Positions 1-64,000 of a DNA stretch of 64,000 bases are shown here, one piece after another. The position numbers and the translations under genes are program-made. The notes beneath the pieces were generated by a model. That model was not told the DNA's origin. It ran no database searches and saw nothing but the letters and a program-made list of their open reading frames with translations. How positions within the stretch are numbered: position 1 is the stretch's first letter; the number at the start of each line of letters is the position of its first letter. Source of the stretch: an uncultured virus (IMG/VR IMGVR_UViG_3300024327_000658) (lineage: Duplodnaviria > Heunggongvirae > Uroviricota > Caudoviricetes); IMG/VR virus record IMGVR_UViG_3300024327_000658; one strand, given 5' to 3'.

Positions 1-474
1 AAATAAATCTTCAATACCTTCTTGTGTTTTATTTGAATATTTTTTAATTCCGTCTTTTATTTTTTTTTCACCGGTTTGTATTACTGTACCCGTATCAAAA
101 TCTATTTCTGTATGTGTAGTATCTTCTATATAACCAGTCCAACCTTTATTTCGTTTTCCAGAAAGCGAAAACGCGGAACAAGGAGGAGAACCATCAAGTA
201 AATCTAATTCACCAACTTTAATTCCAGCCAATTCTAAAAAATCATCCGATGAATATTTTTTAATATCATCTACTAAAACTTTTGTGTCGGGAAAGTTTGC
301 TTTATATGTCTCAATTGCTTCTTCAACAAATTCATTTATTAAAAGTATATTTGCACCAGCAAGTCTATAACCCGTAGAGCTACCTCCGCCACCAGCAAAA
401 CAACTTATGACATTAAACAATTTCTCAGATGATTTTTCTTTAACATCTTTTGTATAATATTTTTGATAATTCAT
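1..474 (-). CDS. DNA cytosine-5 methyltransferase, N-terminal part (runs off the window)
   Basis: Not in the ORF track; translated by hand from the ATG at 474 (ATGA overlap with the upstream stop): MNYQKYY...ISCFAGGGGSSTGY (motif I FxGxGG)...LLDGSPPCSAFS (motif IV PC). The frame is open to position 1. Confidence 0.9.
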   Translation of the reverse strand, partial: MNYQKYYTKDVKEKSSEKLFNVISCFAGGGGSSTGYRLAGANILLINEFVEEAIETYKANFPDTKVLVDDIKKYSSDDFLELAGIKVGELDLLDGSPPCSAFSLSGKRNKGWTGYIEDTTHTEIDFDTGTVIQTGEKKIKDGIKKYSNKTQEGIEDLF

Positions 475-1313
475 GCAAAAAACCCTTCTATGCTTGTACT
501 TGTAGTTTTCCAATCTCTGACTAAATCCATTATTCTACTTCTATTATAGATGTTAATTTCTTTATTGTCAAGGAGTTTTTCAAAATAATTTGGTATTCCT
601 GCGGCCAACTGTAAATTCAGATGATTTCTTCTCTTTATTTCTAGCAATTCAGGAAATGCATTAAACAATGGCGCTTTTTGATATGGTTTATTAAAAAAAT
701 TCCAATCATACTCTATCATCCAGTCCCAGACCTTCTTATCGATGTATGGAGCAACTAAAGTAGAATCTATAGTTTCTGCTAATAACATTTGTTGTTTCAC
801 TCCTACAGGGTTTCCTGGAGTGAATTTTTGAGATTCTTTATCAAGTTTACCAAAATAATCATTTCTAAAAACATCAAACAATTCTTTAGTGTGTTTATAA
901 TGAATATTTGCACGTTTACTTACTCCATAATAACCATCAGCGGCCCATCCTGTTAAAATGTATTTTTCTTTTATGTGAGGATAAACATATAAAAAGGGAA
1001 ATGTACATTCTACATGAGTTTTCTTTTTACATTCATATTTTTTAATCAAAGTAAAAAAATCATTTTCAATATTATCAACTGGAACATCTATAAGTTTAAA
1101 ATTCCAACCAAAATGATCACATGCTTTTTTTGCATAGATACTATCCTCAGAATCTTTTCCATCAACCCGAAACGTATAGCAATTTAGGGTTTTATTTAAT
1201 CTATGCGCCGCTATGGCAACTGTCAAACTATCTGTACCACCAGACATTAATACCGCAACGGTTTGATCGGGTGCTTCTTGATCAATAATATCCGTGATAA
1301 TTTTATCAATCAC
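471..1313 (-). CDS. Asparagine-synthetase-like PP-loop (N-type) ATP pyrophosphatase, no glutaminase domain
   Basis: VAVLMSGGTDS PP-loop, LTGWAADGYYG and APY.D motifs match the Asn synthase C-terminal domain. Confidence 0.7.
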   Translation of the reverse strand: MIDKIITDIIDQEAPDQTVAVLMSGGTDSLTVAIAAHRLNKTLNCYTFRVDGKDSEDSIYAKKACDHFGWNFKLIDVPVDNIENDFFTLIKKYECKKKTHVECTFPFLYVYPHIKEKYILTGWAADGYYGVSKRANIHYKHTKELFDVFRNDYFGKLDKESQKFTPGNPVGVKQQMLLAETIDSTLVAPYIDKKVWDWMIEYDWNFFNKPYQKAPLFNAFPELLEIKRRNHLNLQLAAGIPNYFEKLLDNKEINIYNRSRIMDLVRDWKTTSTSIEGFFA

Positions 1314-1434
1314 GAAAACCTTCGCCTTTTAAAAGATGTTGACAACGATGCCAAAAAACACCCCACATTAACTCAGGTAACGAATCTGCAGTATAATCAC
1401 CAACATCTTTAATTACTAGTTTATATTTTGCCAT
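1306..1434 (-). CDS. Small hypothetical protein (42 aa)
   Basis: Hand-translated: MAKYKLVIKDVGDYTADSLPELMWGVFWHRCQHLLKGEGFRD. It fills the gap between neighbours and overlaps both. Confidence 0.6.
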   Translation of the reverse strand: MAKYKLVIKDVGDYTADSLPELMWGVFWHRCQHLLKGEGFRD

Positions 1435-1969
1435 TTTTAGTTTTTCTTAAAAGGGTTTTCATTTTTTTTCTTGCTTGTTGCATATGAATTTGACTGGCTC
1501 TATCAAAAAACGTATAGCCATTTAAATGATCATATTCGTGCAAAATTACTCTTGCAGAAAGACCAATAAAATTTCCATTATATGGTTCACCATCTCTATC
1601 TCTCCAATTAATAGAAACCCCGCTTGGTCTTGCTATCTTAGGAAACAAGCCAAACCAAGTAAGACATCCCTCTTTCATCAAAGTTGTTTCTTCTGTCGCT
1701 TCTATAACTTTAGGATTAAACATAATCAAAGGCTCACCTTCGTGTAACATTGCAAATGCTCTACAATTAATGCCTATTTGATTAGAAGAAAGACCCAATC
1801 CTTCATGATGTGTCATATTTTCAAGTAATATCTCTTCTAGTTCTTGAGCATTTAATGTGTGTAATATTTTTTCATCATCAAAATACGTTACTTTATTAGA
1901 TTCAAAATCAAATTCGTCTAGTTTGGTTTCTATTAAAGGATGCACTCCATCTACAAGTTCTAAGATCAT
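1421..1969 (-). CDS. def: Peptide deformylase
   Basis: All three PDF motifs: GLGLSSNQIG, EGCLT, HEYDHLNG. Confidence 0.93.
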   Translation of the reverse strand: MILELVDGVHPLIETKLDEFDFESNKVTYFDDEKILHTLNAQELEEILLENMTHHEGLGLSSNQIGINCRAFAMLHEGEPLIMFNPKVIEATEETTLMKEGCLTWFGLFPKIARPSGVSINWRDRDGEPYNGNFIGLSARVILHEYDHLNGYTFFDRASQIHMQQARKKMKTLLRKTKNGKI

Positions 1970-3681
1970 TGTACGATTCTACTAAAATTTTTAAATTTTT
2001 CAAATTTTATAACATGTTTAAATTTATCATAAAGAATTTCACCTTTATGACTTATCACAAATACATTTGATTCGCCGCCAAGAGAATGTATTATTTTTAG
2101 AAAATCACTTGTTCCGTCTTCATCAAGAGAACTATCAAAGACTTCATCTAGTATGAGTAAATTTGTACTCATACTATTTTTCAATTTAGCAATAGTTCTC
2201 CAGGTAAAAAGCAGGGCCAAATCAATACGCATTTTTTCGCCTTCACTAAATGAAGCATATGTAAATATATCACGAAATCTTGATTTGATAGTTTCCCCAA
2301 AATTTTCATCTAAATTAAAAGAAATATAAAATTCCATTAATGTCAAATATTTATTAATCAGATTATTCATAATTGGTAAATATTTTTTAATAATTAAAGT
2401 CTTAATACCATTGTCTTTAAGCAAAACACTTGCTGTGTCATATACTGAGTGTAAATTGCTATATTGTTCTTTTAATGACAAAAACTTTTTATGATCTAAT
2501 TTTAATTCTTTTAATTGTATTAAAGCATCAGAAACATCTGCTCCCTTTTCATTTAATTGATTTATTTCTTCATTTATTTTTTCAATATATTGATTAATAG
2601 CGAATATTGACGCATTGTACTTTGTCACGGTGCTTTGTATTTCTGTAATGTTTTTTTGAGTAAGTTGCATTTCAGAAATTGAATTAAAAGACGAGGTTAT
2701 TTCTTTTCCTATCTTAGATATCGCTTCGTTTAATTTGGTTTTCTTATCTTCTTTCAAGTGTATTTCACACGTTCTATGCTCATCATCAATTGTTTGGTTA
2801 CAAGTCGGGCAATCAGAATTTTCATTATAAAAATTTATTTCTTTTTCAAGTTGTTTTAAATTTTTTTCAATATTATATTGATATTTTTCTAATTTTTGAT
2901 GTTTAACGTGTATCTTATCAAAATTGCAAATAAGTTTTTGAAGAACAGAAATATCTTTATCACAAACTGCAATCTGTGAATTATATTGTTTTATTTGATT
3001 ATTGGATTCTTTAATGTTTTTTTGATTACTCGCAATTAATTGTTTATTACTTTTTTTCATTTTTGAAATATAATCTTCTTGCAATTCTAAAGCATTTTCA
3101 GTTTTTGAAAACATTAATTCATTTTGATATTGTTCATTTTTCAAATTAGAAATTTTACCTTTCAACAATAAATTCATAGTAGAAAATATTTGAATACCTA
3201 ACAAATCCTCAATGATCACTCTGCGGTCACTTGCTTTAAGTTGCATAAATGGAATAAAAGATGTACTACCGAGAACTACAATCTGAGTAAACGATTTATA
3301 ATTTAATTTGAGAATATTTTTTTCAAGATGTTCTTGATAATCTCTTGTTTTTGAATCTTGATTTATCATTTTTCCATCAACTTCAATTTCAAATATGTTC
3401 GGTTTAATACCTCTACGAACAATATAATTTTTTTTACTGATTGAAAATTCTGTTTCAATAAGACAATTTCTATCATTAATTGAATTGACAATTTGTGACT
3501 TATTAATATTCCGGAATGCTTTTCCAAACAAACTAAAAGTAAGAGCATCTAGTATAGTAGACTTCCCAGATCCATTTTCACCAACCATTAATGTTGTTGA
3601 ATGTTGATTTAAATCAATTTCGATAAAATTTTGACCAGTGGAAAGGGTGTTTTTCCATCGAATTCTATGAAAGTTTATCAT
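1966..3681 (-). CDS. gp46: Recombination endonuclease ATPase subunit (T4 gp46, Rad50/SbcC-like)
   Basis: Walker A GENGSGKST, zinc hook CPTC, signature FSEGEKMRID, Walker B LLILDEVFD, coiled coils. Confidence 0.96.
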   Translation of the reverse strand: MINFHRIRWKNTLSTGQNFIEIDLNQHSTTLMVGENGSGKSTILDALTFSLFGKAFRNINKSQIVNSINDRNCLIETEFSISKKNYIVRRGIKPNIFEIEVDGKMINQDSKTRDYQEHLEKNILKLNYKSFTQIVVLGSTSFIPFMQLKASDRRVIIEDLLGIQIFSTMNLLLKGKISNLKNEQYQNELMFSKTENALELQEDYISKMKKSNKQLIASNQKNIKESNNQIKQYNSQIAVCDKDISVLQKLICNFDKIHVKHQKLEKYQYNIEKNLKQLEKEINFYNENSDCPTCNQTIDDEHRTCEIHLKEDKKTKLNEAISKIGKEITSSFNSISEMQLTQKNITEIQSTVTKYNASIFAINQYIEKINEEINQLNEKGADVSDALIQLKELKLDHKKFLSLKEQYSNLHSVYDTASVLLKDNGIKTLIIKKYLPIMNNLINKYLTLMEFYISFNLDENFGETIKSRFRDIFTYASFSEGEKMRIDLALLFTWRTIAKLKNSMSTNLLILDEVFDSSLDEDGTSDFLKIIHSLGGESNVFVISHKGEILYDKFKHVIKFEKFKNFSRIVQ

Positions 3682-3859
3682 AGTTTAATTTTAATATTTC
3701 AATTATTTTTGTTTGGAGAAAGAGTACTTTAGTGTATGCTATATCTCTGTTGCTATAATGACCATGTTTATTTGTCTTGGCAAATTCTTTTTCTAACACA
3801 AATAATTTATCAAGTTCACTCTTCAGTAAGAAATTGAGGCGTTGATTCATTTTCAGCAT
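3665..3859 (-). CDS. Hypothetical protein
   Basis: Short ORF packed between gp47 and gp46; the true start may be the internal ATG. Confidence 0.45.
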   Translation of the reverse strand: MLKMNQRLNFLLKSELDKLFVLEKEFAKTNKHGHYSNRDIAYTKVLFLQTKIIEILKLNYDKLS

Positions 3860-4016
3860 TATATTTTGAATATTTCATCGTTTTTTTGAAAATATCATTA
3901 ATATGATCATTTAAAGTTATATTTTTTTTATGAGCGTCTAATGCTATTTTTATAAAAACGTCATCATCTAACGCTAATTCTATTTCTTTTGTTTCTTTTT
4001 TAGGCCGTGATTTCAT
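3816..4016 (-). CDS. Hypothetical protein
   Basis: 66-aa ORF overlapping the gp47 stop; IELALDDDVFIKIALDAHKKNITLN resembles small phage proteins. Confidence 0.6.
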   Translation of the reverse strand: MKSRPKKETKEIELALDDDVFIKIALDAHKKNITLNDHINDIFKKTMKYSKYNAENESTPQFLTEE

Positions 4017-5076
4017 AGTCTAATGCTTCATTATAGAGTGTTCTTATTAAAGTGTCAAGTTCTTTTTTATCTTTTTGTATGTTTAATGTATCTATATAAT
4101 TACTTAAAATAGTGAGAGTGTCTTCAGCTTCATCAATAACTGAATCATCATCTTCAAATTCAAGATCAATATTTTCCACAACTGATACATTTACTGCTTC
4201 TGCTTTATATAATTCATCCAACATTGTATCAAACCAATACGGATTTTGTTTTTTTACAACTACAACTTTGACAATAGTTCCTGTATATTTTTCATATTGT
4301 TTTTCTTTAATTGATTCAAAGGTTTCTTTAGTGTCATCATAATAAATTTTATGAAACATGCGATAAGGATTTTGAATAAATTCCAATTCTCTTGTTTTAG
4401 TATCAAAAATATGAAATCCTCTTGAATCATTATAATCAGCCCAAGTTATTTCATAAGGATTACCTAGATAAGTAATGCTTCCCTGCGTAGATTTATGATG
4501 AAAATGCCCACTATATACTAAGTCAAATTTAGAAAACGTGTTCATATCAACCCCATAATCACACACCTGATTGTAATTCATTAAAAAACCATTAATTTCA
4601 AGATGCCCCATCATAATTTGCGAAGATGTTTTTTTGATAGCATCCATGCATTCTGTATAATTATCTGAAGTAATCCAAGGCATCATTATTATTTTAGTAC
4701 CATCAAAATCCACTTCTCTAGGACTAGAATATACCCATGGTTCATAAAGACCATCTGATGTTGAAAATAATTCAGTCATTGAATTTATTTCATTAGTGTT
4801 TTTGTAAAAAATATCATGATTGCCAATTATGAAATGAGTGTCAACGCCCATTTTCCACAAGCGGTCCACAAAATTTTCTCTTAAATCATTTGCAGTTTTA
4901 AAATTGATATATTTTCTTCTGTCAACAACATCTCCTAAATGAATACATGCTTTAATATTATATTCCTCAATACGAGGAAAAAAAACATTATCATAAAATT
5001 TACGAAAATAATTAGAAAATATCACATTATCATTTCTAGCTCCGAAATGAGTATCCGTTATTAATGCTATTTTCAT
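4000..5076 (-). CDS. gp47: Recombination endonuclease nuclease subunit (T4 gp47, Mre11/SbcD-like)
   Basis: Metallophosphoesterase motifs DTHFG, GDVVD, GNHD, SGHFH; adjacent to gp46. Confidence 0.96.
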   Translation of the reverse strand: MKIALITDTHFGARNDNVIFSNYFRKFYDNVFFPRIEEYNIKACIHLGDVVDRRKYINFKTANDLRENFVDRLWKMGVDTHFIIGNHDIFYKNTNEINSMTELFSTSDGLYEPWVYSSPREVDFDGTKIIMMPWITSDNYTECMDAIKKTSSQIMMGHLEINGFLMNYNQVCDYGVDMNTFSKFDLVYSGHFHHKSTQGSITYLGNPYEITWADYNDSRGFHIFDTKTRELEFIQNPYRMFHKIYYDDTKETFESIKEKQYEKYTGTIVKVVVVKKQNPYWFDTMLDELYKAEAVNVSVVENIDLEFEDDDSVIDEAEDTLTILSNYIDTLNIQKDKKELDTLIRTLYNEALDYEITA

Positions 5077-5642
5077 ATGTAAACTGTTCCTGATTTTGAA
5101 AATATTTTATTTTTGGGATCTTCTTGAGATTCGTCTTCTTTTTTCTGTCTTTTTGCAAATCTCTTTTCTTCGAAATCCTCTATAAATTTAGATATGGCAA
5201 GTCTAGAATCAGCAGAACCTATTAAATTCAAATATTCTTTATTATCAGAATCACTGGTCTCTATATGGTCTTCAAGGTGCGATAATCTATCCATTTCTTT
5301 GTATTTAATATATAAATTCTTTTTTTCTTTTTGGATTCTTCTAACAAATGCCCAATAAATTATCTGAGTAAAATATGCAAAGGGGTTTGTTGATTTTTCT
5401 GGATTAAAATTATTAACATATTGAAGACAATTTTCTATACCATCAGAAATCATGTCTTCTTTAAATGCATAATTTATAAAATTTGGTCTAAAAGAAAGTC
5501 GTTGAGCTATAAGTAAAAAACATTCTCCCACATAATCTGGAACGGGAGGAATTTCTATATTTTCTTTCTCCGCAGTACTGATTTTTTCTTTATACTCAAT
5601 CATAGCTTTAAGAAAATCTGCATTATTTATATAATTGGCCAT
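5073..5642 (-). CDS. gp55: Late-transcription sigma factor (T4 gp55)
   Basis: NYINNADFL, RPNFINY, DMISDGIENCLQY, NPFAYFTQI; canonical 55-47-46 order. Confidence 0.95.
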   Translation of the reverse strand: MANYINNADFLKAMIEYKEKISTAEKENIEIPPVPDYVGECFLLIAQRLSFRPNFINYAFKEDMISDGIENCLQYVNNFNPEKSTNPFAYFTQIIYWAFVRRIQKEKKNLYIKYKEMDRLSHLEDHIETSDSDNKEYLNLIGSADSRLAISKFIEDFEEKRFAKRQKKEDESQEDPKNKIFSKSGTVYI

Positions 5643-5685
5643 TATTTCTCCGTGTTATGTTAAAGATCAAAAAATTCTTACTTTT

Positions 5686-5715
5686 ATAATAACATGAATA
5701 TATGATATTTGTCAA
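5686..5715 (-). promoter_or_regulatory. Sigma70-type promoter upstream of gp55
   Basis: Minus strand TTGACA (5715-5710), 18-nt spacer, TATTAT (5691-5686) with an extended TG, in the uvsW-gp55 intergenic gap. Confidence 0.7.
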
Positions 5716-5729
5716 GTTTTTTATTGGAA

Positions 5730-7214
5730 TTAAGAATTTATCGGAACAGTTATAATAGTATATTCAAACTGTTCTTCATTATAAAGTTTTATTCTTTCTA
5801 CAAAATGATTTAACGTATAATTTTTATAGTTTTTATAAGAAAAATCATCTGCTATATCGTATAACGTAGCTATTTTTTTCGATTTATTTTGTCTAAGACT
5901 TCTTCCTATACTTTGTAAATTTCTTATTCTTGATTTAGAGGGAGAAGCAAAAATAATATTATGTAAATTGGTTATATTGATACCAGTAGAAAATGTACCA
6001 TAACTCGCTACAACAATAGCATTTGTTTCATTTTCAACAGCTTTTCTAATATTTTCTCTATCAGTTGTTTCTGTTCCACCATATACAAAAAAGACTTTTC
6101 TTCCATCTTTGGCTTTTTCTTTTATAAGATCATACAGAATTTTTCCATGATTTTCCACCATTTGAAAAAGAATCAAAGTATTAGTATTTAAACTTATTGC
6201 AAGATTTCGAATGAATTTGTTTCTTTTTTCATTTGAAATAATAACATCGATTTCTTCTTTATAAGTATAAGACTTAATCTGTTTACGCATTTCTTCAGGA
6301 TACTGTAAAACTAAAGACTTAATTCGAAAGGGAGAAAGTGTTTTTTTATCTATTAACTCGTTTGTAGTGGTTACTAGATGAGTTTCTCCGAATAACCCTT
6401 CTAAAACTAATTTATGAGTTAATGTTCCATCTAAAGTTCCAGTTGTACCAAATTTATATTTTGTATTAATTGTTTTTTCCATTATAGACGTAAGAGATTT
6501 CGCTTTAAAAAGATGAGCTTCATCCCCCAGAATAAAATCAAAATCAGCATAATAACTAATATTCATTTTATATAAAGATTGCCAAGTAGAAATATAAATA
6601 GGTTTAGATGATATTTTATCTTTACCTGCATAAATCTGATGAACATTTTCTGAGGCATTCCAATTATCTGGTTTAGAATAATCTGCAAAATCACTCGTCA
6701 TCTGTGCTACTAAAGATGTTGTGGGAACAATTATTAATGCTTTAAAATTTGGAAATTTTTGTTGATAGTATCTTAAAAGCAAATATATTATAAAAGATTT
6801 ACCAGATGCCGTAGGAGAGAGAAGTAAACATCTTTCATGATTTATTGCATATAAAAACGCATCAATTTGATAGTCTCTAGCCCGAATATCCAATACAAGA
6901 CTTTTGACAAATTTTTCATAATCTTCATTGTTGTAATTGTTTAAACTTTTAGGAAAACTTTTATATTCTATTTTATATTGTCTGTCTCGTGTAAATCGTA
7001 GTAAATGATTTAATAATCCAATATATAATTCTTTTGATCTTAAATTATAAAGTCTAATTTTTCCATCCCACATTTTGTTTTTAAAGGATGGCATAAACCT
7101 ATAGCCAGGAATAAAAAAAGTAAAATATTCGCTTATTTCTCGTTCAATACCAGGTTCTGATTGAACCAGCATATGTACTTCATTTTTTTTATCTATTGAA
7201 ATTTTTTCTATCAT
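5730..7214 (-). CDS. uvsW: UvsW SF2 DNA helicase
   Basis: SPTASGKS, DEAH, LQSIGRSLR; N-terminal WDGKIRL typical of UvsW. Confidence 0.95.
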   Translation of the reverse strand: MIEKISIDKKNEVHMLVQSEPGIEREISEYFTFFIPGYRFMPSFKNKMWDGKIRLYNLRSKELYIGLLNHLLRFTRDRQYKIEYKSFPKSLNNYNNEDYEKFVKSLVLDIRARDYQIDAFLYAINHERCLLLSPTASGKSFIIYLLLRYYQQKFPNFKALIIVPTTSLVAQMTSDFADYSKPDNWNASENVHQIYAGKDKISSKPIYISTWQSLYKMNISYYADFDFILGDEAHLFKAKSLTSIMEKTINTKYKFGTTGTLDGTLTHKLVLEGLFGETHLVTTTNELIDKKTLSPFRIKSLVLQYPEEMRKQIKSYTYKEEIDVIISNEKRNKFIRNLAISLNTNTLILFQMVENHGKILYDLIKEKAKDGRKVFFVYGGTETTDRENIRKAVENETNAIVVASYGTFSTGINITNLHNIIFASPSKSRIRNLQSIGRSLRQNKSKKIATLYDIADDFSYKNYKNYTLNHFVERIKLYNEEQFEYTIITVPINS

Positions 7215-7806
7215 CTCTTAACCAGACTTTTGAAGCCGCCCAAACATTATTCGGCAAGATCCAAACTTCTTTAAATTTTTCACCCACTGCTCTTGCTACA
7301 TCTCCCCAATTATAATCATGGCCCATAATTAAACCGTCTTCTTGTACTATTGGTGTCCAGCAATTTATATCAGTTTTAACACTTTCATAACTATGATCAC
7401 CATCTATAAATACAAAATCAATAGATTCTTTCTCAAATTGTTTTGAAGCATTATCAGAACGATCTATGATCAATTCAAGATTTGGGAATTTAAGAGATTC
7501 TTTTAATACCTGTTTTTTAAGTATATTTAAAGATTCATCATTATATTCTTCATTTATGCGTTGTTCATATAACGTATTGTCTGGTTGTACTTTATAAGGA
7601 TCGACACCGTACATTTTTAGTTGTTTATTTCCCTTATCCAACAAACTAAACATGTTTTCGCCGTTATTCACTCCTATCTCCACACCTATTTTATAATTAA
7701 ACTGAGTGATCATGATGTTTATTACGTCCCACCTTGCCCAATAGGCAGGATAAGCGAATTGAACGCCTGTTTTTATTAAATCTTTCGGTTTTGGATTTTT
7801 GTTCAT
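7189..7806 (-). CDS. Class I SAM-dependent methyltransferase (Methyltransf_24-like)
   Basis: GVEIGVNNG, YGVDPY, DFVFIDGDHSYE, GHDY. Confidence 0.85.
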   Translation of the reverse strand: MNKNPKPKDLIKTGVQFAYPAYWARWDVINIMITQFNYKIGVEIGVNNGENMFSLLDKGNKQLKMYGVDPYKVQPDNTLYEQRINEEYNDESLNILKKQVLKESLKFPNLELIIDRSDNASKQFEKESIDFVFIDGDHSYESVKTDINCWTPIVQEDGLIMGHDYNWGDVARAVGEKFKEVWILPNNVWAASKVWLRDDRKNFNR

Positions 7807-8819
7807 TTTAATAATTTAGCCCATTTTTTAATAATTATATCAGAATCGAATTTTTTTAAGTCAACAACTGTTTTTCTTTTTTCAATATCCACAGTCCAAT
7901 CATAAATATCATCTATAGTTGTATTTTTTCTAATAAACATGTTATTTTCATCTGTTAATATTTCCTCAGCCGCATCTGATTCATATGTTATTACAGGTAC
8001 TCCTAAGTTATTTGCTTCTAAATAAACAAGACCAAACGTTTCTTGAGGCATTCCCACTCTAAAAAGACATGCGGCATTAGCTAGAGTTTTTAAAACAGAT
8101 TCATAATTTAATTCTCCTAAAAAATGAACAGGATAATTGCTTTTATTAACTTCTTCGATTAAATCTGTAAATATTTTCACGTCTCTTTTTTGTTTTTGAG
8201 GAGGACAGCAAACATAAAATGGCCTTTTCATACCTTTATCATAAAGAGCGATATAAACCATCAGTGCTTCTTTAAATCCTTTACCAAAAGCACTCATCCA
8301 AAAAAGATAATTTCCTCTTTCATTTTTCGGTTTCTGTTTATCCGCGCCTTTAGGAAGCATATAATGAATAGTTTGATCACCTTTTACTTTTTTACCTTTA
8401 TCATGAACATAGTTTTTAAGTGCATCTGATAAAAACAATCTAGGAACTTCTTCATGGCAAGTTGTCCAATTATGCAACCAAATATAATTTTTATCTCCGC
8501 TATTATTTTCTAAAGGCGATAATACTTTAATATGGGGATTAAACATTTGATAATGTTTCCAAGTATTACCAATATAACTAATTTGATTACAATTTATCCT
8601 TACTCTTGATTTAGCATAAAAATGTCTATAATAATTTAAATGTTTTACATTGTTTATTATTTTATCAGTTCCATCTGTTAAAGAATGCACCAATCCAACA
8701 TTGAAATTTTCACTGGCTAGTTTTTCTGCAACAGTCAAAACTTGTCTCTCTGTACCGCCCATAGCTCCCCCATCAATTTCAAACAATTGAGGTGAAATTA
8801 TTAAGTAATCATAACTCAT
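7803..8819 (-). CDS. GT-B (GT4-like) glycosyltransferase
   Basis: GGTERQ N-terminal motif and ETFGLVYLEA (EX7E) motif. The ATG at 8819, coupled to the uvsY stop, is preferred over the track start at 8846. Confidence 0.82.
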   Translation of the reverse strand: MSYDYLIISPQLFEIDGGAMGGTERQVLTVAEKLASENFNVGLVHSLTDGTDKIINNVKHLNYYRHFYAKSRVRINCNQISYIGNTWKHYQMFNPHIKVLSPLENNSGDKNYIWLHNWTTCHEEVPRLFLSDALKNYVHDKGKKVKGDQTIHYMLPKGADKQKPKNERGNYLFWMSAFGKGFKEALMVYIALYDKGMKRPFYVCCPPQKQKRDVKIFTDLIEEVNKSNYPVHFLGELNYESVLKTLANAACLFRVGMPQETFGLVYLEANNLGVPVITYESDAAEEILTDENNMFIRKNTTIDDIYDWTVDIEKRKTVVDLKKFDSDIIIKKWAKLLK

Positions 8820-9262
8820 TAAGCTCCTGAAGTGAATTTTCTCCAATCAATTATATTCTTGATCAAAAAATTTCTGTTAACAACTGTTTTTATAATTGAT
8901 TCTAAATAATTTATTTTTTCTTTTTGATATTCGATTTTTTCTTGCAGAACAATCATGTCTTTATCAGAATATAAAAATCTATCTAAATCTAATTTATTTC
9001 TAGATTTAATATCTAATTCGAACGGATCCCAATTCATCTTATCTAAAGTGATTTTATCAAGTTTGCCTGTGTAATAAAGCCATTTTAATTTAGACAGTTC
9101 TTTCTTTCTCGACTCAAATTTTACAAGTCTCAATTTTTCTTCTGAAAAAATTTTAAAATATTTATTGTGAAGTTCGGGTATTCTTTTTGATTCTGTGTCT
9201 AGTTGTATATCATCTAAAACACAATCACTGGTCCATAATTCTTGAATGTTTTCTAATTTCAT
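8819..9262 (-). CDS. uvsY: UvsY recombination mediator
   Basis: IPELHNKY, WLYYTGK, RNFLIKNIIDWRKF; located beside uvsW. Confidence 0.92.
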   Translation of the reverse strand: MKLENIQELWTSDCVLDDIQLDTESKRIPELHNKYFKIFSEEKLRLVKFESRKKELSKLKWLYYTGKLDKITLDKMNWDPFELDIKSRNKLDLDRFLYSDKDMIVLQEKIEYQKEKINYLESIIKTVVNRNFLIKNIIDWRKFTSGA

Positions 9263-9274
9263 TATACCTCATAA

Positions 9275-9811
9275 TCAATGTTCTCCAATAATTCTTTCTA
9301 TGTTATATGTAGAATATGCAAATGTAGCATCTGCGGCAACAACTTCTGCATCAGCAACATCAGAAGACATTTCTATATCTGTTAAGTCCACAGGAAATAA
9401 ATCTGTAAATTTGGCCACATACTGTATATTTTTGTTACTGGTAAGAATTGACAATGTACCATCAGAATATAATTCTCCTTTAGGATTAGGTACATTTGCT
9501 ACTGCAAGATTTTTATATTGGTCCAGATTATCAGGAAAAGTAATACCTTTTATCCAATCATAAACCTCTAACCAATTTTTCAATTCTTCATCTATTATAA
9601 ATCTAACACGTAATTCATTATATTGCACTTTATCGCCCGCAATAGGAATGTCTCTAAGGGGAGTTGTAAGAATGGCCTGTCCTGCTGATAACCCAGGTAA
9701 ATTTGCAGATTGACAGAAAAAATTTACGTTTGGAATTTTTTCAATCGTAAATTTAAATCCCGTGGGTATAAAATAATTTAAATTTTTTGGTTGGTTGCTA
9801 GATTTCGCCAT
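9275..9811 (-). CDS. gp3: Tail completion / tube terminator (T4 gp3-like)
   Basis: PTGFKFTIEKIPNVNFFCQSANLPG, IDEELKNWLEVYDW, SDGTLSIL, FTDLFP; typical position before uvsY. Confidence 0.85.
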   Translation of the reverse strand: MAKSSNQPKNLNYFIPTGFKFTIEKIPNVNFFCQSANLPGLSAGQAILTTPLRDIPIAGDKVQYNELRVRFIIDEELKNWLEVYDWIKGITFPDNLDQYKNLAVANVPNPKGELYSDGTLSILTSNKNIQYVAKFTDLFPVDLTDIEMSSDVADAEVVAADATFAYSTYNIERIIGEH

Positions 9812-10470
9812 AGCTCATCTTTCGATATGTTTGGTATATTTTCTAATGTTTGATCTTGATCAATAACTCTTTTTATTTTAATATCATCATATATATTTAG
9901 TAAGTATTCAAAACCATCTATAAATTCTTTTGTCATAGTAGTATTAGATGCTCCTTCTGAAGGATATCCATTAGTTCCATCATACATATTATCTCTATCA
10001 CCGAATATGTCAAATCCTATTAGATATATTTCTTCTTTTGGATAAAGATTGTGTGCTAATCTAGTTGCTTGTATTCCAGCACTTAATCCCCATCCATCAT
10101 CTTTCCAAGGTGTTTTTCTTATTAAACTTCCTTCTTTAGCCCATGAAATATAAGTGTGATCACCCCAACCATTATAATAAAATTCATATCCTGTCGGTTC
10201 GTTTTCATAAATTTTAGAATCGGAAGGAATATCAATAGTGTCTCTAATCATTCCTGGAAGAGAATTTATATTGCTCAAATAAACAATATTCTTTAAACTA
10301 TAATCAGTATCTAGTATTTCATGAGTGACATGAGGATCAATAGTTAAAAGATAATCTGGTGCAAAATCACGATAAAGAGCATTACAACCAAATGTCCATG
10401 CCTTTGTCTTAATATTTTCTAGATCCATATGTTGTCTAGATTTTCCATTTCCTATTATAACTACTGCCAC
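9778..10470 (-). CDS. Hypothetical protein, putative Rossmann-like sugar transferase; paralog of 10461..11069
   Basis: IIGNGKSR...FGCNALYRDFAPDYL...IYLIGFD...NMY.GT. Confidence 0.55.
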   Translation of the reverse strand: MAVVIIGNGKSRQHMDLENIKTKAWTFGCNALYRDFAPDYLLTIDPHVTHEILDTDYSLKNIVYLSNINSLPGMIRDTIDIPSDSKIYENEPTGYEFYYNGWGDHTYISWAKEGSLIRKTPWKDDGWGLSAGIQATRLAHNLYPKEEIYLIGFDIFGDRDNMYDGTNGYPSEGASNTTMTKEFIDGFEYLLNIYDDIKIKRVIDQDQTLENIPNISKDELWRNLATNQKI

Positions 10471-11069
10471 GTTATTTCTTCCATAAATTGCTCTGTTGTT
10501 ATATTATCAATATTTTCAATTTTTGTATCATCATCTATAACTCTTGTTAATCTTATTTTTGGACAAAAATGATCCTTCAACAAATAAAACAATCCAATTC
10601 TTTCATCTTCCGCCATATGAAATTCTTCATTGGATGTTATTCCCTCCTTAAACATTGTTGGATAATTAGGAGAACCCTCATAAATATTTTTTCTATCACC
10701 GAATAAGTCAAAACCTATCATATATATTTGATCTTCTGGATGAAAATGATATGCCAATCTAATGCTCTCCCATCCAGAATTTACCGGATATATCTTCTCG
10801 AAAGGCACTAAAGAAACTTTATGTCCTTTGGGTGTTTTTTTCAGTATATCCTGTATATTACCATATCCATATTCAGTTGTATAAACTTTATTTTCTTTAG
10901 AATATCCAGACTCAATTATTTCTTCAAGCATCATTGGATCACATGTAAGGAGTATGTCTGGAGTAAAATCACGATAAAGACCATTACTTCCATATATTGT
11001 ACCGTATTTCTTCAAAAATTGCAAGTCTATTTTTTGTCTTGACTCGCCATTACCTATACAAAAAATCAT
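10461..11069 (-). CDS. Hypothetical protein, putative Rossmann-like sugar transferase; paralog of 9778..10470
   Basis: CIGNGESR...YGSNGLYRDFTPDIL...IYMIGFDLFGDRKNIY; also shares RVID near the C-terminus. Confidence 0.55.
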   Translation of the reverse strand: MIFCIGNGESRQKIDLQFLKKYGTIYGSNGLYRDFTPDILLTCDPMMLEEIIESGYSKENKVYTTEYGYGNIQDILKKTPKGHKVSLVPFEKIYPVNSGWESIRLAYHFHPEDQIYMIGFDLFGDRKNIYEGSPNYPTMFKEGITSNEEFHMAEDERIGLFYLLKDHFCPKIRLTRVIDDDTKIENIDNITTEQFMEEITWQ

Positions 11070-11599
11070 GCTTTTTTATAAATTTCACGTTCTATGTTTT
11101 TAATACCATGTGTATACGAATATACAACATGAACTTCAATATTTTCTTTTATTGTTTCAGCTATTTTATTTCTCCACCAATCTTTCGGTTTTAATGTACA
11201 ATGAGCATTTTCACCGTTTGGTAAAATTTGACTGGCTGGATACATTGCTATATTTAAATAAGTACATTTATTTGATAATGTAAAAATTTCTTTTAAAGTG
11301 TAATTTATTTCTTTTTCTGGAACATGTTCTAAAACATCTGTACAAATAACACAATCAAAATTGCCAGATGGCAAAAGACCCCATTTTGGTATTGCAGGAT
11401 CATAAAGCCCCATCTTATCAAGTCCCCATGATAAATGAATCCTATCTTCTATGTAATGTTTTGCATTTCCACATCCATAATCCAATGCGGTTTTTGATTT
11501 TGTAGTTTTTATTAATTTTTTGATATTGTCTAAATGAAGCGTAAGGGAATTGCCAGGATAAGGAGGAAGTTGTTTATATAAATCAATTTTAGAATGCAT
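11066..11599 (-). CDS. Class I SAM-dependent methyltransferase
   Basis: LDYGCGNA, YDPA, FDCVICTDVLEHVPE. Confidence 0.85.
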   Translation of the reverse strand: MHSKIDLYKQLPPYPGNSLTLHLDNIKKLIKTTKSKTALDYGCGNAKHYIEDRIHLSWGLDKMGLYDPAIPKWGLLPSGNFDCVICTDVLEHVPEKEINYTLKEIFTLSNKCTYLNIAMYPASQILPNGENAHCTLKPKDWWRNKIAETIKENIEVHVVYSYTHGIKNIEREIYKKA

Positions 11600-11610
11600 A
11601 ATGTCTCCAA

Positions 11611-11645
11611 AAACAAAAAAGGAGAAGGTTTAACCCTTCTCCTTT
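11611..11645 (-). terminator. Rho-independent terminator after gp23
   Basis: Minus strand AAAGGAGAAGG-GTTAAA-CCTTCTCCTTTTTTGTTT: a perfect stem followed by a U tract, just downstream of the capsid gene. Confidence 0.88.
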
Positions 11646-11672
11646 ATGTATAATCTAAATTTTCAGAGAAAA

Positions 11673-13013
11673 TTACATTAAGTTATTTACTCTTACAATT
11701 CTGTAATACTCGTTGCCTGCGGCACCAGCATTATCTGCACTAATATCTGCACTACCTGAGCTTGTGCTATCTGAAGCTCCAGTTGCAAATGGATTTCTTA
11801 CAAGACCATAACGAGTCTTAAATCCAATTTTTGGCTGGAAAGTGCTTGTATCAACTGCACGTACCATTTGTAACGGAACGTATGGGCAGTAGAACATACC
11901 AGCATCATATGAAGATGATCCTTTATATCCAACTACAAAATAGTTAGCATCATTTGTTACTGCATATGGATCAACATAAACACGATAACGCCCGTTAAGT
12001 ACACCAACAAAAGTATTTCCTGCATCATCAGGATTAAGATTGTTGCTGTCAAGAGCAGGAGCGTAATCAAGAACTCCAGCCATTTGAAGTGCGGAAGCAA
12101 CATCTGAAGAGGTCATAAGGATATTACCTTTTCCTCTACGTGTCTTCTTCGCAATCTCATTGGCTTCTCTCTCTATCTGGAACATGAGACCTTTAAACTT
12201 CTCTACGGACCAGCGACCATTTGAATCTGTGTCAAGATCAAAAATACCTGCAGTTGTGGTGTTATTTTGGGCACCGACTTTGGCTTCTCTGTAAATCTTA
12301 CGAATAACTTCACGATTAATTTCTGCAAGAATCTCAGCGGAAAGAATATTGCTGAGTTCTGTTTCTGCATCAAGACCATGAACTGCTTTAAGATCCTGAG
12401 CAACTTCCATTGTGTAATCCGCTCTTAAGGCTCTTGTTTTCGCAGTAACAGTAACCTTCTCAATCGAGAAAGCCATGTTATTAGGCGTCATTGACTCACC
12501 TGCGGCAGTTGATAATCCTCCACTTACTAAAGTTTGAGAAGCATTAGCCGTACCATCAGAATGAATATGAAGTCCCGGAACATTGCTGTCTTGGGCTATG
12601 CCAGAATTAGCAGAATAATTTGTGTCCGCTTCATTATAAAGTGCTTCTGGTGACTGATTCATTGTGACATATCTTGCTCTCATAGCAAAGATAAGACCAG
12701 TAGGACCAGTCATTGGTTGCACACCACAAACATCGTATGCAATCAAATTAGGCATTGCTCTCCGAACAAGAGAAATCATAATAGGGTCATATTTTGCAAC
12801 ACCCCCCTGATCAGGGAATGAGCCTGAAGCCTGGCCGGCCTCTGTCAAGAAATTTTGTGAAGAAAGGACTTGATTGTCTTCCTGCATGGACTTTTCTTGA
12901 TTCTCCAAAAGAACAGTTGTTACTGCCTTTCTATATGGGTCTGAAATTGTTCCCAATTCTGGATGATCAAGAATAGGAGCCCACTTTTTTTGTAATTGCT
13001 CTGATAAATACAT
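11673..13013 (-). CDS. gp23: Major capsid protein (T4 gp23)
   Basis: KWAPILDH, VCGVQPMTGPTGLIFAMR, LKAVHGLDAETELSNILS, YCPYVPLQ, FQPKIGFKTRYG. Confidence 0.99.
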   Translation of the reverse strand: MYLSEQLQKKWAPILDHPELGTISDPYRKAVTTVLLENQEKSMQEDNQVLSSQNFLTEAGQASGSFPDQGGVAKYDPIMISLVRRAMPNLIAYDVCGVQPMTGPTGLIFAMRARYVTMNQSPEALYNEADTNYSANSGIAQDSNVPGLHIHSDGTANASQTLVSGGLSTAAGESMTPNNMAFSIEKVTVTAKTRALRADYTMEVAQDLKAVHGLDAETELSNILSAEILAEINREVIRKIYREAKVGAQNNTTTAGIFDLDTDSNGRWSVEKFKGLMFQIEREANEIAKKTRRGKGNILMTSSDVASALQMAGVLDYAPALDSNNLNPDDAGNTFVGVLNGRYRVYVDPYAVTNDANYFVVGYKGSSSYDAGMFYCPYVPLQMVRAVDTSTFQPKIGFKTRYGLVRNPFATGASDSTSSGSADISADNAGAAGNEYYRIVRVNNLM

Positions 13014-13032
13014 GTGTAAATCTCCTTAATTG

Positions 13033-14232
13033 TTATTTAATAATAGTTCTAGAAATAGCTGATGCATATTTTTTGATATTTTCAGGCGCTTGTGCCATTG
13101 CATCGTCTGAAGAATTTTCTTCATTGAATTCCATATCATCTTGTGTATCTTCGATTAAAACGGTTTTTGGATTAATCGTTTCTTCTGCACGGAAATACTT
13201 GTCTTTAATAATCTGAAGTTTTTCAGTATAGGAATCTTCATTTTCATATCCAATACCCTCAGCCAATTTAATCATTTTTTCTTGATCAACTTCAGTCATT
13301 CCTTCTGAAACCATATACAAAGAATCCATCTTTTTGTACTCTTTGAGGTCTTTAGATGAATCAATGTTTTTTTGTATTTCAGAATTTAATGACTCTTCAA
13401 GGTCTTCAACCTTAGCGAATAGGTCATCAACAAGATCAACCTTTTCGTCAGGAATATCAACATAATGTTCGACAAACAGATTTTTAAGACCAACCATAAA
13501 ATCTTCAACGATTTCTGAACGAATGCCCTTATCAACGGCAAGTTCATTTTCTTGCATCCATTCATTAACAACATAATTCATGAAATCATCTACTTTTTCA
13601 ATCATAACACTATGGTTATTTTCGATGGCTTCTTGAAGTTCTGTTTTATATTGTTCATCGAGTTTGTCTATTCTTGTGGAAACTTCATCGTTGACTCTAG
13701 CAAAAACTGCGGCTTCAAATATAGTAGCCGCCTTTTCTTTAAATTCGTCTGACAGTTCTTCTCCCTCAATAAGGGCTTGAACATCACTCTCTAAATCAAA
13801 TTCTTCTCTAGTAACAACTTCTCGTGTTTCTTTTTTATTTTCGGAAACAATTTCATTACCTTCTTCGTCGAATTCGGCTTCATCAATTTCGTTAAGCGCA
13901 CCGAGAATTTCAGCAACTTCATCTTTGCTCATCTCGTCTAACTTATCATAAATTGATTTAATAAGTGACATTTTTGATGCACTTTCAGAAACTCCTCCTT
14001 TATCAGCAGGACGCTTCTTAGCAGATGGCACCCCTTTTGTAAAATCTGGTTTGGGCCCATCGGGAACCTCGTTATTTACTCCCGTATCTATTGCTTTTTT
14101 GGGAGCTTTTTTAATTGGTTCTTTATTTTTTCCAGCACCTGGATATGAAGTCTCATGTACCTGAGATTCTTCATTTGTAATATCCTCTTGAGTTTCCTCT
14201 TGAGTTTCCTCTATTACGTTTTCTTCTGACAT
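13033..14232 (-). CDS. gp22: Prohead core scaffolding protein (T4 gp22)
   Basis: Acidic; LSDEFKEKAATIFEAAV, EWMQENELAV, GLKNLFVEHY; lies between gp21 and gp23. Confidence 0.93.
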   Translation of the reverse strand: MSEENVIEETQEETQEDITNEESQVHETSYPGAGKNKEPIKKAPKKAIDTGVNNEVPDGPKPDFTKGVPSAKKRPADKGGVSESASKMSLIKSIYDKLDEMSKDEVAEILGALNEIDEAEFDEEGNEIVSENKKETREVVTREEFDLESDVQALIEGEELSDEFKEKAATIFEAAVFARVNDEVSTRIDKLDEQYKTELQEAIENNHSVMIEKVDDFMNYVVNEWMQENELAVDKGIRSEIVEDFMVGLKNLFVEHYVDIPDEKVDLVDDLFAKVEDLEESLNSEIQKNIDSSKDLKEYKKMDSLYMVSEGMTEVDQEKMIKLAEGIGYENEDSYTEKLQIIKDKYFRAEETINPKTVLIEDTQDDMEFNEENSSDDAMAQAPENIKKYASAISRTIIK

Positions 14233-14281
14233 TTGATAACTCCTTAATTTTGTGAGAATTTTGTTTTCTGTCTCATGTTTA

Positions 14282-14289
14282 TATTTATA
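14282..14289 (-). promoter_or_regulatory. T4-type late promoter TATAAATA (gp22/gp23)
   Basis: Exact consensus on the minus strand in the gp21-gp22 gap. Confidence 0.82.
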
Positions 14290-14292
14290 TAA

Positions 14293-14937
14293 TTATAGAT
14301 TTGAAAGAAAACTATTAAACGCTTTTAACTTTACATTCTCTAGTTTAATGGAAGAGGATTTGTTAATTTCTTTTTTAATAAACGAAAGAGCTTTTTCTTT
14401 AATAACCCCTGACTCCCAAACCCATTCTTTTCCTTCCATGATTCCTTGAACAAATGCCTCGGGTGCAGAAGGATCAGCAACTATATCAGCGGCTGTTGCT
14501 AAATAAAAATCATCTTTTACATATTTTGTTCCACCCTTTTCTTCTAAAGACCCCATTCCCCTAGAAGAAACGCCTAACTGTGCGCCATTTTCAATAAGAT
14601 TTTGCACAATTTTTCCATATGGAGTGTCCATAATTTTTGCTTTACCAATAACATTATTACCGTCTTCTTCCAGCTCGGTAATCATATGAGACACCCTTTC
14701 TAAATTTATACCAGGACCATCTGGATGCCCCAATTCTCCAAATGCTCTTTTTTTGTTAACATAATTCTCATTATATCTCTGAATTTCTTTCATAAGAATT
14801 TCTTTGGGATAAACTCTTCCATTTTTATTTTTCACTTCTGCCATCATGAACGGTCCATGAATATATAGAGACTTTTTCCCATTGATAGTTTCTGTAATAT
14901 ATTCTATATTTTCTGTAATTTCTGTAATTAATCTCAT
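14293..14937 (-). CDS. gp21: Prohead protease (T4 gp21)
   Basis: NKNGRVYP, GELGHP, LGVSSRGMGSL, DIVADPSAPEAFV. Confidence 0.97.
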   Translation of the reverse strand: MRLITEITENIEYITETINGKKSLYIHGPFMMAEVKNKNGRVYPKEILMKEIQRYNENYVNKKRAFGELGHPDGPGINLERVSHMITELEEDGNNVIGKAKIMDTPYGKIVQNLIENGAQLGVSSRGMGSLEEKGGTKYVKDDFYLATAADIVADPSAPEAFVQGIMEGKEWVWESGVIKEKALSFIKKEINKSSSIKLENVKLKAFNSFLSNL

Positions 14938-14946
14938 GACTTAGCC

Positions 14947-15345
14947 TTATTGTCCAGGTGTTTTTATCTTTGTCTTTCTTTTACGTTGCAATTCTTGATA
15001 TCTTTTAACTTTTACTAGTCGTTTTGCCATTTTTTTAATTTTGGGTAAAAACTTATCTAATCTTGTTGATATCATCATTTTTTGAGCAGGAGACATAGAT
15101 GCCATACTTTGTCCTTTAGCAATTCTATTTTTCATTATATTTCTAGCACTTCTCTGAGCCCGTTTTTGCAATACTTTTGGACTAGCCATTCTTCTTAATG
15201 CTCTCTCCTTCGCTCTTGTCAATAACTTAGAACGTCTTCTAGCTCGTTGACCCGCTTTCAATCTTTGTTGAAGAGTAAATTTTCTTTCCTCTAAGGGAAC
15301 ATGTTGATATTCTGATTCATCTTTAAATTCTCTGAAATTTTTCAT
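14947..15345 (-). CDS. Highly basic protein, possible prohead core protein
   Basis: Arg/Lys-rich, immediately upstream of gp21. Confidence 0.55.
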   Translation of the reverse strand: MKNFREFKDESEYQHVPLEERKFTLQQRLKAGQRARRRSKLLTRAKERALRRMASPKVLQKRAQRSARNIMKNRIAKGQSMASMSPAQKMMISTRLDKFLPKIKKMAKRLVKVKRYQELQRKRKTKIKTPGQ

Positions 15346-15662
15346 TTTTTTTGATGATGCTTTCCTAATTTCGAAATTCCCCTATACAACCCAGATCTCA
15401 ACGTTTTCTTTCTTTTTAAAGTTATTAATCTCTGTTTTATTTTTCTTTTTCTTAAAGACTGCCTTATTTTCAAATTAGTTTTAGGATTAAACCTTTTTCT
15501 TTCTTTAGCAGACATTTTTTTAAGGATCTTTTTACCCGCAACTTTTCTATATCCTTTACCGATCAGGCTTCTGCTTTTTCTAAAAATATTTCTGAACGCC
15601 TTTCGTCTACCGCCAATAGTTCGAACACGACTAATTTTATGTATTCTTCTCGCATTTGCCAT
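15342..15662 (-). CDS. Highly basic prohead core protein (gp68-like)
   Basis: KMSAKERKR...RKRK...KRKKTL resembles the basic C-terminus of T4 gp68, and it sits at the gp68 position. Confidence 0.55.
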   Translation of the reverse strand: MANARRIHKISRVRTIGGRRKAFRNIFRKSRSLIGKGYRKVAGKKILKKMSAKERKRFNPKTNLKIRQSLRKRKIKQRLITLKRKKTLRSGLYRGISKLGKHHQKK

Positions 15663-15668
15663 TTAACA

Positions 15669-15917
15669 TTAGTCCGAATGTGCTATTTTTGTCGCTTGAC
15701 CCGTGAAGGTTATGCTATAAGCGGCATCTTTATTAACTTTATGTATTCCTACAGGAAGTTTAATTGTTCCTTTAGACTCCCATGCCGCACCATTTAATCC
15801 AAGACCCTGTACTTCTACAACTCCAGCAGTTTCTATGTTACACGCAACCGAAGTCGCTGAACCTATTGTATTATTTGCTGGATCTGTTACTAAAGTTCCA
15901 AGTATTTTATAAGCCAT
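15669..15917 (-). CDS. Hypothetical protein (possibly virion-associated)
   Basis: 82-aa beta-rich ORF in the head operon. Confidence 0.6.
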   Translation of the reverse strand: MAYKILGTLVTDPANNTIGSATSVACNIETAGVVEVQGLGLNGAAWESKGTIKLPVGIHKVNKDAAYSITFTGQATKIAHSD

Positions 15918-15920
15918 TAA

Positions 15921-16499
15921 TTACTCTCCTCTGCTTCTAGAAAAAGAAACCATGTTCCAAAAATCTTTCTTACTTTCAAATAGTTTTTTAGAAAACTCTT
16001 CTTTATTTTTTTCATTTAATCTTTTATATGTTTCGTATAAAATTTTTGCATCATCAGGATCAACAATTACTTGAATATCATCTTTTAAACTTATTTTATG
16101 AGATCTTTGTTCTTTATAAATTTGTTTAAGCAATGGAATTAAATCATTAATATGATGAACATCTTCAATCATATCTGCATCATCATATTCATATTCTTCA
16201 TATGGATTATCTTCTGAACCATGTTCCATTTCATAATCAAGATAATATTTTACAGAACTTAAATTAGAACATGCTTTTGAAATTTTATCTTGTACCCATG
16301 TTTCTAATTCAACTTGATCATCAAGCATTTCAAAAAGGTCCTTACTGTATTTATGCACTTTATATAAACTTTGTTTAGCCAGTCTTCCTTCAAAATCATC
16401 ATATTTCATTTTCATATGAGGAAATTCATGAGAAATGTTTACAGAATGTTCTTTTATTTCTTTTTTAGCTACTGATGATAAATCTTTAAATGTTTTCAT
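15921..16499 (-). CDS. Hypothetical head-operon protein
   Basis: MKTFKD start typical of T4-like late small proteins; LETWVQDKISKA motif; follows a late promoter. Confidence 0.65.
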   Translation of the reverse strand: MKTFKDLSSVAKKEIKEHSVNISHEFPHMKMKYDDFEGRLAKQSLYKVHKYSKDLFEMLDDQVELETWVQDKISKACSNLSSVKYYLDYEMEHGSEDNPYEEYEYDDADMIEDVHHINDLIPLLKQIYKEQRSHKISLKDDIQVIVDPDDAKILYETYKRLNEKNKEEFSKKLFESKKDFWNMVSFSRSRGE

Positions 16500-16533
16500 A
16501 ACCCCTTGGCATTAAATTGTAATATCTAATTTA

Positions 16534-16541
16534 TATTTATA
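16534..16541 (-). promoter_or_regulatory. T4-type late promoter TATAAATA
   Basis: Exact consensus at the downstream boundary of the insertion, restarting the head genes. Confidence 0.82.
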
Positions 16542-16559
16542 TAATCCATGTCCTTTGTG

Positions 16560-16946
16560 TTAAATCATTTTTCCTAAAATCATGCCAAAGTCATTAGGTA
16601 AATGGTAAATTATATTTTTTTCATCTAAAAGTGTTTTAACTTGATCATATATGGATTCATCAAAATCAAAATACCACATATAATCTTCTGCCCATTGCCC
16701 AGCACATGAAACCAAAGAAAGCAATGTTGAATTATTAGCAGTGTGTTTATATTCATTTTTAACATATCCAGATGTAGTAGGATCAAAAGTGCATATTAAC
16801 GATGATGTTTGTAAATGTATTTTATGAAAGTCTGTTAAATCTGGAACAGGTTCAATATCACAATCCAATACAAATTCATTATCAACTATTGTTAATGTTG
16901 CTTCTATCTCTATTCCGCTCTCTGTTAAAGGCATATTCCGCTCCAA
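16560..16946 (-). CDS. Hypothetical protein (last gene of the island)
   Basis: 128-aa ORF overlapping the upstream gene. Confidence 0.6.
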   Translation of the reverse strand: MERNMPLTESGIEIEATLTIVDNEFVLDCDIEPVPDLTDFHKIHLQTSSLICTFDPTTSGYVKNEYKHTANNSTLLSLVSCAGQWAEDYMWYFDFDESIYDQVKTLLDEKNIIYHLPNDFGMILGKMI

Positions 16947-17512
16947 AAATCATCCCAAATAAGTTTATCTGCTGAATCATAAGGTCTAAACCATTTATCC
17001 CCAACATGCATTTTTTTAACACCATCAAATGGAAGTTCGACCCAAAATAATAAGCGAGGTTTCCATTCTGGATTTAATTTCCAATTTTCCCAATGAAGAA
17101 CACTACCTAAAAACGAATCCATTAATAAATCGTCACCTAAATACAAATAATTTATAATTTTACTGCCTAATTTTCTTAACAAAAGAGGATTTTCTAAAAT
17201 AACAAAAACAGGTAGTCCATAAGCAGAATCAGGAAGTTCATCTAATGATTGCTCGTTAAATGTATGTATTGTTGCACCTGTTTGTTGTAAATCATTCTTA
17301 ATGGCTCTCATCATCTGAACTGCATGAATTTCATATTGTTCCATATCTAAGTCAGAATTAATATTATTATCAGGAAATAAAGATAAGGATACATTCATAA
17401 GAAAATGATTAATCGCAATATTAGAACCATTAAGATGTGTAGGATATAAATCTTTTTTGAGAGAATTCGTCCAAGCAGTTTTAAATATTGTTCTTCGTTC
17501 TTCGGGAGTCAT
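16925..17512 (-). CDS. Hypothetical protein
   Basis: 195-aa ORF, ATGA-coupled. Confidence 0.65.
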   Translation of the reverse strand: MTPEERRTIFKTAWTNSLKKDLYPTHLNGSNIAINHFLMNVSLSLFPDNNINSDLDMEQYEIHAVQMMRAIKNDLQQTGATIHTFNEQSLDELPDSAYGLPVFVILENPLLLRKLGSKIINYLYLGDDLLMDSFLGSVLHWENWKLNPEWKPRLLFWVELPFDGVKKMHVGDKWFRPYDSADKLIWDDFWSGICL

Positions 17513-18009
17513 AATGATATTCCTTTTCGGTCAAAATATTCCGTTATACTATGCATAAAATCATAAATATATGCCCATTTCATATGAAATTGAGGCCTCC
17601 CCTCCTTACTTTGCTGTAAATATTCCATCACGGAACTATTAGGATCAACAGTAGGATATGATGTATATAAATTTTCAAGAAAAGCATCAAAATGTTCTTG
17701 ACCATATTTCGTTGCTAACGAATTATATCCATTTATTATAGTATTTATTCTCGTAGAATACGAATGAATATGATCAGGTCCAGGATGTAATTGTTTATCG
17801 ATATATGTTCGACCTTCTTCTACGGTATCATCTGTATATTGAGTATCATCTATGATAGTCTCTTTTGTAAATCTAATCTTTGATGTTGAATGAATTAAAC
17901 AATGAAGTTCTATTAATAATGTATCATCATCTAGTTCATCTTCCATTTTTAACTTTGACCACAGAGGAGATGTATCTATAGTCGGAAATTCTTCAGTAAT
18001 TCTTCCCAT
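17509..18009 (-). CDS. Hypothetical protein
   Basis: 166-aa ORF with an AAGGA Shine-Dalgarno. Confidence 0.65.
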   Translation of the reverse strand: MGRITEEFPTIDTSPLWSKLKMEDELDDDTLLIELHCLIHSTSKIRFTKETIIDDTQYTDDTVEEGRTYIDKQLHPGPDHIHSYSTRINTIINGYNSLATKYGQEHFDAFLENLYTSYPTVDPNSSVMEYLQQSKEGRPQFHMKWAYIYDFMHSITEYFDRKGISL

Positions 18010-18018
18010 TTTATATCC

Positions 18019-18912
18019 TTACTTTAATGCTTCCAAAAACCAGTCTATTCGTTTTTCTTCTTCTAAAAGGTATTTAGTAAACGGTTTTGCTATTTTACCA
18101 TATTGGCAACTTTCAATAAAGGGTTTATCTTCTGATAAAATGGTCGGTACAAAGTTTTTCGCACTCGTTTTTATAACGTCCGCCATTCGTTCATCCATAC
18201 CTTCTTTATTAAAATATCCTTCATATACTACTGTTGTTTCATTATGTTTTTCGGGAATAAAATAACCAATAAACGTCACAATATCAGAAATATTTGATAT
18301 AAACAAATTAGGAAATATATAGATATTTTCCCATTTCCATTCATCAATATATTTTTTATATCGTTGAGGTGCTTCTGAAACTATTCGTTCTAATGAATGT
18401 TTTCCATATCTTATTTGTTCTGGAATATGGTCTAATGAAAGAAATGGTTTTAACATATTTTTAGATTCTTTATGTACGTGTTTTACATGCTGGTATTCTA
18501 TAACATTTTCAACAAATAATTTCCAATTTGCGTTAATTTTCAACTCGTAATGAAAAAAATGATTATTGGCTTTATAATTATATTTGCGTAATAAAGAAAT
18601 CATTGAAGGATCGTGTTCACCTACAAACAATAAATTTTTATATCTGTAATGAGGATATTGTTTTGCATGAGACTGGTCTTTACCATGATAACCACATACA
18701 AATTCTTGATTACCATATCCTAGGGGGTGTATTAAGGAAAGTCTATGGTCACAAACATTATCATAAACAGCACCATCTCTAACAACAACTGGGTGTTTTC
18801 CTATAAGAAAACTGTGATAATCATTTTTACGTAATGAACGATACCCAGAATCTACAAACATTCCTTTTAAGAATATTTTTTCTATTTCCTCACTAAATCG
18901 TTGTTTTTCCAT
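18019..18912 (-). CDS. Rieske non-heme iron oxygenase alpha subunit (compact)
   Basis: Rieske motif CDH-x16-CGYH; mononuclear Fe motif NWKLFVENVIEYQHVKHVH; distal EDKPFIESCQ. Confidence 0.88.
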   Translation of the reverse strand: MEKQRFSEEIEKIFLKGMFVDSGYRSLRKNDYHSFLIGKHPVVVRDGAVYDNVCDHRLSLIHPLGYGNQEFVCGYHGKDQSHAKQYPHYRYKNLLFVGEHDPSMISLLRKYNYKANNHFFHYELKINANWKLFVENVIEYQHVKHVHKESKNMLKPFLSLDHIPEQIRYGKHSLERIVSEAPQRYKKYIDEWKWENIYIFPNLFISNISDIVTFIGYFIPEKHNETTVVYEGYFNKEGMDERMADVIKTSAKNFVPTILSEDKPFIESCQYGKIAKPFTKYLLEEEKRIDWFLEALK

Positions 18913-20009
18913 TCTCTTTCAGGGATCATAGGCTTCATAAATTTGTTATAAACCATAGTATCTTCAACACGGGACTGTAAATTAAGAATGTTTCGTATAT
19001 CTTTACGTGTTTCTGTAAATTGTGTTTTATAGGGTTCTTGAGAATAATAGTTATAATCTTCAGGAATTAAATGACAATAATTACATGGTGTACGGTATGC
19101 TACTCGTTCATCTACAGGACCTATTCTATTATGTAAAGTTATAGAATTATCAAAAATACATATATCATTATTTTGCTGATATTTATGGTGATAAATATAT
19201 TCATCTACAAATAATTCTTTGTCTAAATCATCTAAAAACTTAGTTCTCTCTACGGTGCCAGGAGAATAGTGTAGTCCTTTTATTCCTCCAGGAGATGTAA
19301 TGACCAGTGGAAGTTCAATCGGTTCAAACGTTTGATTCCACCGAAATAAATCATCTTGATCTTTGTCAATTTCAGGCGCAGTTTCATAATTCTGATATTT
19401 AAAAATGATGGTCATATCATCTAATTCTCTTTTAAAAGAATCTCTTTGCTTCTCGTACCAAGAAGCAGTAGTAGCAAATCCTGTTGAAGTACCAACCATT
19501 CCTTTTATGCCCATTAAAGCAATTCCTGGATTAAATACAATTGATCCCGGTTCATTAGAGTGCCAAAGCAATTCTCCTTCAGCAAACATTCCTATGGCCT
19601 TTCCGTTTTCTTTTATACCAGATATACGGTGTAGTTGAGATTTCCAAGGAATCTTTTCCCCTATAAATTCATCACCTCCGGCCCCCATCCAAGCTAAATC
19701 TTCTGCATGTTTTCGGTCTTCGTCTTCTATAAGATTACGTTTAAATAGACTATAGAAATTGCTTATTCCCAATTTCTCTTTATATTTTTTTCTAATCCTA
19801 TATCCATCTAAAATAAAAGGATCACCCCAAAGAATCATTTTTCGTTCAAATTCATTAGGATGAATATCAACACCTCTAATGATTGTTACTAAATCAGTAA
19901 GATGGTCTTTTCCTAGTTCTATCCAATCATTATCAGACATTTCTGCTAATGATATATCATCTATAAATCGACCATAATCACCGAGTCCGGGTATTTTACT
20001 AGTTTTCAT
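18882..20009 (-). CDS. TauD/TfdA-family 2OG-Fe(II) dioxygenase
   Basis: GELLWHSNE, T.FA, C-terminal DICIFDNSITLHNR...R.AYR. Confidence 0.8.
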   Translation of the reverse strand: MKTSKIPGLGDYGRFIDDISLAEMSDNDWIELGKDHLTDLVTIIRGVDIHPNEFERKMILWGDPFILDGYRIRKKYKEKLGISNFYSLFKRNLIEDEDRKHAEDLAWMGAGGDEFIGEKIPWKSQLHRISGIKENGKAIGMFAEGELLWHSNEPGSIVFNPGIALMGIKGMVGTSTGFATTASWYEKQRDSFKRELDDMTIIFKYQNYETAPEIDKDQDDLFRWNQTFEPIELPLVITSPGGIKGLHYSPGTVERTKFLDDLDKELFVDEYIYHHKYQQNNDICIFDNSITLHNRIGPVDERVAYRTPCNYCHLIPEDYNYYSQEPYKTQFTETRKDIRNILNLQSRVEDTMVYNKFMKPMIPEREWKNNDLVRK

Positions 20010-20806
20010 TGCTTACTCCGTTCATATTTTTCATTTCCCATATCTTCTGCAATGTCTTTTATTATATCAAATACTAATTTCTGAAGATCAAAATTATACG
20101 TAAAGATAAATTCATAATAATTTTCACCCGGTAATGGTGCAGTTCGTAATAATGCTGGTTTCCAAAATCCAGTATTAAAACTTAACGTAATTCTATTGTT
20201 CGTTTGTAGAAAATTAAAATTTTCATTATCAACCAATTCATTTTTTTCCCAAACTTTATTAATAGCAGTTCTTAAAAGAGCAGTTAAATAATTTAATCCA
20301 TCAATTGAACACGCTGTCCATGTTACATATGCTCTACTCTGTGATGATTCATTAATTAAATGTCCCTCACATGATCCAAAAGTTCTAATACCATCAAACA
20401 CGTTGAAAACATCAACTAACGGCTTAATGCCCGTTTCTATTTCAAAAGTATCATTGGTCACACCTCCTCCCATAGAACCACTAGACAAATCTTCAGTTGG
20501 CAAAAGGTCTAATTCATTAAATAAGGCTATATCTTCAGTAGAATTTATATCTTTCCAATTATAACCAATTTCATATTTTTTAAGAAATTCACTAAAAACA
20601 CTTATTAATAGTTCATATTTTAGATTAGCATGTCCACAAATTAATACATATTCTTTTTTTCTTTTCGCTCGTTCAATGTCTTGATCATTACCGCTAATCT
20701 TATCTACTAATGAAATTAATAACTTATTTAACAGGTCCACTCGAATTTTCGAATCAGGATCATGTACAATAATATAATTCTGTCTCCACGTATTAATTGT
20801 AATCAT
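20006..20806 (-). CDS. Hypothetical protein with SCEGH motif; paralog of 30644..31465
   Basis: IETGIKPLVDVFNVFDGIRTFGSCEGH...AYV.W. Confidence 0.65.
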   Translation of the reverse strand: MITINTWRQNYIIVHDPDSKIRVDLLNKLLISLVDKISGNDQDIERAKRKKEYVLICGHANLKYELLISVFSEFLKKYEIGYNWKDINSTEDIALFNELDLLPTEDLSSGSMGGGVTNDTFEIETGIKPLVDVFNVFDGIRTFGSCEGHLINESSQSRAYVTWTACSIDGLNYLTALLRTAINKVWEKNELVDNENFNFLQTNNRITLSFNTGFWKPALLRTAPLPGENYYEFIFTYNFDLQKLVFDIIKDIAEDMGNEKYERSKQ

Positions 20807-21591
20807 ATTTTTCTCAAAAATTTCTCTATAATAAAAACATTTAAAAAATCTGTCTCATACCATTTATCTGACATTTTCGTATTATATGCACTAGGATCAT
20901 AATGGTGATTATTATGTAACATTGATCCAGTAAAACCAGACAACCATTGCCCGAGTGTATTGTTTGTACTTTTATCTGTAGTTTCAAAATTACGATAGCC
21001 CCACATGTGTCCTATAGTATTAACTAAACCTCCAGTATGAAGTGTTATAATACTAGGTAATGCAAAAAAGAAAACAGGTATTCTCCAATCAATTAATGCA
21101 GTTAAAACAAGTGGTGGAACAACTATAGTCAAATAATTTCTATGTAATAATTTTAAGAACGGATCTTTCACAAGATCAGCATACAGTCTATGTTCATATA
21201 TTTCCTGTCTCCAATTAGTAAACCATACATCAAAAGGACTTAAATAATGTGGCGAATGAGGATCTTCAGGTGTGTCAGATTTCTCATGATGATATCTATG
21301 AAATGCAACCCACGGAAATTGAGTTCCTTGGTATATAAAGATTCCGCATATAGCCATAAATTTATGGGCCCAAGATTTTGCTTTAAAGCTTCTATGCGCA
21401 AAATATCTATGGGCGCCTATTTCTCCTCCTATATGTCGAAACAATATAACTCCTACAAGAGTTAACCACAGCCAGTACCATGAACTATATAACAATCCTA
21501 TTACTGATGCAATATGAAATAAAATCATGAAGCTAAAATATGCTTGCCATGAATTATTATACTTTGAGATAATTTTTAATAAACTTCCCAC
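20803..21591 (-). CDS. Membrane fatty-acid desaturase (Delta9/DesC-like) no. 3
   Basis: His boxes HRYFAH, HRYHH, HNNHH; DPHSP; hydrophobic segments. Confidence 0.92.
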   Translation of the reverse strand: MGSLLKIISKYNNSWQAYFSFMILFHIASVIGLLYSSWYWLWLTLVGVILFRHIGGEIGAHRYFAHRSFKAKSWAHKFMAICGIFIYQGTQFPWVAFHRYHHEKSDTPEDPHSPHYLSPFDVWFTNWRQEIYEHRLYADLVKDPFLKLLHRNYLTIVVPPLVLTALIDWRIPVFFFALPSIITLHTGGLVNTIGHMWGYRNFETTDKSTNNTLGQWLSGFTGSMLHNNHHYDPSAYNTKMSDKWYETDFLNVFIIEKFLRKI

Positions 21592-22294
21592 AATAGTCCC
21601 TTTCTTTTCCTGTTACATTTTCATCCCAATTACTAGGATCTTGATGATGATTATTATGCAATCCACTTCCTAATGTTAAATCATTAACCCACCAATTGTT
21701 TGTACTTTTATCTGTAGTTTCAAAATTACGATAACCCCATTTATGACATACAATATTAACTAATGCCGCGCCATGAATAATTCCTACACTGGGTATACTA
21801 ATTAAAAACACAGGCAATCTCCAATCTATTAATGACAATAGTAAAAAAGTTATACCTATGATATAAAAATAATATTTATGGCTTTTTTTGTATATCGGAT
21901 CTTTTAATAAATCAGCATAGTGTTTTATGGGCAAATTAACTTTCCGCCACAATGTTAACCAAACCCTCCACCAAGAAATAATATGAGGTGAATGGGGATC
22001 TAATTCTTCATCAGAATTCATATGGTGGGCCCTATGCGCTATAGCCCAGGAGATAGGGGAACCATAACAATTAAATATTCCTAATGTTGATAACAAAAAA
22101 TGTCTTATTGGACCTGTCTCAAAAGAGTTATGCGCAACATACCTATGATTACCTATTTCACTTCCAAATTTACCAAACAATAAAAATCCAATAGGAATCC
22201 ATAGATACCACGGCAATGGAGAATATATAATTCCTATTACTGCTAAAATATGATTCAATATCAAAAGTATTCTTACACCTATTTGATGTGTCAT
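21557..22294 (-). CDS. Membrane fatty-acid desaturase (Delta9/DesC-like) no. 2
   Basis: His boxes HRYVAH, HRAHH, HNNHH. The ATG at 22294 (ATGA overlap) is preferred over the track start at 22345. Confidence 0.92.
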   Translation of the reverse strand: MTHQIGVRILLILNHILAVIGIIYSPLPWYLWIPIGFLLFGKFGSEIGNHRYVAHNSFETGPIRHFLLSTLGIFNCYGSPISWAIAHRAHHMNSDEELDPHSPHIISWWRVWLTLWRKVNLPIKHYADLLKDPIYKKSHKYYFYIIGITFLLLSLIDWRLPVFLISIPSVGIIHGAALVNIVCHKWGYRNFETTDKSTNNWWVNDLTLGSGLHNNHHQDPSNWDENVTGKERDYCGKFIKNYLKV

Positions 22295-22563
22295 TTTGAT
22301 AGAAAATCCGCACTCTGTAAAGTTTGTGCTAATTGCTGTTGCCACAAAGTTACATCTCCTGTAACTTTTCCGCGACTTGTTAAATTAAACTGTTCGGATA
22401 AATTATTCAAACAGTCCAATATTATTTCTTCTTTCTTATTTTCTGGTTGACCCGCAGTTGCAATAAGAGCAATCCATTCCTGACATCCACCCGGGTATGA
22501 ACCATAAATCGTATTTTCAAGTGATGTCTTTAATATTTCACTTACTTTTTCTATATTGCCCAT
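22291..22563 (-). CDS. Hypothetical protein (~90 aa)
   Basis: GGAG Shine-Dalgarno before the ATG at 22563; coupled to the desaturase downstream. Confidence 0.55.
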   Translation of the reverse strand: MGNIEKVSEILKTSLENTIYGSYPGGCQEWIALIATAGQPENKKEEIILDCLNNLSEQFNLTSRGKVTGDVTLWQQQLAQTLQSADFLSK

Positions 22564-22564
22564 G

Positions 22565-23341
22565 TTATTCTCCAAAATCATGATAAGTTTGTTTTTCTGT
22601 TATTGATTCTTTCACTCTGATATCGTTCCATTGCTGTTTTGTCATTCCATGTACTTGAGATTCGTGATCTATGTCCATAAACATGATCAAACTATGTCGT
22701 TCTTTTTTTGTTGAATTTGATACCCTATGGGGAGTAGATTTTAATTTATTTTGGGTCCACCACTGCATAAAATCACCACAATTAACTATTATAAAATCAT
22801 CACCAGGATGTTTTATCAAAGTCCATTCGCCATCAATGCATACTTCATATTCTTCTACAGGATCACATACATGCACTAATGTCAATGTTCCGAAATCACA
22901 ATGACTGCCTAATCGATTATTTCCTATTTGATCTTTATAATATTTTACAAATATCAAATCATTACTTGATTTCTCGTGTTTCAGTGTTATTGAATTAGGC
23001 GGCAATTTCATATATTCTTCAATAGCATATAATATATCACACCCAACTTTTATATATTGGCTCCTTATAGTATTTACGCACTCCCAATCATCAGACATAT
23101 TTTTTAGAACAACTCTTTCGTTTGCTTCTCCGGGAAACCTTTTTGAACTTGATCGACCTTCTTCGTACATAGGTAATGTCTTTAAATCCGCCGCTTTTAA
23201 TTTTTCACGTAATTGTTCTAATGATCCTTTCATATCAATAAAAGGATTTACTACTAATAAAAAACCAGTATTTTTAAAACTATCTACAATTGATTTAGAA
23301 TTCCAATCAGACGAATTAAATACTATTGAACTTGGAGCCAT
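22565..23341 (-). CDS. 2OG-Fe(II) oxygenase, isopenicillin-N-synthase-like (DIOX) family
   Basis: GFLLVVN, HCDFGTLT (HxD), NCGDFMQWWT, STPHRV, RHS (RxS). Confidence 0.9.
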   Translation of the reverse strand: MAPSSIVFNSSDWNSKSIVDSFKNTGFLLVVNPFIDMKGSLEQLREKLKAADLKTLPMYEEGRSSSKRFPGEANERVVLKNMSDDWECVNTIRSQYIKVGCDILYAIEEYMKLPPNSITLKHEKSSNDLIFVKYYKDQIGNNRLGSHCDFGTLTLVHVCDPVEEYEVCIDGEWTLIKHPGDDFIIVNCGDFMQWWTQNKLKSTPHRVSNSTKKERHSLIMFMDIDHESQVHGMTKQQWNDIRVKESITEKQTYHDFGE

Positions 23342-24081
23342 TTTATAAACCTTGCGCCGGGATCGATTTCACCAAAACGATATTTATTTTGGTCATTATG
23401 ATGATTCAAGTGCCACCCCTCTCCACCTGTTATCAATGCTATCAATAAATTATTAGAAGGTTCACCATGTCTATGACAATAAGCATTTATAAGACCGTAT
23501 CCGTGATTTGCAAATACAATAGGAAGACAATAACCAAATACTAACAATAAAGGATCTATTAAAAAAAATATTAATATGATTAATGCATGTAATTTAAGAT
23601 AATTATCATAAAACCATTTTAAACTAGAATTTTTACTAAGACTTAACCAATCTTTAAGGTCTTCTCTTTCTGTTGGTATATACCTAAATCCTGCTTGAAA
23701 CCAACCACTTGTATATACCCACCAAAAACCCTTATGTTTCGGACTATGTGGATCTTTCTCTGTATCGACGTATTTATGATGATCCCTGTGAACACCTATC
23801 CATACTAATGCGGGTCCAGGATTTCCGAATAATCCAATAATTTGACTATAAATTTCATACCACTTGCCGATCTTAAAACTATTATGAGTCCAATATCTAT
23901 GGTAGCCACTTGTGCCAGCAGTTATATGAACAAATTGCCACCATATAAAACTATACAATAACATCCACCATTCGCCATAAATTATTGCGGGTATAATAAC
24001 TAAATGACAAAATACATTAATAGACCAAATACTATACCTGTTTAATGTAGCATTTTTTTCTAATGAGCCCATATATAACAA
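23323..24081 (-). CDS. Membrane fatty-acid desaturase (Delta9/DesC-like) no. 1
   Basis: His boxes HRYWTH, HRDHH, GEGWHLNHH; DPHSP. The likely start is the ATG at 24072. Confidence 0.92.
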   Translation of the reverse strand: MLYMGSLEKNATLNRYSIWSINVFCHLVIIPAIIYGEWWMLLYSFIWWQFVHITAGTSGYHRYWTHNSFKIGKWYEIYSQIIGLFGNPGPALVWIGVHRDHHKYVDTEKDPHSPKHKGFWWVYTSGWFQAGFRYIPTEREDLKDWLSLSKNSSLKWFYDNYLKLHALIILIFFLIDPLLLVFGYCLPIVFANHGYGLINAYCHRHGEPSNNLLIALITGGEGWHLNHHNDQNKYRFGEIDPGARFIKWLQVQ

Positions 24082-24434
24082 ACTCCTACTACATATTCAT
24101 CTGTATCAGACAATGATATTCTTACATCTTGTCTTGGGCCTTTGTATTCTTTCGATACTGAAGCATGTACAACAGGAAATCGAACCCCCCTGCTTGTCAA
24201 ATGCATGTAACTAACATCTAATCTTAAATAAGGTGAAGCTATTGCTTTAGAATATGCTTCCTTAACACACCAACATTTAGTTAAATATCTAGCAGTCATA
24301 GGACTGGGCGCATTTCTTTTTTCAATATCTGTTAATATTTTATTAACAAATTTGTCTCCCCATTTATCATATATCTTTTGAATAGGTTCGATTGTTTGTA
24401 AATCAATACCTATTAAATTTTCTCTAGCAGACAT
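24060..24434 (-). CDS. acpS: Holo-ACP synthase (AcpS-type phosphopantetheinyl transferase)
   Basis: IGIDL, F..KILT..E, WCVKEAYSKA, ISLSD; 124 aa, the size of AcpS. Confidence 0.85.
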   Translation of the reverse strand: MSARENLIGIDLQTIEPIQKIYDKWGDKFVNKILTDIEKRNAPSPMTARYLTKCWCVKEAYSKAIASPYLRLDVSYMHLTSRGVRFPVVHASVSKEYKGPRQDVRISLSDTDEYVVGVCYIWAH

Positions 24435-25441
24435 AAATCAACTTGAAATCCTGGTCCATAAGAAATCATAACCAGTTTTCCTTCTTTCATAAAATCATTT
24501 TGTAAGGTTTTTATTACACTTGTGGCAGACATATTACCAAATAATCTAAACATCTCAAAAGAAGAATCTAATGCACCGTCAGGTAAATTTAATCCTTCTG
24601 CAGTATTTTGCAAAACAACTTTTCCACCAGGATGACATATCCAATGATCAATATCATGACCTTTAATAAATTCTTCTACTTTTGGTAATAACGCATCAGC
24701 GGCTTTTGGTAGTTCCTGCAATTTAGTAGATTCTACATTATATAATAATCCTGCACTTGTTCCTTCAAGAGTAATAAAATCTTCTGTATCAGGTAAAATA
24801 TGAGATGCATGTTTAAGTACTTTCCAACCTCCGTGTTCATAATCATCACCAGCCATTAAAATAGCACTTACACCATCACCGAAAATAGTAATACCAAATA
24901 CTGTAGTAAGAGAACGATCTTCAGGATTTAAATTCATTGAAACTAAATCATTAGTGAGACAAATTACTACTTTAGTTGGGTTTGCTTTTAAAAATTCATC
25001 TGCAATTTGTATCACATGCGTACCACCATTACACGCTAAACCAAACATGGGTATTTTAATTACAGAATCAGGAAAATCAAAATGACTAAGCAATTTATGT
25101 GGTACAGTAGGAATTCCTACACCTGTCATTGTTGTAGATGTTATCATACACACATCTTCGGGAACAAGAAGGTCCAATTCCAATACTGCTTCTAATGATA
25201 ACTTATGTACTACTTCATTAAATGTTTTATTTTTTTGCGTAAAAGTTTGAGACTGTTCCCGCATTGTCTCAATAGGATAACAAGTATGTCTATATTCAAC
25301 TCCTGTCAATGGCATATATCTGTCAAATACTCTACCCGAATAACCTTTTTCTTGCCACCATTCTTTCAGCTTTACTTTGAAGTCATCATTATGTAATCGA
25401 TTTTCAGGATGTTTAGTTACTATTTGTAAAATTTTACTCAT
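24413..25441 (-). CDS. Type III polyketide synthase (chalcone-synthase fold)
   Basis: Catalytic triad Cys (GLACNGG), His (WICHPGG), Asn (FGNMSATS); also FGDG and SYGPGF. Confidence 0.9.
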   Translation of the reverse strand: MSKILQIVTKHPENRLHNDDFKVKLKEWWQEKGYSGRVFDRYMPLTGVEYRHTCYPIETMREQSQTFTQKNKTFNEVVHKLSLEAVLELDLLVPEDVCMITSTTMTGVGIPTVPHKLLSHFDFPDSVIKIPMFGLACNGGTHVIQIADEFLKANPTKVVICLTNDLVSMNLNPEDRSLTTVFGITIFGDGVSAILMAGDDYEHGGWKVLKHASHILPDTEDFITLEGTSAGLLYNVESTKLQELPKAADALLPKVEEFIKGHDIDHWICHPGGKVVLQNTAEGLNLPDGALDSSFEMFRLFGNMSATSVIKTLQNDFMKEGKLVMISYGPGFQVDLCLLEKI

Positions 25442-26043
25442 TCTGCCTCTATTGTCATTTCTCTAATACGACCACTAAAATTAATCATATGATCTATACA
25501 TTCTACACATTGTTCAGGAGAAAGCATATTTGGTTCTAGCTTATGATCATATACTCGATTTACGAGAGTTGCCAATCTTGTTGTTCTTGGAGTTTCCACC
25601 CAACCAGGTCTTAGTAGTGAAATTTTACATCCGTTATGTTTTGCAGTCTTTTCATAACATTCTAGATTAATTTTATCAAGTGATATTTTACCTGCTGTAT
25701 AACGACTATGGCCTATAGGATAATCATCTGTATCTTTTTCAGATGCGATAGAACTAACAGAGATTATATGTTTATTTGGATCATCTTTCCATAAATGAAA
25801 AACGAATAAAAGTGCTTGTGTTTGAGCCCACCATTTGTAGTCATTATATGCATTGTTTATGAATATATCACCTTTAGGATCAAACCATTCTTTAATATGT
25901 TCTATATCATGTTTATTATATCGCCTACTATGACCTTCTACCTCAATTAAGTCTTTGTATTTTGCGAGATAATTTCCATCATATTTTTCACTTAGTGCTT
26001 TTCCTATACCGGAAGTCACACCAGTTATAATCATTTTACGCAT
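25438..26043 (-). CDS. Short-chain dehydrogenase/reductase
   Basis: ITGVTSGIG, FINNA, catalytic YTAGK, PGWVET. Confidence 0.88.
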   Translation of the reverse strand: MRKMIITGVTSGIGKALSEKYDGNYLAKYKDLIEVEGHSRRYNKHDIEHIKEWFDPKGDIFINNAYNDYKWWAQTQALLFVFHLWKDDPNKHIISVSSIASEKDTDDYPIGHSRYTAGKISLDKINLECYEKTAKHNGCKISLLRPGWVETPRTTRLATLVNRVYDHKLEPNMLSPEQCVECIDHMINFSGRIREMTIEAE

Positions 26044-26287
26044 TTGCTTTTCGCTCTACCATATTATATAAATCGTTTATTGTTGTTGCTTTTTGAAACT
26101 CTTCTGCATCTAAGGCAATATTAAAAGTATCTTCAATAATTATCATTGTTTCTAAAATATGAATAGAATCAATTTCTAAATCTAAAGCAATTTTACTATC
26201 GGACTTTATCTCTGGAAAATCAATACCCGCGGCCGCTTCTTCAAACGCGGATTTACATTTTTCTTCAATTTCTTGTCGTGTGTACAT
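26036..26287 (-). CDS. acpP: Acyl carrier protein
   Basis: 83 aa, acidic; DLEIDSIHILE (Ppant Ser), IEDTFNI, TINDL. Confidence 0.88.
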   Translation of the reverse strand: MYTRQEIEEKCKSAFEEAAAGIDFPEIKSDSKIALDLEIDSIHILETMIIIEDTFNIALDAEEFQKATTINDLYNMVERKANA

Positions 26288-27047
26288 CGTATAAATCCTC
26301 TTCAGTTATTTGTTCAATGGGTTCAGCAATATAATTAAGGTCACTATGTTTTCCTGTTAATCCGTAAGCATCTGAATGATGACATAATTTATAAGACCCC
26401 TCTTTATATCCTGCTATGCTAATTAATAAATTAAACCGAGCTGTTAAACCGGCATTAATTACAGTATGATTAATGCAACTATCATCTTGATAAGAACTCC
26501 CATCTGCTGGTAAATAATATGATTGATCGTCAATAACAAAACGACATCCTGCATTAACTTCAAGGGGTATATGTATATTTTCAAAACTATCTTGATGCCA
26601 ATTTATAGTAGTTAAAGGGTTTAACATCGTTATTCTAACTCGGTCTATCTCATAATATATAGACAACTTTTTATAAATGTTATGAAATTCTGTATCTAAA
26701 TAATCTTCATTAAAAATAGTATAATCTTTACGTGTTTCAAATCTTTTTAATTTTCTATTAAAATTTGTCCCATCATGTATTATGCGCTTTAATATATTGT
26801 ACTTATAACCAGAAGAAGATGAAAAAACTGATGGTCTTTGAGGACAAAAACTTCTTACAGAATCATATAGTCTTTGTTCTGGTAAACAGTCTTTTGAATG
26901 TAAAAGTCCCAATACATAAGCATCATTAAAGTCGTCTCTTGTATTGAGATCCCATGGAGCGAATAAAGATTTTAGCGGCTGAAGTTCTTTTTGTAAACGA
27001 TCTATATCAAATTCCCAAGGTAATTTTTTTACATAAATTGGTCTCAT
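26265..27047 (-). CDS. Aspartyl/asparaginyl beta-hydroxylase-like 2OG-Fe(II) oxygenase
   Basis: RVRITML.P, WHQD, IHIPL, HTVINAG..ARFNLL. Confidence 0.75.
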   Translation of the reverse strand: MRPIYVKKLPWEFDIDRLQKELQPLKSLFAPWDLNTRDDFNDAYVLGLLHSKDCLPEQRLYDSVRSFCPQRPSVFSSSSGYKYNILKRIIHDGTNFNRKLKRFETRKDYTIFNEDYLDTEFHNIYKKLSIYYEIDRVRITMLNPLTTINWHQDSFENIHIPLEVNAGCRFVIDDQSYYLPADGSSYQDDSCINHTVINAGLTARFNLLISIAGYKEGSYKLCHHSDAYGLTGKHSDLNYIAEPIEQITEEDLYDVHTTRN

Positions 27048-27781
27048 TGTTGATGTATATCAAATTCAAGCATTTCACAAGCAGTTTCTAATTCAGTAAT
27101 AGTATCCAAATCTGTTTCCTGGAGCTGACTAAATGTTTCTCTAATATATGCCAGAAGATCCGTTTGTTGTACAGAAGTTAAATTTGCTAAAACATATTTA
27201 TTTTCTTCATCCATAGCATCATATCTTATCGCAGAATCATAATGATTTTTATATATGATCATCATTTTTAAAAAATAGGAATATTTTGAATACGATAAAC
27301 TTAATAATTTATCCTGAAGTGATTTAGTATCAGGATCAAGCCATGAACCGGTTTCTAATTCATCTGCTGACGGACCCCTTGCGGAACCATCATCATGTGT
27401 TCCGGGATTATCTGATATCCATGATAACCAATTATCACGCATAAATGATGTACAATATTTTGTACTAGCATTTAATCTTTCATCAGTAAACCATGATATA
27501 TCTTGTTGCGATAAAAAAGTTCTACTGAAAACGGGTTCTGCATCTTCGAAGATATTAGACGGGTTTAAAATGCATCCTTGATACTTAAACATATAAGTTC
27601 TATCTAACCATTGATCTTCTGTAATACCACATTCCAAATACACATCTTTATTGGTTATTAAAATATCAACTATATCATTAAACCTAGCAATATCATCACT
27701 CTCCATTAGAACCATAATTTGTCGGTCAGCCTTTAATTGTTTCCAGCTAGGATTACTTTTAAATACTTCGGCTTCAGCCAT
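27044..27781 (-). CDS. Hypothetical protein
   Basis: 245-aa acidic ORF, coupled at both ends. Confidence 0.65.
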   Translation of the reverse strand: MAEAEVFKSNPSWKQLKADRQIMVLMESDDIARFNDIVDILITNKDVYLECGITEDQWLDRTYMFKYQGCILNPSNIFEDAEPVFSRTFLSQQDISWFTDERLNASTKYCTSFMRDNWLSWISDNPGTHDDGSARGPSADELETGSWLDPDTKSLQDKLLSLSYSKYSYFLKMMIIYKNHYDSAIRYDAMDEENKYVLANLTSVQQTDLLAYIRETFSQLQETDLDTITELETACEMLEFDIHQQ

Positions 27782-27991
27782 TTAAATGCTTTCCATTCTA
27801 CGTGTATATCTATCTTTTAGCTCATTAAAATTAGATGTCAAATTAGCAGAAATAAATATAGACTCTGTTGAGTCTAAAAAGTTCAATATTTTTTGATATC
27901 CGTTTTTTGTGAAATCTTCACTTTCTATTTTATTTATTTTAAATAAAATAGTTTCAAACGATAGGTTTTTTAAGTTTACAATTTTACTCAT
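27782..27991 (-). CDS. Hypothetical protein
   Basis: 69-aa ORF abutting or overlapping both neighbours. Confidence 0.5.
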   Translation of the reverse strand: MSKIVNLKNLSFETILFKINKIESEDFTKNGYQKILNFLDSTESIFISANLTSNFNELKDRYTRRMESI

Positions 27992-28902
27992 TTTAGTATA
28001 CCATCTTCTCCAGGCATTACTACAGGTAGACTTGGATCAAGCGCATATTCATTTGGGAGATTTACAGTATCGTCACAATATGGAAGTTTTCCTTCAGTTG
28101 ATAATATATTCCCGTATTCATCAGCTTTTTCATTTTTTTCTCCAGTAATTTCTTCTATAGGATCGTCAATGGGTCTATTGTTTTGGCCGGCAAGTCGAAC
28201 ATCAACTATGCCCTGACCAGGAGTGTCTGCACCCTGTACTGCTTGAGGATGTTTTGCGGGAGGATATGGCCCTCCCGCATGTAAATCCAAAGAACCAACT
28301 CCATCTTGACCATGCGCATTTCCTTGAGGTTTAAATATTTGCCCTCCAACACCTTCATTAACAAAAGCATCAACATCAATAATCGCATCATCAAGAGTTT
28401 TTTTACTAAGGTCATCACGAGCAGTGTCTAGATATTCCATATAGTCTTTAGTGTTGCCTATAGCCTTAATGAGATGTTCTTTACATTGATTATCACAATA
28501 TTTATGAAAGTCAGAAGCAAACTGGCAATTACAAATCATTCCTTTTACATATTCTGCCTGTTCACCTGCTTCTGTTGTATAAGTAGGAGAGTCGTGTTCA
28601 ACCATTCCTTCCAATTCTCTCAGAGTGTATTCAACAAGCTCATCAACCTTTTTGTCTTGATTTTCATCTACTTGAATATTTTGATGAGCAGTTGGCAATC
28701 CACCGGCCGGCTGACCTGTATCGGCCGTTAAAGTTTGACTATTCATATCCGTCAACATCTGTTGCTTTTGCAACGCACTTAATCCCAAATCTAATGACTT
28801 TAGTAATGTCATACCTATTGGCTGTGTTATTTCATCATCCAATAGTGGTGATAATGCGGCAATAGCGGCATTTGTGCATTCAATAACTTTATTTTCACTC
28901 AT
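27988..28902 (-). CDS. Hypothetical acidic protein with a central Cys/His cluster
   Basis: ICNCQFASDFHKYCDNQCKEH; Pro/Gly-rich C-terminal half. Confidence 0.65.
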   Translation of the reverse strand: MSENKVIECTNAAIAALSPLLDDEITQPIGMTLLKSLDLGLSALQKQQMLTDMNSQTLTADTGQPAGGLPTAHQNIQVDENQDKKVDELVEYTLRELEGMVEHDSPTYTTEAGEQAEYVKGMICNCQFASDFHKYCDNQCKEHLIKAIGNTKDYMEYLDTARDDLSKKTLDDAIIDVDAFVNEGVGGQIFKPQGNAHGQDGVGSLDLHAGGPYPPAKHPQAVQGADTPGQGIVDVRLAGQNNRPIDDPIEEITGEKNEKADEYGNILSTEGKLPYCDDTVNLPNEYALDPSLPVVMPGEDGILK

Positions 28903-30247
28903 GATTTATCTCTCTGGGGAAATTTCTTTTTTGGGTTTCAAGCATTTCTTCTGCTATGTGATCTAAACCAGAACCCTGGCCAGAGGTATCTATTATTCCC
29001 AATCTATCAATAGCAGTTGTCGGATGACCGGTTCTAGGCAATATTCTATTTTTTTCTTCTTTATCTCCTGCATCAGGAAGATGTTTCATTCCTTTTCCTA
29101 CTCTCACTAATCCATTTTGTATTGATGCCAATCCTTGTTCTGTATAATAAAATCTATGATCTTTACGTTCTCCACAAGAATTACACATATCACAAAACAT
29201 GTGGCATACAGGAGAAAATAATTTATTTTTTATCCATTGTTTCCGTAAATAATCTATCTGTTCTTTTAATAACCAATTAATTTTTGCTTTATCTTCGGGA
29301 CTATCTTTACCCGCTAAACTTTCATCTATAGATGTAACAACTCTATCCGGTCCATATGTCTTGACTATACGCAAAATATCCTTAGCAAAACATTGTACAT
29401 TTGATCTGTGAATAGTATACCTGGCCCTCCATTTAATTTGGTCTTGGGGTGGCATATTGGAATTATAATCTGAAATATTTTTAAATGCTTTTAATACATC
29501 TGGAGTAGAATCTTTACCAGAATAATATACCCTATCTAAATTTCCTGCACCATCAAAACTAATATCAAAAGAAACCCGTTGTTTAATTCCTGGATTAGAT
29601 TCCAAAAAAGTAATAACACTATTAAAAAATTTTGGCTTACTTAAAAGTATACCATTAGTTGTTATATTGAAATGTAAATTGTGCTTCTGAGAATATGCAT
29701 AATTCATAAGATATTCACAATTTTTCCATTCTAACATCGGTTCACCACCAAAAATACAAAATAAAGTTTGTTCATCTGGTCTATCGGTTTTATTAATATC
29801 ATCTACAAGTTTTTTCAACAATGGTGGTTCGGGTAAATGTTTTGGTCGATTTTCTAAATGTTCATAGCAATAAGAACAATTTAAATTACATTGACTTGTC
29901 ATATAAAATAAATGTATACCTCCACCGTGTGCAACTCTTGTATTTTCGTTTTCACCATGAGTAAAATGTCTATCCATAATTTCATTAACATTGGCTTCTG
30001 CTAAATCAAGTCTTCCTTCTTTTAGTGCTTTAACACGGTCATAATGTTCATCTTTTGATACGCTTTCTACATGTTGTTTTACTACTTGATTCAATTCACG
30101 ATCAGTTAGAGTTAATAATTTTTTAACATCATGTTTTTCATATTTACATACACCTTCTCCTGTTTTCAATCCTCGTTCATAATCAATAACACCATCAAGA
30201 GATCCCATGGTGGGTAAAACTTTTTTAGAGCGTGTTAGTGTTTTCAC
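28895..30247 (-). CDS. Radical SAM enzyme no. 3 (short C-terminal Cys cluster)
   Basis: CNLNCSYC, IFGGEPML, ITTNG, ISFDG; C-terminal CHMFCDMCNSC. Confidence 0.9.
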   Translation of the reverse strand: MKTLTRSKKVLPTMGSLDGVIDYERGLKTGEGVCKYEKHDVKKLLTLTDRELNQVVKQHVESVSKDEHYDRVKALKEGRLDLAEANVNEIMDRHFTHGENENTRVAHGGGIHLFYMTSQCNLNCSYCYEHLENRPKHLPEPPLLKKLVDDINKTDRPDEQTLFCIFGGEPMLEWKNCEYLMNYAYSQKHNLHFNITTNGILLSKPKFFNSVITFLESNPGIKQRVSFDISFDGAGNLDRVYYSGKDSTPDVLKAFKNISDYNSNMPPQDQIKWRARYTIHRSNVQCFAKDILRIVKTYGPDRVVTSIDESLAGKDSPEDKAKINWLLKEQIDYLRKQWIKNKLFSPVCHMFCDMCNSCGERKDHRFYYTEQGLASIQNGLVRVGKGMKHLPDAGDKEEKNRILPRTGHPTTAIDRLGIIDTSGQGSGLDHIAEEMLETQKRNFPREINHE

Positions 30248-30672
30248 TATTTTCCCCTTACAACTGGTCTTTCGTCCAGTTTTCTGCGGATTTGTTCTTC
30301 TGGATTTTGTTTTAGAATATATGCTATGTTTTTCATAAGTCTAGGAAAATCAATGTTATAATTAAATAAATGTGACTTTATTCTTGTACCATCTGATTCA
30401 GGATTCCAAGAATCATAAAGTAAATTTTTATCTCTCGCTTGTTTTTTTGATGGGGTGTCTTCTAGCTGTACTTGATTAATAAGAGTTTGAATATCTCCGT
30501 CTTTTGCGGCCCTTGCCGATTTTTCATATCGCTCTACTGATTTTTTATTTTTATTATTTATTACAGCCTCTTGTCCTGAAATCGCAGGATGCCATCCTTC
30601 TTCACGATCTAGATCATTTAGTTCTTCTGGAGTTCCGTGTATCTTATTTTTTTCCATGTAACAATTTTCCAA
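30247..30672 (-). CDS. Hypothetical protein
   Basis: ORF between radical SAM genes; the start may be the ATG at 30657. Confidence 0.55.
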   Translation of the reverse strand: MENCYMEKNKIHGTPEELNDLDREEGWHPAISGQEAVINNKNKKSVERYEKSARAAKDGDIQTLINQVQLEDTPSKKQARDKNLLYDSWNPESDGTRIKSHLFNYNIDFPRLMKNIAYILKQNPEEQIRRKLDERPVVRGK

Positions 30673-31465
30673 GATATTTTATCTGTTCAAATACTCTTTC
30701 TTGTTCAATAGCCATATATTTGTAAGCAAATTCAAATTGAGTATCAGAATTGCCCCCATCAAACGTTAGCATTAATCCATTTTTTTCAAACCACGCTTTT
30801 GTTGACCAATCTTCATGGTTAAATAATTTAAAATAGTTCCACATAATTTTAATATTTTTTTCTATGGAAGACGAAAAAATATTTAAATTTTTCATTGAAT
30901 CTACAGTAAAAACTATATACGCACAACATTGCCAGTCTGTATCATATGCGGGATCGTTTTGATCGTAATGGCCCTCACACGATTCTATAACATCAACACC
31001 ATCAAATATATTAATTCCACTAACCAACGGTTCTATTCCACATTCAACAATATCTTTTTGATGATCTTTAATTTCTATGTGGCCTATCTGTAAAGCACCA
31101 AGTCTATTAAGATTTTCATAAACTTCTGTTGGTAACCCAGACATATGATCATACACTAATCCAAATTTAGATAAAAAGTTATTCAATATTAATCTAAAAG
31201 ATTTTGATGATTTCTCTGTATTTTCAATAATGATAAAATCACCTATCATATTACCACAATTTTCAATACCTGTCGTTTTTTCAATTACATGATTTAATAC
31301 CGTTAAATCAATAAGATGATCAATATCTTTTATGATAAACAAATTAGACCTAAATTGATATACTGTTACATCCTTACGATCTATTAAATATCCAGGCAAA
31401 TATTTTGTGGGACCGCCAGTGTCCGCAGTTCTGGTGTCTACTACTGGTTCATCAAATATTCCCAT
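30644..31465 (-). CDS. Hypothetical protein with SCEGH motif; paralog of 20006..20806
   Basis: VECGIEPLVSGINIFDGVDVIESCEGH...AYIVF. Confidence 0.65.
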   Translation of the reverse strand: MGIFDEPVVDTRTADTGGPTKYLPGYLIDRKDVTVYQFRSNLFIIKDIDHLIDLTVLNHVIEKTTGIENCGNMIGDFIIIENTEKSSKSFRLILNNFLSKFGLVYDHMSGLPTEVYENLNRLGALQIGHIEIKDHQKDIVECGIEPLVSGINIFDGVDVIESCEGHYDQNDPAYDTDWQCCAYIVFTVDSMKNLNIFSSSIEKNIKIMWNYFKLFNHEDWSTKAWFEKNGLMLTFDGGNSDTQFEFAYKYMAIEQERVFEQIKYLGKLLHGKK

Positions 31466-31478
31466 AAAACCTTTCTTC

Positions 31479-32807
31479 TCAAGTACCTCTTTGAAGTTTC
31501 TTTATGTTATGATTATCTTTAGATTGTAAAAAAGCCAAGGTCGAATTATAATCCTTATAATCAAAAGATTTAATTTTTTCTTCAGTTTTAATTTTAAAAT
31601 TTGTTAACCTTTTATATTTTTCATTCTTTTGCCACGCCTCATCTATCATCTCAAACATATCTACTTCTTCTTTATCTGCATTTGGCTCATAAAATCCTGT
31701 CCTACCCCCCCAAAGCGTCTTAATATATGTTTGAAAAGTTGGCATATCTTTACATATTTCTACCATTCTTATCGCTTCATCATAATATATATGAAACAAT
31801 TCGCACACAGAATCGATTGGTTGATTACCATTTCTTAATTGCGAATATGTACAACCTGCATTACACACTTTATATAATCTACATCCTTTACATTTATCAA
31901 ATGCTAAAGGATTAAATACAGATTGAAAATAATCAAAATTATATTCATCGCCTTTCATTGGTAATAATTTCTTTGAGCCAAATCTTGCACATGGATAAAA
32001 TGTTCCATCTACTGCCATAATAGAACCATGATGACCAGCAAAACACCCGAATGCTCGTTTTTGTTTAGTTAATCCTAATAACATGTCTTGTAGGGGAAGA
32101 TTAAACATTCCATTAGATATTAATTTTCCTTCATCATAATATTGTATGGTTCTATCTGCCAGTCTTCGACATTCCACTCTAAATTTATGAATATCGTCTA
32201 GGGACCAAATATCATCTCTTACAATAGAAAAATCAGGAGCAGGAATACCGAAATCTACTAAAAATTCAAAATTTTCTGTCATTGAATCAACATTGCCTGG
32301 AAATATCATAATTTTACATGTTTTATTATGTTTTGTAACTTTCTTTATAAGATGTTGTCTATCACTGTACATCTCTAAAACATTATTGTATCCTTTATTC
32401 TCTCCAAAATTTTTAATAATAGGTCTTGATTCGTTTGCTGATATACCATCAAAACTCCAACTAACTCCAATCTGATTATCTAATATCCAATCAGCAGTTT
32501 CTTCGTTAATTAACGATAGATTAGATATCATAGTAAGACCAACCAATCTATCCTCATATTCAGGAACTTTAACTTTTTTACAAACATGATCCATCAATGG
32601 CACATTTAATAGTGGTTCGCCCCCAAAAAAAGATAAATGAAATTGTTGACCATGGGCTTTTGATCTTTGAATTAATTGTAAAAATTCTGGCCAAGCCTTA
32701 TCAAAAATTTCAGGAGTCATAAATTTATCAACATTAGCAACATAGCAATACGGGCACCCCAAATTGCATTTTTCTGTTACAGATATTTCTAATTGATAAC
32801 TAGGCAT
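31479..32807 (-). CDS. Radical SAM/SPASM enzyme no. 2
   Basis: CNLGCPYC, FFGGEPLLN, SFDG; SPASM CFAG...DGTFYPC...CKGCRLYKVCNAGC...C. The ATG at 32807 (MPSYQ) is preferred over the track start at 32864. Confidence 0.93.
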   Translation of the reverse strand: MPSYQLEISVTEKCNLGCPYCYVANVDKFMTPEIFDKAWPEFLQLIQRSKAHGQQFHLSFFGGEPLLNVPLMDHVCKKVKVPEYEDRLVGLTMISNLSLINEETADWILDNQIGVSWSFDGISANESRPIIKNFGENKGYNNVLEMYSDRQHLIKKVTKHNKTCKIMIFPGNVDSMTENFEFLVDFGIPAPDFSIVRDDIWSLDDIHKFRVECRRLADRTIQYYDEGKLISNGMFNLPLQDMLLGLTKQKRAFGCFAGHHGSIMAVDGTFYPCARFGSKKLLPMKGDEYNFDYFQSVFNPLAFDKCKGCRLYKVCNAGCTYSQLRNGNQPIDSVCELFHIYYDEAIRMVEICKDMPTFQTYIKTLWGGRTGFYEPNADKEEVDMFEMIDEAWQKNEKYKRLTNFKIKTEEKIKSFDYKDYNSTLAFLQSKDNHNIKKLQRGT

Positions 32808-34350
32808 ATTTGCTCTCTGTAGTTTCTGATCTCTTTGGTAAGCTTGATATATTAAAAACTGCACCTATATTCTTGGCCGTTTCTGAAGTGGGCTCTTTGG
32901 ATAAACCAGATATAACAGGAGTTTGCTGTTCAATAGAATTGACTTCTAAATTATGACCCTGCGAATAATTTCCTGGTCTATTCATCATAATTATTGAATC
33001 CGGATTCTTTTTAATCCACAGGGTTCTCCATGCTTTAGATACAGGCTCCAGTGTTTTCCATACTTGACACAATTGATGATTTGCTGGATGATTTTGCCAT
33101 TTTTTACCAGCATCCTGTTCTTCACCAAATTTTGCATCTGCGGCATCAAATGAACCCGCAGGACACTTTAAACAAAAATCCGCTGTACATGTATTACACG
33201 CTAATGTTCCATCTGTTCTAAATTCATCCAAATAAGAACGATATAATGATGTTGTTTCATCCACAAATTTTTGCATTTGCATACCAGATTCCATTAAATC
33301 GCCTCTTACATGATCCTCTCTTTGTCTATACATACACCCATGACAAGGATATGTTTTACCGTCTAAATCAATTGAAAGATAATTAATACCAGCCGCACAA
33401 TTTTGTTTTTCTTTTCTGAACCATCTAAAGTGATTTTCTAAATTAATATCATGATCTATACTATATTTCACAATTTTCATTAAATTCACTCTTAGATCCT
33501 TTAAGTGACCCATATATTCTTCTTCCTTAACTGCACCATCAATTCTATCTGGATCTGTACTGTGAGTGTCAGGAGTGGGTCCATATGATTCTCCATTATC
33601 ATAATGCCATTTCCAAACATCAAAAAGATATTTAAAATTGCGAGATGATATGACTGCTTTAATACCTATAGAAAAACCATCAGATTTTAACTCTTTATAA
33701 GTTGCATAAACAGTTTTAGATAATTTTTCACTTTCTCCTGCTTTAGTTCTACGTTCCATCGTATTAACAGGTTCACCATCAAAAGATACTTGAATATGTA
33801 AACGTGATTGTTGCGGCATATCTAATCTATTTCCCAACAGACCTTTTAATTCTATTAACTGTTTTTTATACTTTTTAAGATAAGTTCCATTAGTATAGAA
33901 CATAAAACATACTTTTTGAGTATCAGCCAATCTTTTCATTATATCTTTGCAAAAAAGAAAATTAGCAAAAGGTTCTCCGCCCCACCAATTTATATTAATA
34001 TCTCTATACCTATCCATATCCAATGACCTAACTGTTTTTTCTATATCTTCAGGAGTCATCTCTGTTTTTTCTTGATATTGTGATGACAATCCGCACGATT
34101 CTCCTTCAGAACAATATGTACAAGCAAGATTACATTCACTCGTTACATTAACATCTAAATTAAAACTTTGCATTGGATTAAAATTATTTGACATTGCACC
34201 ACCACCCTGTCCCTGGGGCATTGTTGATCCCCCCATCTGTTTTAACATTTTTTCTTGTTCTTCCATCGTTTTTCGCATTTGCATCATTTGCTGTTGCATT
34301 TGTTCGGGTGACATTTGTTCTTTTATAGGATCAAATCGGATATTATTCAT
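32800..34350 (-). CDS. Radical SAM/SPASM enzyme no. 1
   Basis: CNLACTYC, WWGGEPF, YTNG, VSFDG; SPASM CAAG...DGKTYPCHGC...CNTC...CLKC...C; Met/Gln-rich N-terminal extension. Confidence 0.93.
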   Translation of the reverse strand: MNNIRFDPIKEQMSPEQMQQQMMQMRKTMEEQEKMLKQMGGSTMPQGQGGGAMSNNFNPMQSFNLDVNVTSECNLACTYCSEGESCGLSSQYQEKTEMTPEDIEKTVRSLDMDRYRDININWWGGEPFANFLFCKDIMKRLADTQKVCFMFYTNGTYLKKYKKQLIELKGLLGNRLDMPQQSRLHIQVSFDGEPVNTMERRTKAGESEKLSKTVYATYKELKSDGFSIGIKAVISSRNFKYLFDVWKWHYDNGESYGPTPDTHSTDPDRIDGAVKEEEYMGHLKDLRVNLMKIVKYSIDHDINLENHFRWFRKEKQNCAAGINYLSIDLDGKTYPCHGCMYRQREDHVRGDLMESGMQMQKFVDETTSLYRSYLDEFRTDGTLACNTCTADFCLKCPAGSFDAADAKFGEEQDAGKKWQNHPANHQLCQVWKTLEPVSKAWRTLWIKKNPDSIIMMNRPGNYSQGHNLEVNSIEQQTPVISGLSKEPTSETAKNIGAVFNISSLPKRSETTESKYA

Positions 34351-34353
34351 TTT

Positions 34354-34965
34354 TTATTTCGAGTTATTACAGTTACATGGACAGTGATTACAATCACATG
34401 GACAAAAATTACAGTTACATGGACAAAAATTACAGTTACAAGGACAGAAATTACAATTACAGGGACAAAAATTACAATTACAGGGACAAAAATTACAATT
34501 ACAGGGACAAAAATTACAGTTACATGGACAGTGATTACAATTACATGGACAAAAATTACAATCACATGGACAAAAATTACAATCACATGGACAAAAATTA
34601 CAATTACATGGACAAAAATCACAATCACATACGCACACAACTTTCCATTCATCGAGTTTTGTTACCAGATCGTCTATATGTGCGGCGGCTATTAAATCTC
34701 CGACACTTACAGCACCATAAGATAATGTTGGTGCGGGACTTGGTGGAGTTTGGGTATATAACTTACTTACTATTTCTCCACGCAATTCATTCCAAATTTG
34801 TGCGGCGACAGGATCTGCCATGCTGGTCCAAGATGAAATCGCTATACTTCTTCTTGTAAACTCATCATTTAATGAAGTTCTGCAAGTAGTTATCTCTGAC
34901 TGCTGAATTAGTGTACCAGCTTGTGCAGGTAAACCAGTTAAATTGGTAGGACATGGCGAACCCAT
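34354..34965 (-). CDS. Cys-rich repeat protein, candidate radical SAM substrate
   Basis: 110-aa N-terminal domain, then 13 heptads C[P/V]C[N/D]C[N/D][F/H/N] (39 Cys); directly upstream of the rSAM genes; GGAG Shine-Dalgarno. Confidence 0.85.
   Translation of the reverse strand: MGSPCPTNLTGLPAQAGTLIQQSEITTCRTSLNDEFTRRSIAISSWTSMADPVAAQIWNELRGEIVSKLYTQTPPSPAPTLSYGAVSVGDLIAAAHIDDLVTKLDEWKVVCVCDCDFCPCNCNFCPCDCNFCPCDCNFCPCNCNHCPCNCNFCPCNCNFCPCNCNFCPCNCNFCPCNCNFCPCNCNFCPCDCNHCPCNCNNSK
34363..34635. repeat. 21-bp coding tandem repeat, 13 copies
   Basis: Units like aaaattacaattacagggaca; many substitutions are synonymous in the Cys frame. Confidence 0.95.
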
Positions 34966-35132
34966 TATATTTTACTCCAAAATTTATTCCGTATTAATTT
35001 ATCATCATTTCCCAAATAAAGAAAATTTGTGATTCTTGAACCAAGTTTCTTTAATAACATTTCTTCATCTATCTCACTATCAAAATCAAGATTACCCCAA
35101 AAAGGTGCATCAGTTATATTTGCATATTCCAA
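34965..35132 (-). CDS. Small hypothetical protein (55 aa, TTG start) in frame with the upstream fibre gene
   Basis: Hand-translated: LEYANITDAPFWGNLDFDSEIDEEMLLKKLGSRITNFLYLGNDDKLIRNKFWSKI. Its TAA overlaps the next ATG (TAATG). Confidence 0.45.
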   Translation of the reverse strand: MEYANITDAPFWGNLDFDSEIDEEMLLKKLGSRITNFLYLGNDDKLIRNKFWSKI

Positions 35133-35144
35133 TATCGTATACTT

Positions 35145-38100
35145 TCATATTTTCACTTCAACAAATCCAGCATCACTATCAGACAATGCTATTCCAATTA
35201 AATCGTGTTTATGTGATTTATATTCATATTTAGTTATAGATTTTCCTGCACCATCATTATAAGCCATAATAAGGTCCCCTTTAACACATCTTCCCACAAT
35301 CTTAACTAATATTCTTCCGGTCAAACAAATAAAGATCATAAATTCATTTTTTCTCTGTTCCATACTATCATTCATCCTCAATCCAGGATTATCTGAAACA
35401 ACACCAGCATAAGGCATTTCAGCTTGATATAGAGTAACTTCTTTTTCTCCTCCAATTGATAAAACAGTTCCTGGATCATATACCAAATCAGACTCATATC
35501 TCTCGGCCAAGTCAGACCAACTCGCTGATGTTGCTCTTCCATTAAATGTAACCGCATACATATCGTTATATACCATTGTAGATGTACCGATATCGTGTGT
35601 ATTATTTGCGACAGGAACAATGGCCTTAGTTGTCATTGTTCCATCAAAACCAGAAGTTCCATATACTTTTAAAGCTGATAATCCAGTCACTCCACTTGAA
35701 GAAAAAATAGCACCATTAAAATACAATTCTGTTGGTGTAGTAATATCATTTACTCTATATCCAGAATACGCTCCAAGCGAAGATGATGATGCATAATATT
35801 GAACATATCCAGCGGCTCCTGCTGGACTGGTCGGCGCTCCATCAGCTCCAGAACTTCCAGCAGAGCCAGATGTTCCAGCAGTACCAGCACTTCCTGCACT
35901 TCCAGCAGAACCAGATGATGCATATGTTAATCCAGAAGAACCAGCAGTCCCAGACGTTCCAGAAGAACCAGCAGAGCCAGAAGTTCCCGCAGATCCAGAC
36001 GTTCCAGCAGAACCAGAAGAACCAGAAGAACCAGCAGTACCAGATGATCCAGAAGTTCCAGAACTTCCTTCTCCAAAAGTTAATGCCGCCCAACCAGATA
36101 TTGCAGTAGCAAAAACTAATTTAGCGGTATTTGAACTAATATAACGAATTGATTCTGGATAAATTACATCATAGTTAGAATCTACAACTTCAATATTTAA
36201 AGGTCTAACTCCTAAATTATGATTTATTAACCAAACAGAACTTGCTGAACCTTGAACATGAATCCAGGAACCACCATCTTGACCAGAAGAACCAGCACTT
36301 CCAGCACTTCCTGCGGAACCCGCACTTCCTGCAGTTCCAGCAGAACCAGAAGAACCAGAAGAACCAGCAGTACCAGATGATCCAGAAGTTCCAGCAGAGC
36401 CAGATGATCCTGCACTTCCAGCACTTCCTGCACTTCCAGAAGAACCAGCAGAACCAGAAGAGCCAGCGGAACCAGATGTTCCAGCAGAGCCAGAAGTTCC
36501 AGCAGAGCCAGCACTACCAGCACTTCCTGCAGAACCAGCAGAACCAGCACTTCCAGCAGAGCCAGATGATCCAGATGATCCAGAAGTTCCAGCACTACCA
36601 GCACTTCCTGCAGAACCAGCAGAACCAGCACTTCCAGCAGAGCCAGATGATCCAGATGATCCAGAAGTTCCAGCGGTACCAGAATCACCAGTTCTTGCGA
36701 ATGAAGCAACAATTTCAGTATTGTTTTGAAAATTATTTAATGAAGAATCTAAAAATGTAACATCCACATAATACCATGAGGGATTTGTGGTATCAAATTC
36801 ATTAATGCTGTATAAGAAATACTTTTCAGGAGCTGATTTATCATAAATTCGAAAATGGCCTTTTGGAACACTAAAAGCAACATCATCAATTGTCTGTAAG
36901 AAAGAATCAATTGTCGTGCCATCTTGATCAGTATCACTTATTCTCAATCTATTAGCAGTAGTGGGATATGTAAAAGCACCAGTAGTTAATGTAAATGCCA
37001 ATTTACCCGTACCTGGATCATTCGTTGATTGATCTGTACTGTAACGATATGCAAATGAAGCACCCCCAAAACCACCATCATGTCCAGATGAACCAGAAGT
37101 ACCAACAGTCCCAGAACTTCCAGAACTTCCAGCAGAACCAGATGTTCCAGATGATCCAGAAGTTCCAACACTTCCAGAAGAACCCGCAGAACCAGCAGAA
37201 CCAGAAGATGCATATGTCAATCCAGAAGAACCAGCAGAACCAGATGTTCCAGCAGAACCAGATGTTCCAGATGATCCAGAAGTTCCAGCACTTCCTGCAG
37301 AACCAGCAGAACCAGCAGAACCAGCACTTCCAGCAGAGCCAGCACTTCCTGCAGTTCCAGCACTTCCAGAAGAACCAGCAGAACCAGAAGAACCAGAAGA
37401 TGCATATGTCAATCCAGAAGAACCAGCAGAACCAGAAGTACCAATTGGACCATCAGCTCCAGATGATCCAGAAGTTCCAGCACTTCCAGCAGAACCCGCA
37501 GAACCCGCAGTTCCAGAAATTCCAGAAGAACCAGCACTTCCAGCAGAGCCAGCACTTCCTGCAGAACCAGTACTTCCAGAAGAACCTGCAGTTCCAGAAG
37601 TTCCCGCAGTTCCAGAAATTCCAGAAGAACCAGATGTTCCAGATGATCCTGCACTTCCAGCACTTCCTGCACTTCCAGAAGAACCAGCAGAACCAGAAGT
37701 ACCAATTGGACCATCAGCTCCAGATGATCCAGAAGTTCCAGCAGAGCCAGAAGAAGCATATGTCAATCCAGAAGAACCAGCAGAACCAGAAGTTCCAATT
37801 GGACCATCAGCACCAGAAGTTCCAGATGTTCCAGCAGAGCCAGCACTTCCCGCAGAACCCGCAGTTCCAGAAATTCCAGAAGAACCAGCACTTCCAGCAG
37901 AACCAGAAGATGCATATGTCAAGCCAGAACTTCCGGAACTACCCGCACTTCCGGAAGAAGTATCCCCTCCTCCGCCTCCACCAGATTCTCCCCAACCACT
38001 TCCACCGGCCACTCGTTGGGCAGTTAAAGTGGCTTTTTTACTAATCTTTTTAACAACTTCTTTAAAATTATCTAACTCTTTTACGAGTTTAGTTACATCA

Positions 38101-38444
38101 GCATCATCACCAGATTCTCCCTTTTCTCCCATTGGTCCTATAGGTCCAATATCTCCTAAATCTCCCCTAGGACCCTGAACACCTTGTGGACCAATTCTTC
38201 CTGATATTCCTTTAACGCCCACTTCGCCAGCAAGCCCCTTTTCGCCCTTTTCTCCCTTTTCTCCCTTAGGACCTACAGTGCCTTTAATTTCAAGAACTTT
38301 AACTGTTTCACCAGTAACAGGATCTAAAATTTCTTTTATATCCTCTACAAGTTCTTCTTTAGTTTTTTTTAATTGTTTTTTAGTATAAGCAAGAGAAGTT
38401 GCTAGAACCTTACTTAAATCTAAATCTTTTTGATCGTCTTTCAT
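35145..38444 (-). CDS. Collagen-like / Gly-Ser-Ala repeat fibre protein with a fibre-chaperone-like C-terminus
   Basis: GPKGEKGEKG collagen tract; three long G-[S/T]-[A/S] tracts separated by globular domains; WLINHNLG motif; C-terminal DLAERYESD..YDPGTVLSIGGEKEVT...GRILVK. Confidence 0.8.
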   Translation of the reverse strand: MKDDQKDLDLSKVLATSLAYTKKQLKKTKEELVEDIKEILDPVTGETVKVLEIKGTVGPKGEKGEKGEKGLAGEVGVKGISGRIGPQGVQGPRGDLGDIGPIGPMGEKGESGDDADVTKLVKELDNFKEVVKKISKKATLTAQRVAGGSGWGESGGGGGGDTSSGSAGSSGSSGLTYASSGSAGSAGSSGISGTAGSAGSAGSAGTSGTSGADGPIGTSGSAGSSGLTYASSGSAGTSGSSGADGPIGTSGSAGSSGSAGSAGSAGSSGTSGSSGISGTAGTSGTAGSSGSTGSAGSAGSAGSAGSSGISGTAGSAGSAGSAGTSGSSGADGPIGTSGSAGSSGLTYASSGSSGSAGSSGSAGTAGSAGSAGSAGSAGSAGSAGSAGTSGSSGTSGSAGTSGSAGSSGLTYASSGSAGSAGSSGSVGTSGSSGTSGSAGSSGSSGTVGTSGSSGHDGGFGGASFAYRYSTDQSTNDPGTGKLAFTLTTGAFTYPTTANRLRISDTDQDGTTIDSFLQTIDDVAFSVPKGHFRIYDKSAPEKYFLYSINEFDTTNPSWYYVDVTFLDSSLNNFQNNTEIVASFARTGDSGTAGTSGSSGSSGSAGSAGSAGSAGSAGSAGTSGSSGSSGSAGSAGSAGSAGSAGSAGSAGTSGSAGTSGSAGSSGSAGSSGSAGSAGSAGSSGSAGTSGSSGTAGSSGSSGSAGTAGSAGSAGSAGSAGSSGQDGGSWIHVQGSASSVWLINHNLGVRPLNIEVVDSNYDVIYPESIRYISSNTAKLVFATAISGWAALTFGEGSSGTSGSSGTAGSSGSSGSAGTSGSAGTSGSAGSSGTSGTAGSSGLTYASSGSAGSAGSAGTAGTSGSAGSSGADGAPTSPAGAAGYVQYYASSSSLGAYSGYRVNDITTPTELYFNGAIFSSSGVTGLSALKVYGTSGFDGTMTTKAIVPVANNTHDIGTSTMVYNDMYAVTFNGRATSASWSDLAERYESDLVYDPGTVLSIGGEKEVTLYQAEMPYAGVVSDNPGLRMNDSMEQRKNEFMIFICLTGRILVKIVGRCVKGDLIMAYNDGAGKSITKYEYKSHKHDLIGIALSDSDAGFVEVKI
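35840..37960. repeat. 9-bp-period coding repeats (Gly-X-X tracts), three blocks
   Basis: ccagcagaa/ccagaagaa/ccagcactt units in blocks at about 35840-36070, 36280-36690 and 37080-37960. Confidence 0.9.
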
Positions 38445-38470
38445 TTATTATTCCTGCACTCATCTACGGA

Positions 38471-40153
38471 TCAATCTACAAAATTTTCATCATCTTCTAA
38501 AACAGAAAAAAGAATATCATTTACTTTATCTTTAATATCATTTTCTTTTTTCGCAAATTCAAATTTTTCTTCAATCTTTTTATCAATATTTTCATTAATT
38601 TCTTGTTTATTGTGTGTATCTATTTTTACAGAATTGAACTGCATATTATCTTCTCCCGAAAATCTAGGATCATCAGTTTCTTTTTGAATTTGCTCATCAT
38701 TAGTTTTAATTTCATCATCGGTCATCATTAAAACATGTTTTCTAATATATTCATGAGACCAATATTTTCCAGCATATTCTTGTAAATCTCTTAAAATATT
38801 CAATCTATCTTGCATAAGTTCATTCTGTTTTATTTCTACAAAATGACTATCATTTTCAAATTCATAATATATTTCATTTTTAATATTCTTCCAATCTTCT
38901 TTAGACATTATTCCCCTGAGGATCAACTGTCTTTCCATCATTTCATCAAACAGTAAACTAAATCTACTTTGAAGTTTATTAACAAATCGTGTAAATTTAA
39001 CTTCATCTCTTGAAATTTCAGTAGCACGACCAATCGTATAGTTTGCTTCTGATTCAAGTCTAGAAATAGGAACACCTAGTGATTTATAAAGTTTTTTCTG
39101 AAAATATAATACATCTTCAATATCTCCAAGATTATTACCACCGGGCAAAGTTGTAATTTCTGTTCCTCTCCCACCCTCTCTTCTTGGCATCCAATAATCT
39201 TCAAGCATTGACATATGTTTTCTATCATCTCTAACCTCACCCGTTTGAGCATCATATACAAGTTTGTTTTTGTATCGTGTCATTAAATCACGCATGTATT
39301 GTTCTGCTTTTAACTTGGGTAAATTTCCAACATCAACATAAAAAATTCTTCTCTCTGGGGCTCGTGAAATACGATAAATTACGAGAGAATCCTCGATCAT
39401 TCTTAATTGATTTAATGGTTTGATTGCTTTGTGTAGGTAGGACAAAACTAATGTACGTGTACTATTCATTAGTCCTGAATGTGTATATATAATCGCATCA
39501 GGAGCTATTTTTAAACCACTGGCGGCACTTGTAAAAGCAGTACCCATTGTCTGCCCCTGTGATTGATATATTCCTTTTTGATTATAAACATAATATTCCT
39601 CGACAGTAGTTTTTGAGGTACCATCAGATTGTCTATCGGTTTTCTTTTCACGAATTTTCTTTATTTTTCTAGGGTCTAATACTCTTAATTCGTGAATTCC
39701 TTTTTCTAGATTATTTTCATCAACAACAACATGATAATAAATTCGACCATCAATATACCATCTTTTAAAAACATCGTGTCCTAAATTTTGTAAATCTAGA
39801 AGTTTGCTTATTTGCTTAAATTCTACTCTTATTTTGTCTCTGATACTTTCAGAGATATTTAAGTTGTCTACATTAATTCTTACAAGGGGCTTGTCTTTGG
39901 AGGCTACAATGGCTTCATTAATTATATCATCAATGGCATTTTCTACTTCTGCTTGAAGACCCATATCACGATATCTGTTTATTAACTCAGATTCGCTTTT
40001 TATGGCTCCTGCCTGATCGACATATGTTCCATAAGCACCACCAGATGCTACGGTTAATGATCCATCTTCATATTCTGGTTCAGCGAAGGTTTGGGCTTTT
40101 ACGGTTTTCTTTTCGGTTTTTCCGAGCGAAAAACCGAACAATTCAATGGGCAT
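38471..40153 (-). CDS. gp20: Portal vertex protein (T4 gp20)
   Basis: WYIDGRIYYH, YRISRAPERRIFYVDVGNLPK, EDYWMPRREGGRGTEITTLPGG. Confidence 0.98.
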   Translation of the reverse strand: MPIELFGFSLGKTEKKTVKAQTFAEPEYEDGSLTVASGGAYGTYVDQAGAIKSESELINRYRDMGLQAEVENAIDDIINEAIVASKDKPLVRINVDNLNISESIRDKIRVEFKQISKLLDLQNLGHDVFKRWYIDGRIYYHVVVDENNLEKGIHELRVLDPRKIKKIREKKTDRQSDGTSKTTVEEYYVYNQKGIYQSQGQTMGTAFTSAASGLKIAPDAIIYTHSGLMNSTRTLVLSYLHKAIKPLNQLRMIEDSLVIYRISRAPERRIFYVDVGNLPKLKAEQYMRDLMTRYKNKLVYDAQTGEVRDDRKHMSMLEDYWMPRREGGRGTEITTLPGGNNLGDIEDVLYFQKKLYKSLGVPISRLESEANYTIGRATEISRDEVKFTRFVNKLQSRFSLLFDEMMERQLILRGIMSKEDWKNIKNEIYYEFENDSHFVEIKQNELMQDRLNILRDLQEYAGKYWSHEYIRKHVLMMTDDEIKTNDEQIQKETDDPRFSGEDNMQFNSVKIDTHNKQEINENIDKKIEEKFEFAKKENDIKDKVNDILFSVLEDDENFVD

Positions 40154-40166
40154 GATATTTCCTGAA

Positions 40167-40219
40167 TGCGAGTGAGTAAAAATAATACAATACTATTAAT
40201 TTATATTTATTCACTCGCA
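40167..40219. promoter_or_regulatory. Inverted repeat in the gp19-gp20 gap overlapping late-promoter-like sequences
   Basis: tgcgagtgagtaaa...tttattcactcgca (13/14 match); minus strand contains AATAAATA and TATAAATT. Confidence 0.55.
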
Positions 40220-40239
40220 AAATCAGAAAATTGAGATTT

Positions 40240-40827
40240 TTATGCAGAGGCACCAATAGAAATAGTATCCGCTGTTCCTTTACCGCCTGTTTGACTGCTC
40301 TTTGTTCGACTCCAGTAATCATAAGAGAAAGTTACGGTATATTCTTCAATAGTATCGTTATCTCCCCAATCAAGAGTGATTTCTGAAAGATCAGTTGGAA
40401 ACATACCATGAAAGCTATATGATGCAGTTACTTTTGAACTACCAGATTTACTAAATTGTTGAACGTTCCCCACTAATGCATAAGCACTAGATGAATCACC
40501 CGTTTGTCTTGTATTCGTAACATGATCGTTTATACCGTTCATCCACTTTTCAAATTGCGATCTTATAGCAAAATTTTCATCATTAATAACTGTTATTGTC
40601 CATTCTGGAAAAGTTCTATTTCCTGCTAATTTAACTTCTCTACCAAAATAAGGAACCACAACAGTTCCTATTGTGGTACCGGGTATTGAGGTCCCTTTAG
40701 CAAACAGGTTTATATCAGTTCCATTAAAAAAACTAGCGGAACCATGTGGAATCTTAACCTCAAATAAATTAGGTCTTTGACCATCATAGACCAGGGCCTG
40801 TCTAAAAGTTGTTATATCGAATGCCAT
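40240..40827 (-). CDS. gp19: Tail tube protein (T4 gp19)
   Basis: RPNLFEV, GREVKLAGNRTFPEWTITVINDE, IEEYTVTFSYDYW. Confidence 0.96.
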   Translation of the reverse strand: MAFDITTFRQALVYDGQRPNLFEVKIPHGSASFFNGTDINLFAKGTSIPGTTIGTVVVPYFGREVKLAGNRTFPEWTITVINDENFAIRSQFEKWMNGINDHVTNTRQTGDSSSAYALVGNVQQFSKSGSSKVTASYSFHGMFPTDLSEITLDWGDNDTIEEYTVTFSYDYWSRTKSSQTGGKGTADTISIGASA

Positions 40828-40838
40828 CTATTTTCTCC

Positions 40839-43160
40839 TTAAATTGCGTTGACTACTTCAGAAAATTCAACTCCTGAAGCCACTGCGACAAAGTTTAATC
40901 CAATGAAATTAATTGATTTAGTCGGCTTGATAAAAATATCTCCCCTAAACTCATTTCTATTTATCACCACAGGTGTATTATTTGTGCTGTCACATATTAC
41001 TTTAAAATCCTCTATTCCCCTTTGTGACTGAATATCCCTTAAAAAAGGTTCTATCATAGAAACAAAATTTAATCGTGTAAAATCATCATTAAATTCAAAC
41101 AATAAATTTTCAGCGGCATTTGCTATAGCTTTTTCTAAAATAATAAACAATCTTCGTACATTAATTCTATCAAAAGAAGATGGCCTCGCTAACATTGTTT
41201 TATCACCAAATAAAATTTTACCTTTTCCAGGAAATGATGCTATTGGATTAATACCATTTATATACAGATCGTCTCTTTCCCCTCTATTGGGAACAAATGC
41301 TAAAAATTCTGCTCCTTTTATATTTCCTCTGGCAAACCCCGCAGGCGAAACATAAGGATTAACATTATCCGCTTGGGCGCAAATTCCAGCAACATCAGCA
41401 TTGAATGGAATCCATCTATAAACAGAGTTATACCTGTCAAATATGTATTTGTAATTTCCATCCATAACAGCATAACTTGTGCTTGGTAAAGTATTTCTTC
41501 TAGCAACTATATTTGTTATTTCAGAACCTTCTTTATTTACAACATCTGACTCTTCCGGAGAAATAAACACAACACAATCTTTTCTGGTTTCTGCTATTTC
41601 ATTAATTAAATAGGTAGCTAAAGTATTTGATGCTTCCCCCGAAATCAATAAAGAAATATTTATTTTCGCAGGATCTTTGAAATAACTATAAGCAGTAATT
41701 TCATCTGAAGATGAAGAACTATGTCCATCAACACCGCCCGACATACTAGCAGTCATAATTCCGTTTGCACCAGAATCACTAAATGCTCCGGGAAAACTAG
41801 CTGAATCATTTCCTGTGACAATAGTAGCACCCCAATCATAAGTAATTTTATTAGATCCGGCATCAAGAGGAGCATCTCCTGTACTATCGTGATCTGTCCA
41901 TCTTATATAATTAGAAGAATTGTTTATTGCATCTTTATAATAGAGAGTTTGACCGGTAGTTCCTGTGGCACCATTTGCTACAGATACACCTTCATATTTT
42001 TCAATGACTTGTTTTTCTGGATTATTTCCGCGAACATCTTTTGATCCTAAAATTTCACCACCTTCATCTACTATTGCAACATGTATTTCATCTCCAACAG
42101 ATGCCGATCCAGTAATATTATAAGCATACACACTTGTAAGAGGCGCAGATCCAAAATCAGACGCAAATTCCCATTCCCTTTTCCAGGTACCACCATATAA
42201 AGCGGCTGTTGTTACCGCCCTATCTAATTTAGTTGCAACGCCCATTGACGTTGAATTTGTAATAGACGATATTCTTCTTTTATTCTCTACTCCATCATCA
42301 TCTTTAAAGGTAATAATGTCTCCTAAATGCAATTGCCGAGTAAAATTAGTATCTGTTCCTGTAATAGTAGTTGATCCTGCAGAGACAGAAAGATTACCAA
42401 GCATATTTACTGCTGGCTCTTCGAAGGCAGATCTTTTTTTTCTTACAAGACTTGCACCTGACATAGCGACATCATCCCCCATACCCGTAGTCTCTAGTCC
42501 ACCAGTGGCCTGTGAAATTGTTATTGCGGTGTTAGACGTGATTGCCGTTACTATTCCGCTATTAGAACCATGAACAACTACATCACCAATTCTCAATTCT
42601 GTATCTGCTAATGTACCAACACCAGTAAGACCTGTTGTAGCATTAGAATTGGACCATGTACCCGTAAGATTCCAGTCGGTGCTACTTGCATGAGAAACAG
42701 TGCCATCAGAAGCATTAACTTGTGTACTTGTTCTATCCGCAACACACATAGAAACTTTTATTGAATTACCAAGTGTTCCTGGATATTTTGACGTAAAACT
42801 TGTTCCTGAAGTTGTCGTGTCCTTATATGTATTTTGATATTCTTTATCATTGCGAATTAAAATTGCAGAACCACCTGATACTGCATTTTTAGCAGTCGAT
42901 GTATTAGCCGCTCTAACAACTCTTAACTTATTCGAATAACTCAAAAAACTTGTAGCACTAAAAAACGTTTTATACGTATTAGCATTCGGTTTTCCAAACA
43001 CACCAACCATTTCATCTTCAGAAGTAATTAATGTAGCAACCTCCAAGGGCCCCCATGTTAAGTTACCTGCTATTGCACCATCTGAAATAGAAGGAATAGG
43101 AACTCTAGTAGTTAAATCGATCTCTGCTACGGCTACGCCTGGGCTAACTTGAAATGCCAT
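40839..43160 (-). CDS. gp18: Tail sheath protein (T4 gp18) with inserted domains
   Basis: SPGVAVAEID, SPAGFARG, FDRINVRRLF, IKPTKSINFI. Confidence 0.96.
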   Translation of the reverse strand: MAFQVSPGVAVAEIDLTTRVPIPSISDGAIAGNLTWGPLEVATLITSEDEMVGVFGKPNANTYKTFFSATSFLSYSNKLRVVRAANTSTAKNAVSGGSAILIRNDKEYQNTYKDTTTSGTSFTSKYPGTLGNSIKVSMCVADRTSTQVNASDGTVSHASSTDWNLTGTWSNSNATTGLTGVGTLADTELRIGDVVVHGSNSGIVTAITSNTAITISQATGGLETTGMGDDVAMSGASLVRKKRSAFEEPAVNMLGNLSVSAGSTTITGTDTNFTRQLHLGDIITFKDDDGVENKRRISSITNSTSMGVATKLDRAVTTAALYGGTWKREWEFASDFGSAPLTSVYAYNITGSASVGDEIHVAIVDEGGEILGSKDVRGNNPEKQVIEKYEGVSVANGATGTTGQTLYYKDAINNSSNYIRWTDHDSTGDAPLDAGSNKITYDWGATIVTGNDSASFPGAFSDSGANGIMTASMSGGVDGHSSSSSDEITAYSYFKDPAKINISLLISGEASNTLATYLINEIAETRKDCVVFISPEESDVVNKEGSEITNIVARRNTLPSTSYAVMDGNYKYIFDRYNSVYRWIPFNADVAGICAQADNVNPYVSPAGFARGNIKGAEFLAFVPNRGERDDLYINGINPIASFPGKGKILFGDKTMLARPSSFDRINVRRLFIILEKAIANAAENLLFEFNDDFTRLNFVSMIEPFLRDIQSQRGIEDFKVICDSTNNTPVVINRNEFRGDIFIKPTKSINFIGLNFVAVASGVEFSEVVNAI

Positions 43161-43200
43161 ATTGTTTCTCCCCTAAATTATTAAAAAATTGCTTTCGTTA

Positions 43201-43208
43201 TATTTATA
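43201..43208 (-). promoter_or_regulatory. T4-type late promoter TATAAATA (gp18-19-20 operon)
   Basis: Exact consensus 40 nt upstream of gp18. Confidence 0.82.
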
Positions 43209-43244
43209 TTTTAGCAGATTTTAGAAATGTTTTATTTATTCTAA

Positions 43245-43252
43245 TATAAATA
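43245..43252 (+). promoter_or_regulatory. T4-type late promoter TATAAATA (HNH-like gene)
   Basis: Exact consensus 4 nt before the ATG at 43257. Confidence 0.7.
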
Positions 43253-43256
43253 AAAC

Positions 43257-43679
43257 ATGGAGAAAGCAAAATCGAGATTTGAAAAAAAAATTATAAAGAC
43301 AAATGATTGCTGGTTTTGGGTTGCAAGTAAAACAAAACAGGGGTATGGTATGTTTTCGTATGAAGGAAAATCAATTCCTGCTCATAGATTTGCATATATT
43401 GCATATAATGGAGTCATTGAACAAAATAAAATAGTACACCAGTCTTGCAATAATACATACTGTGTAAATCCAAACCATTTATATTTAACTACAAAAAGCG
43501 AAACAAGGAACAGATTTTATGAACTAAGAATTAATCCTGAAATGGTATTTAAAGAATCTGTGAGATATTTGGATAAATTGAAAAAACTGAGACCCGATTT
43601 AAAATCAAGTATAATTGAATTAATAAATCAAATAAAAGATCCTAAAAACATTCATCAAATCAATGTAGATAATCAGTAG
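43257..43679 (+). CDS. HNH homing-endonuclease-like protein (apparently degenerate)
   Basis: CWFW...GYGMF...AHRFAY...SCNNTYCVNPNHL. Confidence 0.8.
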   Translation: MEKAKSRFEKKIIKTNDCWFWVASKTKQGYGMFSYEGKSIPAHRFAYIAYNGVIEQNKIVHQSCNNTYCVNPNHLYLTTKSETRNRFYELRINPEMVFKESVRYLDKLKKLRPDLKSSIIELINQIKDPKNIHQINVDNQ

Positions 43680-45312
43680 AATATTTCGTATCTACTATCC
43701 ATTTTTCACCGCCCATATCAACAACTTCTGGATCATAAGAATTTCTACCATCATTTATATATCCGAAAGGAATCAATTGAGATTCCGCTTCGTCTAACTG
43801 ATCTTTAAACATTTTTTCTCGTAAATCTAAATCTGTAACTTCTGTAAAATATTGTTGATTTACAAGCCAACCAAACAGTATTAAAGTCGTCATCAAATCA
43901 TCATGATATCCTTCGTCAGCTTCGTAACTAGATCCTTTGGCTATATATGTTGTCATTTCAGAAATAGTATCAAGATCCCAAATGATTAATTTGTCTCCTT
44001 CTATCAAATCTTTGCAACTAGAACACCCCTTTCTTTTAACTTCTTTTGTGGTTCTAATTCCCAATTGCGAAGTTTTACCAAATCCCCCACCCAAAGTTTG
44101 ACCAGATCTTCCCATTACACTTGTTTGAAAAATATTAGGATATTCTAACTCGTAATGTAAAATATCTGCTACTTGACCGCCGATGTCATTTATTTCGACC
44201 AAAATATATGCATGATTATAATATTTACATACATTATCAATAACAGTTGGCAATAACATTGGAGAAATATTTGGATCTCTATATTTTGCAACTTGCTGAT
44301 ATGGAAACTGAGAAACATCAATTATCGAAAAGGCAGAATAATCTTGTCCTCTGCCTCTTGCAACATCAACTATACAAACATAAGAATGTGTAGGATCTGG
44401 TTCGACATAGACATCTAAACTATCTTTCTTTATAATAGGGGGTTTATATGGCAGAGTTTTTAATTTTGAAGGAGAAATTAAAGTATTTTGTGAACCAATA
44501 AAATCACACTCGTATTCTTGTGAAAACTGCAATTCACTTGTATTTCTTATCGTTTCTTCTTTCCATGCTTGATCTCTTCCTGGAGTCTGAGACCAATGAA
44601 CTTCTAACGGAACATAATCACTTCTTCCCTCGTCTGCATCAACCCACATTTTATAGAACATATTTAATCCCTTCGGGGTTGATACAATAAACACTTTAGT
44701 TGTATTACCAGAAGAAATTGTAGGATATACAGAATTAAAAAACTCTTCTGCCAACCTTGGTGGATCAATATGAGCAAACTCATCCATGAAGATGATGTTA
44801 AAAGATGATCCACGAACTGCGGAGGAAGATGTGGAAGCAGATATAACTTTACTACCGTTTTCTAATTCAATATTTCCCCTGTTCCAAACAACAACTCCTT
44901 GTTGCAACCATTTTGGTAAATTTTCATAAGCAGTTTTTAATCGTTGAAGAATCTCTCTTGAAGTAGAGCCCTTATTAGCTAATATAGCAATATTAGATTG
45001 AGCATTAAAAAGAGCGTAATGTAATAAGTAAGCAACAATTGTTGTTGATTTTCCAGTTTGTCTAGGCATTTTACAAATAACAAACCGATTATCATGCATT
45101 GTCTGAACAAGTTCTTCTTGATAACCATAAAGATCAAAGGGCATCAATCCATGGTCAACATGAATAATTTTCATGTAGTTTTTTGCAAAATATACAGGAT
45201 CATTAGAGCATTTAAGATACTCTTCTAAAGTATCTTTGTCATATTCTATTGGAATATATGCCGCTTTAAGTAATGGATTTCCTGCATAATTTTGTATACG
45301 GTCTATCGCCAT
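43660..45312 (-). CDS. gp17: Terminase large subunit (T4 gp17)
   Basis: MPRQTGKST, IFMDEFAH, VSTPKG, VDVARGRGQDYSAF, HDDLM. Confidence 0.98.
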   Translation of the reverse strand: MAIDRIQNYAGNPLLKAAYIPIEYDKDTLEEYLKCSNDPVYFAKNYMKIIHVDHGLMPFDLYGYQEELVQTMHDNRFVICKMPRQTGKSTTIVAYLLHYALFNAQSNIAILANKGSTSREILQRLKTAYENLPKWLQQGVVVWNRGNIELENGSKVISASTSSSAVRGSSFNIIFMDEFAHIDPPRLAEEFFNSVYPTISSGNTTKVFIVSTPKGLNMFYKMWVDADEGRSDYVPLEVHWSQTPGRDQAWKEETIRNTSELQFSQEYECDFIGSQNTLISPSKLKTLPYKPPIIKKDSLDVYVEPDPTHSYVCIVDVARGRGQDYSAFSIIDVSQFPYQQVAKYRDPNISPMLLPTVIDNVCKYYNHAYILVEINDIGGQVADILHYELEYPNIFQTSVMGRSGQTLGGGFGKTSQLGIRTTKEVKRKGCSSCKDLIEGDKLIIWDLDTISEMTTYIAKGSSYEADEGYHDDLMTTLILFGWLVNQQYFTEVTDLDLREKMFKDQLDEAESQLIPFGYINDGRNSYDPEVVDMGGEKWIVDTKYSTDYLH

Positions 45313-46733
45313 TATTGTAACTCGTAATTTACCAAACCCTGTTTTGCTGTGAAATCTGTGGCACCCGACATTGATCCTAAAATTTTCAATGAAGCAGTTT
45401 TAGGAGAAACCATTTTAATATCAACAATTCCCCTTCTCCATTTAGTTTTACTTAAATTTGCTTGATAAAAATCTTTACCACCAATTATATCACCAATATA
45501 TTTTTTTGATAGAGAATCATTATTTAAACTACTTGCCACAGAATAATTAAAAAAAGAAGTAATAGTAAAAGGATAATTGTCTTTTATTGTTTGTATCACT
45601 TTGCTTTTTCCATCAAAATGACCTTTCTTTATAAAATAGTCTTCTATTGCCTCTATTACAACATCAAGTTCTTTATTTTCTTTCGATGAAAGAGAACGAC
45701 CCATTGCAACCTTTCGAATACTTTCATAAATAGAATGATTTGTGTTTTTTACATTTGTTTTTTTTATATTTAATACTGCTCTTAATCCAACTTCAAATGT
45801 TATATTCTTTGCAAATTTAAATCTGTTTGCTCCCACAAGGTCTGATGTATATCCCATATTAAACGCAATTTGACACATTTTTTTAAAAAAACAATTTTTA
45901 TAATCAGAATAATATTTTATTCCGTAAGGAAGCACATTTGACATAAACGAAGCGGCGGCTCCTTTATCATATTTGCTTGATACACTAACAGTAGTTGAGT
46001 CAAAAATCAAACTACTATCAACAAGTTTAAAAGCAGGATCAGTTGGAACACTAAATGATTTTAAATTTATACCAAACATATTAGAGGGAGTACAAGTGTT
46101 TGATAATTGATTTTTGAATGCTAATAGTCCTATTAAAATTTCACCAAAATATACACCAAGCTCATCAATATGTCTGTCATCAATACCCGCCAAATCAATT
46201 CTAGACAAATCTTTTTTATCTAAATAAGATTTTATTTTTTCTACCGCATAATCATTGTTATGTATTTTATTGTCTAGTCCCCAAATAATACTTTTTTTTA
46301 ATTCATCAAAAGTTTTAAATATTTTTACAGGAACATTTTTTGCAGAAAGCACTGTTATTTTTTCATCTTTACCCTTTTCTGTAAAATCTTCTGCTAATAT
46401 TTGTAATTTTGGGGGCCGTTCAGTGTCAAGATTATCTGTAGGTTTTCTTATTTTTGAAATTAATACATATCCCTTTTTTCTTTGATATTCGATATTAGCA
46501 TACTTTTTTTTTTGAAATTCTTTATATTTGTTTGAAGCTAATTTTATCTCAGTTCTTGGTTGAATATTAATATTCATGCCTTCTAGTTCGTTATTTTTTT
46601 CTTCAAACATTTCGGCAAATTGTCCATTTTCTATTCTTAGGGTCAATTTATTCCAATCGGGATTTTTTGTAACATATCGTGTAAAAACCACGTCTCCCGG
46701 ATTTCTTCTATCTATTTGACCTAAGTGAGCCAT
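45312..46733 (-). CDS. Hypothetical protein, possible PD-(D/E)xK nuclease
   Basis: YFGEILIG...P.DPAFKLVDS...VSSKYDKGAAAS pattern; basic 473-aa protein. Confidence 0.45.
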   Translation of the reverse strand: MAHLGQIDRRNPGDVVFTRYVTKNPDWNKLTLRIENGQFAEMFEEKNNELEGMNINIQPRTEIKLASNKYKEFQKKKYANIEYQRKKGYVLISKIRKPTDNLDTERPPKLQILAEDFTEKGKDEKITVLSAKNVPVKIFKTFDELKKSIIWGLDNKIHNNDYAVEKIKSYLDKKDLSRIDLAGIDDRHIDELGVYFGEILIGLLAFKNQLSNTCTPSNMFGINLKSFSVPTDPAFKLVDSSLIFDSTTVSVSSKYDKGAAASFMSNVLPYGIKYYSDYKNCFFKKMCQIAFNMGYTSDLVGANRFKFAKNITFEVGLRAVLNIKKTNVKNTNHSIYESIRKVAMGRSLSSKENKELDVVIEAIEDYFIKKGHFDGKSKVIQTIKDNYPFTITSFFNYSVASSLNNDSLSKKYIGDIIGGKDFYQANLSKTKWRRGIVDIKMVSPKTASLKILGSMSGATDFTAKQGLVNYELQ

Positions 46734-46735
46734 TG

Positions 46736-46960
46736 TTATTCTTTTTTATCTTTTTTATATTGAACAATTTTTTTTGCACGTTTTAAATCATCTTTAGAAA
46801 GGTTACCATATGGTCTCTCTAAAGAATCTGGTTGTTTATCTATTTTTCCACCCTTTTGTTTAAACTTATGTAAGGCTAATGCTTTTTTTAATGCATCTTT
46901 ATTATCTTCATCAACTTCTACTTCTTCTATTTCTTTTAAATATTGTTTAAATTTTTTCAT
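46736..46960 (-). CDS. Hypothetical protein
   Basis: MKKFKQYL start; FKQKGGKI motif. Confidence 0.6.
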   Translation of the reverse strand: MKKFKQYLKEIEEVEVDEDNKDALKKALALHKFKQKGGKIDKQPDSLERPYGNLSKDDLKRAKKIVQYKKDKKE

Positions 46961-47358
46961 TTTTCCTTATTATTTAACATTTTTTGAAGTTCTGCAGTAC
47001 TACCAATAAATAATGCATTTGTTACTTTATTAGGTGCCACATTGACTTCTTTTGTAATGTCTTTTACTTGTTTATGTACATTTACTAAATTTTGGTTTTG
47101 TTCGCCTACAGTTTTAATCAATTGACCAACAACTTCGAACATTCTAGCATTACCGCTATCTCGTGCATCTTGCAATAAATCTTCAATGGCCTCTTGGCCC
47201 CTTTCAATAATATTGTATATGTTTTCACGAGCATATTTATAATCAGTATTCAAATCATTTGCGTTTGAATCAACCAATTTTCTTTCAATTGGGGGCTTAA
47301 TAATAGAACCAGGCGGAATTTTTAACAATTCATCTAATTTATCTTCAAAATTTTTCAT
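46957..47358 (-). CDS. gp16: Terminase small subunit (T4 gp16)
   Basis: DYKYARENIYNIIERGQEAI, ARMFEVVGQLIK, NALFIGSTAELQKML. Confidence 0.92.
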   Translation of the reverse strand: MKNFEDKLDELLKIPPGSIIKPPIERKLVDSNANDLNTDYKYARENIYNIIERGQEAIEDLLQDARDSGNARMFEVVGQLIKTVGEQNQNLVNVHKQVKDITKEVNVAPNKVTNALFIGSTAELQKMLNNKEK

Positions 47359-47369
47359 TGTTATTTATT

Positions 47370-48305
47370 TTATCCATAAACACCTGTTGCAGGATCGTAA
47401 TCAACTGGTGGATTGTAAAAAGTTATTGTAGTATTTGCATCAAAATCATCTCCCGGAGTAATATATGTATTCGCTCCTCCTTCAGGAACAACTGTAATTT
47501 TACTGATTATATTACCAAGGCCCAATTCAGTTTCACTTGCTTCGGTTATAAGATGATCTCCCGTTTCTAGTTGAAAATAATCTTCTGAAAAATTTGTACT
47601 AGATTCTAAAGACAATCTTTCAAATACTCCAGTTGAAGGCGTCTCGGGAACAGTTTCTTTAAATGCAATTTCCACTGATTTAATAATTGATTGTCCGGAT
47701 TTAATATCAGGATATATGAAACCCTTTAACATGAAATTTATTGTCCAAACAAGTGTTCTTCTGGCAGAAAATTCTCCTTCATAAGAATCCTCACTTGTTG
47801 CACTTTGAAGAACAATTGGAATATCTAACTTGATTCCCATATCGGTTAAAATATTTACGCTTACATTGAATTCTGGAGTAAAAAAGGGAAGAATTTGTTC
47901 TAATATTTGAGTACCGTCTTCAGCATTTTCTACAAACGCATATAAAGAAAAATCAAAAATGTATGGCGAAGGATTGAACATTTTTTTAATGTTTCTTTCA
48001 CCATTAATCGAATCTTTATGAGTTAATGTACCTATTGTATTTAATTTTCTAATAGGATCATAAGCTATACCAGTCATTTCAAATCCTATTCTAGGAAGTT
48101 GAATAGCAACTTGTCTGTCTAGCGAAGCATCTTGATTTATTCTTGTAAGAAATTTTTGTTTTGGTCCATAGGATATCGGTACTTTTTGACGAGATAAAAC
48201 ATTACCCCCCGAGTCCTTTTTTTCTATATTAATATCATTAAATAATGTTCCAAACAACGCAACATATTTTCTTATTGTTTGATGATAAAAAGTTTGACCT
48301 AACAT
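47370..48305 (-). CDS. gp15: Tail sheath stabilizer / tail terminator (T4 gp15)
   Basis: FYHQTIRKYVALFGTLFN, VPISYGPKQKF, QILEQILPFFTP. Confidence 0.95.
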   Translation of the reverse strand: MLGQTFYHQTIRKYVALFGTLFNDINIEKKDSGGNVLSRQKVPISYGPKQKFLTRINQDASLDRQVAIQLPRIGFEMTGIAYDPIRKLNTIGTLTHKDSINGERNIKKMFNPSPYIFDFSLYAFVENAEDGTQILEQILPFFTPEFNVSVNILTDMGIKLDIPIVLQSATSEDSYEGEFSARRTLVWTINFMLKGFIYPDIKSGQSIIKSVEIAFKETVPETPSTGVFERLSLESSTNFSEDYFQLETGDHLITEASETELGLGNIISKITVVPEGGANTYITPGDDFDANTTITFYNPPVDYDPATGVYG

Positions 48306-48329
48306 AACACTCCATAAAGATTGTAATAT

Positions 48330-48347
48330 TATTTAGTTGTATAAATA
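48330..48347. promoter_or_regulatory. Back-to-back late promoters: ACTAAATA (minus, gp15) and TATAAATA (plus, 48340-48347)
   Basis: Both motifs lie in the short divergent gap; the plus-strand one is exact consensus. Confidence 0.65.
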
Positions 48348-48352
48348 GTCTT

Positions 48353-48703
48353 ATGGCACTTACTATAAAAACTCAAGGCATCAATTTAACAATGTATCAG
48401 GGTAATAACTTTGAAAAAGTTTTTACCGCCAAAGATGCAAATAATTCAAATGTAACCATAAGCACAGGTACATGTGCTTCTGTTATGAAGAAGAACCACA
48501 CAACTACTAACACTTCTTGGATAATGTCTTTTACAGCGACAATATCTGGCAGTAATGTCACAATAACAGCTAATGCTACTCAAACAGCAAATATGACTTC
48601 TGGTTTATATGTTTATGATGTTGAATACACCCAAGTGGATGCTATAACAAAAGAAAGGATAGTAGATGGTATGATCACAATTCTTCCAGAATCTACTTCT
48701 TAA
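48353..48703 (+). CDS. Hypothetical virion-type protein
   Basis: NLTMYQG..F...TANMTSGLYVYDVE...RIVDG.I.I.P pattern of small beta-sandwich phage proteins; has a late promoter. Confidence 0.7.
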   Translation: MALTIKTQGINLTMYQGNNFEKVFTAKDANNSNVTISTGTCASVMKKNHTTTNTSWIMSFTATISGSNVTITANATQTANMTSGLYVYDVEYTQVDAITKERIVDGMITILPESTS

Positions 48704-49560
48704 TAATCTCCCTCACTAAATGGATTTGATTCAGAAAAATCAATAATAGAATCCGCTTCTGTTTCAATAGTTATATTATTTGCAGAAGCATCATTAACAA
48801 ATATTTGAGTATTTGGTGTTGTAGTTACAGTAAAATATGCACTGCTTGTATTACCGACAACATTTTGAGAGGTAGTAAAGGTGCCCACTAAATCCGTTAA
48901 TTTCAACAGTCTATCAGTAGAATTCCAAGACAACACTCTTCCCTTCGTATTTGCAGAACTTTCTGTGCTTCCAACATATACATATTCATCATCTACATAA
49001 TTTCCTGTTCCACCAGCATCCAATGATATTTCAATAGCATATGCATATTTATCTTCTATTGAGTCTATATCGTCAATTCCAGTATCAATTTTTTGATCAT
49101 CATATTGAAATAGTTCACACGTTAAATCAAATATTGGTAATTTACCAAATTGATAAAACATAGATTCATGTTCGACAAATCTAACTTCGTATAATTTTTT
49201 ATTTAAAGGAAAAAATATTACATCGCCTTCTCTTGGCCTATCATAACCAGTATCTAAATTTTCCCATCGTCTTCTAGCTACAGAAAAAACTACTTGATCT
49301 CTTATTTCTAATCCAAATCTTGAAATAAAGTCGCCCTCTCCCTCAAAACCGTCAACTGATTTAACATACATTTCTATTAAATGAGATTGGTTAAATTGTG
49401 AAATAGTATCTTCTCCCAAAAGAAGATCTTCATTCATATATTGTCTTGGAAGGTAATAGTTATCCACACCAAAATTTTTTATCGATTCTATAATCAAATC
49501 TTGATGTAAATTTTGTTCTGATGTATTGTGTAGATGATTAAAATAAGAATTAGTAGGCAT
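48700..49560 (-). CDS. gp14: Neck protein (T4 gp14)
   Basis: EQNLHQDLIIESIK, YLPR, RPREGDVIFFP, FVEHE..FYQ.GK, DFSESNPF. Confidence 0.95.
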   Translation of the reverse strand: MPTNSYFNHLHNTSEQNLHQDLIIESIKNFGVDNYYLPRQYMNEDLLLGEDTISQFNQSHLIEMYVKSVDGFEGEGDFISRFGLEIRDQVVFSVARRRWENLDTGYDRPREGDVIFFPLNKKLYEVRFVEHESMFYQFGKLPIFDLTCELFQYDDQKIDTGIDDIDSIEDKYAYAIEISLDAGGTGNYVDDEYVYVGSTESSANTKGRVLSWNSTDRLLKLTDLVGTFTTSQNVVGNTSSAYFTVTTTPNTQIFVNDASANNITIETEADSIIDFSESNPFSEGDY

Positions 49561-50564
49561 TATCCTGGACCAACCATAAAGTCAACTGGTAATTCATATT
49601 TAAGAGATGCTTGTTCTTCTGTATCTCTCAATTCTTGATTTGCTTCTTCAAATAAGGTTCTCCCATTTAATGTGGTTCCTCCGGGAAGCTGTACCCCTTC
49701 ATATTTTATTAAATTAGCCCCCCACTGTCTTTTAAAAAGGGCTGTAATATATCTTTTTAAAAACATATCATTATATACATCTGCAAATGCAGTAGGATCA
49801 ATTATTCTATATGCTTCTACTACAAGATATTCATCGACTTCAAGATCATTTTCCCAATCTAAGTCTATGTACAATCGATTTTGATGTCTATTAAATCGTA
49901 GAGGTTTTTTTCCTACGAACATGTCATTCAACAATTGTAAATGTTGCATTGACATTTTATAATTTATTATAGAAGTAGCAGTAAGATAAGGCATTTCATT
50001 TAAATGAAATTGATATCTAAATGAAAACATACTGCTTGATAATTGCCCCCCGCCAGTATCTTGTATATCAAAAATACCAGTCACACCAATTATGGAGTCA
50101 TTTAATGTAATATAATGATTATCCATATCACCAAAAGTAACTAACGATGCATCAGTATCGGCTACTGCGGCCGTCCCACTTGAACTTCCAGTTATCGTTT
50201 CAGCATTTGAAAAACTAGATGTAACATCATTATTTGAAATTCCATTCGTATCGTTATGTGATTTGAATGTTATAATAGTAGAATTTGCCGAAACTACAGT
50301 TGCAGTTGCATTTGATGTTCCACCAGTTATTGTCTCGCCATCAGTAAAACCTGTTCCAGAAATAATTTTAACAGTTGAGCCAGTAATTTGATGTATATTA
50401 TACATTCTTTCAACACCATCAAAATGATATTCTTGAAAAAATTGTAACCCCTCATCAATTCGATCTTCTAATTGATCATCTTCTACATTTATTTCAATAA
50501 CCGGTTGCCCTAATGTTCTAAGACAATATTGTTTTAACTCTTCTCTTGTACTAGGTTTTGCCAT
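49560..50564 (-). CDS. gp13: Neck protein (T4 gp13) with an inserted beta domain
   Basis: LKQYCLRTLGQPVIEINV, YHFDG, KRQWGANLIKY.GVQLPGG.TLNG. Confidence 0.95.
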   Translation of the reverse strand: MAKPSTREELKQYCLRTLGQPVIEINVEDDQLEDRIDEGLQFFQEYHFDGVERMYNIHQITGSTVKIISGTGFTDGETITGGTSNATATVVSANSTIITFKSHNDTNGISNNDVTSSFSNAETITGSSSGTAAVADTDASLVTFGDMDNHYITLNDSIIGVTGIFDIQDTGGGQLSSSMFSFRYQFHLNEMPYLTATSIINYKMSMQHLQLLNDMFVGKKPLRFNRHQNRLYIDLDWENDLEVDEYLVVEAYRIIDPTAFADVYNDMFLKRYITALFKRQWGANLIKYEGVQLPGGTTLNGRTLFEEANQELRDTEEQASLKYELPVDFMVGPG

Positions 50565-50571
50565 TTTTATC

Positions 50572-52293
50572 TTAATTAGTATTTACAATTGATCCACCAG
50601 TATCCCTTACTCCTAATAGATAAATTGCTGTAGTAGGATGTTGTGTGGTGAGAAACCCCCCGTGGGTACCTGTCCAAATTGATCCGTTTGCTGTGACTGC
50701 AAACATATCAGCAGACGAATTTGCAACTGTAAGAATTTTTGTTGTCGCTGTGGTAGATAATCCTTTAACCAATAAAGAAGTACCAGTCGCACTAGTACTA
50801 GTTGAAAGAAATTCACCCAATGGTTCTGTATGAGCCTGATCAGACCAAATATTTATTCCTGGTTTATCTGCATTCTGTATAACACTAATTCCTATTCCTG
50901 CATCTGTTGTAACTCTTAGTCCCATTGTTCCAGTAGCACCTGTTGCATCTTGTACTATATCAAGAATTGCTCTAGCATTTGTTGAACTATTATTATCTGT
51001 AAGTTTTATCAAAGAACCATTGGCCGCATGTGAAGTACCAGTACCCAATCCATGATGTAATGAAAGTACATGACCCGTTTGAAATGAATCAGCATTAATG
51101 TCAAAAACATTTGCGGTTGTTTGAGCCGCATCAATTGAAACTCCCATTTGGTCTACATCGTTTAAGTCTAAATACATTCCAGCTATTCCATCAGTCGAAC
51201 CAACATTTACATGTAATTTACCACCTTGAGATCCGATAGTGTCTCCGCCAGCAAGTTGCATATATCCACCATAATCATTACCGAATTCCACCGTATTAGC
51301 ACCATCTGTAACTATATGCAAACTATCTGTTGAGTGATTATATACAAATCCTCCAGCATCAACATTATCAGGATCACCAAATGCAATAACACTATTTGAT
51401 ACATTATTTGAAAGTAGAGTCAATCCAACCGCAGTATTACCTTCTATCACCATCTCATCAGCAACAGCCGATACTGCGGTTGCTGTCTGTAAACCTTCTG
51501 CAAAATCTGTTCTTATGTGCAATCTACCTTTAGATGAAGTTGCAAGAGTTGGACTTGTCGTATATTCTGGAAAATTACCAATAGCAACATTAGAAGATCC
51601 TACATCTGTACCAAAAATAGGCCCGGTATTTGTTACAAGAACTGATGCACTATTTACGGATATATTTGCAGAATGCATAAATCCTCCAATAGAATATGCA
51701 TTACTATATGTTCCATTAGAAAATGTTGCGCCAGTAAATAAATGAGGACCCGGAGAAGACACTGTAACAACTTTATCAGAAGCCGTAATATTAACGTTTA
51801 CTTCATTAATTGTTCCACCGTCAATTGTGACAAGGGAAACTGTACCTAAATCGGCAACCGTTGCACCCGTAAGTGTGATTACAGATGATCCATTTGCATT
51901 GAAATTTCGACCATTTAAATTTATTTCACATTCATTTATTTGGGCTCTTTCAATTTTACTATCGGGACTAGCTCCAGAAATAGTTGCACCAGCATCTTCA
52001 ACTAACGCAAATTTATCAACAGTTCCAATATCAGTAACCGCGGCACCAGTAAAATCTACAATACCCCCAGTAAATATTAATCTAGAACCCGTTACATTTG
52101 ACCCCGTGACAATATTTGCTGATATTGTGTTGATTAAAAACCCACCCAAAGAATTAGCAGAAATCAAATTAGATGTAGGATTTTCATCTGAATGCTCATT
52201 CAATACGGTGATAATTTGATTGGTTTTCAGGCGCCATTGCTCAAAAGTGTTAACCAATTCTACACTAGTAATACTAGTATCAGATATTGCCAT
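50572..52293 (-). CDS. Fibre/whisker-like structural protein
   Basis: N-terminal NTFEQWRLKTN motif; Thr/Ser/Gly-rich beta repeats; sits at the fibritin-like position before gp13. Confidence 0.65.
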   Translation of the reverse strand: MAISDTSITSVELVNTFEQWRLKTNQIITVLNEHSDENPTSNLISANSLGGFLINTISANIVTGSNVTGSRLIFTGGIVDFTGAAVTDIGTVDKFALVEDAGATISGASPDSKIERAQINECEINLNGRNFNANGSSVITLTGATVADLGTVSLVTIDGGTINEVNVNITASDKVVTVSSPGPHLFTGATFSNGTYSNAYSIGGFMHSANISVNSASVLVTNTGPIFGTDVGSSNVAIGNFPEYTTSPTLATSSKGRLHIRTDFAEGLQTATAVSAVADEMVIEGNTAVGLTLLSNNVSNSVIAFGDPDNVDAGGFVYNHSTDSLHIVTDGANTVEFGNDYGGYMQLAGGDTIGSQGGKLHVNVGSTDGIAGMYLDLNDVDQMGVSIDAAQTTANVFDINADSFQTGHVLSLHHGLGTGTSHAANGSLIKLTDNNSSTNARAILDIVQDATGATGTMGLRVTTDAGIGISVIQNADKPGINIWSDQAHTEPLGEFLSTSTSATGTSLLVKGLSTTATTKILTVANSSADMFAVTANGSIWTGTHGGFLTTQHPTTAIYLLGVRDTGGSIVNTN

Positions 52294-52510
52294 CTCTATC
52301 CTTACTTAATAATTTTAAAATTTTATTTACATTTTGTTGTATATTAATTATTTCATACTTTAAATTATTTATTTCCGCTTCATTAGACATTATCGTATTT
52401 GTTTGTAATACTTTATGCCTATGTTTCAATAAAGCCTGTTGGTCCGTTGCAATAAGCGCATTAGAATAACCATCTCTGTGATATCTTGGATCATCTGTTT
52501 TTATTATCAA
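52280..52510 (-). CDS. Small hypothetical protein with a C-terminal coiled coil
   Basis: RDGYSNALIATD...EINNLKYEI...ILKLL. Confidence 0.65.
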   Translation of the reverse strand: MIIKTDDPRYHRDGYSNALIATDQQALLKHRHKVLQTNTIMSNEAEINNLKYEIINIQQNVNKILKLLSKDRDGNI

Positions 52511-55500
52511 GGAGCGCCCTCACTATCAAGAGCAATTGCACGTAAATTGATTAATTTAGGGATTCCTATAAAAGTATCTTGTGCAACTCTATCTAAAGTC
52601 ATAACCAACTTAATCGCAAACGTTCTAAATTTTTCATATTTTCCACCAGTTGCAGATATATAAGCAATTTTTTCATCTATAGTCTTAAATTCAAATCGTT
52701 TAAAATCATTTTCATTTAATGAGTAAGTAGCGCTTGCTGTTTTTTGCTCCATAAGAAACCAGGGTTTTTCATCAAAAGATTCAGAATCATCCCCCGAAAG
52801 AACTTTATAATAAACATAAATGTTAGATCCTCTTGGCTTATATGCATCCATATACACTTTAAGATCCATTGCATCAAAACCCTCTTCTAATGTTACCCGT
52901 CTTGAAATATATCTAGCTTTTAAATTACCACCAGAAGAAAATGATACCACATTAGCTGGTTGAATATTTACACTATTATTAGCGCCTTCACCAACAATAT
53001 CAACAACTGCGGTTGTCGTTCTTCGTACATTATCAGAAATAGAACTCGTTCCGTTAATATCCCAGTTAGTAATAGTTGGTGTAGAAATATATCCTGAACC
53101 ACCATGCTTAACAGTAACTTGATTTATAATACCATTTGCATGTACATTAGCGGCTATTGTTGCGGTATTTGAACCAATATCAGGAGCAGACACTACAAAC
53201 ACGCTTGTATTACCTTCTGATGACACATTACTGGTTATACTTCCGACTTCCGCGGTGTAATAACCAGTACCAAAATCAGACACAACAATATCAGAATTTG
53301 ATAAACTTCCATTGTTAATAAGATTTTCAATAGTAATAACACCTGTTCTTGTCTCATCTAATATTGGAGATAGTAAAGTGTTTGCAGATTCAAAATAAAC
53401 ATTAATTGTAAAACTGCTATTTGCGACTTGTGGATATGTAATTTGTTTTTGTTTTTTGAAATCAACATTTTTATTTTCTTTAAAATGCACTCCAACATTT
53501 TTTGTTATTCCCGCTAAATCTGTTGCATGATAATTAAAACTTGTATATGTGTTTGCAAAGCTGGTTATTTCTGTCGATAATTTAAAAGTATCTATAGTTG
53601 TATTTGAACTCGTGTTTCCACTTGACACATCAAAATTATCTAATCTGGCATATGCATTCGCTGAGGTAAATTCACATCTATTCAATTGAAACATTAAACC
53701 TTGATCCGGTAATTCTTCCCAAACACCTACATTTGATGGATTGAAAAAACTTCCAACATAAGGCTGTTTTGTTATTTTCTTAGAAGTTCCAGTATGATAA
53801 GCACCATATTCAAATCCATAAAGTTTATATGCACTACTATTGGTTTGTACACAAATTGAATATTCGTCTGGAGCAAGAAAAATAGGATGATCAAATTTAA
53901 ACATCGTTCTTGTACCCCTATCGGTATTGCTTCTATTTGCAGTATATGAATTCCCTAAAAATCCGTCAGGAAATCCTCCACTAGTATTTGCGATAGGAGT
54001 ATTTGTATTTGCAGTAATTCTTCCAGGAGATAAAACAACCTCGCTTCCGGGTATAATCAAGGAAGTGCTTGGCATTCCATTAATCATAGGTCTGATCTGT
54101 AGACTTACGGGAGATTTAATTCCCTGTGAAGCGTCTTTTCCACTAAAAAACAAAGTTACAGAATCAAGAAAAACACCTGTAGAATATTGATTTTTATCAA
54201 TAAAAAAAGACTGAGACATAGGGTTCATATAATCGGTAGACGTTGATTGTCTTCCGTCAGAAGTAGATCTTGTTATTCTTTCTTCTTTAATGTTTTCTCG
54301 TCTAGAAATTAAAGGTCTAGGCGAAACAATTCCTAAATCAGTTTTAGCATCAATCACTCCTGCTGAATGAAAAATTTCTTCGGCAACTGAGGTTGTAATA
54401 GCGGGAATATTGTCAGGATCATCTGTTAATCTAAAAAGATTTTGTGAACCAGCAAACTTACCAGAAGGAACATTGAAAACGCCCCCTACAACACCTTCAG
54501 AAGAAACTGTTAATTGAGAATCTTCAAAATTATAATGGGAAATAGCAGAAATAGAACCGTTTGCTTGTGTCCTGTCTCCTTGGATTACGGTCCCAATAGT
54601 AAAAGAAGTTTGGGCCGACATATCCGTAAGTAAAACAGTACAATTATTTTGATTGTTTCTATCGCTCATGTAAATAATTTTAGCAGTATTGCTGGCATTT
54701 ACTCCAGAGCCCTGAATTGTAACTTGTTCAAAATTTCCCGAAGTCGTTCTAAATACATTAGACGAACTTACGTTTGATAAACTCACGATTGAGGCTTGCT
54801 TTACATTAGCCGACATATTGCTATCAGCAAAATAAGCATAAACATTTTTATTTGGCTTCAATCCTTTAGCAATAAAAGTTATTGATTGTTCTCTTACCTT
54901 TGGAACTATGCTTAAATTGACTGTTTTATTTCCGATAGATTTAATTATTTTTTCCGGTACACTTCCTGTACTCAATCCAGTCAATGTTTTAGTTTGATCT
55001 GTTGTTTTTGCTCTTCTATCATTATTTCTTACATCACCGGTGTCTCTTATGCCTTCTTTAACATTGTTATTAATTTGAGTTCCTGACCAAATTTCCTCCC
55101 AATCATTCCAATGAGTCCCGTGTCCATTATATGTTAATTCAGAAGAAGTCCAATTATCATATTGACCTTCAACGTTAACCTTTACTTGCACTAAACTACT
55201 TTGATCATACCACACATCACCATACGGATCTAGTTTCATTTGTCCTATATAATTCTGAACGGAGAATGGATTTATTTGAAAAGTTTTTTGGACATTTTTA
55301 CCATCATTCGTTCCTGTAAGAGGCATTTGTATAAACGTATTTGAAGAAAACGGTAATGTTAATATTCCGGAATTATTTACTAAAGTTGAAAAAGCGGTTC
55401 CACCTTCAGAATTTGCATTAAAATTTAATGGATATAAATCTGAACTAAAGGATGGTCTTAATTGTCTCTTATCGTAGTCAATTGACATAGAATAATCTTT

Positions 55501-58500
55501 ATTAAAAACATCCCCGACACTATGTCCCGCAAATGGGTCTACAAGAATTCCATTTTTAAACCGATCATTATTATTAGAATCAGTAATGATTAATCCGTCT
55601 GCTTCTTTTTCCAATAAGCTAAGAGAAACATAATATTCGAGATTTTCAATTCTTCTTTCGAGCTTACCGACATCTCTCATCGTAAATCTCTTATTTTCAA
55701 CATAATTTAATTTTACATCTTCTGCATTAAAAGTATATGCTGGTATTTCAAGATTATACAGTGTCATTGAATCTTCATTATCAGGAGGCAATTGCGAAAA
55801 TTTATCAGAAACTCCTTCAATAACATCGAATGTTTTATCTCTATTTAATACAATTTTATCTTTTCTTGAAATATAATATTCATAATCTGCATTAAATGTA
55901 TAATCATAATCAGGCATTGCTTTTTCATTAAATACATTAGATGTTGCTGTAATATCATTGATTTGCGAACTAGTTCCATCAGATGTTTCATATCCTATTC
56001 GTTTAGGCCTAAAATCGATCATATCTCGTAGTTCAACTTTTGTCCCAGTCGTTGGACTCGTATATGAAGGAATATTATCATATAGCGTATTGCCAGAACC
56101 AGCATACATATAAGAATCAACAGTAAAGGGACCATAACCTGTGTGATTATAATAATCAACGATTGCTATTACTTGACCACTTGGTTTTTGTTCTCCGGTT
56201 TTTAACGTTATGGTTCCATAATCATAATAATTGTCTTTTTGACCATTATCAAATATAAAGCTACTAGATATATTATGAGCATTTGCAGTATTAGACATAG
56301 CCTCAGATATCATAGCATTTGTAACTTCAACATCTTCATCTAACGAAGATACAATTGCGACTAAGTTTTTAATATCAGATATTTTTAAACTGTTAGTCAC
56401 ACTAGGCTGAGCATTTATCGATGTTCCGAAATAAATTTGACCAGAATCTGCCTGAACGGTATTTGTCGAAGAAGATGTTATATTAGCAACTGTAACATTT
56501 CCTGATACTAGGGTTTTTGTACCAATACCATCATTTGATCTTGTTGCTCCTGCTCCTTTAAACATCATTGTAGCATAAACATATATATTTTTGTTTGAAT
56601 AGTTTGACGAACCTGCTCCACCATCCACATTCATGATCAATTGATCTCCAGTCTCGTTTAAGGTCATCGATCTATTGGTTCCCACCGAAGTACCTGAAGC
56701 ATTACTAAATTCAATATAATCACCTTCTTTGTTTCCAAGGCTGGCTTCAGTACAAAAAACCAAATAATTTGAATCTATAATAGATGGAGAAATTGCTCCT
56801 GCACCAGTTGCAGGATAAAACAGTTCTCCTGGTTCTGAAGCCGTTAGAGTTACAGTATTACCCGTGAGGGTCGTTGTAAATGATCTTTTTAATTTATAAC
56901 TAGCCTTTGACAAGCCTGCAAGTGTTTTATTTTGAAAAGGAAATACTAATGATCTTTGGTCTTCATTATTATCAAATAGAACAGTGTTTCCCGTTTCAGT
57001 TATATCATTTTTACCACTAATATCAATATTCATAGCATTATCAATAACTGTTGGTGTACCAGCCGTTGTTGTCACAATAGAACTAATATCTTTAACACCA
57101 AAATTTAAAGAATAAGTTGTAGTAGCTTGAGTTGGTTGGGTCAATTCACTATTTAAAACGGCAGTATATGCAGTCGCCGGAGTTAAAGTTGTGCTAGCCC
57201 CAGTCCAAACAATAATCTCTCTAGTATCAGAAGTATTAACCCCCAAATAAGCAGTATTAACCGTTATTGTTGATCCAAACAAACAATTCACTGTAGGATA
57301 AGAAAATGCACCAGTCGTTGGTAATTTAATTTGAAAAGTATTTGCATCAGCGGCGCTTACAGTACCCTCAGTTTTATTAAATATAAAATCAAATAAATGA
57401 GCATCGTATATTGCAGGATATTTTATATGATAAGTACCGTTTGCATCAGCACCGTACCCATATTCTGAGGTTACAGTAGACGATCTTCCTGATTTAAAAT
57501 CAAGTTGTCTTAATCTTACTGTTCCTATTTTTGTATTTGCTACCGATGCGGCTGTAGTAGTATCAATACCTACGTATTTGAATGCTCCATTAGATATAAA
57601 AGAAATGCCATTTGATGTTACTGTTCCATGAAGTTGAGTTGTTGAAGGCCACTTAACTAAATGTAAATCCATTAAGTCGGCCCCAGTACCCCCAGACATT
57701 GAGTTAATAGATGCAGAATTTACACCTAAAGTAAAAGCAGTATTGGAGATAACATCTGTTACAACTGCATATGGCCCAAATTCAATCCCCTGTTTCTCTG
57801 CTGAAACTGTTTCTGTATCTCTGGCTTTATTTAAATTCACATATGTAGGGAATAAAGTTTCATGTTCAAATCCTTTAATATATGCTTTTCCTGGACTTAA
57901 TTCCGCGGTTATTTTTGAAGAAACACCAATTCGTTGATTGATTCCCCCATCACCTAAAACCGTTCCAGTTGTTAATGTAAGAGACGTAGTATTTCCTATA
58001 GCGGCAACTTCTGCGGTTTTTCCAGTATTACCAGAAAAGAATATAGTATCGCCGACATTTACATCTGCTATAAAATTTGAACCATTAGCCGTAATAATCG
58101 AACTTGCATTTGTTGATGTTCTGTCACTTGCTGTTCCTCCGATTTTATGATCAATAACATCAAGTACAAATGGTTTAACCGTAAAATCACCAGAAGCATC
58201 AAATGTTCTTCTTGCTAAAACCTTTTCAAGATTTCCCATTATGGGAAATTTTATTTCTTCTATTTTTTCACCATTTTCTAATCTTAATAGTTCAATAAAA
58301 TTAATATCCGAACTTCTAGCAATGGGATCAATCACACCTGTTATATATACAGGAGTTCCAGTAGCAGGGGTTGATGGACTACCCTGTATCAAATAAGAAA
58401 ATTCTGTAGTAGATCCGATTGCTGAAATTGTGTGTTTTCCATTATATTCTAATTCAGATATACCTGACACAACTACAACATCACCAATAGATAAATTATG

Positions 58501-59370
58501 ATCAGTCGTTGTTGATATACTTACTATCCCCGATCTATTATCTTTTGTGTTAATGGCAAACGTAACACCGGACGAATTTATTGTCTTACCCGATTCGAAA
58601 TACTCTTTTGTTGATAACACCAGTTCAATTTTGTATCTATTTGCCCCAGGTGCAGTATAATTAGGAGTCCCTATCGCATTATCTAAAAGCGAGGAATCTT
58701 CAATACTGGAAATGATATTTTCTACAATCGTTAATCCTATTCTTATGGAAGGATTGTCATTTTCAATATCTAAAATGAGATTTTGAAAAGGAGTTCGTAC
58801 AAAATAACCACCAATATAAAATAATCCCTCATTAATACTAATAACAGAACCCGCACCAGAAGCCAGAGATGTAATATCTGTCGATTCATCCAATCCATCA
58901 GCACTTCCGGCCACAGTCGCAAAAAAGACTGTTCCTGCATCAACTGTAGAAATCGTTTCATTGTCTAAAAATGCAATATTGTCAACATAATTTATCATTA
59001 AAACGTCTAAATTGTCAGTCGAAAACTGTTTACTGGTTACGACTTCTGCTTTTGCACCAGATGTTTGACCTTGAATAATTCTACCGTTAAAATTAGAGGA
59101 TATAATAGCAACACCAGAATATAATGGAGTCAATTTTAAAGAATTGATTTTATTATTTAAAATTAACTCTGCGCCCAAAATTTTAGAACCATCTTGATAG
59201 ATACTATCTCCTACTTTCTCTAATTGAGTTTGCAGAATAGACTGTATCTGATTTAATTCTCTCGCCTGTACAGAATAGCCAGGCCGATATAGTATTTTAT
59301 GAAAATTAGTTGATTCATCAAAATCATCATAATAAGGTGATATGTTAAAATCTTGTGTTAATTTAGGCAT
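52507..59370 (-). CDS. Large virion structural protein (DUF4815/VrlC-like baseplate-associated)
   Basis: PYYDDFD...YRPGYSVQARELNQIQSILQ, APGANRYKI, RFTMRDVGKLERRIENLEYY, RFKNGILVDPF; follows gp8. Confidence 0.85.
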   Translation of the reverse strand: MPKLTQDFNISPYYDDFDESTNFHKILYRPGYSVQARELNQIQSILQTQLEKVGDSIYQDGSKILGAELILNNKINSLKLTPLYSGVAIISSNFNGRIIQGQTSGAKAEVVTSKQFSTDNLDVLMINYVDNIAFLDNETISTVDAGTVFFATVAGSADGLDESTDITSLASGAGSVISINEGLFYIGGYFVRTPFQNLILDIENDNPSIRIGLTIVENIISSIEDSSLLDNAIGTPNYTAPGANRYKIELVLSTKEYFESGKTINSSGVTFAINTKDNRSGIVSISTTTDHNLSIGDVVVVSGISELEYNGKHTISAIGSTTEFSYLIQGSPSTPATGTPVYITGVIDPIARSSDINFIELLRLENGEKIEEIKFPIMGNLEKVLARRTFDASGDFTVKPFVLDVIDHKIGGTASDRTSTNASSIITANGSNFIADVNVGDTIFFSGNTGKTAEVAAIGNTTSLTLTTGTVLGDGGINQRIGVSSKITAELSPGKAYIKGFEHETLFPTYVNLNKARDTETVSAEKQGIEFGPYAVVTDVISNTAFTLGVNSASINSMSGGTGADLMDLHLVKWPSTTQLHGTVTSNGISFISNGAFKYVGIDTTTAASVANTKIGTVRLRQLDFKSGRSSTVTSEYGYGADANGTYHIKYPAIYDAHLFDFIFNKTEGTVSAADANTFQIKLPTTGAFSYPTVNCLFGSTITVNTAYLGVNTSDTREIIVWTGASTTLTPATAYTAVLNSELTQPTQATTTYSLNFGVKDISSIVTTTAGTPTVIDNAMNIDISGKNDITETGNTVLFDNNEDQRSLVFPFQNKTLAGLSKASYKLKRSFTTTLTGNTVTLTASEPGELFYPATGAGAISPSIIDSNYLVFCTEASLGNKEGDYIEFSNASGTSVGTNRSMTLNETGDQLIMNVDGGAGSSNYSNKNIYVYATMMFKGAGATRSNDGIGTKTLVSGNVTVANITSSSTNTVQADSGQIYFGTSINAQPSVTNSLKISDIKNLVAIVSSLDEDVEVTNAMISEAMSNTANAHNISSSFIFDNGQKDNYYDYGTITLKTGEQKPSGQVIAIVDYYNHTGYGPFTVDSYMYAGSGNTLYDNIPSYTSPTTGTKVELRDMIDFRPKRIGYETSDGTSSQINDITATSNVFNEKAMPDYDYTFNADYEYYISRKDKIVLNRDKTFDVIEGVSDKFSQLPPDNEDSMTLYNLEIPAYTFNAEDVKLNYVENKRFTMRDVGKLERRIENLEYYVSLSLLEKEADGLIITDSNNNDRFKNGILVDPFAGHSVGDVFNKDYSMSIDYDKRQLRPSFSSDLYPLNFNANSEGGTAFSTLVNNSGILTLPFSSNTFIQMPLTGTNDGKNVQKTFQINPFSVQNYIGQMKLDPYGDVWYDQSSLVQVKVNVEGQYDNWTSSELTYNGHGTHWNDWEEIWSGTQINNNVKEGIRDTGDVRNNDRRAKTTDQTKTLTGLSTGSVPEKIIKSIGNKTVNLSIVPKVREQSITFIAKGLKPNKNVYAYFADSNMSANVKQASIVSLSNVSSSNVFRTTSGNFEQVTIQGSGVNASNTAKIIYMSDRNNQNNCTVLLTDMSAQTSFTIGTVIQGDRTQANGSISAISHYNFEDSQLTVSSEGVVGGVFNVPSGKFAGSQNLFRLTDDPDNIPAITTSVAEEIFHSAGVIDAKTDLGIVSPRPLISRRENIKEERITRSTSDGRQSTSTDYMNPMSQSFFIDKNQYSTGVFLDSVTLFFSGKDASQGIKSPVSLQIRPMINGMPSTSLIIPGSEVVLSPGRITANTNTPIANTSGGFPDGFLGNSYTANRSNTDRGTRTMFKFDHPIFLAPDEYSICVQTNSSAYKLYGFEYGAYHTGTSKKITKQPYVGSFFNPSNVGVWEELPDQGLMFQLNRCEFTSANAYARLDNFDVSSGNTSSNTTIDTFKLSTEITSFANTYTSFNYHATDLAGITKNVGVHFKENKNVDFKKQKQITYPQVANSSFTINVYFESANTLLSPILDETRTGVITIENLINNGSLSNSDIVVSDFGTGYYTAEVGSITSNVSSEGNTSVFVVSAPDIGSNTATIAANVHANGIINQVTVKHGGSGYISTPTITNWDINGTSSISDNVRRTTTAVVDIVGEGANNSVNIQPANVVSFSSGGNLKARYISRRVTLEEGFDAMDLKVYMDAYKPRGSNIYVYYKVLSGDDSESFDEKPWFLMEQKTASATYSLNENDFKRFEFKTIDEKIAYISATGGKYEKFRTFAIKLVMTLDRVAQDTFIGIPKLINLRAIALDSEGAP

Positions 59371-59373
59371 TCG

Positions 59374-61155
59374 TTAAAACTCCAATACAATCTTAAAATC
59401 TTCTACTTGATTTTGTAGTCTAGTAATTTTAGCTCTATTTTCAATATAAAGCACATCTCCACTATATAATTTCATTTCGGGTTGAATGACACCATCTGCT
59501 GAAATGGTTCCTGTTGAACTTGTGTTTGCACCAGTCACAACATTGCTGTCTTCAAAACTGCCCTTTACTTCATTTATTCTTAGTGTTGTAGTATTTAGAA
59601 AATCAACAACAACACCATTAGCTGTACTAGTTGCTAAAGTCGATCCCGTATAAACTTTTTCGTTTGGTTGAAAATCACCCGCAACGCTTCCTAAAAATAA
59701 AGTGGTAGATTGATCAGATAATGAATCTGTAAAAAACGCAAGAGTATTTGCAGTTTGTAGGGGGTCTCTCAATAAACCAACTTGTCTATAATCATTAGAT
59801 GTTGTAAATCTCCCCGATTCATTACCGGAAATGCGAGTATCAATCAAAATTCTATTTCCACCTAATTCTTCAATAGCATTTATTCCATGTCCACCAATTG
59901 GTCCAATAATAACTGTGGCATTTGCCCCTGCTCCATGACTCGAATTAGCATAAATAGTTGCTTCCGCTACTGTATAATTTAATCCTGATTGAGTAACAAC
60001 TATTTCAGTTACACCCAGTAACTCAGTTCCTCTCGCTCTCCCTTTAAACAATGATCCATCCCCATTTAATGTAATAGACGGAGTTACTTCATAACCGGAA
60101 ACAGTATTTGGTGTAACACTAAAAGCAGGTGAAACAGTTATTCTCTGAAGCAAGGCATCATACTGAGTGATAGTAGTTTGTTCACCCTGTCCCGCATTAT
60201 TTACTATAAAAATTGTTGAATTTACATATAGATCATTTAGTGTATTATTTGCACCCGATGATAATTGCATTACGGTGGAATTAGTTACACTTGCAAAAAA
60301 TCCAGTATCAAATTTATATGTTGATGCGGGCTCGACAGAAATTGTTGCTCTAGAATTAGAAGATTCCCCTAACACAATTTCACCAACAGTAAATTTCGTG
60401 TTTCCTGCACTAATATCATAAATTAAACTATTTGCCGCTGAAACAAAACTGATAAGAGATCCATATTGATTGGATGTTTGACCATGCAACACTTCACCAA
60501 TAATAAAATCTTGATCATCACCAGCTGAATTTATAGGACCAGCAGTAAATTCAGCGTTAAAATAACCATTCGCAGTTTTATTAATAATATCTATTTGCCC
60601 ATCAACAGTAGCATCTTCGATTGCGGATTGTCTAGCATCTATACTTTTTTGTACAGGAATATAATCAGCCGTTACAAATTTTAAAGTATCCTGAGACGTA
60701 ACTGTATACATGTATTTCCACTTATACCCATCGGCAATTTCAATAACCGCTGTACCAGTACCAGTTGGTTGAATTGTTGAAGTACCATTTGATAAATTAT
60801 TTTGTAAACACTTATATACATTTAAGTCTTCTGTGACAACATAAAAATTATTTGATAATTGGTCTGGATTTGTATGAGTATAAGCAGTATATGAAGTATT
60901 TGATTCCCAATTTATCCTTGCAATAACATGTTTAACATCTGCAGGAGTAACCTTTTTTGCGGCAATCATCTGATCCCAATAACTATATAAAGTGTTCGCT
61001 ACAGCTTCATTAGGTGCAGGTGGATTGGTTTCATCATCCCACTCCTGAACTTTTCCTATAAACAAATATAAATTTGTTGCTGAAGTTTCACTAAGAGACT
61101 CAATAAATTGCTCTGCGTTGTGTATTTTAAATTTTGTCGTTACTAGTCTAGCCAT
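59374..61155 (-). CDS. gp8: Baseplate wedge subunit (T4 gp8-like)
   Basis: YLFIGK..W, VYKCLQN, DGYKWKYMY, GGHG..A..ELG, YRQVGLLRDP, SGDVLYIENR...QVEDFKIVLEF. Confidence 0.9.
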   Translation of the reverse strand: MARLVTTKFKIHNAEQFIESLSETSATNLYLFIGKVQEWDDETNPPAPNEAVANTLYSYWDQMIAAKKVTPADVKHVIARINWESNTSYTAYTHTNPDQLSNNFYVVTEDLNVYKCLQNNLSNGTSTIQPTGTGTAVIEIADGYKWKYMYTVTSQDTLKFVTADYIPVQKSIDARQSAIEDATVDGQIDIINKTANGYFNAEFTAGPINSAGDDQDFIIGEVLHGQTSNQYGSLISFVSAANSLIYDISAGNTKFTVGEIVLGESSNSRATISVEPASTYKFDTGFFASVTNSTVMQLSSGANNTLNDLYVNSTIFIVNNAGQGEQTTITQYDALLQRITVSPAFSVTPNTVSGYEVTPSITLNGDGSLFKGRARGTELLGVTEIVVTQSGLNYTVAEATIYANSSHGAGANATVIIGPIGGHGINAIEELGGNRILIDTRISGNESGRFTTSNDYRQVGLLRDPLQTANTLAFFTDSLSDQSTTLFLGSVAGDFQPNEKVYTGSTLATSTANGVVVDFLNTTTLRINEVKGSFEDSNVVTGANTSSTGTISADGVIQPEMKLYSGDVLYIENRAKITRLQNQVEDFKIVLEF

Positions 61156-61160
61156 ATATG

Positions 61161-61168
61161 TATTTATA
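61161..61168 (-). promoter_or_regulatory. T4-type late promoter TATAAATA (gp8)
   Basis: Exact consensus 5 nt before the gp8 ATG. Confidence 0.75.
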
Positions 61169-61182
61169 TCAATAAAAAGTTT

Positions 61183-64000
61183 TTATGCTTGTATAAATTT
61201 AGATGTTTGATTATTAAATGTTGATAGTATTTCAAATTTAAAACTACCCTCGTTTGAGGTGTTTCCAGAGTATCCCGCATTAGCAGTACCAATTCCATCT
61301 TCAAGAAGCATCAGTCCCGTAGAACTTGAATTAATAGACAAATTCATGAAATTATTTGAACCATCATAAGGATTCGACAAAGATATTGTACCTTCGTTTC
61401 TTTCTAGATCAAAATTTCTTAAAGTATGTAAGGTTACAGTTTGGTCAGTTGTTCCATCACCTATTGCTCTATTTAAAGTTAAAGTTTGATCCGTTATTGA
61501 TAAAATTTTTGCTTTAAATAACTCATCAGAAGACACTGTAATAATATCATTTACCAATAAATCTTCACCAAAAACAGAATTTTGTCCTTCTAAATTAGTA
61601 TTTCCTGATAAAATACCATTCGTATTGGTTGTCCCTCTTACTGTAGATTCAAGCAAATTATAATGCAGTATATCATCATTATCGAATTTAGTAGACGTAG
61701 GATCGATATTATTTAAAACAAACTTATCACTATTTTCTGTAATAAAAAATTCACTTGATTCAGACATAAAATTAAAAGAAATATCCGTACTTATTGCAGT
61801 ATTTCCCACTAAACATGTAGAATTAATTATTTCAATTACTTCTGCAAGTTGCAAAGTTGATGATGGTTTAATCCTATCATTTATTCTAAAATCTGCCTGA
61901 AAATCTGTCGATATACCAAAAATCACATTTGATTTAATATATTGAAATGATGCAGTTGTAATTAGATCAGCATTTCGATATATACTATCTTCTAATGCAA
62001 TAATTGATACTCCATCTTCTTCCAATACAAGATCGCCTATCAAATCAGCAGAAGTTCCTTCTAAAATCATATTATATGTTGTTATATCAAGTAATGAAGT
62101 ATTACCAACTGTAGAATTTGCGTTGCTTGAAATGTCAAATTGACCATTACAAGAATGTAAAATTAATATATTATTATTTGATGCATCTAATTCATGTTTA
62201 AGCACAATCCCTGTTACCAATTCATTCGATGCGGCTCTTACTTGTGTAACTATACTATTTGATATAAAATTAGCACTAGCATTAAAATCATTTGGTATCG
62301 TTGTAGTTTGGGGATAAGTTGCACCCATTCCTATAATAGAAATAACATTTGTTGATGATGATGATATTGTTCCTGCTAAATAATTTTCTAATCTTAATTC
62401 TCCATAAGAAATTTCAAAAGATTGTTCATTGTCAATAATTACTTGGTCTCCCTCAGCATAGGTTAGTCCGAAATCAGTAGCTATTGGATTATTAAATGCT
62501 AATTTTACACTATCTTCTAATATAAGAATTCCTCCAGAATCTAGAGTCATATAAGCATTTACTGTTCCTTGTAATATATTAGATCCACCCGTTAAAGAAA
62601 TTAATCCTAAAGATAAATTTTGATTATTATTAAATATAATTTCATGTTTTGGATCGGAAGATTCTTCTAACAAAATATCATCATCATCTTCTTTTATCGC
62701 AAAATCTCCGCCTTCATATTTTAATTTATTATCAAAACCAACATTCAGTTCAACGAGTTCTGGTGTAAATTCTCCAAAAAGTTTTGTTCCCGTAGGATGT
62801 AATAATTTAAAAATTATTTCTTGATAGTCGTTGAGTTGTTTATTTACAATTAAAGAATAAGAATAGTCTTGATAAAAATCACTATCAATGAGTTTTTTAT
62901 TAGAACTTAATTGCCCATTTTCATCAAGATATATTCCCTCTTCTTTTCTCTGCGCACCAATTCTTGCAGTTAAAACCGCATTTTCTTCACCAAGACCAGG
63001 CAATGATACTTGAGGAGAAGATGTAAACCCAATTCCAGGATCTTGAATTATTATTGATTTAATAGAACCGCTACCAACATCAGCGGCAGAAACACCAATA
63101 ATTGCATTATTTCCTAAATCTCCCCCGGAAGAAAAAGCAACACCTGTATTTACAGTTGCAACCGCTCCCGATTTGGAACCAGTAATAATGTCATTTGAAG
63201 CAAAATCAACAGAAGAAAAAGCATATTCATCATCAACACTATGACCAAAAGGCAATGTAAATTTTACAGAAATATTTTCATCATATGTAATAGTTCCGGT
63301 TGCAGGAGTTACTGGAGAACCGTTTACAGTATACGTAAAAACAGTTGTATTTGCTAGTGCAATTGTTGCGTTCTTATTATATTCTAATTGATCTGCTCCT
63401 TTAATAGCAACTATTTGACCATCAACTAAACCATGTTTCCCATATGTGATCACTGTTGCGGTCGTACTGGAACGTGTAATGCTTGTTATACCAAAATTTA
63501 ATGTCTGATAACCACCCGTTATTTCTATTCCGCCTGATGAAGGATACCAATCACATGTTAAATTATTGTTAGCACTATTAAACAATTCTCTAGAATCAAT
63601 ACCCCGTCTATATTTTATTGTATTAATAAGGGATGATCCCCCAGAGACAAATCGTAAATGATATACTGATGGCTGTGAAGATGTTAAATAAGAAGAATTG
63701 TTTACAAGTATATCATTTCTTTGATCTGCAGGAATCTTTCGAGTTACTAGTTCATCTAGAAATTTTATAGTCTTTACTCTCATCCTAGAAGGATCGGCAA
63801 TACTAGATTGAGAAGTAACTTCGCCAAAAAATGTACCTATTTTATTTCCACTGTTTGAAGTAATTTTTTCTCCAGGAACAAAAAAATCTGTAATTGCAGT
63901 TGTTAAACTATGGTCATCAGGATCGGCATTTAAATTTAAAATTTGAACAGCCGCTTCTGTAAATTCTTCAGTGGTGGGCTCTACAATTGATATCGCAGGA
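61183..64000 (-). CDS. Baseplate wedge protein (gp7-like), C-terminal part; starts beyond the window
   Basis: DSDFYQDYSY...KLLHPTGTKLFGE motif. The frame has no stop from 63783 to 64000 (checked by hand), so the track start is internal. Confidence 0.8.
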   Translation of the reverse strand, partial: PAISIVEPTTEEFTEAAVQILNLNADPDDHSLTTAITDFFVPGEKITSNSGNKIGTFFGEVTSQSSIADPSRMRVKTIKFLDELVTRKIPADQRNDILVNNSSYLTSSQPSVYHLRFVSGGSSLINTIKYRRGIDSRELFNSANNNLTCDWYPSSGGIEITGGYQTLNFGITSITRSSTTATVITYGKHGLVDGQIVAIKGADQLEYNKNATIALANTTVFTYTVNGSPVTPATGTITYDENISVKFTLPFGHSVDDEYAFSSVDFASNDIITGSKSGAVATVNTGVAFSSGGDLGNNAIIGVSAADVGSGSIKSIIIQDPGIGFTSSPQVSLPGLGEENAVLTARIGAQRKEEGIYLDENGQLSSNKKLIDSDFYQDYSYSLIVNKQLNDYQEIIFKLLHPTGTKLFGEFTPELVELNVGFDNKLKYEGGDFAIKEDDDDILLEESSDPKHEIIFNNNQNLSLGLISLTGGSNILQGTVNAYMTLDSGGILILEDSVKLAFNNPIATDFGLTYAEGDQVIIDNEQSFEISYGELRLENYLAGTISSSSTNVISIIGMGATYPQTTTIPNDFNASANFISNSIVTQVRAASNELVTGIVLKHELDASNNNILILHSCNGQFDISSNANSTVGNTSLLDITTYNMILEGTSADLIGDLVLEEDGVSIIALEDSIYRNADLITTASFQYIKSNVIFGISTDFQADFRINDRIKPSSTLQLAEVIEIINSTCLVGNTAISTDISFNFMSESSEFFITENSDKFVLNNIDPTSTKFDNDDILHYNLLESTVRGTTNTNGILSGNTNLEGQNSVFGEDLLVNDIITVSSDELFKAKILSITDQTLTLNRAIGDGTTDQTVTLHTLRNFDLERNEGTISLSNPYDGSNNFMNLSINSSSTGLMLLEDGIGTANAGYSGNTSNEGSFKFEILSTFNNQTSKFIQA

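Follow-up and report, generated by a model that had tools for sequence, protein, structure and literature searches.

A composite island of radical-SAM and polyketide/lipid genes in the head operon of a marine T4-like phage

Layout and boundaries of the island

The window analysed here, i.e. the whole stretch of 64,000 nt, contains 27 co-oriented ORFs running on the minus strand from 38444 down to 16560. The initial annotation had described some 27 overlapping or abutting ORFs following gp20, and the ORF calls bear this out: island genes overlap at 21 of their 26 junctions, and intergenic gaps within the array do not exceed 26 nt. The sole larger gap (60 nt) separates o128 from the next gene and holds a promoter motif. 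According to Pfam, the flanks are T4-like, with gp18, gp19 and gp20 upstream and prohead protease, scaffold and gp23 downstream. The boundary features are:

43201..43208, minus strand: late-promoter-like TATAAATA 5' of gp18; its extended motif ATATAAATATAA is found before gp18 in relative G002 too
38471..40153, minus strand: portal gp20 (Portal_T4, E 4e-178), upstream boundary
16560..18009, minus strand: three conserved small genes (166, 195 and 128 aa), in relatives placed between fibre and Cys-repeat gene
16534..16541, minus strand: late-promoter motif TATAAATA restarting the prohead genes, downstream boundary; ATATAAATATAAATTAGATA conserved in four of the five upstream regions examined in relatives

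The gene order of T4 is 20-67-68-21-22-23 (portal, small prohead-core genes, protease, scaffold, capsid). Similarly, four small ORFs past the 16534 promoter, two of them very basic, take the position of gp67/68, but here 22 kb of extra genes separate them from the portal gene. The 195-aa protein (o195) is well modelled and possibly papain-like in fold, without conserved Cys or His.

The proposed restart of head genes at 16534 agrees with the position of TATAAATA, 35 nt before the next start, and with its conservation in relatives. A motif scan of the island detected no TATAAATA on the coding strand. In the whole window, the motif count (10 found, 14.4 expected) is not above chance; the informative properties of the motif are its locations and its conservation in relatives, not its number. 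The copy at 43201..43208 is likely to be the start of a transcript running into the island. Read-through from the gp18-19-20 late operon, suggested previously, is plausible given the tight packing, the lack of an internal late-promoter motif and the lack of an excess of terminator-like sites in the island.

Genes of the two modules

The island is a composite of two modules: fibre, Cys-repeat and radical-SAM genes together with conserved small partner genes (module 1), and ACP/PKS lipid genes (module 2). Enzyme classes were called at Pfam's own cut-offs, with further rows from NCBIfam, and every class listed in the initial annotation was recovered (three radical-SAM enzymes, ACP, AcpS, type III PKS, SDR, three desaturases and four Fe oxygenases). 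Module 1 and the genes bridging it to module 2 comprise:

35145..38444, minus strand: 1099-aa collagen-repeat fibre, first island ORF (Collagen E 2e-66; tail-fibre PHROGs)
34965..35132, minus strand: 55-aa ORF, similar to the o166 family in its N-terminal part and to residues 106-128 of o195 at residues 21-43
34354..34965, minus strand: Cys-repeat protein, proposed radical-SAM substrate (203 aa, 41 Cys, 13 heptads)
32800..34350, minus strand: radical SAM/SPASM, 516 aa; CNLACTYC at residue 73 and eight more Cys in the C-terminal part; PapB is the top NCBIfam row, 75.4 bits
31479..32864, minus strand: radical SAM/SPASM, 461 aa; PapB 135.5 bits; CX2CX5CX3C at 325-338
30644..31465, minus strand: 273-aa protein, paralogue of the 266-aa ORF with a common ...FDG...SCEGH block
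30247..30672, minus strand: 141-aa protein; C-terminal 80 aa conserved beside the third radical-SAM gene
28895..30247, minus strand: radical SAM, 450 aa; 110-aa N-terminal extension, C-terminus with only a CX3CX2CX2C cluster
27988..28902, minus strand: 304-aa protein (o304); conserved helical N-terminus, invariant CxC...CDNxC block
27782..27991, minus strand: 69-aa protein (o69), family unrecognised
27044..27781, minus strand: 245-aa protein (o245), between radical-SAM block and ACP in four of about five lineages

The fibre was not named in the initial annotation. Its C-terminal domain is conserved and, by weak match only, of the auto-cleaving chaperone type; the homologue in G004 matched Peptidase_G2 weakly (E 2.5e-4, below cut-off). 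The 55-aa ORF looks like a deletion scar.

The Cys-repeat protein, noticed already in the initial annotation, consists of a three-helix N-domain of ~110 aa followed by 13 heptads C-P-C-N/D-C-N-F/H (in short, C-P-C-N-C-N-F), so that every heptad has three Cys and two Asn/Asp/Gln residues. Pooled over 12 of the 13 family members, position 4 is N, Q or D and position 6 is N or D in 128 of 129 cases each, which gives every heptad two C-x-x-(N/D/Q) motifs that overlap. Conservation of the repeat is at the protein level, as 10 of its 13 units differ in DNA. The extreme N-terminus (P4, C5, P6, N8) is invariant in all 13 sequences. AlphaFold confidence is low in the repeat region (pLDDT 40-56), and no structural match to the N-domain was found.

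All three radical-SAM proteins carry CxxxCxxC and score above the Radical_SAM cut-off of Pfam (45.0, 42.3 and 39.7 bits). PapB is the best NCBIfam row for each, at 135.5, 75.4 and 62.9 bits against a cut-off of 340, and none of the three reaches any NCBIfam cut-off. The third enzyme (450 aa) has fewer C-terminal Cys than a full SPASM domain requires. For the 461-aa enzyme, the best solved chain was 5wgg (E 1.9e-13), companion entry of 5WHY, which Dieter et al. 2026 (PMC13692751) name CteB. From this, we infer three distinct enzymes of a PapB/CteB-like, thioether-forming peptide-maturase type. No protease or exporter was recognised among the island ORFs. Module 2 contains:

26265..27047, minus strand: Asp/Asn beta-hydroxylase-like Fe oxygenase (Asp_Arg_Hydrox above Pfam cut-off); accessory, missing from G002
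26036..26287, minus strand: acyl carrier protein (PP-binding above cut-off; DS(I) phosphopantetheine site)
25438..26043, minus strand: SDR (26.3 against a cut-off of 26.6; TGxxxGxG and YxxxK in sequence)
24413..25441, minus strand: type III PKS (Chal_sti_synt_N and _C above cut-off; triad C137/H270/N303)
24060..24434, minus strand: holo-ACP synthase, AcpS type (ACPS above Pfam cut-off)
23323..24081, minus strand: membrane desaturase 1 (FA_desaturase above cut-off; His boxes)
22565..23341, minus strand: 2OG-Fe(II) oxygenase (2OG-FeII_Oxy above cut-off)
22291..22581, minus strand: 96-aa protein, conserved by comparison with relatives
21557..22345, minus strand: membrane desaturase 2 (FA_desaturase above cut-off; His boxes)
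20803..21591, minus strand: membrane desaturase 3 (no Pfam row; NCBIfam DesA_fam 83.5 bits; three His boxes)
20006..20806, minus strand: 266-aa protein, paralogue of the 273-aa ORF
18882..20009, minus strand: TauD-family Fe/2OG dioxygenase (TauD above Pfam cut-off)
18019..18912, minus strand: Rieske-type oxygenase alpha subunit (Ring_hydroxyl_A above cut-off; CxH...CxxH and ExxHxxxxH in sequence)

The PKS matched Pks11 (4jao) at E 1.4e-29. Across 11 phage homologues, C137 and N303 do not vary, and H270 is kept in at least 90%. Its closest named cellular relatives share 25-30% identity and bear the labels type III polyketide synthase, predicted naringenin-chalcone synthase or alkylresorcinol/alkylpyrone synthase, and at such identity to any named enzyme the product class is a guess. 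The desaturases combine three His boxes with hydrophobic segments.

Linkage in relatives and proposed functions

The order of fibre C-terminal domain, Cys-repeat, o195-like and three radical-SAM orthologues is shared by G002, L049 and the complete genome G004 (157 kb), and G003 keeps the same set and order up to its contig end. Thus, the genes remain linked in related phages and are not scattered. In the distant T4-like phages G003 and G004, module 1 lies among tail-fibre or neck genes; location inside the head operon, as described initially, therefore holds for the window's lineage and is not a trait of the system. In every case, a fibre gene ending in a chaperone-type domain precedes the cassette. 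Module 2 was found in the window's phage lineage only, with ACP-SDR-PKS-AcpS fixed across relatives while tailoring genes vary: desaturases number two to seven, and TauD, Rieske, AspH, 2OG and methyltransferase genes are present or absent.

At roughly even confidence, we favour two adjacent modules, a fibre-linked crosslinked Cys-repeat protein and a small lipid/polyketide pathway, expressed with the late structural genes. In module 1, the three radical-SAM enzymes would act on the Cys-repeat protein and install Cys-to-Asn/Asp (ranthionine-type) thioether crosslinks along the repeat, turning it into a rigid, protease-resistant ladder. Since the cassette always follows the fibre gene with its chaperone-type end, the ladder is likely part or partner of the fibre on the virion, and gene neighbourhood suggests that the Cys-repeat protein probably belongs there.

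Among the closest counterparts is CrpA/CrpB/CrpC of Methanococcus voltae. As described by Dieter et al. 2026 (PMC13692751), the SPASM radical-SAM enzyme CrpC crosslinks CrpA by ranthionine thioether links. CrpA, like the protein found here, is a full-size protein with a recognition region at the N-terminus and a Cys-repeat array (C-X-X-Q/D) at the C-terminus, and both are encoded beside a SPASM radical-SAM gene and small partner proteins. However, the CrpA repeat spans 17 residues instead of 7 and is served by one enzyme instead of three, while the present system is viral and tied to a fibre gene. The TIGR04463 model reached 38.6 bits (cut-off 525). In the SCIFF system of the maturase CteB, the precursor is named CteA. 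This system and PapA/PapB (freyrasin; PapB model NF047865; PMC10739248) are ranthipeptide RiPP systems. They resemble the island in family row, in solved relative (5wgg), in a substrate with repeated Cys and acidic/amide acceptors, and in CxxxCxxC plus auxiliary-cluster Cys; they differ in that scores here are far below cut-off, the substrate has 203 aa and neither a leader protease nor an exporter was recognised. The closest cultured-phage homologues are radical-SAM proteins of the T4-like Campylobacter myoviruses CP220/CP21 (33-35% identity over about 360 aa; annotation NC_027997), but no Cys-repeat protein lies beside gp023 of CP220.

In module 2, AcpS would activate the phage ACP, and the PKS might use an acyl starter and malonyl units to make an alkylpyrone or alkylresorcinol-type phenolic lipid, which SDR, membrane desaturases and Fe oxygenases (plus methyltransferase in some relatives) could then tailor into a desaturated, oxygenated product. 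Long-chain type III PKSs (Mtb Pks11 4jao, CylI 8ysp, Bacteroidota enzymes) share the chalcone-synthase fold, the Cys-His-Asn triad, a length of ~340-350 aa and tailoring neighbours. Apart from the low identity, the phage cluster differs from the bacterial ones by its own ACP and AcpS, several membrane desaturases and its place inside a lytic-type phage. In agreement with the initial annotation, literature and database searches turned up no described phage system combining fibre, Cys-repeat, three radical-SAM and PKS/lipid genes, apparently a new combination for a virus.

Any link between the two modules is putative. The hybrid system proposed initially would be a single pathway, analogous to lipidated RiPPs, in which an ACP-built acyl/polyketide chain is moved onto the thioether-crosslinked Cys-repeat protein or fibre, yielding a lipidated, laddered virion protein. 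We regard this as unlikely. Module 2 lies directly 3' of the third radical-SAM gene in all 10 contigs with enough upstream sequence to be evaluated, the promoter motif is absent between the modules, o304, o69 and o245 are restricted to genomes with module 2, and the Cys-repeat N-terminus is invariant. These contigs represent about five sequence lineages (PKS identity 66-100%). Nevertheless, fixed adjacency may stem from common ancestry in a single phage group and not from shared function. Moreover, G004 carries the cassette and the invariant N-terminus without PKS or module 2, no fold or family could be assigned to the bridging proteins, and no GNAT, condensation or other acyltransferase family was detected in the 27 ORFs (Pfam, NCBIfam, E <= 0.01). 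The initial proposal is supported as to genuine, tightly packed phage DNA, but one hybrid pathway is not supported as stated: the Cys-repeat/radical-SAM part is a separate fibre-tied cassette, and no protein-acyl joining enzyme was recognised.

Rather improbable, too, is a scenario in which auxiliary genes aimed at the host, and unrelated to one another, have accumulated in a hyperplastic gap within the structural module. Desaturases and oxygenases would then remodel the lipids and metabolism of the host and would share no product with the radical-SAM cassette. Lone TauD homologues (34-37% identity) in Prochlorococcus phages P-HM1, P-HM2 and MED4-213, a desaturase in Pelagibacter phage Mosig and the gain and loss of accessory genes between relatives are consistent with this scenario. 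So are the phage-encoded delta-9 desaturases (vFAD) of marine T4-like cyanophages, which have three His boxes and act on host lipids (Roitman et al., PMC5776448). The island, however, has three tandem paralogues (up to seven in G002), shorter (252-262 aa) and within an ACP/PKS cluster, without homologues in cultured cyanophages at E <= 1e-5. A dedicated ACP with its own AcpS, type III PKS and SDR, in an order fixed in all relatives, argues for one pathway with its own carrier, and of 50,697 phage records only two, both from one phage, contain a PKS homologue.

T4 gp37 contains a His-Fe needle, a model for a metal-stapled fibre core. The Cys-repeat protein might likewise bind metal or Fe-S clusters (metallothionein-like or stapling a fibre core), with the radical-SAM enzymes acting elsewhere or using it as cluster donor. 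We consider this very unlikely: the abundant Cys, arranged as CxCxC, and His at heptad position 7 in some relatives would suit metal, but the conserved N/D/Q at positions 4 and 6 are unneeded for metal and fit acceptor residues, and a substrate is required for the three enzymes of peptide-maturase type that are inherited together with the protein in distant phages. A speculative link to metal binding has been drawn for CrpA, too (PMC13692751).

Genuineness and occurrence

The initial annotation had named broken junctions as a sign of a chimera. Three IMG/VR contigs, whose independence as assemblies is inferred from their ids (three different metagenome numbers), are 99.8-99.99% identical over window positions 14416-43753 and intact across both junctions, and a contig from DNA run X9 covers 14301-18905 with 0 differences. 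An assembly chimera of phage and bacterial biosynthetic cluster, favoured by nothing besides 'bacterial'-looking gene content, is thus refuted as far as contigs allow by these contigs, by the same arrangement in diverged relatives, by composition and codon usage matching core genes (RSCU correlations 0.97 and 0.91; GC3 0.19 in all gene sets) and by the Cys-repeat family matching only one 3.9-kb MAG contig among 185,579 species genomes, and we give it practically no credence. The island genuinely belongs to an abundant, widespread marine T4-like phage and has been inherited vertically. RNA-library contigs (three libraries, three studies), which may include DNA and whose depth is not an expression measure, cover 30 of 30 bins of 14301-34300, and 14 marine DNA runs contain a 10-kb test stretch. 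The fibre repeat length differs between assemblies near 36283-36646.

Layout, authenticity and expression of the gene island

The window is part of the genome of a T4-like myovirus (ca. 31% GC), and all genes discussed here lie on its minus strand. Pfam families detected before the island comprised gp8, neck and sheath-stabiliser proteins, small and large terminase, sheath gp18, tube gp19 and portal gp20, and those past the island were the prohead protease, scaffold and capsid gp23, followed by UvsY and UvsW. Portal identity to the 2,591 matching phage records did not exceed 54%, Synechococcus and Prochlorococcus phages being the best matches, and the island had no megablast hit among 50,697 phage records. 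The island contains 27 ORFs running from 38444 to 16560, with inter-ORF gaps never exceeding 26 nt and overlaps in most pairs; the sole larger gap (60 nt) is located past the last ORF and contains TATAAATA at 16534-16541. All families named in the initial annotation were found, the majority of them above Pfam's own cut-offs. The first gene, which had been left unnamed, encodes a 1099-aa collagen-repeat protein that matches tail-fibre PHROGs and is responsible for the local GC of 46%. The features referred to below by position are as follows (oN stands for an ORF of N aa):

35145-38444, minus strand, collagen-repeat fibre gene
34965-35132, minus strand, 55-aa ORF next to the fibre gene
30644-31465, minus strand, o273
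30247-30672, minus strand, o141
27988-28902, minus strand, o304
27782-27991, minus strand, o69
27044-27781, minus strand, o245
22291-22581, minus strand, o96
20006-20806, minus strand, o266
16560-18009, minus strand, o166, o195 and o128

The island is not an artefact. Three IMG/VR contigs, which we regard as independent assemblies since different metagenome numbers appear in their identifiers, matched the window over 14416-43753 with 99.8-99.99% identity, and both island junctions are therefore crossed. Their only structural difference from the window was a repeat-length change (36283-36646) in the Gly-Ser/Ala-rich collagen region of the fibre gene. The exact Cys-repeat protein encoded in the island was on record for 77 contigs, the longest of 204,426 bases. 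At least 0.99 of the sampled words of a 10-kb island stretch were present in 14 marine DNA runs (11 naming ten studies from 2012-2019, three naming none), any of which may be the source sample, so that their independence is not guaranteed; in six metatranscriptome libraries, the fraction was 0.32-0.75. A single contig of the DNA run X9 covered 14301-18905 with zero differences. Codon usage of the two island halves correlated with that of the core genes (r = 0.97 and 0.91), and GC3 was 0.19 throughout. At positions 16019 and 29548, contigs of all four runs (three RNA, one DNA) depart from the window sequence exactly at these sites, which are probably recombination break-points between co-occurring strains.

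As for expression, the island's coding strand is free of TATAAATA. On the minus strand, ATATAAATATAA, an extended motif exceeding the T4 TATAAATA in length, occurs at 14282, 16534 and 43201, preceding gp22, the first post-island gene and gp18, respectively; before the first post-island gene, it was kept in four of the five upstream regions examined. The arrangement is that of a putative T4-type late transcription unit, with a TATAAATA-type promoter at its presumed start and none inside. Neither sigma-70-like promoters (110 vs 119.5 in shuffles) nor terminators (7 vs 6.8) exceeded the shuffled sequences. Contigs from three RNA libraries of three studies covered all 30 bins of 14301-34300 with at least 99% identity; since DNA may be carried along in RNA libraries and genes cannot be ranked by contig depth, this is presence in RNA libraries and not proof of transcription. 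Depth in these libraries was 45, 40 and 13 over 14301-15634 against about 1-18 over the island, while the DNA run was flat (10.9-15.1), which, contig depth being no means of ranking genes, gives a weak hint that the head genes are boosted by the 16534 promoter.

The Cys-repeat protein, the radical-SAM enzymes and small partners

The Cys-repeat family is small, with 13 proteins at E <= 0.001 among 128 candidates. Tblastn of the window protein (203 aa) against the 50,697 records of cultured phages gave no match, and in 185,579 species genomes (181 pattern matches) the family was found only on locus L057, a 3.9-kb contig of a Thermoplasmata MAG. Two radical-SAM genes are also found on this contig, together with a 181-aa protein whose Cys tail is short and a 99-aa ORF, a fibre fragment resembling chaperones of endosialidase; the contig is probably a mis-binned viral fragment. 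Common to all family members are the invariant N-terminal residues P4, C5, P6 and N8, a domain of helices and an LDEWK block preceding the repeats. AlphaFold modelled three helices of the window protein with pLDDT of about 80, the repeat region being unreliable, and Foldseek found nothing for the model at E <= 0.001 in PDB and BFVD. The number of heptads ranges from 7 to 14 in the family, and one variant nearly identical to the window protein is two heptads short. The 129 pooled heptads read C, P (115), C, N/Q/D (128), C, N/D (128) and F/H/Y (121), so that each comprises two overlapping C-x-x-(N/D/Q) motifs plus a third Cys. A putative Cys-rich substrate with a Cys-Xn-Asp/Asn/Gln acceptor pattern is found adjoining radical-SAM genes, with 128 of 129 heptads conforming at each acceptor position. 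A canonical RiPP cluster would have a short precursor from which a leader is cleaved, as well as a protease and/or exporter; here, the proposed precursor is 203 aa long, and the 27 ORFs contained no peptidase or ABC transporter family.

The CxxxCxxC radical-SAM cluster motif is located at residues 73, 33 and 120 of the three enzymes. With regard to a SPASM motif for two auxiliary clusters, the C-terminal cysteines amounted to CX2CX5CX3C plus flanking Cys in the 461-aa enzyme, to eight cysteines in the 516-aa enzyme and to CX3CX2CX2C only in the 450-aa enzyme; one of the proteins matched Pfam SPASM weakly (E 0.009). NCBIfam PapB was the best row for all three, yet with 135.5, 75.4 and 62.9 bits they stayed far under its 340-bit cut-off, and the 461-aa enzyme scored 38.6 bits against the CrpC family TIGR04463, under the 525-bit cut-off. 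The enzymes are distinct paralogues (ca. 23% identity between the 516-aa and 461-aa proteins, the single pair measured within the window), each with its own orthologue group kept across relatives. Among solved structures, chain 5wgg comes closest to the 461-aa enzyme; it is a companion entry of 5WHY, the structure that is named CteB in Dieter 2026 (PMC13692751). The 461-aa enzyme belongs to a large family: out of 2,294 candidates, at least 404 proteins (protein clusters) had E <= 1e-10, and the contigs carrying them are as long as 259 kb. The only cultured relatives of the radical-SAM enzymes were Campylobacter phages of the CP220 group (33-35% identity), and a Cys-repeat partner was sought in CP220 and not found.

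The closest experimental precedent for this set is the Methanococcus voltae pair CrpC/CrpA, in which the SPASM radical-SAM enzyme CrpC forms ranthionine links at the C-X-X-Q/D motifs of CrpA, a repeat protein of 28.8 kDa (PMC13692751); for the phage proteins, thioether chemistry is predicted. Experimental proof that enzymes crosslink a full-size protein through thioethers dates only from 2026 and concerns one archaeon.

The small proteins o166, o195 and o128 accompany the cassette in every lineage, and in the window their genes come last in the island. In the chimeric 55-aa ORF beside the fibre gene, an N-terminus of o166 type is joined to a stretch corresponding to o195 residues 106-128. This ORF has the look of a deletion scar left by a second o166-o195-o128 copy, which suggests that two such trios once bracketed the block extending from the Cys-repeat gene to the Rieske gene. 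The o195 model (pLDDT 84.8, pTM 0.80) matched nothing in Foldseek at E <= 0.001; in a wide VIA-align search the best Z was 6.2 (range 5-6.2, the bar of the tool being about 8), with papain-like, CHAP and C39 peptidase folds dominating the top rows, which is no more than a hint. No Cys or His is conserved in o195, and it could at most be an inactive, substrate-binding relative. An invariant CxC...CDNxC block is present in o304. The ORFs o266 and o273 are paralogues with a common PLV...FDG....SCEGH block, a domain missing from the copies of the 273-aa gene in relatives G002 and L049. In ESM Atlas, the best matches of o266 were unnamed viral clusters (0.88), followed by MTHFR_C/DUF6919 (0.83) and TYW3 (0.80), all below 0.9 and hence leads only; the features of o266/o273 point weakly towards SAM-binding MTHFR_C/TYW3-like clusters (0.80-0.83). 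There was no usable ESM Atlas match for o245.

The predicted polyketide/lipid module and its distribution among relatives

In the PKS, the N- and C-terminal Chal_sti_synt domains scored 36.2 and 33.7 bits against the Pfam cut-off of 27. The protein aligned with Pks11 of Mycobacterium tuberculosis over 295 residues (E 1.4e-29), and the Cys, His and Asn of the active site are all retained (GLACNGG, CHPGG, GNMSATS); among 11 sequences, C137 and N303 were invariant and H270 was conserved in at least 90%. Twenty unnamed metagenomic homologues (67-100% identity) form a phage clade with it. The next-best matches were 25-30% identical, mostly from Bacteroidota where taxon-labelled, and their source labels read type III polyketide synthase, predicted naringenin-chalcone synthase and alkylresorcinol/alkylpyrone synthase. 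The DpgA model gave 70 bits (cut-off 425), and the only homologue among phage records came from Streptomyces phage ZL12 (24% identity). The PP-binding domain of the ACP (30.1, cut-off 20.8; Ser site in a DS motif) and the ACPS domain of AcpS (41.8, cut-off 25) were above threshold, and motifs were intact in ACP, AcpS and SDR. Each of the three desaturases has HxxxxH, HxxHH and HxxHH boxes and two to three hydrophobic 19-mers. These His boxes resemble those of delta-9-type enzymes. Cyanophage desaturases of delta-9 type have been published (PMC5776448). The Rieske protein contains CxH...CxxH and an ExxHxxxxH iron site, as read in its sequence; the TauD protein had no hits when compared with PDB by sequence. 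In lipidated RiPPs of the selidamide, lipolanthine and goadvionin type, a GNAT-type acyltransferase joins the acyl chain to the peptide. No such acyltransferase was detected at E <= 0.01 in any of the 27 ORFs, seven of which have no family at all.

The distribution of the two modules was followed in related contigs. In G002, whose core proteins are 68-91% identical to those of the window, the island is found at the same place in a shuffled order: two collagen fibres, o166-o195-o128, the Cys-repeat gene and three radical-SAM genes with o273 and o141, followed by o304-o69-o245, ACP, TauD, SDR, PKS, AcpS, 2OG, seven tandem desaturases, o266 and o96, and then by small head genes and gp21-23. G002 has neither the AspH-like nor the Rieske gene. 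Its collagen genes encode 1679 and 1576 aa, compared with one such gene in the window. The seven desaturase paralogues (G002 27099-32633, loci L017/L027; 25-67% identity to the three of the window) represent a striking local gene-family expansion. In G003 (portal 52% identical), gp20, gp21, gp22 and gp23 are consecutive, with three small ORFs (59-112 aa) separating gp20 from gp21; the fibre domain, o166, o195, o128, Cys-repeat and radical-SAM genes are found 13 kb further on, past the fibre genes. In G004, a complete genome of 157,283 bases with terminal repeats, the cassette has large fibre genes on one side and the neck genes on the other. Its members are a collagen fibre whose C-terminus is of the chaperone type, a Cys-repeat protein whose heptads read C-T-C-N-C-N-F, an o195-like protein, three radical-SAM orthologues in unchanged order and an o141-like protein. 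No PKS homologue was present in the complete G004 genome.

Of 19 loci found in metagenome contigs with a PKS profile, 13 were analysed; L038 (identical to the window), L040 (same contig as L026) and L047, L050, L055 and L056 (<3.3 kb) were left out. The order of third radical-SAM gene, o304 and ACP-SDR-PKS-AcpS was found in all ten contigs reaching far enough upstream (analysed loci together with G002 and G005), the other five analysed loci starting or ending too early to judge it. While the ACP-SDR-PKS-AcpS core is fixed, desaturases (2-7), TauD, Rieske, AspH and 2OG oxygenases, o266 and a 278-aa methyltransferase are variable.

Relationship between the two modules

The initial annotation proposed a hybrid biosynthetic system. 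The finding itself proved real and unusual, but we restate it as a fibre-linked Cys-ladder cassette to which a lipid pathway has been attached in one lineage. We infer two parts, a putative protein-modification cassette linked to the fibre and a candidate ACP/type III PKS lipid pathway, whose chemistry, virion location and mutual link are predicted. It seems improbable to us that the whole 27-gene array is one virion-chemistry pathway in which heptads are stapled and the protein or the fibre is then decorated with lipid. According to such a scheme, the 13 heptads of a fibre-associated protein would each be stapled three times, with one radical-SAM enzyme per cysteine position, and a tailor-made unsaturated phenolic lipid from the phage's own ACP would decorate the protein or its fibre. 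If this were true, a virus would be applying natural-product (RiPP plus PKS) chemistry to its own particle, and the variable desaturase/oxygenase set would diversify surface chemistry between strains.

With respect to the two-part reading, the predicted CrpA-like crosslinking logic would operate in an abundant ocean virus, where three enzymes and a substrate of unusual regularity are encoded beside a fibre gene. If the product is on the virion, it would represent a new way for phages to harden or diversify the host-contact structure. With the second module, a type III PKS pathway that depends on an ACP would be reported for the first time from a phage of lytic type, and marine viruses would have a novel form of lipid metabolism expressed late in infection. 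Peptide-stapling biocatalysis is a further field for which the regularity of the heptad substrate and the compactness of the enzyme set are of interest. In the literature searched, we found no phage described as having these genes together and no virion protein described as being crosslinked by radical-SAM enzymes. T4-like environmental genomes are reported to contain up to 12 radical-SAM genes (PMC5332604), a 'radical SAM maturase' of unclear role is mentioned for cyanophage S-SCSM2R (PMC12801897), and biosynthetic clusters in phages have been reported mainly from temperate ones (bioRxiv 10.1101/2020.10.01.322628).

Several other features of the window were observed. Between the 16534 promoter and the prohead protease (14947-16499) lie four small ORFs, 74-90% conserved in relatives, two of which (106 and 132 aa) are extremely Lys/Arg-rich; the probable T4 counterparts of these four are internal proteins or proteins of the prohead core. 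Between gp23 and UvsY/UvsW (7189-11599), two or three methyltransferases, a group-1 glycosyltransferase and unknown ORFs are inserted and make up a further accessory cluster, smaller than the island. A 2287-aa structural protein (52507-59370) matches DUF4815 in three stretches. Finally, an Asn-synthase/QueC-like ATP-pyrophosphatase and a peptide deformylase are encoded at the low end of the window (471-1969), and a full Asn synthase is located after the island in relative L049.

Follow-up and report, generated by a model that had tools for sequence, protein, structure and literature searches.

The 64,000-nucleotide stretch of viral DNA analysed here (the window) carries, at 20803-26287 on the minus strand, a block of genes that is best explained as one conserved phage-borne biosynthetic module working on its own carrier protein. 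The phage is abundant, uncultured, marine and T4-like. The context of the block is certainly that of a T4-like marine myovirus; genes for gp23, gp22, gp21, portal, sheath, terminase and baseplate lie on either side, and the block sits within the structural region, among virion genes, in an island whose content varies while the structural genes around it are conserved. Genes overlap without intergenic gaps from 34965 down to 16560. The arrangement of the block is more than chance: its nine ORFs all run in one direction with start-to-stop overlaps, it is kept in related contigs, and dN/dS is 0.00-0.45 across all module genes, all of which are under purifying selection. The GC content (0.30-0.33) matches the remainder of the window and the condensing enzyme belongs to a clade isolated from all cellular proteins, which argues against a recent pick-up.

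Gene content and conservation of the block

The original prediction described a contiguous acyl carrier protein (ACP), SDR, type III PKS, AcpS and three His-box desaturases, and ORF, Pfam and NCBIfam analyses locate all seven. Its gene list was incomplete, omitting a 2OG-Fe(II) oxygenase (258 aa, 22565..23341) and a conserved 96-aa ORF (22291..22581). The proposal of a self-contained, contiguous module in a phage is borne out. All genes for which lengths and coordinates are given here lie on the minus strand.

Four core members precede the desaturases. The ACP (83 aa, 26036..26287) matches PF00550 (30.1 bits, E 5.9e-7; cut-off 20.8) and is 29% identical to Escherichia coli AcpP, the serine of its DSI motif aligning with that of DSL in the latter; its dN/dS is 0.05-0.22. 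The AcpS-type 4'-phosphopantetheinyl transferase (124 aa, 24060..24434) is recognised by PF01648 (41.8 bits, E 1.2e-10; cut-off 25) and by the NCBIfam holo-ACP synthase model NF011253 (E 2.6e-12). That the ACP is divergent and comes with an AcpS of its own suggests that it is a dedicated carrier. The compact, FabG-like SDR-type reductase (201 aa, 25438..26043) scores marginally below the PF00106 cut-off (26.3 versus 26.6 bits) and matches PHROG 3142, 'FabG-like', with E 8.4e-9. Its TGxxxGIG, NNA, Ser98, Tyr115-x3-Lys119 and PG motifs align with E. coli FabG, and G12, G14, N63-N64-A65, S97, S98, Y115 and K119 are invariant in nine orthologues. In a fold search with a low-confidence model, all 37 matches listed, out of 43 at E<=1e-3, are SDR-fold enzymes. 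The SDR is also the most constrained gene of the module (dN 0-0.002 and dS 0.11-0.23 in three comparisons). The fourth core member is the PKS.

Every related phage contig that covers the block, with PKS identities of 66-100%, encodes ACP, SDR, PKS and AcpS together with at least two desaturases. In all 12 loci that cover both sides of the PKS, ACP and SDR are upstream of it, and in all 15 that cover the downstream side it is followed by AcpS and at least one desaturase. The order ACP-SDR-PKS-AcpS is fixed in loci with PKS identities down to 66% and dS values above 1. By contrast, the number of desaturases per locus ranges from 2 to 7, and genes for a methyltransferase, FabZ, Rieske, TauD and 2OG enzymes are optional.

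The condensing enzyme

The PKS-like protein (342 aa, 24413..25441), of the plant type, exceeds the Pfam cut-off of 27 for both Chal_sti_synt_N (36.2 bits) and Chal_sti_synt_C (33.7 bits). Its best solved relative is Mycobacterium tuberculosis Pks11 (4jao, E 1.4e-29), and among the PDB matches listed 60 of 60 are type III PKSs. NCBIfam scoring gives DpgA 70 bits versus 38.6 bits for the fabH model, whose cut-off is 292.1 bits. In BLASTP, the phage protein is 30% identical to a cellular type III PKS (L029; E 2.6e-45) and 22% identical to E. coli FabH (E 9e-16). The predicted Cys-His-Asn triad is intact (Cys137/His270/Asn303), and 22 of the 23 phage copies retain it. The enzyme has HPGG, GNMS and GPGF motifs, whereas the E. 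coli FabH counterparts are HQAN, GNTS and GGGF. Profile scores and signature motifs thus mark the condensing enzyme as type III PKS-like, not FabH-like. They uphold that part of the original assignment; the tree, by contrast, places the phage clade outside the cellular PKSs. The clade is monophyletic (SH-aLRT 97) and forms a long-stem sister group to the whole sample of 52 cellular type III PKSs rather than nesting among them, with the single FabH outgroup joining at the base of the phage clade, where long-branch attraction is possible. Outside this clade the nearest proteins are at most 33% identical (15 billion proteins searched). It is unusual, as anticipated, for a phage to bring a carrier and an activating enzyme along with a PKS: the 50,697 GenBank phage records include a single type III PKS, that of Streptomyces phage ZL12 (24% identity), and no match to the ACP.

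The branch leading to FabH, on which the phage clade falls, and an ACP_syn_III score above cut-off (29.3 versus 24) for this FabH-type Pfam model are compatible with a different chemistry, a FabH-like priming module. This single-condensation route, which the original prediction set against its own reading, is the main rival to the pathway favoured below and somewhat less probable than it. The PKS-like enzyme would condense host acyl-CoA once with malonyl-(phage ACP) loaded by host FabD, the SDR would reduce the 3-keto group, FabZ (in one lineage) would dehydrate the product or a methyltransferase (in others) would O-methylate the hydroxyl, and the desaturases would finally act on the chain while it is bound to the ACP. 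This would yield not an aromatic lipid but a fatty acid, polyunsaturated or polyacetylenic and hydroxylated or methoxylated. Such a route needs no loader, and no AMP-binding or acyltransferase family was found in the scanned ORFs of the window or in five related viral fragments, which are 13-33% complete. It also gives work to the SDR, which is universal in the phage module, whereas textbook alkylresorcinol synthesis assigns a FabG-like SDR no role. The FabZ of L022 exceeds both equivalog cut-offs (166.1 versus 113 and 157.8 versus 155.15), which shows that at least one lineage carries out 3-hydroxyacyl-ACP chemistry. In four phage loci (L009, L010, L011 and L013) a lipid O-methyltransferase lies between SDR and PKS; it scores 210.7 bits against the phthiotriol dimycocerosate methyltransferase model and 192.3 against Mtf2, and the L009 copy resembles enzymes methylating a lipid hydroxyl or carboxyl. 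The signature motifs and the low fabH score speak against this route, and to our knowledge no type III PKS uses malonyl-ACP or leaves its product on the carrier. It would further require a release enzyme, and the scanned ORFs contain no thioesterase; release by the PKS itself is therefore the more economical reading. The Rieske ring-hydroxylating oxygenase is also harder to place in a fatty-acid pathway.

Desaturases and tailoring genes

All three desaturases have intact His boxes. Desaturase A (252 aa, 23323..24081; HRYWTH, HRDHH, HLNHH) matches PF00487 (37.4 bits, E 3.2e-9) and is an optional member, missing from L009, L010, L011, L013, L016 and L021. It is the type nearest to stand-alone phage desaturases. 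Desaturase B (262 aa, 21557..22345; HRYVAH, HRAHH, HNNHH) matches PF00487 with 49.8 bits (E 5.2e-13) and has a dN/dS of 0.11-0.32. Desaturase C (262 aa, 20803..21591; HRYFAH, HRYHH, HNNHH) has no Pfam match and is recognised by NCBIfam NF049918 (E 1.6e-23) and mammalian SCD1 (4ymk, E 7.4e-15); relatives carry up to five copies, as in L005. B and C are core members, found in every module locus covering their position. A designated ACP with a desaturase triad is described as a feature of bacterial polyyne clusters (PMC9828172, PMC8406139).

Several oxygenases and conserved proteins accompany the core. The 2OG-Fe(II) oxygenase, a frequent member, matches PF03171 (57.6 bits, E 1.7e-15), and its solved relatives are of the small-molecule IPNS/ACC-oxidase kind (best E 1.6e-8); orthologues 49-100% identical lie within the block in the window, L005, L007, L009, L010, L014, L016, L017, L019 and L022. 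The 96-aa ORF has no family in Pfam, NCBIfam or PHROGs, and its orthologues in L005, L007, L009, L010, L014 and L017 are 51-74% identical (dN/dS 0.28-0.45). Past desaturase C lies an optional 266-aa protein (20006..20806), present in the window, L005, L014 and L017, with homologues confined to the phage clade (15 proteins, 57-100% identical). Protein-atlas leads point to SAM-binding families at scores of only 0.80-0.83, the AlphaFold model (pLDDT 52.6) is unusable, and across the related loci compared it never shares a locus with the 278-aa methyltransferase. The Rieske-type oxygenase (297 aa, 18019..18912), a frequent member, has a ring-hydroxylating catalytic domain (PF00848, 59.6 bits, E 5.3e-16) and a PF00355 score of 19 bits, below cut-off, with CxH and CxxH present in the sequence; it follows the desaturases in seven loci (window, L004, L009, L011, L014, L016 and L021). 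No electron carrier for the desaturases or the Rieske enzyme was found, rubredoxin included. Membership of the TauD/TfdA-family 2OG dioxygenase (375 aa, 18882..20009; PF02668, E 1.3e-8; PHROG 24590, E 3.5e-65) is uncertain: in L005 it is placed between ACP and SDR, and homologues 34-37% identical occur in Prochlorococcus phages without a PKS match. Membership of the Asp/Asn beta-hydroxylase-like cupin (260 aa, 26265..27047; PF05118, E 1.2e-7) is doubtful. Its gene overlaps the ACP start by 23 bases, and homologues are also neighbours of stand-alone desaturases in many PKS-free viral loci; PMC7029224 lists the family as core to pelagimyophages. Since genes of the TauD and Asp/Asn hydroxylase-like kinds are also found in phages without the PKS, some tailoring genes may be unrelated neighbours.

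Extended to the whole block, the latter argument would make these separate auxiliary metabolic genes: desaturases would remodel host membrane lipids, ACP, AcpS and SDR would boost host fatty-acid synthesis, the PKS would make an unrelated small polyketide, and the genes would be contiguous because they share an insertion hot spot between gp20 and gp21, consistent with the variable island. Stand-alone desaturases are indeed common, with a single copy in 68 of 80 viral loci of this family and two in 6 more; a DesA-like copy matching the query (29-53% identity) occurs in 69 of these 74 loci, and lipid desaturases of cyanophages are on record (PMC5776448). We nevertheless regard this explanation as improbable. 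Arrays of at least three desaturases associate exclusively with the PKS block: all six such loci carry PKS and AcpS, versus none of the 74 with two copies or fewer having a PKS or ACP. The constancy of desaturases B and C, the fixed order of the four other core genes and the apparently dedicated carrier likewise favour a single module.

Three radical SAM/SPASM maturase genes lie directly upstream (28895-34350), and in most lineages these and conserved unknowns (27044-28902 in the window) precede the ACP. With the whole island among virion genes, this could suggest that an ACP-made lipid is moved to a radical SAM/SPASM-processed peptide or protein, or to a virion component. Peptide-maturase models give the radical SAM proteins their best scores (up to 135.5 bits, for PapB), though all these scores are far below cut-offs, and related genes occur without a PKS in Campylobacter T4-like phages. 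In L004, L011, L012 and L013 unrelated unknowns take the place of the stretch that separates the radical SAM genes from the ACP, with the PKS block unchanged, and a scan of window ORFs revealed no acyltransferase, condensation domain or GNAT. Lipid transfer of this kind appears very improbable.

Proposed pathway and product

The best-scoring cellular relatives of the PKS sit in ftp-type operons encoding PKS, methyltransferase, ACP, fatty acyl-AMP ligase (FAAL) and FAD monooxygenase. L029 and L030 combine PKS, ICMT methyltransferase, ACP, AMP-binding enzyme and FAD monooxygenase; L028 and L031 have the PKS with ICMT/YceI, and L028 additionally a FAD monooxygenase. The products of SrsA and FtpA are described as alkylresorcinols that are then oxidised to alkylquinones (PMC10896814). 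The analogy is incomplete, since the cellular operons encode FAAL and the phage block does not. An unsaturated, oxidised phenolic lipid, the product originally proposed, is plausible rather than demonstrated, because of these operons, the methyltransferase beside the PKS in four loci, the Rieske enzyme in seven and the lack of a thioesterase. The functions originally suggested for such a lipid (altering host membranes, deterring grazers or competitors, or attachment to the virion) are speculative.

From the observed gene content, catalytic motifs, conservation and selection we infer an order of steps, a hand-off from ACP to PKS, a product class and a possible benefit to the phage. Tentatively, and at somewhat less than an even chance, we favour a pathway in which desaturases act on an acyl chain bound to the phage ACP, the PKS receives this chain and makes an alk(en)yl-resorcinol or pyrone from it, and oxidation follows. 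The phage AcpS would turn the phage ACP into its holo form, on which a fatty chain would be built or placed, most likely by host FAS II with help from the phage's FabG-like SDR (and its FabZ, in one lineage). Desaturases B and C, with A and further paralogues in some lineages, would add several unsaturations. The type III PKS would then take the acyl starter from the ACP, add malonyl units and, by cyclisation, set free an alk(en)yl-resorcinol, resorcylic acid or pyrone. Oxidation of this product towards a hydroxyquinol or quinone-like lipid may follow, through the Rieske, 2OG and TauD oxygenases, and some relatives may also O-methylate it. The most likely outcome is that infected cells produce an unusual unsaturated lipid through this module, which is so far undescribed for lytic phages.

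Gene content and genomic setting of the block

The block lies at 20803-26287 on the minus strand, which carries all long ORFs of the window. In transcription order, it comprises an ACP (26036-26287; PF00550, 30.1 bits), an SDR (25438-26043; PF00106, 26.3 bits against a cut-off of 26.6), a type III PKS-like enzyme (24413-25441; both chalcone-synthase halves over the cut-off), an AcpS (24060-24434; PF01648, 41.8 bits), desaturase A (23323-24081; PF00487), a 2OG-Fe(II) oxygenase (22565-23341; PF03171, 57.6 bits), a 96-aa ORF without a family (22291-22581), desaturase B (21557-22345; PF00487) and desaturase C (20803-21591; NF049918, E 1.6e-23), all on the minus strand. The seven genes named in the original prediction were all recovered with Pfam/NCBIfam models; the 2OG-Fe(II) oxygenase and the 96-aa ORF had been left out. 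The ACP and PKS genes are separated by the SDR alone, with overlapping reading frames, and the combination of a PKS and a dedicated ACP in one operon holds in every locus covering the region.

The window encodes a T4-type major capsid protein, scaffold, prohead protease, portal, tail tube and sheath, both terminase subunits, neck and baseplate proteins, as well as UvsW, UvsY, a gp55-like late sigma factor and a peptide deformylase. This T4-type structural set, together with UvsW, UvsY and the gp55-like factor, therefore identifies the window as part of a T4-like myovirus. At the DNA level, the capsid gene is nearest to that of Pelagibacter phage HTVC008M (73.5% over 66% of the gene), and the portal protein is at most 54% identical to that of any GenBank phage, the best matches being Synechococcus myophages. 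The phage has no close cultured relative. GC content is 0.26-0.37 across the window, except for a collagen-like fibre gene, and no tRNA genes were found in the window. The fibre gene (35145-38444, minus strand; GC 0.46 versus ~0.31 in the rest of the window) encodes a 1099-aa collagen-repeat protein with PF01391 in nine stretches and matches to phage tail-fibre families. The baseplate/fibre region also includes a 2287-aa protein (52507-59370, minus strand) matching DUF4815 and PHROG 358 (1018 bits). The sole clear plus-strand gene, an HNH endonuclease (43257-43679; PF13392) located between the tail sheath and large terminase genes, is probably a homing endonuclease.

The block is embedded in an island of ~20 kb, without intergenic gaps, between the prohead protease (14293-14937) and portal (38471-40153) genes. 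On its 3' side are a conserved 266-aa protein (20006-20806, minus strand), a TauD-family dioxygenase and a Rieske oxygenase with a ring-hydroxylating catalytic domain; on its 5' side are an Asp/Asn-hydroxylase-like cupin, three unknown proteins and three radical SAM/SPASM proteins. The latter (28895-30247, 31479-32864 and 32800-34350, within 27044-34965 on the minus strand) are interleaved with conserved unknown proteins of 69-304 aa, and the set is kept 5' of the ACP in most related phages. Their best-scoring models are peptide maturases, with PapB reaching up to 135.5 bits, far under the cut-offs. The comparison with GenBank phages covered the middle protein (31479-32864), whose nearest relatives there are from Campylobacter T4-like phages (33-35% identity). 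Asparagine-synthase-like genes also recur in this phage group, at 471-1313 of the window and at 17761-19215 of L017, a related locus, where the copy has a glutamine amidotransferase domain and directly follows the PKS module.

Searches for regulatory signals in the window stayed at chance level both for sigma-70-like promoters (109 sites versus 118.7 expected) and for terminator-like sites (7 versus 6.9). The T4 late-promoter motif TATAAATA shows no enrichment (10 versus 14.4 expected) and is absent inside the island, at 16.6-35 kb. Minus-strand copies at 14282-14289, 16534-16541, 43201-43208 and 61161-61168 sit just 5' of the scaffold gene, a 192-aa ORF, the sheath gene and a baseplate gene, respectively.

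In marine DNA runs, 14 of them from at least 10 studies, the 5.5-kb stretch recurs nearly unchanged (0.98-0.99 of the sampled words shared); it is also found in six metatranscriptome runs. Contigs from RNA libraries of four metatranscriptome studies contain the region at 99-100% identity, two of them (X15 and X16) covering 30/30 bins; these contigs were set aside as a sign of expression, because DNA may be present in the libraries. No description of the module was found in the full-text literature searched, which includes only a minority of subscription-journal papers. The accessible portion of a pelagimyophage survey reports radical SAM cassettes and a stearoyl-CoA desaturase and, within that portion, mentions no PKS or ACP (PMC7029224).

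The condensing enzyme and its phylogenetic position

Profile and motif analyses place the condensing enzyme with type III PKSs. Its best solved relative is Pks11 of Mycobacterium tuberculosis (E 1.4e-29), and all 60 solved relatives among the matches listed are type III PKSs. Scores of 36.2 bits for Chal_sti_synt_N and 33.7 bits for Chal_sti_synt_C exceed the cut-offs of 27 by modest margins. In the alignment, C137, H270 and N303 fall on the catalytic residues of Pks11. Neither C137 nor N303 varies among the phage and cellular sequences, H270 hardly varies, and the complete Cys-His-Asn triad is kept in 22 of 23 phage copies. The single His-to-Gln replacement was rejected as a lineage feature, since it occurs in one database sequence and a near-identical copy of the locus has His. 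The HPGG and GNMS motifs, the GPGF loop and a Phe at the position of Phe215 of chalcone synthase are diagnostic of type III PKSs versus FabH. The phage enzyme has WICHPGG, FGNMSATS and YGPGF where E. coli FabH has HQAN, GNTS and GGGF, and its F187, aligned to the Phe215 position, is invariant. At the position of Phe265 of chalcone synthase, the residue is Leu, as in Pks11. The fabH model TIGR00747 scores 38.6 bits against a cut-off of 292.1, with other KAS III models lower still.

For the phylogeny, we used 73 sequences: 19 from phages of this group, 52 cellular type III PKSs, the PKS of Streptomyces phage ZL12 and a single FabH as the outgroup. The 19 phage sequences group in a single clade (SH-aLRT 97) with a stem length of 1.75, and this clade is sister to the 52 cellular type III PKSs plus ZL12; the lone FabH outgroup joins at the base, where long branches meet. 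In profile and motifs, the condensing enzyme is type III PKS-like; its placement in the tree, outside the sampled members of the family, is tentative. The type III character assumed in the original prediction is upheld by profile and motif; nesting within the family is not borne out by the tree.

The basal position of the phage clade is one of the points in favour of the main rival reading: a single condensation of the FabH kind, catalysed by the PKS-like enzyme, would prime the phage ACP, and a modified fatty acid would result. The enzyme does share with FabH/KAS III the thiolase fold, the Cys-His-Asn triad and the ACP and FabG-like neighbours, to which a related locus, L022, adds FabZ. Unlike FabH, it has type III motifs, and it is 22% identical to the E. 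coli enzyme. We consider single-step priming the less probable of the two readings, and lean towards the one in which the enzyme would extend a carrier-bound chain to an aromatic lipid.

The phage clade is well separated from everything else in the databases searched. Among 5.8 billion cluster representatives, the best 20 matches are 67-100% identical and the next are at most 30% identical, most of these being from Flavobacteriia and bearing the name alkylresorcinol/alkylpyrone synthase. Searched exhaustively, a set of 1.84 billion representatives yielded one full-length representative of the phage clade and four fragments; the remaining matches were at most 33% identical. Only 12 matches reached E<=1e-30. 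One protein of the representative library, P0121, is 4818 aa long, has 12 separate stretches matching type III PKS and appears to be a multi-copy fusion. A search of 185,579 species genomes with a phage-only alignment and two peptide patterns revealed no relative of the PKS and hence no clue to the host. In 50,697 GenBank phage records, a type III PKS was found in ZL12 only, and the phage ACP had no match there; the DNA of 20803-26287 likewise had no match in GenBank phages. The RppA-like ZL12 protein (pZL12.100) resembles the phage PKS in being a type III PKS on a phage record, but its identity is 24% over 68% of the query, and the tree places it among cellular type III PKSs. Its gene stands alone, with neither an ACP or AcpS nor desaturases up to 4 kb away.

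Carrier, accessory enzymes and variation among related phages

The SDR (201 aa) aligns with E. coli FabG, including the cofactor motif and the Ser-Tyr-Lys triad; its TGxxxGxG and NNAG motifs and the triad do not vary among nine orthologues. Of the solved structures, FabG 2ph3 comes closest, at E 2.3e-3 only. Matches listed for its structure model (pLDDT 51.7) are all SDRs, with TM-scores of only 0.35-0.52, and therefore lend weak support. In the ACP, a serine aligns with Ser36 of E. coli AcpP. The phage ACP is 29% identical both to AcpP and to an ftp-type ACP, so that this comparison does not discriminate between them. The AcpS (124 aa) clears the PF01648 cut-off of 25 and matches holo-ACP synthase models, under their equivalog cut-offs. 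The desaturases belong to the SCD1-like family (E 7.4e-15 to 4ymk) and keep all His boxes. A protein-atlas search with a 245-aa protein found no match, and a sequence search of solved structures with the Rieske and TauD proteins gave nothing useful. For the 266-aa protein, a structure model (pLDDT 52.6) was left unused, and the atlas leads DUF6919, MTHFR_C and TYW3 were dismissed, their scores of 0.80-0.83 being under the level that counts.

Searches with the PKS recovered five viral and 19 metagenome loci, of which L001-L003, L006 and L023 duplicate the window's own phage and L008 duplicates L004. A T4-like context is common to all related loci, and PKS identity across them is 66-100%. The ACP and SDR lie 5' of the PKS in 12/12 loci covering both sides, and the AcpS with at least one desaturase lies 3' of it in 15/15 loci covering that side. 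Desaturases B and C are universal in the block, desaturase A is optional, and the total varies from two (L009, L010, L011, L013, L016 and L021) through three (the window and L004) and five (L017 and L019) to seven (L005). In L005, the seven desaturase paralogues are in tandem (12151-17685, plus strand), and in three of these the third His box reads QNNHH, with Gln replacing its first His, a substitution typical of front-end desaturases. The 2OG, TauD and Rieske oxygenases and the 266-aa protein are further variable parts.

Two additions bear on the chemistry. A 278-aa methyltransferase is located between the SDR and PKS in L009, L010, L011 and L013; it scores 210.7 bits with the model for mycobacterial phthiotriol/phenolphthiotriol dimycocerosate methyltransferase and 192.3 bits with Mtf2, both under the equivalog cut-offs. 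In the loci compared, it never occurs together with the 266-aa protein, and on this sole basis one idea is that the latter replaces it. The FabZ of L022 is over both equivalog cut-offs. This FabZ, the universal SDR and a methyltransferase of hydroxyl or carboxyl type would all fit FabH-like priming of a modified fatty acid. Every gene of the block, compared with five relatives, has a dN/dS of 0.00-0.45; the SDR, with dN of 0-0.002 at dS of 0.11-0.23, shows nil or nearly nil amino-acid change. The ORFs just 5' of the ACP are replaced in L011 (3496-8285), L012 (99-2992), L013 (34-3161) and L004 (3581-6360) by ORFs of 233-554 aa without a Pfam match at E<=0.01, the largest three also lacking an NCBIfam match. 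A loader of the ACP that escapes recognition could be among these replacement proteins.

The link between desaturase arrays and the PKS was also seen from the side of the desaturases. When viral contigs were scanned with a desaturase alignment, at least 615 stretches gave a match, of which the best 80 loci entered the comparison. All six loci with three or more desaturases carry PKS and AcpS, as against PKS and ACP in none of the 74 loci with one or two; one of the 74, L045, starts inside an apparent truncated module. In 69 of the 74, the query matched a copy that resembles desaturase A (29-53% identity). A desaturase gene on its own is therefore commonplace in phages, and arrays belong to the PKS block. 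Stand-alone marine phage desaturases, as in cyanophages and in Pelagibacter phage Mosig (FA_desaturase), are of the same short SCD1-like family. Desaturase C shares 30% identity with the Mosig gene; against cyanophage records it had no match at E<=1e-3. The stand-alone genes are single and have no ACP, AcpS or PKS, whereas desaturases B and C occur in arrays tied to the PKS. The window, where a three-desaturase array adjoins ACP, AcpS and PKS, falls outside the stand-alone class.

Relation to known pathways and a proposed function

The best cellular match of the PKS, P0124 (31% identical, E 2.2e-38), led to 11 bacterial loci. BLASTP found no homologues of other phage genes within 8 kb of the cellular PKS in nine loci. 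By Pfam, the best-scoring cellular relatives lie in ftp-type operons, with PKSs 25-30% identical to that of the phage. Those of a Myxococcales MAG (L029) and Ca. Uabimicrobium (L030) encode a PKS, an ICMT methyltransferase, an ACP, an AMP-binding enzyme and a FAD monooxygenase; two further bacterial loci have a FAD monooxygenase, a PKS and an ICMT/YceI fusion (L028) and a PKS, ICMT and YceI (L031). Named systems of this kind are ftp of Myxococcus xanthus, with an ACP and a fatty acyl-AMP ligase (FAAL), srsABC of Streptomyces griseus and hidABC-like operons of cyanobacteria and planctomycetes. The role of the ftp FAAL and ACP is reportedly covered by Hayashi et al. 2011. Type III PKSs of which SrsA and FtpA are examples produce alkylresorcinols, whose oxidation gives alkylquinones, and operons combining a methyltransferase, an oxidoreductase and a PKS are widespread (PMC10896814).

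The phage block is like the ftp type in placing the PKS next to a dedicated ACP, in the methyltransferase of four related loci and in its oxygenases. Unlike the ftp type, it has no FAAL among the ORFs scanned and adds AcpS, SDR and 2-7 membrane desaturases; the FAD monooxygenase gives way to Rieske, 2OG and TauD non-haem-iron oxygenases; the methyltransferase belongs to class I, PDIM methyltransferase/Mtf2-like, rather than ICMT; the PKS falls outside that clade in the tree; and the carrier of the genes is a lytic-type T4-like phage. The window itself has neither a methyltransferase nor a FAD-dependent monooxygenase. Scans of 62 ORFs of the window and of five related viral fragments (13-33% complete) detected no member of the AMP-binding family (FAAL); of a relative's contig of ~204 kb, 64 kb was covered. 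This lack of a loader in the ORFs and fragments scanned is a further point for FabH-like priming, since such an enzyme would itself start the chain on the ACP. Pfam likewise found no acyltransferase, thioesterase or rubredoxin in the window ORFs scanned, and the five fragments, at the same 13-33% completeness, gave no rubredoxin match.

Returning to an aromatic lipid as the product, two further pathways offer parallels. Bacterial polyynes are described as made by a designated ACP and a desaturase triad acting on a thiotemplated fatty chain, which is loaded by a FAAL and released by a thioesterase (PMC9828172, PMC8406139). Like these cassettes (JamABC and the cay, pgn, cepacin and collimonin clusters), the phage block has one ACP and three desaturases with intact His boxes, with up to seven in relatives; unlike them, it gave no match to a FAAL, thioesterase or rubredoxin in the ORFs scanned, and a type III PKS, SDR and AcpS are present instead. 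The likeness rests on the gene set, not on desaturase sequence (JamB, CayB, CayC and CayE). In sorgoleone biosynthesis, desaturases provide a polyunsaturated starter for an alkylresorcinol synthase, and O-methylation and ring hydroxylation lead to a benzoquinone lipid (PMC5887931). The Sorghum enzymes (desaturases DES2/DES3, alkylresorcinol synthases ARS1/2, OMT3 and CYP71AM1) follow the same chemical logic as the best reading of the phage block. Unlike the latter, the plant pathway uses acyl-CoA without a dedicated ACP, unlinked genes and a P450 hydroxylase, and sequence kinship does not extend past the family level, so that the likeness is one of working, not of membership. By analogy, the phage block looks like a fusion of the polyyne and sorgoleone logics. 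In gene content, it is a variant on ACP-dependent type III PKS operons and ACP-desaturase cassettes, evolving in a lytic-type phage lineage.

Under the aromatic-lipid reading, AcpS would activate the phage ACP, which may then be loaded by the host FAS II with the help of the FabG-like SDR. The desaturases would modify the chain carried on the ACP, the PKS would extend it and release the product by cyclisation, and the Rieske, 2OG and TauD enzymes would oxidise the product. We hold this reading tentatively, as close to evenly balanced; the gene set of the original prediction is confirmed, and its functional reading finds partial support. A fuller version is possible and rather more doubtful, namely, that a cosmopolitan lytic marine T4-like lineage makes its own phenolic or quinone lipid, polyunsaturated and perhaps acetylenic, by means of a phage-specific type III PKS branch and an evolving array of 2-7 desaturases, on a carrier that the phage both encodes and activates, and that this lipid acts in the infected cell as a redox carrier, membrane agent or chemical defence. 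If true, this would be the first case of a polyketide pathway in a lytic phage, with the number of desaturases tuning the chemistry from one phage lineage to another.

Auxiliary genes of phages usually encode single enzymes that patch host metabolism. Here, one virus encodes a carrier protein together with the enzyme that activates it, as well as a condensing enzyme, a reductase and a desaturase family, and the block is held together under purifying selection over lineages with saturated synonymous sites. The module is also a clean test case for the question of whether a type III PKS can serve as a FabH-like primer on a carrier. Should a polyunsaturated phenolic or quinone lipid indeed be made, the block would provide a compact carrier-dependent type III PKS with swappable desaturases for study and engineering, lytic phages would count as carriers of natural-product pathways, and virus-infected cells of the ocean would be a source of specialised lipids.

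What the first reader, a model, noticed from the sequence alone, without database searches (positions are those of the whole stretch)
28895..34965. CPCNCNF x13 repeat protein with three dedicated radical SAM enzymes: candidate new RiPP-like or protein cross-linking system
Seen: 13 heptads CxC[N/D]C[N/D][F/H/N] with 39 Cys in 91 residues, immediately followed by two rSAM/SPASM genes and a third rSAM. Known: SPASM enzymes install Cys-to-carbon thioethers (sactipeptides; ranthipeptides, which include Asp and Asn acceptors) and aromatic cyclophanes on neighbouring precursors. Inference: the Cys next to Asn/Asp and the Phe/His in each heptad are cross-linking sites, giving a periodically stapled rod. 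The alternative is a metallothionein-like metal or Fe-S binding tail.
Basis: partly seen in the sequence, partly recalled or inferred. Interest (0 to 1): 0.93.

Follow-up and report, generated by a model that had tools for sequence, protein, structure and literature searches.

The report
Cysteine-repeat phage fibre with rSAM enzymes
A marine T4-like phage encodes a small fibre-type protein ending in 13 copies of Cys-x-Cys-x-Cys-x-x, and in dozens of phage lineages this protein sits beside the same radical-SAM enzymes, which probably modify it chemically; nobody has tested this.

Summary
ORF 34354-34965(-) encodes 203 aa: a helical N-domain, then 13 heptads CxC[ND]C[ND][FHN] holding 39 Cys. Two full SPASM radical-SAM genes follow, then two small ORFs and a third rSAM.

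The window is a T4-like marine myovirus. The cassette lies in the tail-fibre operon.

A DNA pattern for the Cys repeat alone found 43 viral loci; 42 carry homologues of these rSAMs within a few kb on the same strand. They occur in at least three gene orders. In reverse, 27 of 31 loci with an rSAM2 orthologue have an intact Cys-repeat ORF.

The protein family has 521 representatives and is almost only viral. It is fibre-like: about half of 212 members end in a peptidase-S74 chaperone motif or domain, and collagen-like fibre genes are frequent neighbours.

All three enzymes are closest to thioether-forming maturases (PapB, QhpD, CteB) but belong to none.

Best reading: a phage fibre whose Cys stalk is modified by dedicated rSAMs, most likely by thioether cross-links. 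The chemistry, virion location and trimer state are untested. Metal binding remains a live rival.

No paper makes this link. A recent Pfam family name suggests curators have noticed it.

The parts
34354..34965 (-). Cys-heptad protein, 203 aa, the presumed substrate
   Evidence: ORF. No Pfam or NCBIfam hit. phrog_26958 hit at 1.4e-22. Profile family of 521 representatives.
34636..34965 (-). N-terminal domain (residues 1-110): three helices, conserved E..RR motif, and an amphipathic helix leading into the repeats
   Evidence: AF2 block pLDDT 85-93 over most of residues 21-100, dipping to 65 at 71-80; helices 22-38, 55-69, 94-108. E35, R38, R39 nearly invariant in 45 sequences. No fold match.
34363..34635 (-). 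13 heptads C[PV]C[ND]C[ND][FHN] (residues 111-201), followed by Ser-Lys and stop
   Evidence: Family-wide heptad is C[P/T]C[N/D/Q]C[N/D][Y/F/H], from 416 heptads in 76 proteins.
32800..34350 (-). rSAM1 (orthogroup R0), radical SAM with full SPASM; N-terminal ~60 aa rich in Q and M
   Evidence: Pfam Radical_SAM 45 bits, SPASM 16.7 bits below cutoff. C73/C77/C80 plus 7 auxiliary Cys conserved in 26 orthologues. Best NCBIfam hit PapB, 75 bits against cutoff 340.
31479..32864 (-). rSAM2 (orthogroup R1), radical SAM with full SPASM; the true start is probably the ATG at 32807
   Evidence: Pfam. PapB 135.5 bits, E 2e-39, over the full profile but below cutoff 340. C33/C37/C40 plus C274, C292, C325, C328, C334, C338, C354 invariant. 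Orthologues begin at the window's Met20.
30644..31465 (-). 273-aa ORF of unknown function; shared only with the closest clade (L007, 37% identity)
30247..30672 (-). 141-aa ORF, member of the small 'c8' family that always lies directly upstream of rSAM3 orthologues
   Evidence: hmmsearch with the c8 profile gives E 4.4e-6. Alignment A4 shows the HLFxYxxD motif. The AF2 model was too poor to interpret.
28895..30247 (-). rSAM3 (orthogroup R2), radical SAM with one C-terminal CX3CX2CX2C group; ~110-aa N-terminal extension in this clade
   Evidence: Pfam Radical_SAM 39.7 bits. C120/C124/C127 plus C348/C352/C355/C358 invariant in 22 orthologues. Residues 43 onward align to the N-terminal parts of the HxsB, CcpM and SCIFF maturase profiles.
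35145..38444 (-). Context: 1099-aa collagen-like tail-fibre gene directly upstream in the same operon
   Evidence: Pfam Collagen 220 bits. PHROG tail-fibre families. A collagen-like gene is a neighbour in 17 of 28 representative loci.
34965..35132 (-). 55-aa ORF between the fibre gene and the Cys-heptad gene; its stop overlaps the ATG of the Cys gene
   Evidence: No family hit.

Best explanation
The 203-aa protein is a phage fibre-type structural protein. Its C-terminal stalk of CxCxC[N/D][Y/F/H] heptads is the substrate of three dedicated radical-SAM enzymes encoded beside it. In the infected cell the enzymes act on the newly made, unfolded chain. Each abstracts a hydrogen atom from a carbon, most likely joining Cys sulfur to a neighbouring Asn/Asp or aromatic residue as a thioether. 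This would turn the repeat into a covalently stapled, redox-independent rod at the distal end of a small fibre. Shown: the repeat, the enzymes' intact cofactor motifs, conserved gene linkage across many phage lineages, and the fibre-type C-terminal modules in homologues. Inferred: that the enzymes act on this protein, that the product is a thioether, that the protein is in the virion, and that it is a trimer.
For: Linkage. A Cys-repeat DNA pattern that carries no rSAM information found 43 viral loci on 39 contigs. 42 of the 43 have tblastn hits to the window's rSAMs within about 6 kb on the same strand. The miss, L012, has the Cys ORF at the contig edge.

In 28 representative loci, R0 is present in 26, R1 in 26, R2 in 23, and all three in 22. 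At least three gene orders occur: CYS-R0-R1-..-R2; R0-R1-c8-R2-c7-CYS; R1-x-R2-R0-CYS.

Reverse test. 27 of 31 loci with an R1 orthologue of 200 bits or more have an intact Cys-repeat ORF, and one more (L064) has a truncated remnant. More distant single rSAMs also sit next to other Cys-repeat tails: L083, L086, L088/89/96, L092, L099/L120, L107.

Base rate. Only 20-23 of 50,697 GenBank phage records have any homologue of rSAM1 or rSAM2.

Enzymes. All cofactor Cys are invariant across orthologues. The best NCBIfam hit for all three is the PapB ranthipeptide maturase, then QhpD for rSAM2. All 17 R1 orthologues hit PapB, which gives the strongest E-value among the families tabulated. The best solved structure for all three is 5WGG/5WHY, which I recall as the thioether-forming CteB.

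Fibre nature. Pfam PF13884 lies above its cutoff at the C-terminus of homologues L016 and L025 and in the ORF that follows others. 100 of 212 family members carry the S74 motif or domain directly after the repeats. That domain matches virion structural proteins of other phages. The gene is translationally coupled to a collagen-like tail-fibre gene. A pelagimyophage paper notes rSAM cassettes inside the host-recognition cluster (PMC7029224, passages).
Against: No chemistry has been observed. All three enzymes score far below every curated family cutoff (135, 75 and 63 bits against 340 for PapB), so their reaction cannot be read from family membership.

The heptad lacks PapB's Cys-X3-Asp register. 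Counting four residues on from each Cys, C1 meets C5, C3 meets Y/F/H7, and C5 meets P/T2'.

The window protein itself has no S74 motif and ends in NNSK. No virion proteomics could be read.

The repeat region folds with low confidence as a monomer, pLDDT 39-53.

Linkage is not absolute. L070 has R1 and R0 but no Cys-repeat gene. L129 has a Campylobacter-phage-type Cys-repeat protein with no rSAM hit in 14.5 kb. In Campylobacter phage CP220 the three homologues are dispersed, near 164.8, 16.3 and 84.0 kb.

Carrier genomes hold 7-16 rSAM genes, so some proximity could reflect a general rSAM island.

Many loci are related phages, so the counts are not independent events.

A tail with 43% Cys is also what a metal-binding protein would look like.
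Confidence: 0.5

Rival explanations
1. Same enzyme-substrate pair but different chemistry. One or more of the three rSAMs does not make Cys thioethers. Candidates are epimerisation of alternate residues, Cys conversion to formylglycine or dehydroalanine, or carbon-carbon cross-links to the Tyr/Phe/His at heptad position 7.
For: The weaker hit lists include the epimerase YydG in the PDB search for rSAM1 (E 2.4e-4). The NCBIfam lists include anaerobic sulfatase maturase and the cyclophane-forming YhhB/XyeB. An aromatic residue at position 7 is conserved: Y 198, F 145, H 55 of 416 heptads. Three distinct enzymes suggest up to three distinct reactions.
Against: For each enzyme the best family hit (PapB) and the best solved-structure hit (5WGG/5WHY; recalled as the thioether-forming CteB) point to thioether formation. 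For rSAM2 QhpD and SCIFF also rank high; for rSAM1 and rSAM3 the next hits are other peptide maturases. The three invariant Cys per heptad are the obvious reactive groups.
Confidence: 0.15
2. Metal-binding stalk. The CxCxC heptads line the core of a fibre with thiolates that hold metal ions, as the His-x-His motifs of the T4 long-tail-fibre tip hold iron (recalled). On this reading the neighbouring rSAMs act on something else.
For: 39 Cys in 91 residues, in an alternating pattern that would place all thiols on one face of a strand. The setting is fibre-type. In some lineages further rSAMs and a UDP-glucose-dehydrogenase-like gene lie nearby, so other substrates exist.
Against: This does not explain why R0, R1 and R2 in particular stay next to the Cys-repeat gene through three rearranged gene orders. 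It also does not explain why distant Cys-repeat tails of other sequence each have their own adjacent SPASM enzyme. The rSAMs belong to the peptide-maturase branch.
Confidence: 0.15
3. Released RiPP-like product. The ~110-aa N-domain is a long leader and the repeats are a core that is modified, cut off, and acts outside the virion, for example against competitors or on the host.
For: The layout is precursor plus maturases. Tandem paralogous precursors occur: four in L020 and three in L027. Repeat number varies between near-identical phages, 13 against 11 against at least 16 units.
Against: No leader protease or exporter appeared among the 20 window ORFs (22.6-43.2 kb) scanned with Pfam or in the conserved neighbour clusters. 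S74 chaperone modules mark trimeric virion fibres. The cassette sits in tail-fibre clusters. Most lineages' rSAMs have no N-terminal extension that could hold a leader-recognition domain; they are 290-375 aa long.
Confidence: 0.12
4. Iron-sulfur donor. The Cys-rich protein stores or delivers Fe-S clusters for the many phage rSAM enzymes.
For: Genomes with the cassette encode 7-16 rSAM genes, each needing one to three clusters.
Against: It bears no likeness to known scaffold families in Pfam or NCBIfam. S74 and Hint-type self-processing modules and variable N-domains are not expected of a scaffold. Linkage is to three particular orthogroups, not to rSAM number.
Confidence: 0.05

Closest known systems
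PapB / freyrasin (ranthipeptide; NCBIfam NF047865)
   Same: A SPASM rSAM acting on a precursor with a tandemly repeated Cys motif. It is the best NCBIfam hit for all three window enzymes, and all 17 R1 orthologues hit it with the strongest E-value among the families tabulated.
   Different: Scores are 135, 75 and 63 bits against a cutoff of 340. The repeat is CxCxC[ND][YFH], not Cys-X3-Asp. There are three enzymes, not one. The substrate is a ~200-aa phage fibre-type protein. The PapB chemistry is recalled, not taken from a call.
QhpD / QhpC (quinohemoprotein amine dehydrogenase maturation; TIGR03906)
   Same: An rSAM/SPASM enzyme that cross-links Cys to Asp/Glu within a protein subunit rather than a short peptide (recalled). 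It is the second-best hit for rSAM2 at 82.9 bits.
   Different: The score is far below the cutoff of 453. No dehydrogenase genes are nearby. The substrate here is repetitive.
CteB / SCIFF maturase (PDB 5WGG, 5WHY; TIGR03974)
   Same: Closest solved structure by sequence for all three enzymes, at E 1.9e-13, 7.8e-5 and 7.4e-9.
   Different: The similarity is low. rSAM2 lacks CteB's N-terminal region, because the alignment begins at CteB residue 100. The name CteB is recalled; the PDB record says only 'Radical SAM domain protein'.
His-Xaa-Ser system HxsABCD (TIGR03977/03978)
   Same: A short tandem-repeat target served by more than one dedicated rSAM. HxsB and HxsC appear in the hit lists.
   Different: Scores are well below the cutoffs. 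The repeat is different, and that system is bacterial, not viral. The system description is recalled.
Phage fibres and spikes with a C-terminal peptidase-S74 intramolecular chaperone (PF13884)
   Same: Homologues of the window protein end in this domain above the Pfam cutoff (28.1, 29.7 and 30.9 bits against 22). The domain matches virion structural proteins of other phages.
   Different: The window protein itself lacks it. No known S74 fibre is reported with a Cys-heptad stalk or with rSAM partners (ten literature searches).
Campylobacter phage CP220 CPT_0180 / gp140 (Firehammervirus)
   Same: A 534-aa protein with seven CxCDCNY/CxCNCNY heptads. An rSAM1 homologue lies 2.3 kb downstream. This is the only cultured lineage found with the system.
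   Different: It is much larger, with a further C-terminal region. The R1-like and R2-like genes lie elsewhere in the genome. The 2010 genome paper noted only a 21-bp intragenic repeat and many rSAM genes, without linking them (PMC2853527, passages).
Pfam 38.1 PF27846 'tSAM_targ_Cxxx_rpt'
   Same: The nearest named ESM-Atlas clusters are viral, 200-250 aa, and carry this family in 19-52% of members. One is auto-named 'Modification target Cys-rich repeat domain-containing protein'.
   Different: Atlas scores of 0.82-0.86 are leads only. The model is not in the local Pfam copy, so membership could not be tested. No paper was found.

Membership tests
PapB-family ranthipeptide maturase (NF047865) | Score at or above the curated cutoff of 340 bits | tested here: not met
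   135.5 (rSAM2), 75.4 (rSAM1) and 62.9 (rSAM3) bits. The best of 17 R1 orthologues reaches E 4.8e-43, still below the cutoff.
PapB-family ranthipeptide maturase (NF047865) | Substrate with repeated Cys-X3-Asp/Glu motifs (recalled definition) | tested here: not met
   In the heptad C[PT]C[NDQ]C[ND][YFH], no Cys has Asp or Glu four residues downstream.
Radical SAM / SPASM peptide-maturase superfamily | CX3CX2C motif plus a seven-Cys SPASM set | tested here: met
   Met for rSAM1 and rSAM2: invariant in 26 orthologues each. rSAM3 has CX3CX2C and only one four-Cys group.
RiPP biosynthetic cluster | Precursor gene adjacent to its maturase, conserved across lineages | tested here: met
   42 of 43 loci forward and 27 of 31 loci reverse.
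RiPP biosynthetic cluster | Leader-recognition (RRE) domain in a maturase or as a separate protein | tested here: inconclusive
   Residues 43-113 of the window's rSAM3 align to the N-terminal parts of the HxsB, CcpM and SCIFF profiles. Most orthologues lack that extension. The model of the small c8 protein was too poor to judge: pLDDT 60, pTM 0.27.
RiPP biosynthetic cluster | Leader peptidase and/or exporter in the cluster | tested here: not met
   None among the 20 window ORFs (22.6-43.2 kb) scanned with Pfam, nor in the conserved neighbour clusters.
Phage fibre with peptidase-S74 intramolecular chaperone (PF13884) | S74 domain at the C-terminus | tested here: not met
   The window protein ends ...CNCNNSK with no Pfam hit. 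The feature is met in homologues: L016 28.1 bits, L025 29.7 bits, split ORF c10 30.9 bits. 100 of 212 family members carry the motif or domain by a regular-expression count.
Phage fibre with peptidase-S74 intramolecular chaperone (PF13884) | Presence in the virion and a trimeric state | not testable with these tools
   The virion proteome tables of phage IBB_35 could not be read.
Pfam PF27846 tSAM_targ_Cxxx_rpt | Match to the family model | not testable with these tools
   The model is absent from the local Pfam copy. Only ESM-Atlas neighbourhood evidence exists, at scores 0.82-0.86.
CXXX-repeat target system (TIGR04115 maturase) | Maturase above cutoff 350 and a CXXX repeat register | tested here: not met
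   rSAM2 scores 70.5 bits and rSAM3 52.4 bits. The repeat register is CxCxCxx with period 7.
Metallothionein-like metal-binding protein | High Cys content with C-x-C motifs, and bound metal | tested here: inconclusive
   The Cys content and C-x-C pattern are met. Metal binding cannot be tested here. No Pfam metallothionein hit.

The most novel reading that the evidence does not exclude
Tailed phages use RiPP-type radical-SAM enzymes to build a structural material. On this reading the distal stalk of a virion fibre is a rod of enzyme-installed thioether staples (or other radical-derived links), three per seven residues, made by three specialised maturases. It would be the first enzyme-installed RiPP-type cross-linking of a virus structural protein, and a new class of covalently reinforced fibrous protein. 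It is widespread in abundant marine myoviruses and present in Campylobacter biocontrol phages.
Probability: 0.35. Interest if true: 0.9.

Novelty: new variant of a known kind. Interest (0 to 1): 0.8.

Why it matters
Radical-SAM/SPASM maturases are known from bacterial peptide natural products and a few enzyme subunits. Here three of them are tied to a virus fibre-type protein across many phage lineages.

If they cross-link it, phages have a way to stiffen or protect a host-recognition structure that works in the reducing cytoplasm and needs no disulfides. That would also explain why some phages, including Campylobacter phages, carry puzzlingly many rSAM genes.

The window's stretch 28895-35200 is near-identical (99% of sampled words) in 14 marine or seawater metagenome runs. 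These runs name 11 studies, and two name none. So the system is ecologically common.

It would add a repetitive, genetically encoded, polycyclic scaffold and three new maturases to the enzymology toolbox.

Tried and rejected
- Homotrimer prediction of the window protein (three copies, alignment A2) gave no verdict: score 0.00 against a mark of 0.42, and the controls were not run. It counts neither for nor against a trimer.
- Fold searches with the AF2 model found nothing usable. Foldseek against PDB and BFVD gave no match at E <= 0.001. VIA-align wide gave a best Z of 7.1, within the range the tool calls common for helical models.
- The AF2 model of the small c8 protein was too poor to test an RRE-like fold.
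- tblastn of the whole Cys-repeat protein and megablast of the region against GenBank phages found nothing. The tool filters low-complexity sequence and may withhold near-identical records.
- The search for related loci with alignment A1 failed for lack of a conserved stretch, so a degenerate DNA pattern was used instead.
- The T4 late-promoter motif TATAAATA is not enriched: 10 matches against 14.4 expected. None lies upstream of the cassette.
- The Asp/Asn beta-hydroxylase-like gene at 26265-27047 was considered as a fourth modifier. It was set aside because tblastn finds it only in the three loci identical to the window (L001-L003), not in L007 or further relatives.
- Supplementary proteome tables of phage IBB_35 could not be read.
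- Earlier findings and the whole genome were not available.
- RNA-library contigs from four metatranscriptome runs cover 22-28 of 30 bins of the region at 99% identity or more. The tool warns that DNA may be present in such libraries, so this is not proof of transcription.
- Cluster look-up gave no source names for eight family members.


Full report
**Observation.** The ORF at 34354-34965 on the minus strand encodes 203 residues. Residues 111-201 are 13 heptads, CVCDCDF followed by twelve units CPC[N/D]CN[F/H/N]. They hold 39 Cys in 91 residues. Tandem Repeats Finder gives a 21-base period, 12.6 copies and score 390 at 34366-34630.

Of the 91 repeat codons, 19 differ from the unit consensus. 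Ten are synonymous and nine are N>D, F>H, F>N or P>V. None removes a Cys. The Cys frame is therefore the selected one. The overlapping ORFs in other frames listed are by-products of the repeat.

**Setting.** The window is a T4-like myovirus. It has a T4 gp20-type portal (593 bits), a tail tube and a sheath. The portal is about 54% identical to those of Synechococcus phages. Base composition is 26-46% G+C across 2-kb windows, mostly 29-36%. Almost all the long ORFs are on the minus strand.

The Cys-heptad gene follows a 1099-aa collagen-like tail-fibre gene and a 55-aa ORF whose stop overlaps its ATG. The rSAM1 start lies 4 nt after its stop. The genes look translationally coupled within the fibre operon.

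**The enzymes.** rSAM1 (32800-34350), rSAM2 (31479-32864) and rSAM3 (28895-30247) all match Pfam Radical_SAM above its cutoff. Orthologue alignment suggests rSAM2 really starts at the ATG at 32807.

Across 26, 26 and 22 orthologues the CX3CX2C motif is conserved in every group. It is invariant in R1 and R2 and present in 96% of R0. rSAM1 and rSAM2 each keep seven further invariant Cys, a full SPASM set. rSAM3 keeps one CX3CX2CX2C group.

The best NCBIfam match for all three is the PapB ranthipeptide maturase, at 135.5, 75.4 and 62.9 bits. For rSAM2 the next hits are QhpD, a nif11-type maturase, the CXXX-repeat maturase, CcpM and the SCIFF maturase. For rSAM1 and rSAM3 other peptide maturases follow PapB. 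All are far below the curated cutoffs. All 17 R1 orthologues scanned hit PapB, which gives the strongest E-value among the families tabulated.

The closest solved structure by sequence for all three is 5WGG/5WHY. I recall this as the thioether-forming CteB.

So these are peptide- or protein-modifying SPASM enzymes. Their nearest characterised relatives make Cys-to-carbon thioethers, but they belong to no curated family.

**The protein family.** A word-indexed search found 36 relatives. A profile search of 1.84 billion representatives found 521 at E <= 1e-3, 314 at <= 1e-10 and 52 at <= 1e-30. The matches span both the N-domain and the repeats.

Members share an E..RR motif, an amphipathic helix and then the repeats. 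Over 416 canonical heptads in 76 proteins the consensus is:
- position 1: C
- position 2: P 170, T 165
- position 3: C
- position 4: N 255, D 128, Q 23
- position 5: C
- position 6: N 360, D 52
- position 7: Y 198, F 145, H 55

Unit spacing is 7 residues (392 cases), 8 (84) or 9 (9).

No Pfam or NCBIfam model in the local copies matches the window protein or 13 other members. PHROG 26958, of unknown function, does match.

**Forward linkage test.** A degenerate DNA pattern encoding CNCNYCTC[D/N]CN carries no information about rSAMs. It found 43 loci on 39 viral contigs. tblastn with the window's three rSAMs hit 42 of the 43, within about 6 kb and on the strand of the Cys-repeat ORF. The exception, L012, has the Cys ORF at the very edge of its contig.

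I reduced the set to 28 representative loci (27 lineages plus the window) and clustered all ORFs.

| Orthogroup | Window gene | Present in |
|---|---|---|
| R0 | rSAM1 | 26 of 28 |
| R1 | rSAM2 | 26 of 28 |
| R2 | rSAM3 | 23 of 28 |
| all three | | 22 of 28 |

The gene order differs between groups:
- the window clade has CYS-R0-R1-x-c8-R2;
- a large group has R0-R1-c8-R2-c7-CYS;
- another has R1-x-R2-R0-CYS, or R1-x-R0-CYS in the three loci that lack R2.

Linkage that survives such rearrangement argues for a functional tie rather than shared ancestry of one gene order. The loci are related phages, though, so the counts are not independent events.

**Reverse linkage test.** A search with an alignment of R1 orthologues returned 76 loci. 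Of the 31 with an R1 match of at least 200 bits, 27 have an intact Cys-repeat ORF. The four exceptions are:
- L064, which keeps only a 71-aa N-terminal remnant identical to L034's protein;
- L069, where R1 lies 807 bases from the contig end;
- L081, which is Campylobacter phage CPt10, where the gene lies elsewhere in the genome;
- L070, which truly lacks it downstream of R0.

Among the 45 weaker loci, six have a Cys-repeat ORF by the same regular expression. Four more show one on inspection, directly beside the rSAM. Their repeats differ: (CT)n in L088/89/96; (CGCECPEE)n at the end of a 2079-aa protein in L107; CxCNVD-type units in L083; and short tails in L092, L099 and L120. The other 35 have none and are distant rSAMs.

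As a base rate, only 20 and 23 of 50,697 GenBank phage records hold any homologue of rSAM1 or rSAM2. Fifteen of these in each case are Campylobacter Firehammervirus phages.

**Evidence that the protein is fibre-type.**
- Pfam PF13884 (peptidase S74, 'chaperone of endosialidase') matches the C-termini of the L016 and L025 homologues, at 28.1 and 29.7 bits against a cutoff of 22.
- Many members stop right after the first strand of that domain (...CNCNYSDxRLKxxIxY-stop). In eight representative loci a ~90-aa ORF follows. It matches PF13884 positions 16-53 at 30.9 bits and is homologous to the fused C-termini. This is a split S74 domain.
- By a regular-expression count over 212 family sequences, 79 end in the motif and 21 carry the full domain. 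88 end right after the repeats, often exactly at ...CNCNY. About five continue into a Hint/intein-like domain. This classification is approximate.
- The S74 part of one homologue matches 'structural protein' genes of unrelated phages.
- A collagen-like fibre gene is a neighbour in 17 of 28 loci.
- In a paper on pelagimyophages I read passages stating that rSAM gene cassettes occur within the host-recognition cluster next to the tail fibres (PMC7029224).
- The window protein and its clade lack the S74 motif and end in NNSK, NFGPK or NQGK.

**Structure.** AF2 with a 45-row alignment gives a confident three-helix N-domain, with block pLDDT 85-93 over most of residues 21-100 and a dip to 65 at 71-80. 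The helices are 22-38, 55-69 and 94-108. The repeat region is low-confidence and irregular, pLDDT 39-53. This is expected if it folds only as an oligomer, with metal, or after modification.

**Distribution.**
- The same DNA pattern hit only two contigs among the genomes of 185,579 prokaryote species, both from MAGs. One has an R0-like rSAM beside the gene. The other is a Campylobacter-phage-like 835-aa protein with no rSAM hit in 14.5 kb.
- Near-complete carrier genomes of 177-214 kb hold 7-16 Radical_SAM matches.
- In 13-15 loci a second block of five further rSAM orthogroups follows the cassette, with a UDP-glucose-dehydrogenase-like gene. This block is absent from the window.
- In Campylobacter phage CP220 the 534-aa protein gp140 carries seven heptads. 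An R0-like gene lies 2.3 kb downstream, and the R1-like and R2-like genes lie near 16.3 and 84.0 kb.
- The window's stretch 28895-35200 is 99% present in 14 marine or seawater DNA runs. These name 11 studies, and two name none. It is partly present in 6 metatranscriptome runs.

**Prior knowledge.** Ten full-text searches found no paper that links a Cys-repeat phage protein to rSAM enzymes.

The CP220/CPt10 genome paper notes a 21-bp repeat inside CPT_0180. It separately notes 11-12 rSAM genes, which it interprets as metabolic (PMC2853527, passages). The IBB_35 paper lists rSAM genes as an oddity (PMC3322345, passages). Its proteome tables could not be read.

The ESM Atlas places the protein nearest to viral clusters of 200-250 aa. 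19-52% of their members carry Pfam 38.1 PF27846 'tSAM_targ_Cxxx_rpt'. One cluster is auto-named 'Modification target Cys-rich repeat domain-containing protein' (scores 0.82-0.86). That model is not in the local Pfam copy. This suggests database curators have already flagged such repeats as modification targets. I could not verify it.

**Mechanism.**
Shown:
- a strongly selected CxCxC[N/D][Y/F/H] repeat;
- three catalytically intact rSAM enzymes;
- their conserved linkage to the repeat gene;
- fibre-type modules in the family.

Inferred:
- the enzymes modify the repeat before the chain folds;
- the likeliest reaction is Cys-to-carbon thioether formation, possibly one enzyme per Cys position, with Asn/Asp at positions 4 and 6 or the aromatic residue at position 7 as acceptors;
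- the product is a covalently stapled distal stalk of a small, probably trimeric fibre.

The register is not PapB's Cys-X3-Asp, so the acceptor sites are open. Rival readings are other radical chemistry on the same substrate, a metal-binding stalk with unrelated rSAM neighbours, a released RiPP-like product, and an Fe-S donor.

**Limits.** Nothing here measures chemistry, virion content or oligomeric state. Many loci are related. IMG/VR contigs identical to the window (L001-L003, L052-L053) are not independent. The enzyme names PapB chemistry, CteB, QhpD chemistry and T4 gp37 HxH are from recall.

Noticed in passing
L038:10206-10481; L020:9548-12112 and the ORF after it; L027, L033, L035, L039: Split peptidase-S74 chaperone. 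The Cys-repeat genes end with the first ~13 residues of the domain (SDxRLKxxIxY-stop), and a separate ~90-aa ORF encodes the rest (PF13884 positions 16-53). L020 has four tandem Cys-repeat paralogues and L027 three, each set followed by a single such ORF. This suggests a chaperone half that acts in trans.
   Followed up: partly
P0095, P0111, P0115, P0153, P0065 (family members): In these proteins the Cys repeats run into a ~320-aa Hint/intein-like C-terminal domain (Pfam Hint_2, 27.2 bits on P0115, just below cutoff) in place of S74. This is a second kind of self-processing module at the same position.
   Followed up: partly
L008, L009, L015, L016, L020, L025, L027, L031, L034, L043, L044, L049, L050 (downstream of the cassette): A second conserved block: c2-c6-c3, then further rSAM orthogroups (R4, R5, R6, R7). 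R3 clusters with them but shows only a weak GT2-like hit and no Radical_SAM hit in Pfam. There is also a U32-like ORF, and a UDP-glucose/GDP-mannose-dehydrogenase-like gene lies upstream. Whole genomes carry 7-16 rSAM genes. Function unknown.
   Followed up: partly
window 22565-27047 (-): Downstream island: Asp/Asn beta-hydroxylase-like 2OG oxygenase, acyl carrier protein, short-chain dehydrogenase, KASIII/type III PKS-like synthase, phosphopantetheinyl transferase, fatty-acid desaturase and a 2OG-Fe(II) oxygenase. This looks like a phage-borne lipid or polyketide-type pathway.
   Followed up: no
L088:5956-6537, L089, L096; L107:3760-9996; L086:9540-9965 and 13875-16844; L093:7792-9255: Other Cys-repeat tails next to distant SPASM rSAMs: (CT)n after a His-rich domain; (CGCECPEE)n at the end of a 2079-aa protein; CxCDCD-type repeats plus two large Cys-rich proteins; and a 488-aa CSGxC-repeat protein. 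The theme is broader than one family.
   Followed up: partly
window 34363-34635; P0002; L004, L005: Repeat number varies among near-identical phages: 13 units in the window, 11 in P0002 (93% identical overall), and 11 and at least 16 in the two clade relatives L005 and L004. The stalk length behaves like a variable-number tandem repeat.
   Followed up: partly
window 31479-32864: The listed GTG start at 32864 would overlap rSAM1 by 65 nt. All orthologues start at the position of Met20, so the ATG at 32807 is the likelier start, with an 8-nt overlap.
   Followed up: yes
window 35145-38444: The 1099-aa fibre is built of long G-S-A/G-T-S collagen-like tracts interrupted by globular inserts. It raises local G+C to 46% and creates many spurious ORFs on both strands.
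   Followed up: no
window 28895-35200: The stretch is 99% present in 14 marine or seawater metagenome runs (11 named studies, 2012-2019). Contigs from four metatranscriptome libraries cover most of it at 99% identity or more. The phage is common in the sea. Transcription is suggested but not proven.
   Followed up: partly
L129 (MAG contig, 3481 onward): An 835-aa protein resembling Campylobacter phage gp140 (N-domain, six CxC[DN]CNY heptads, then scattered CxCxxN motifs) on a contig binned to an Anaeromicropila MAG. No rSAM hit within 14.5 kb.
   Followed up: no
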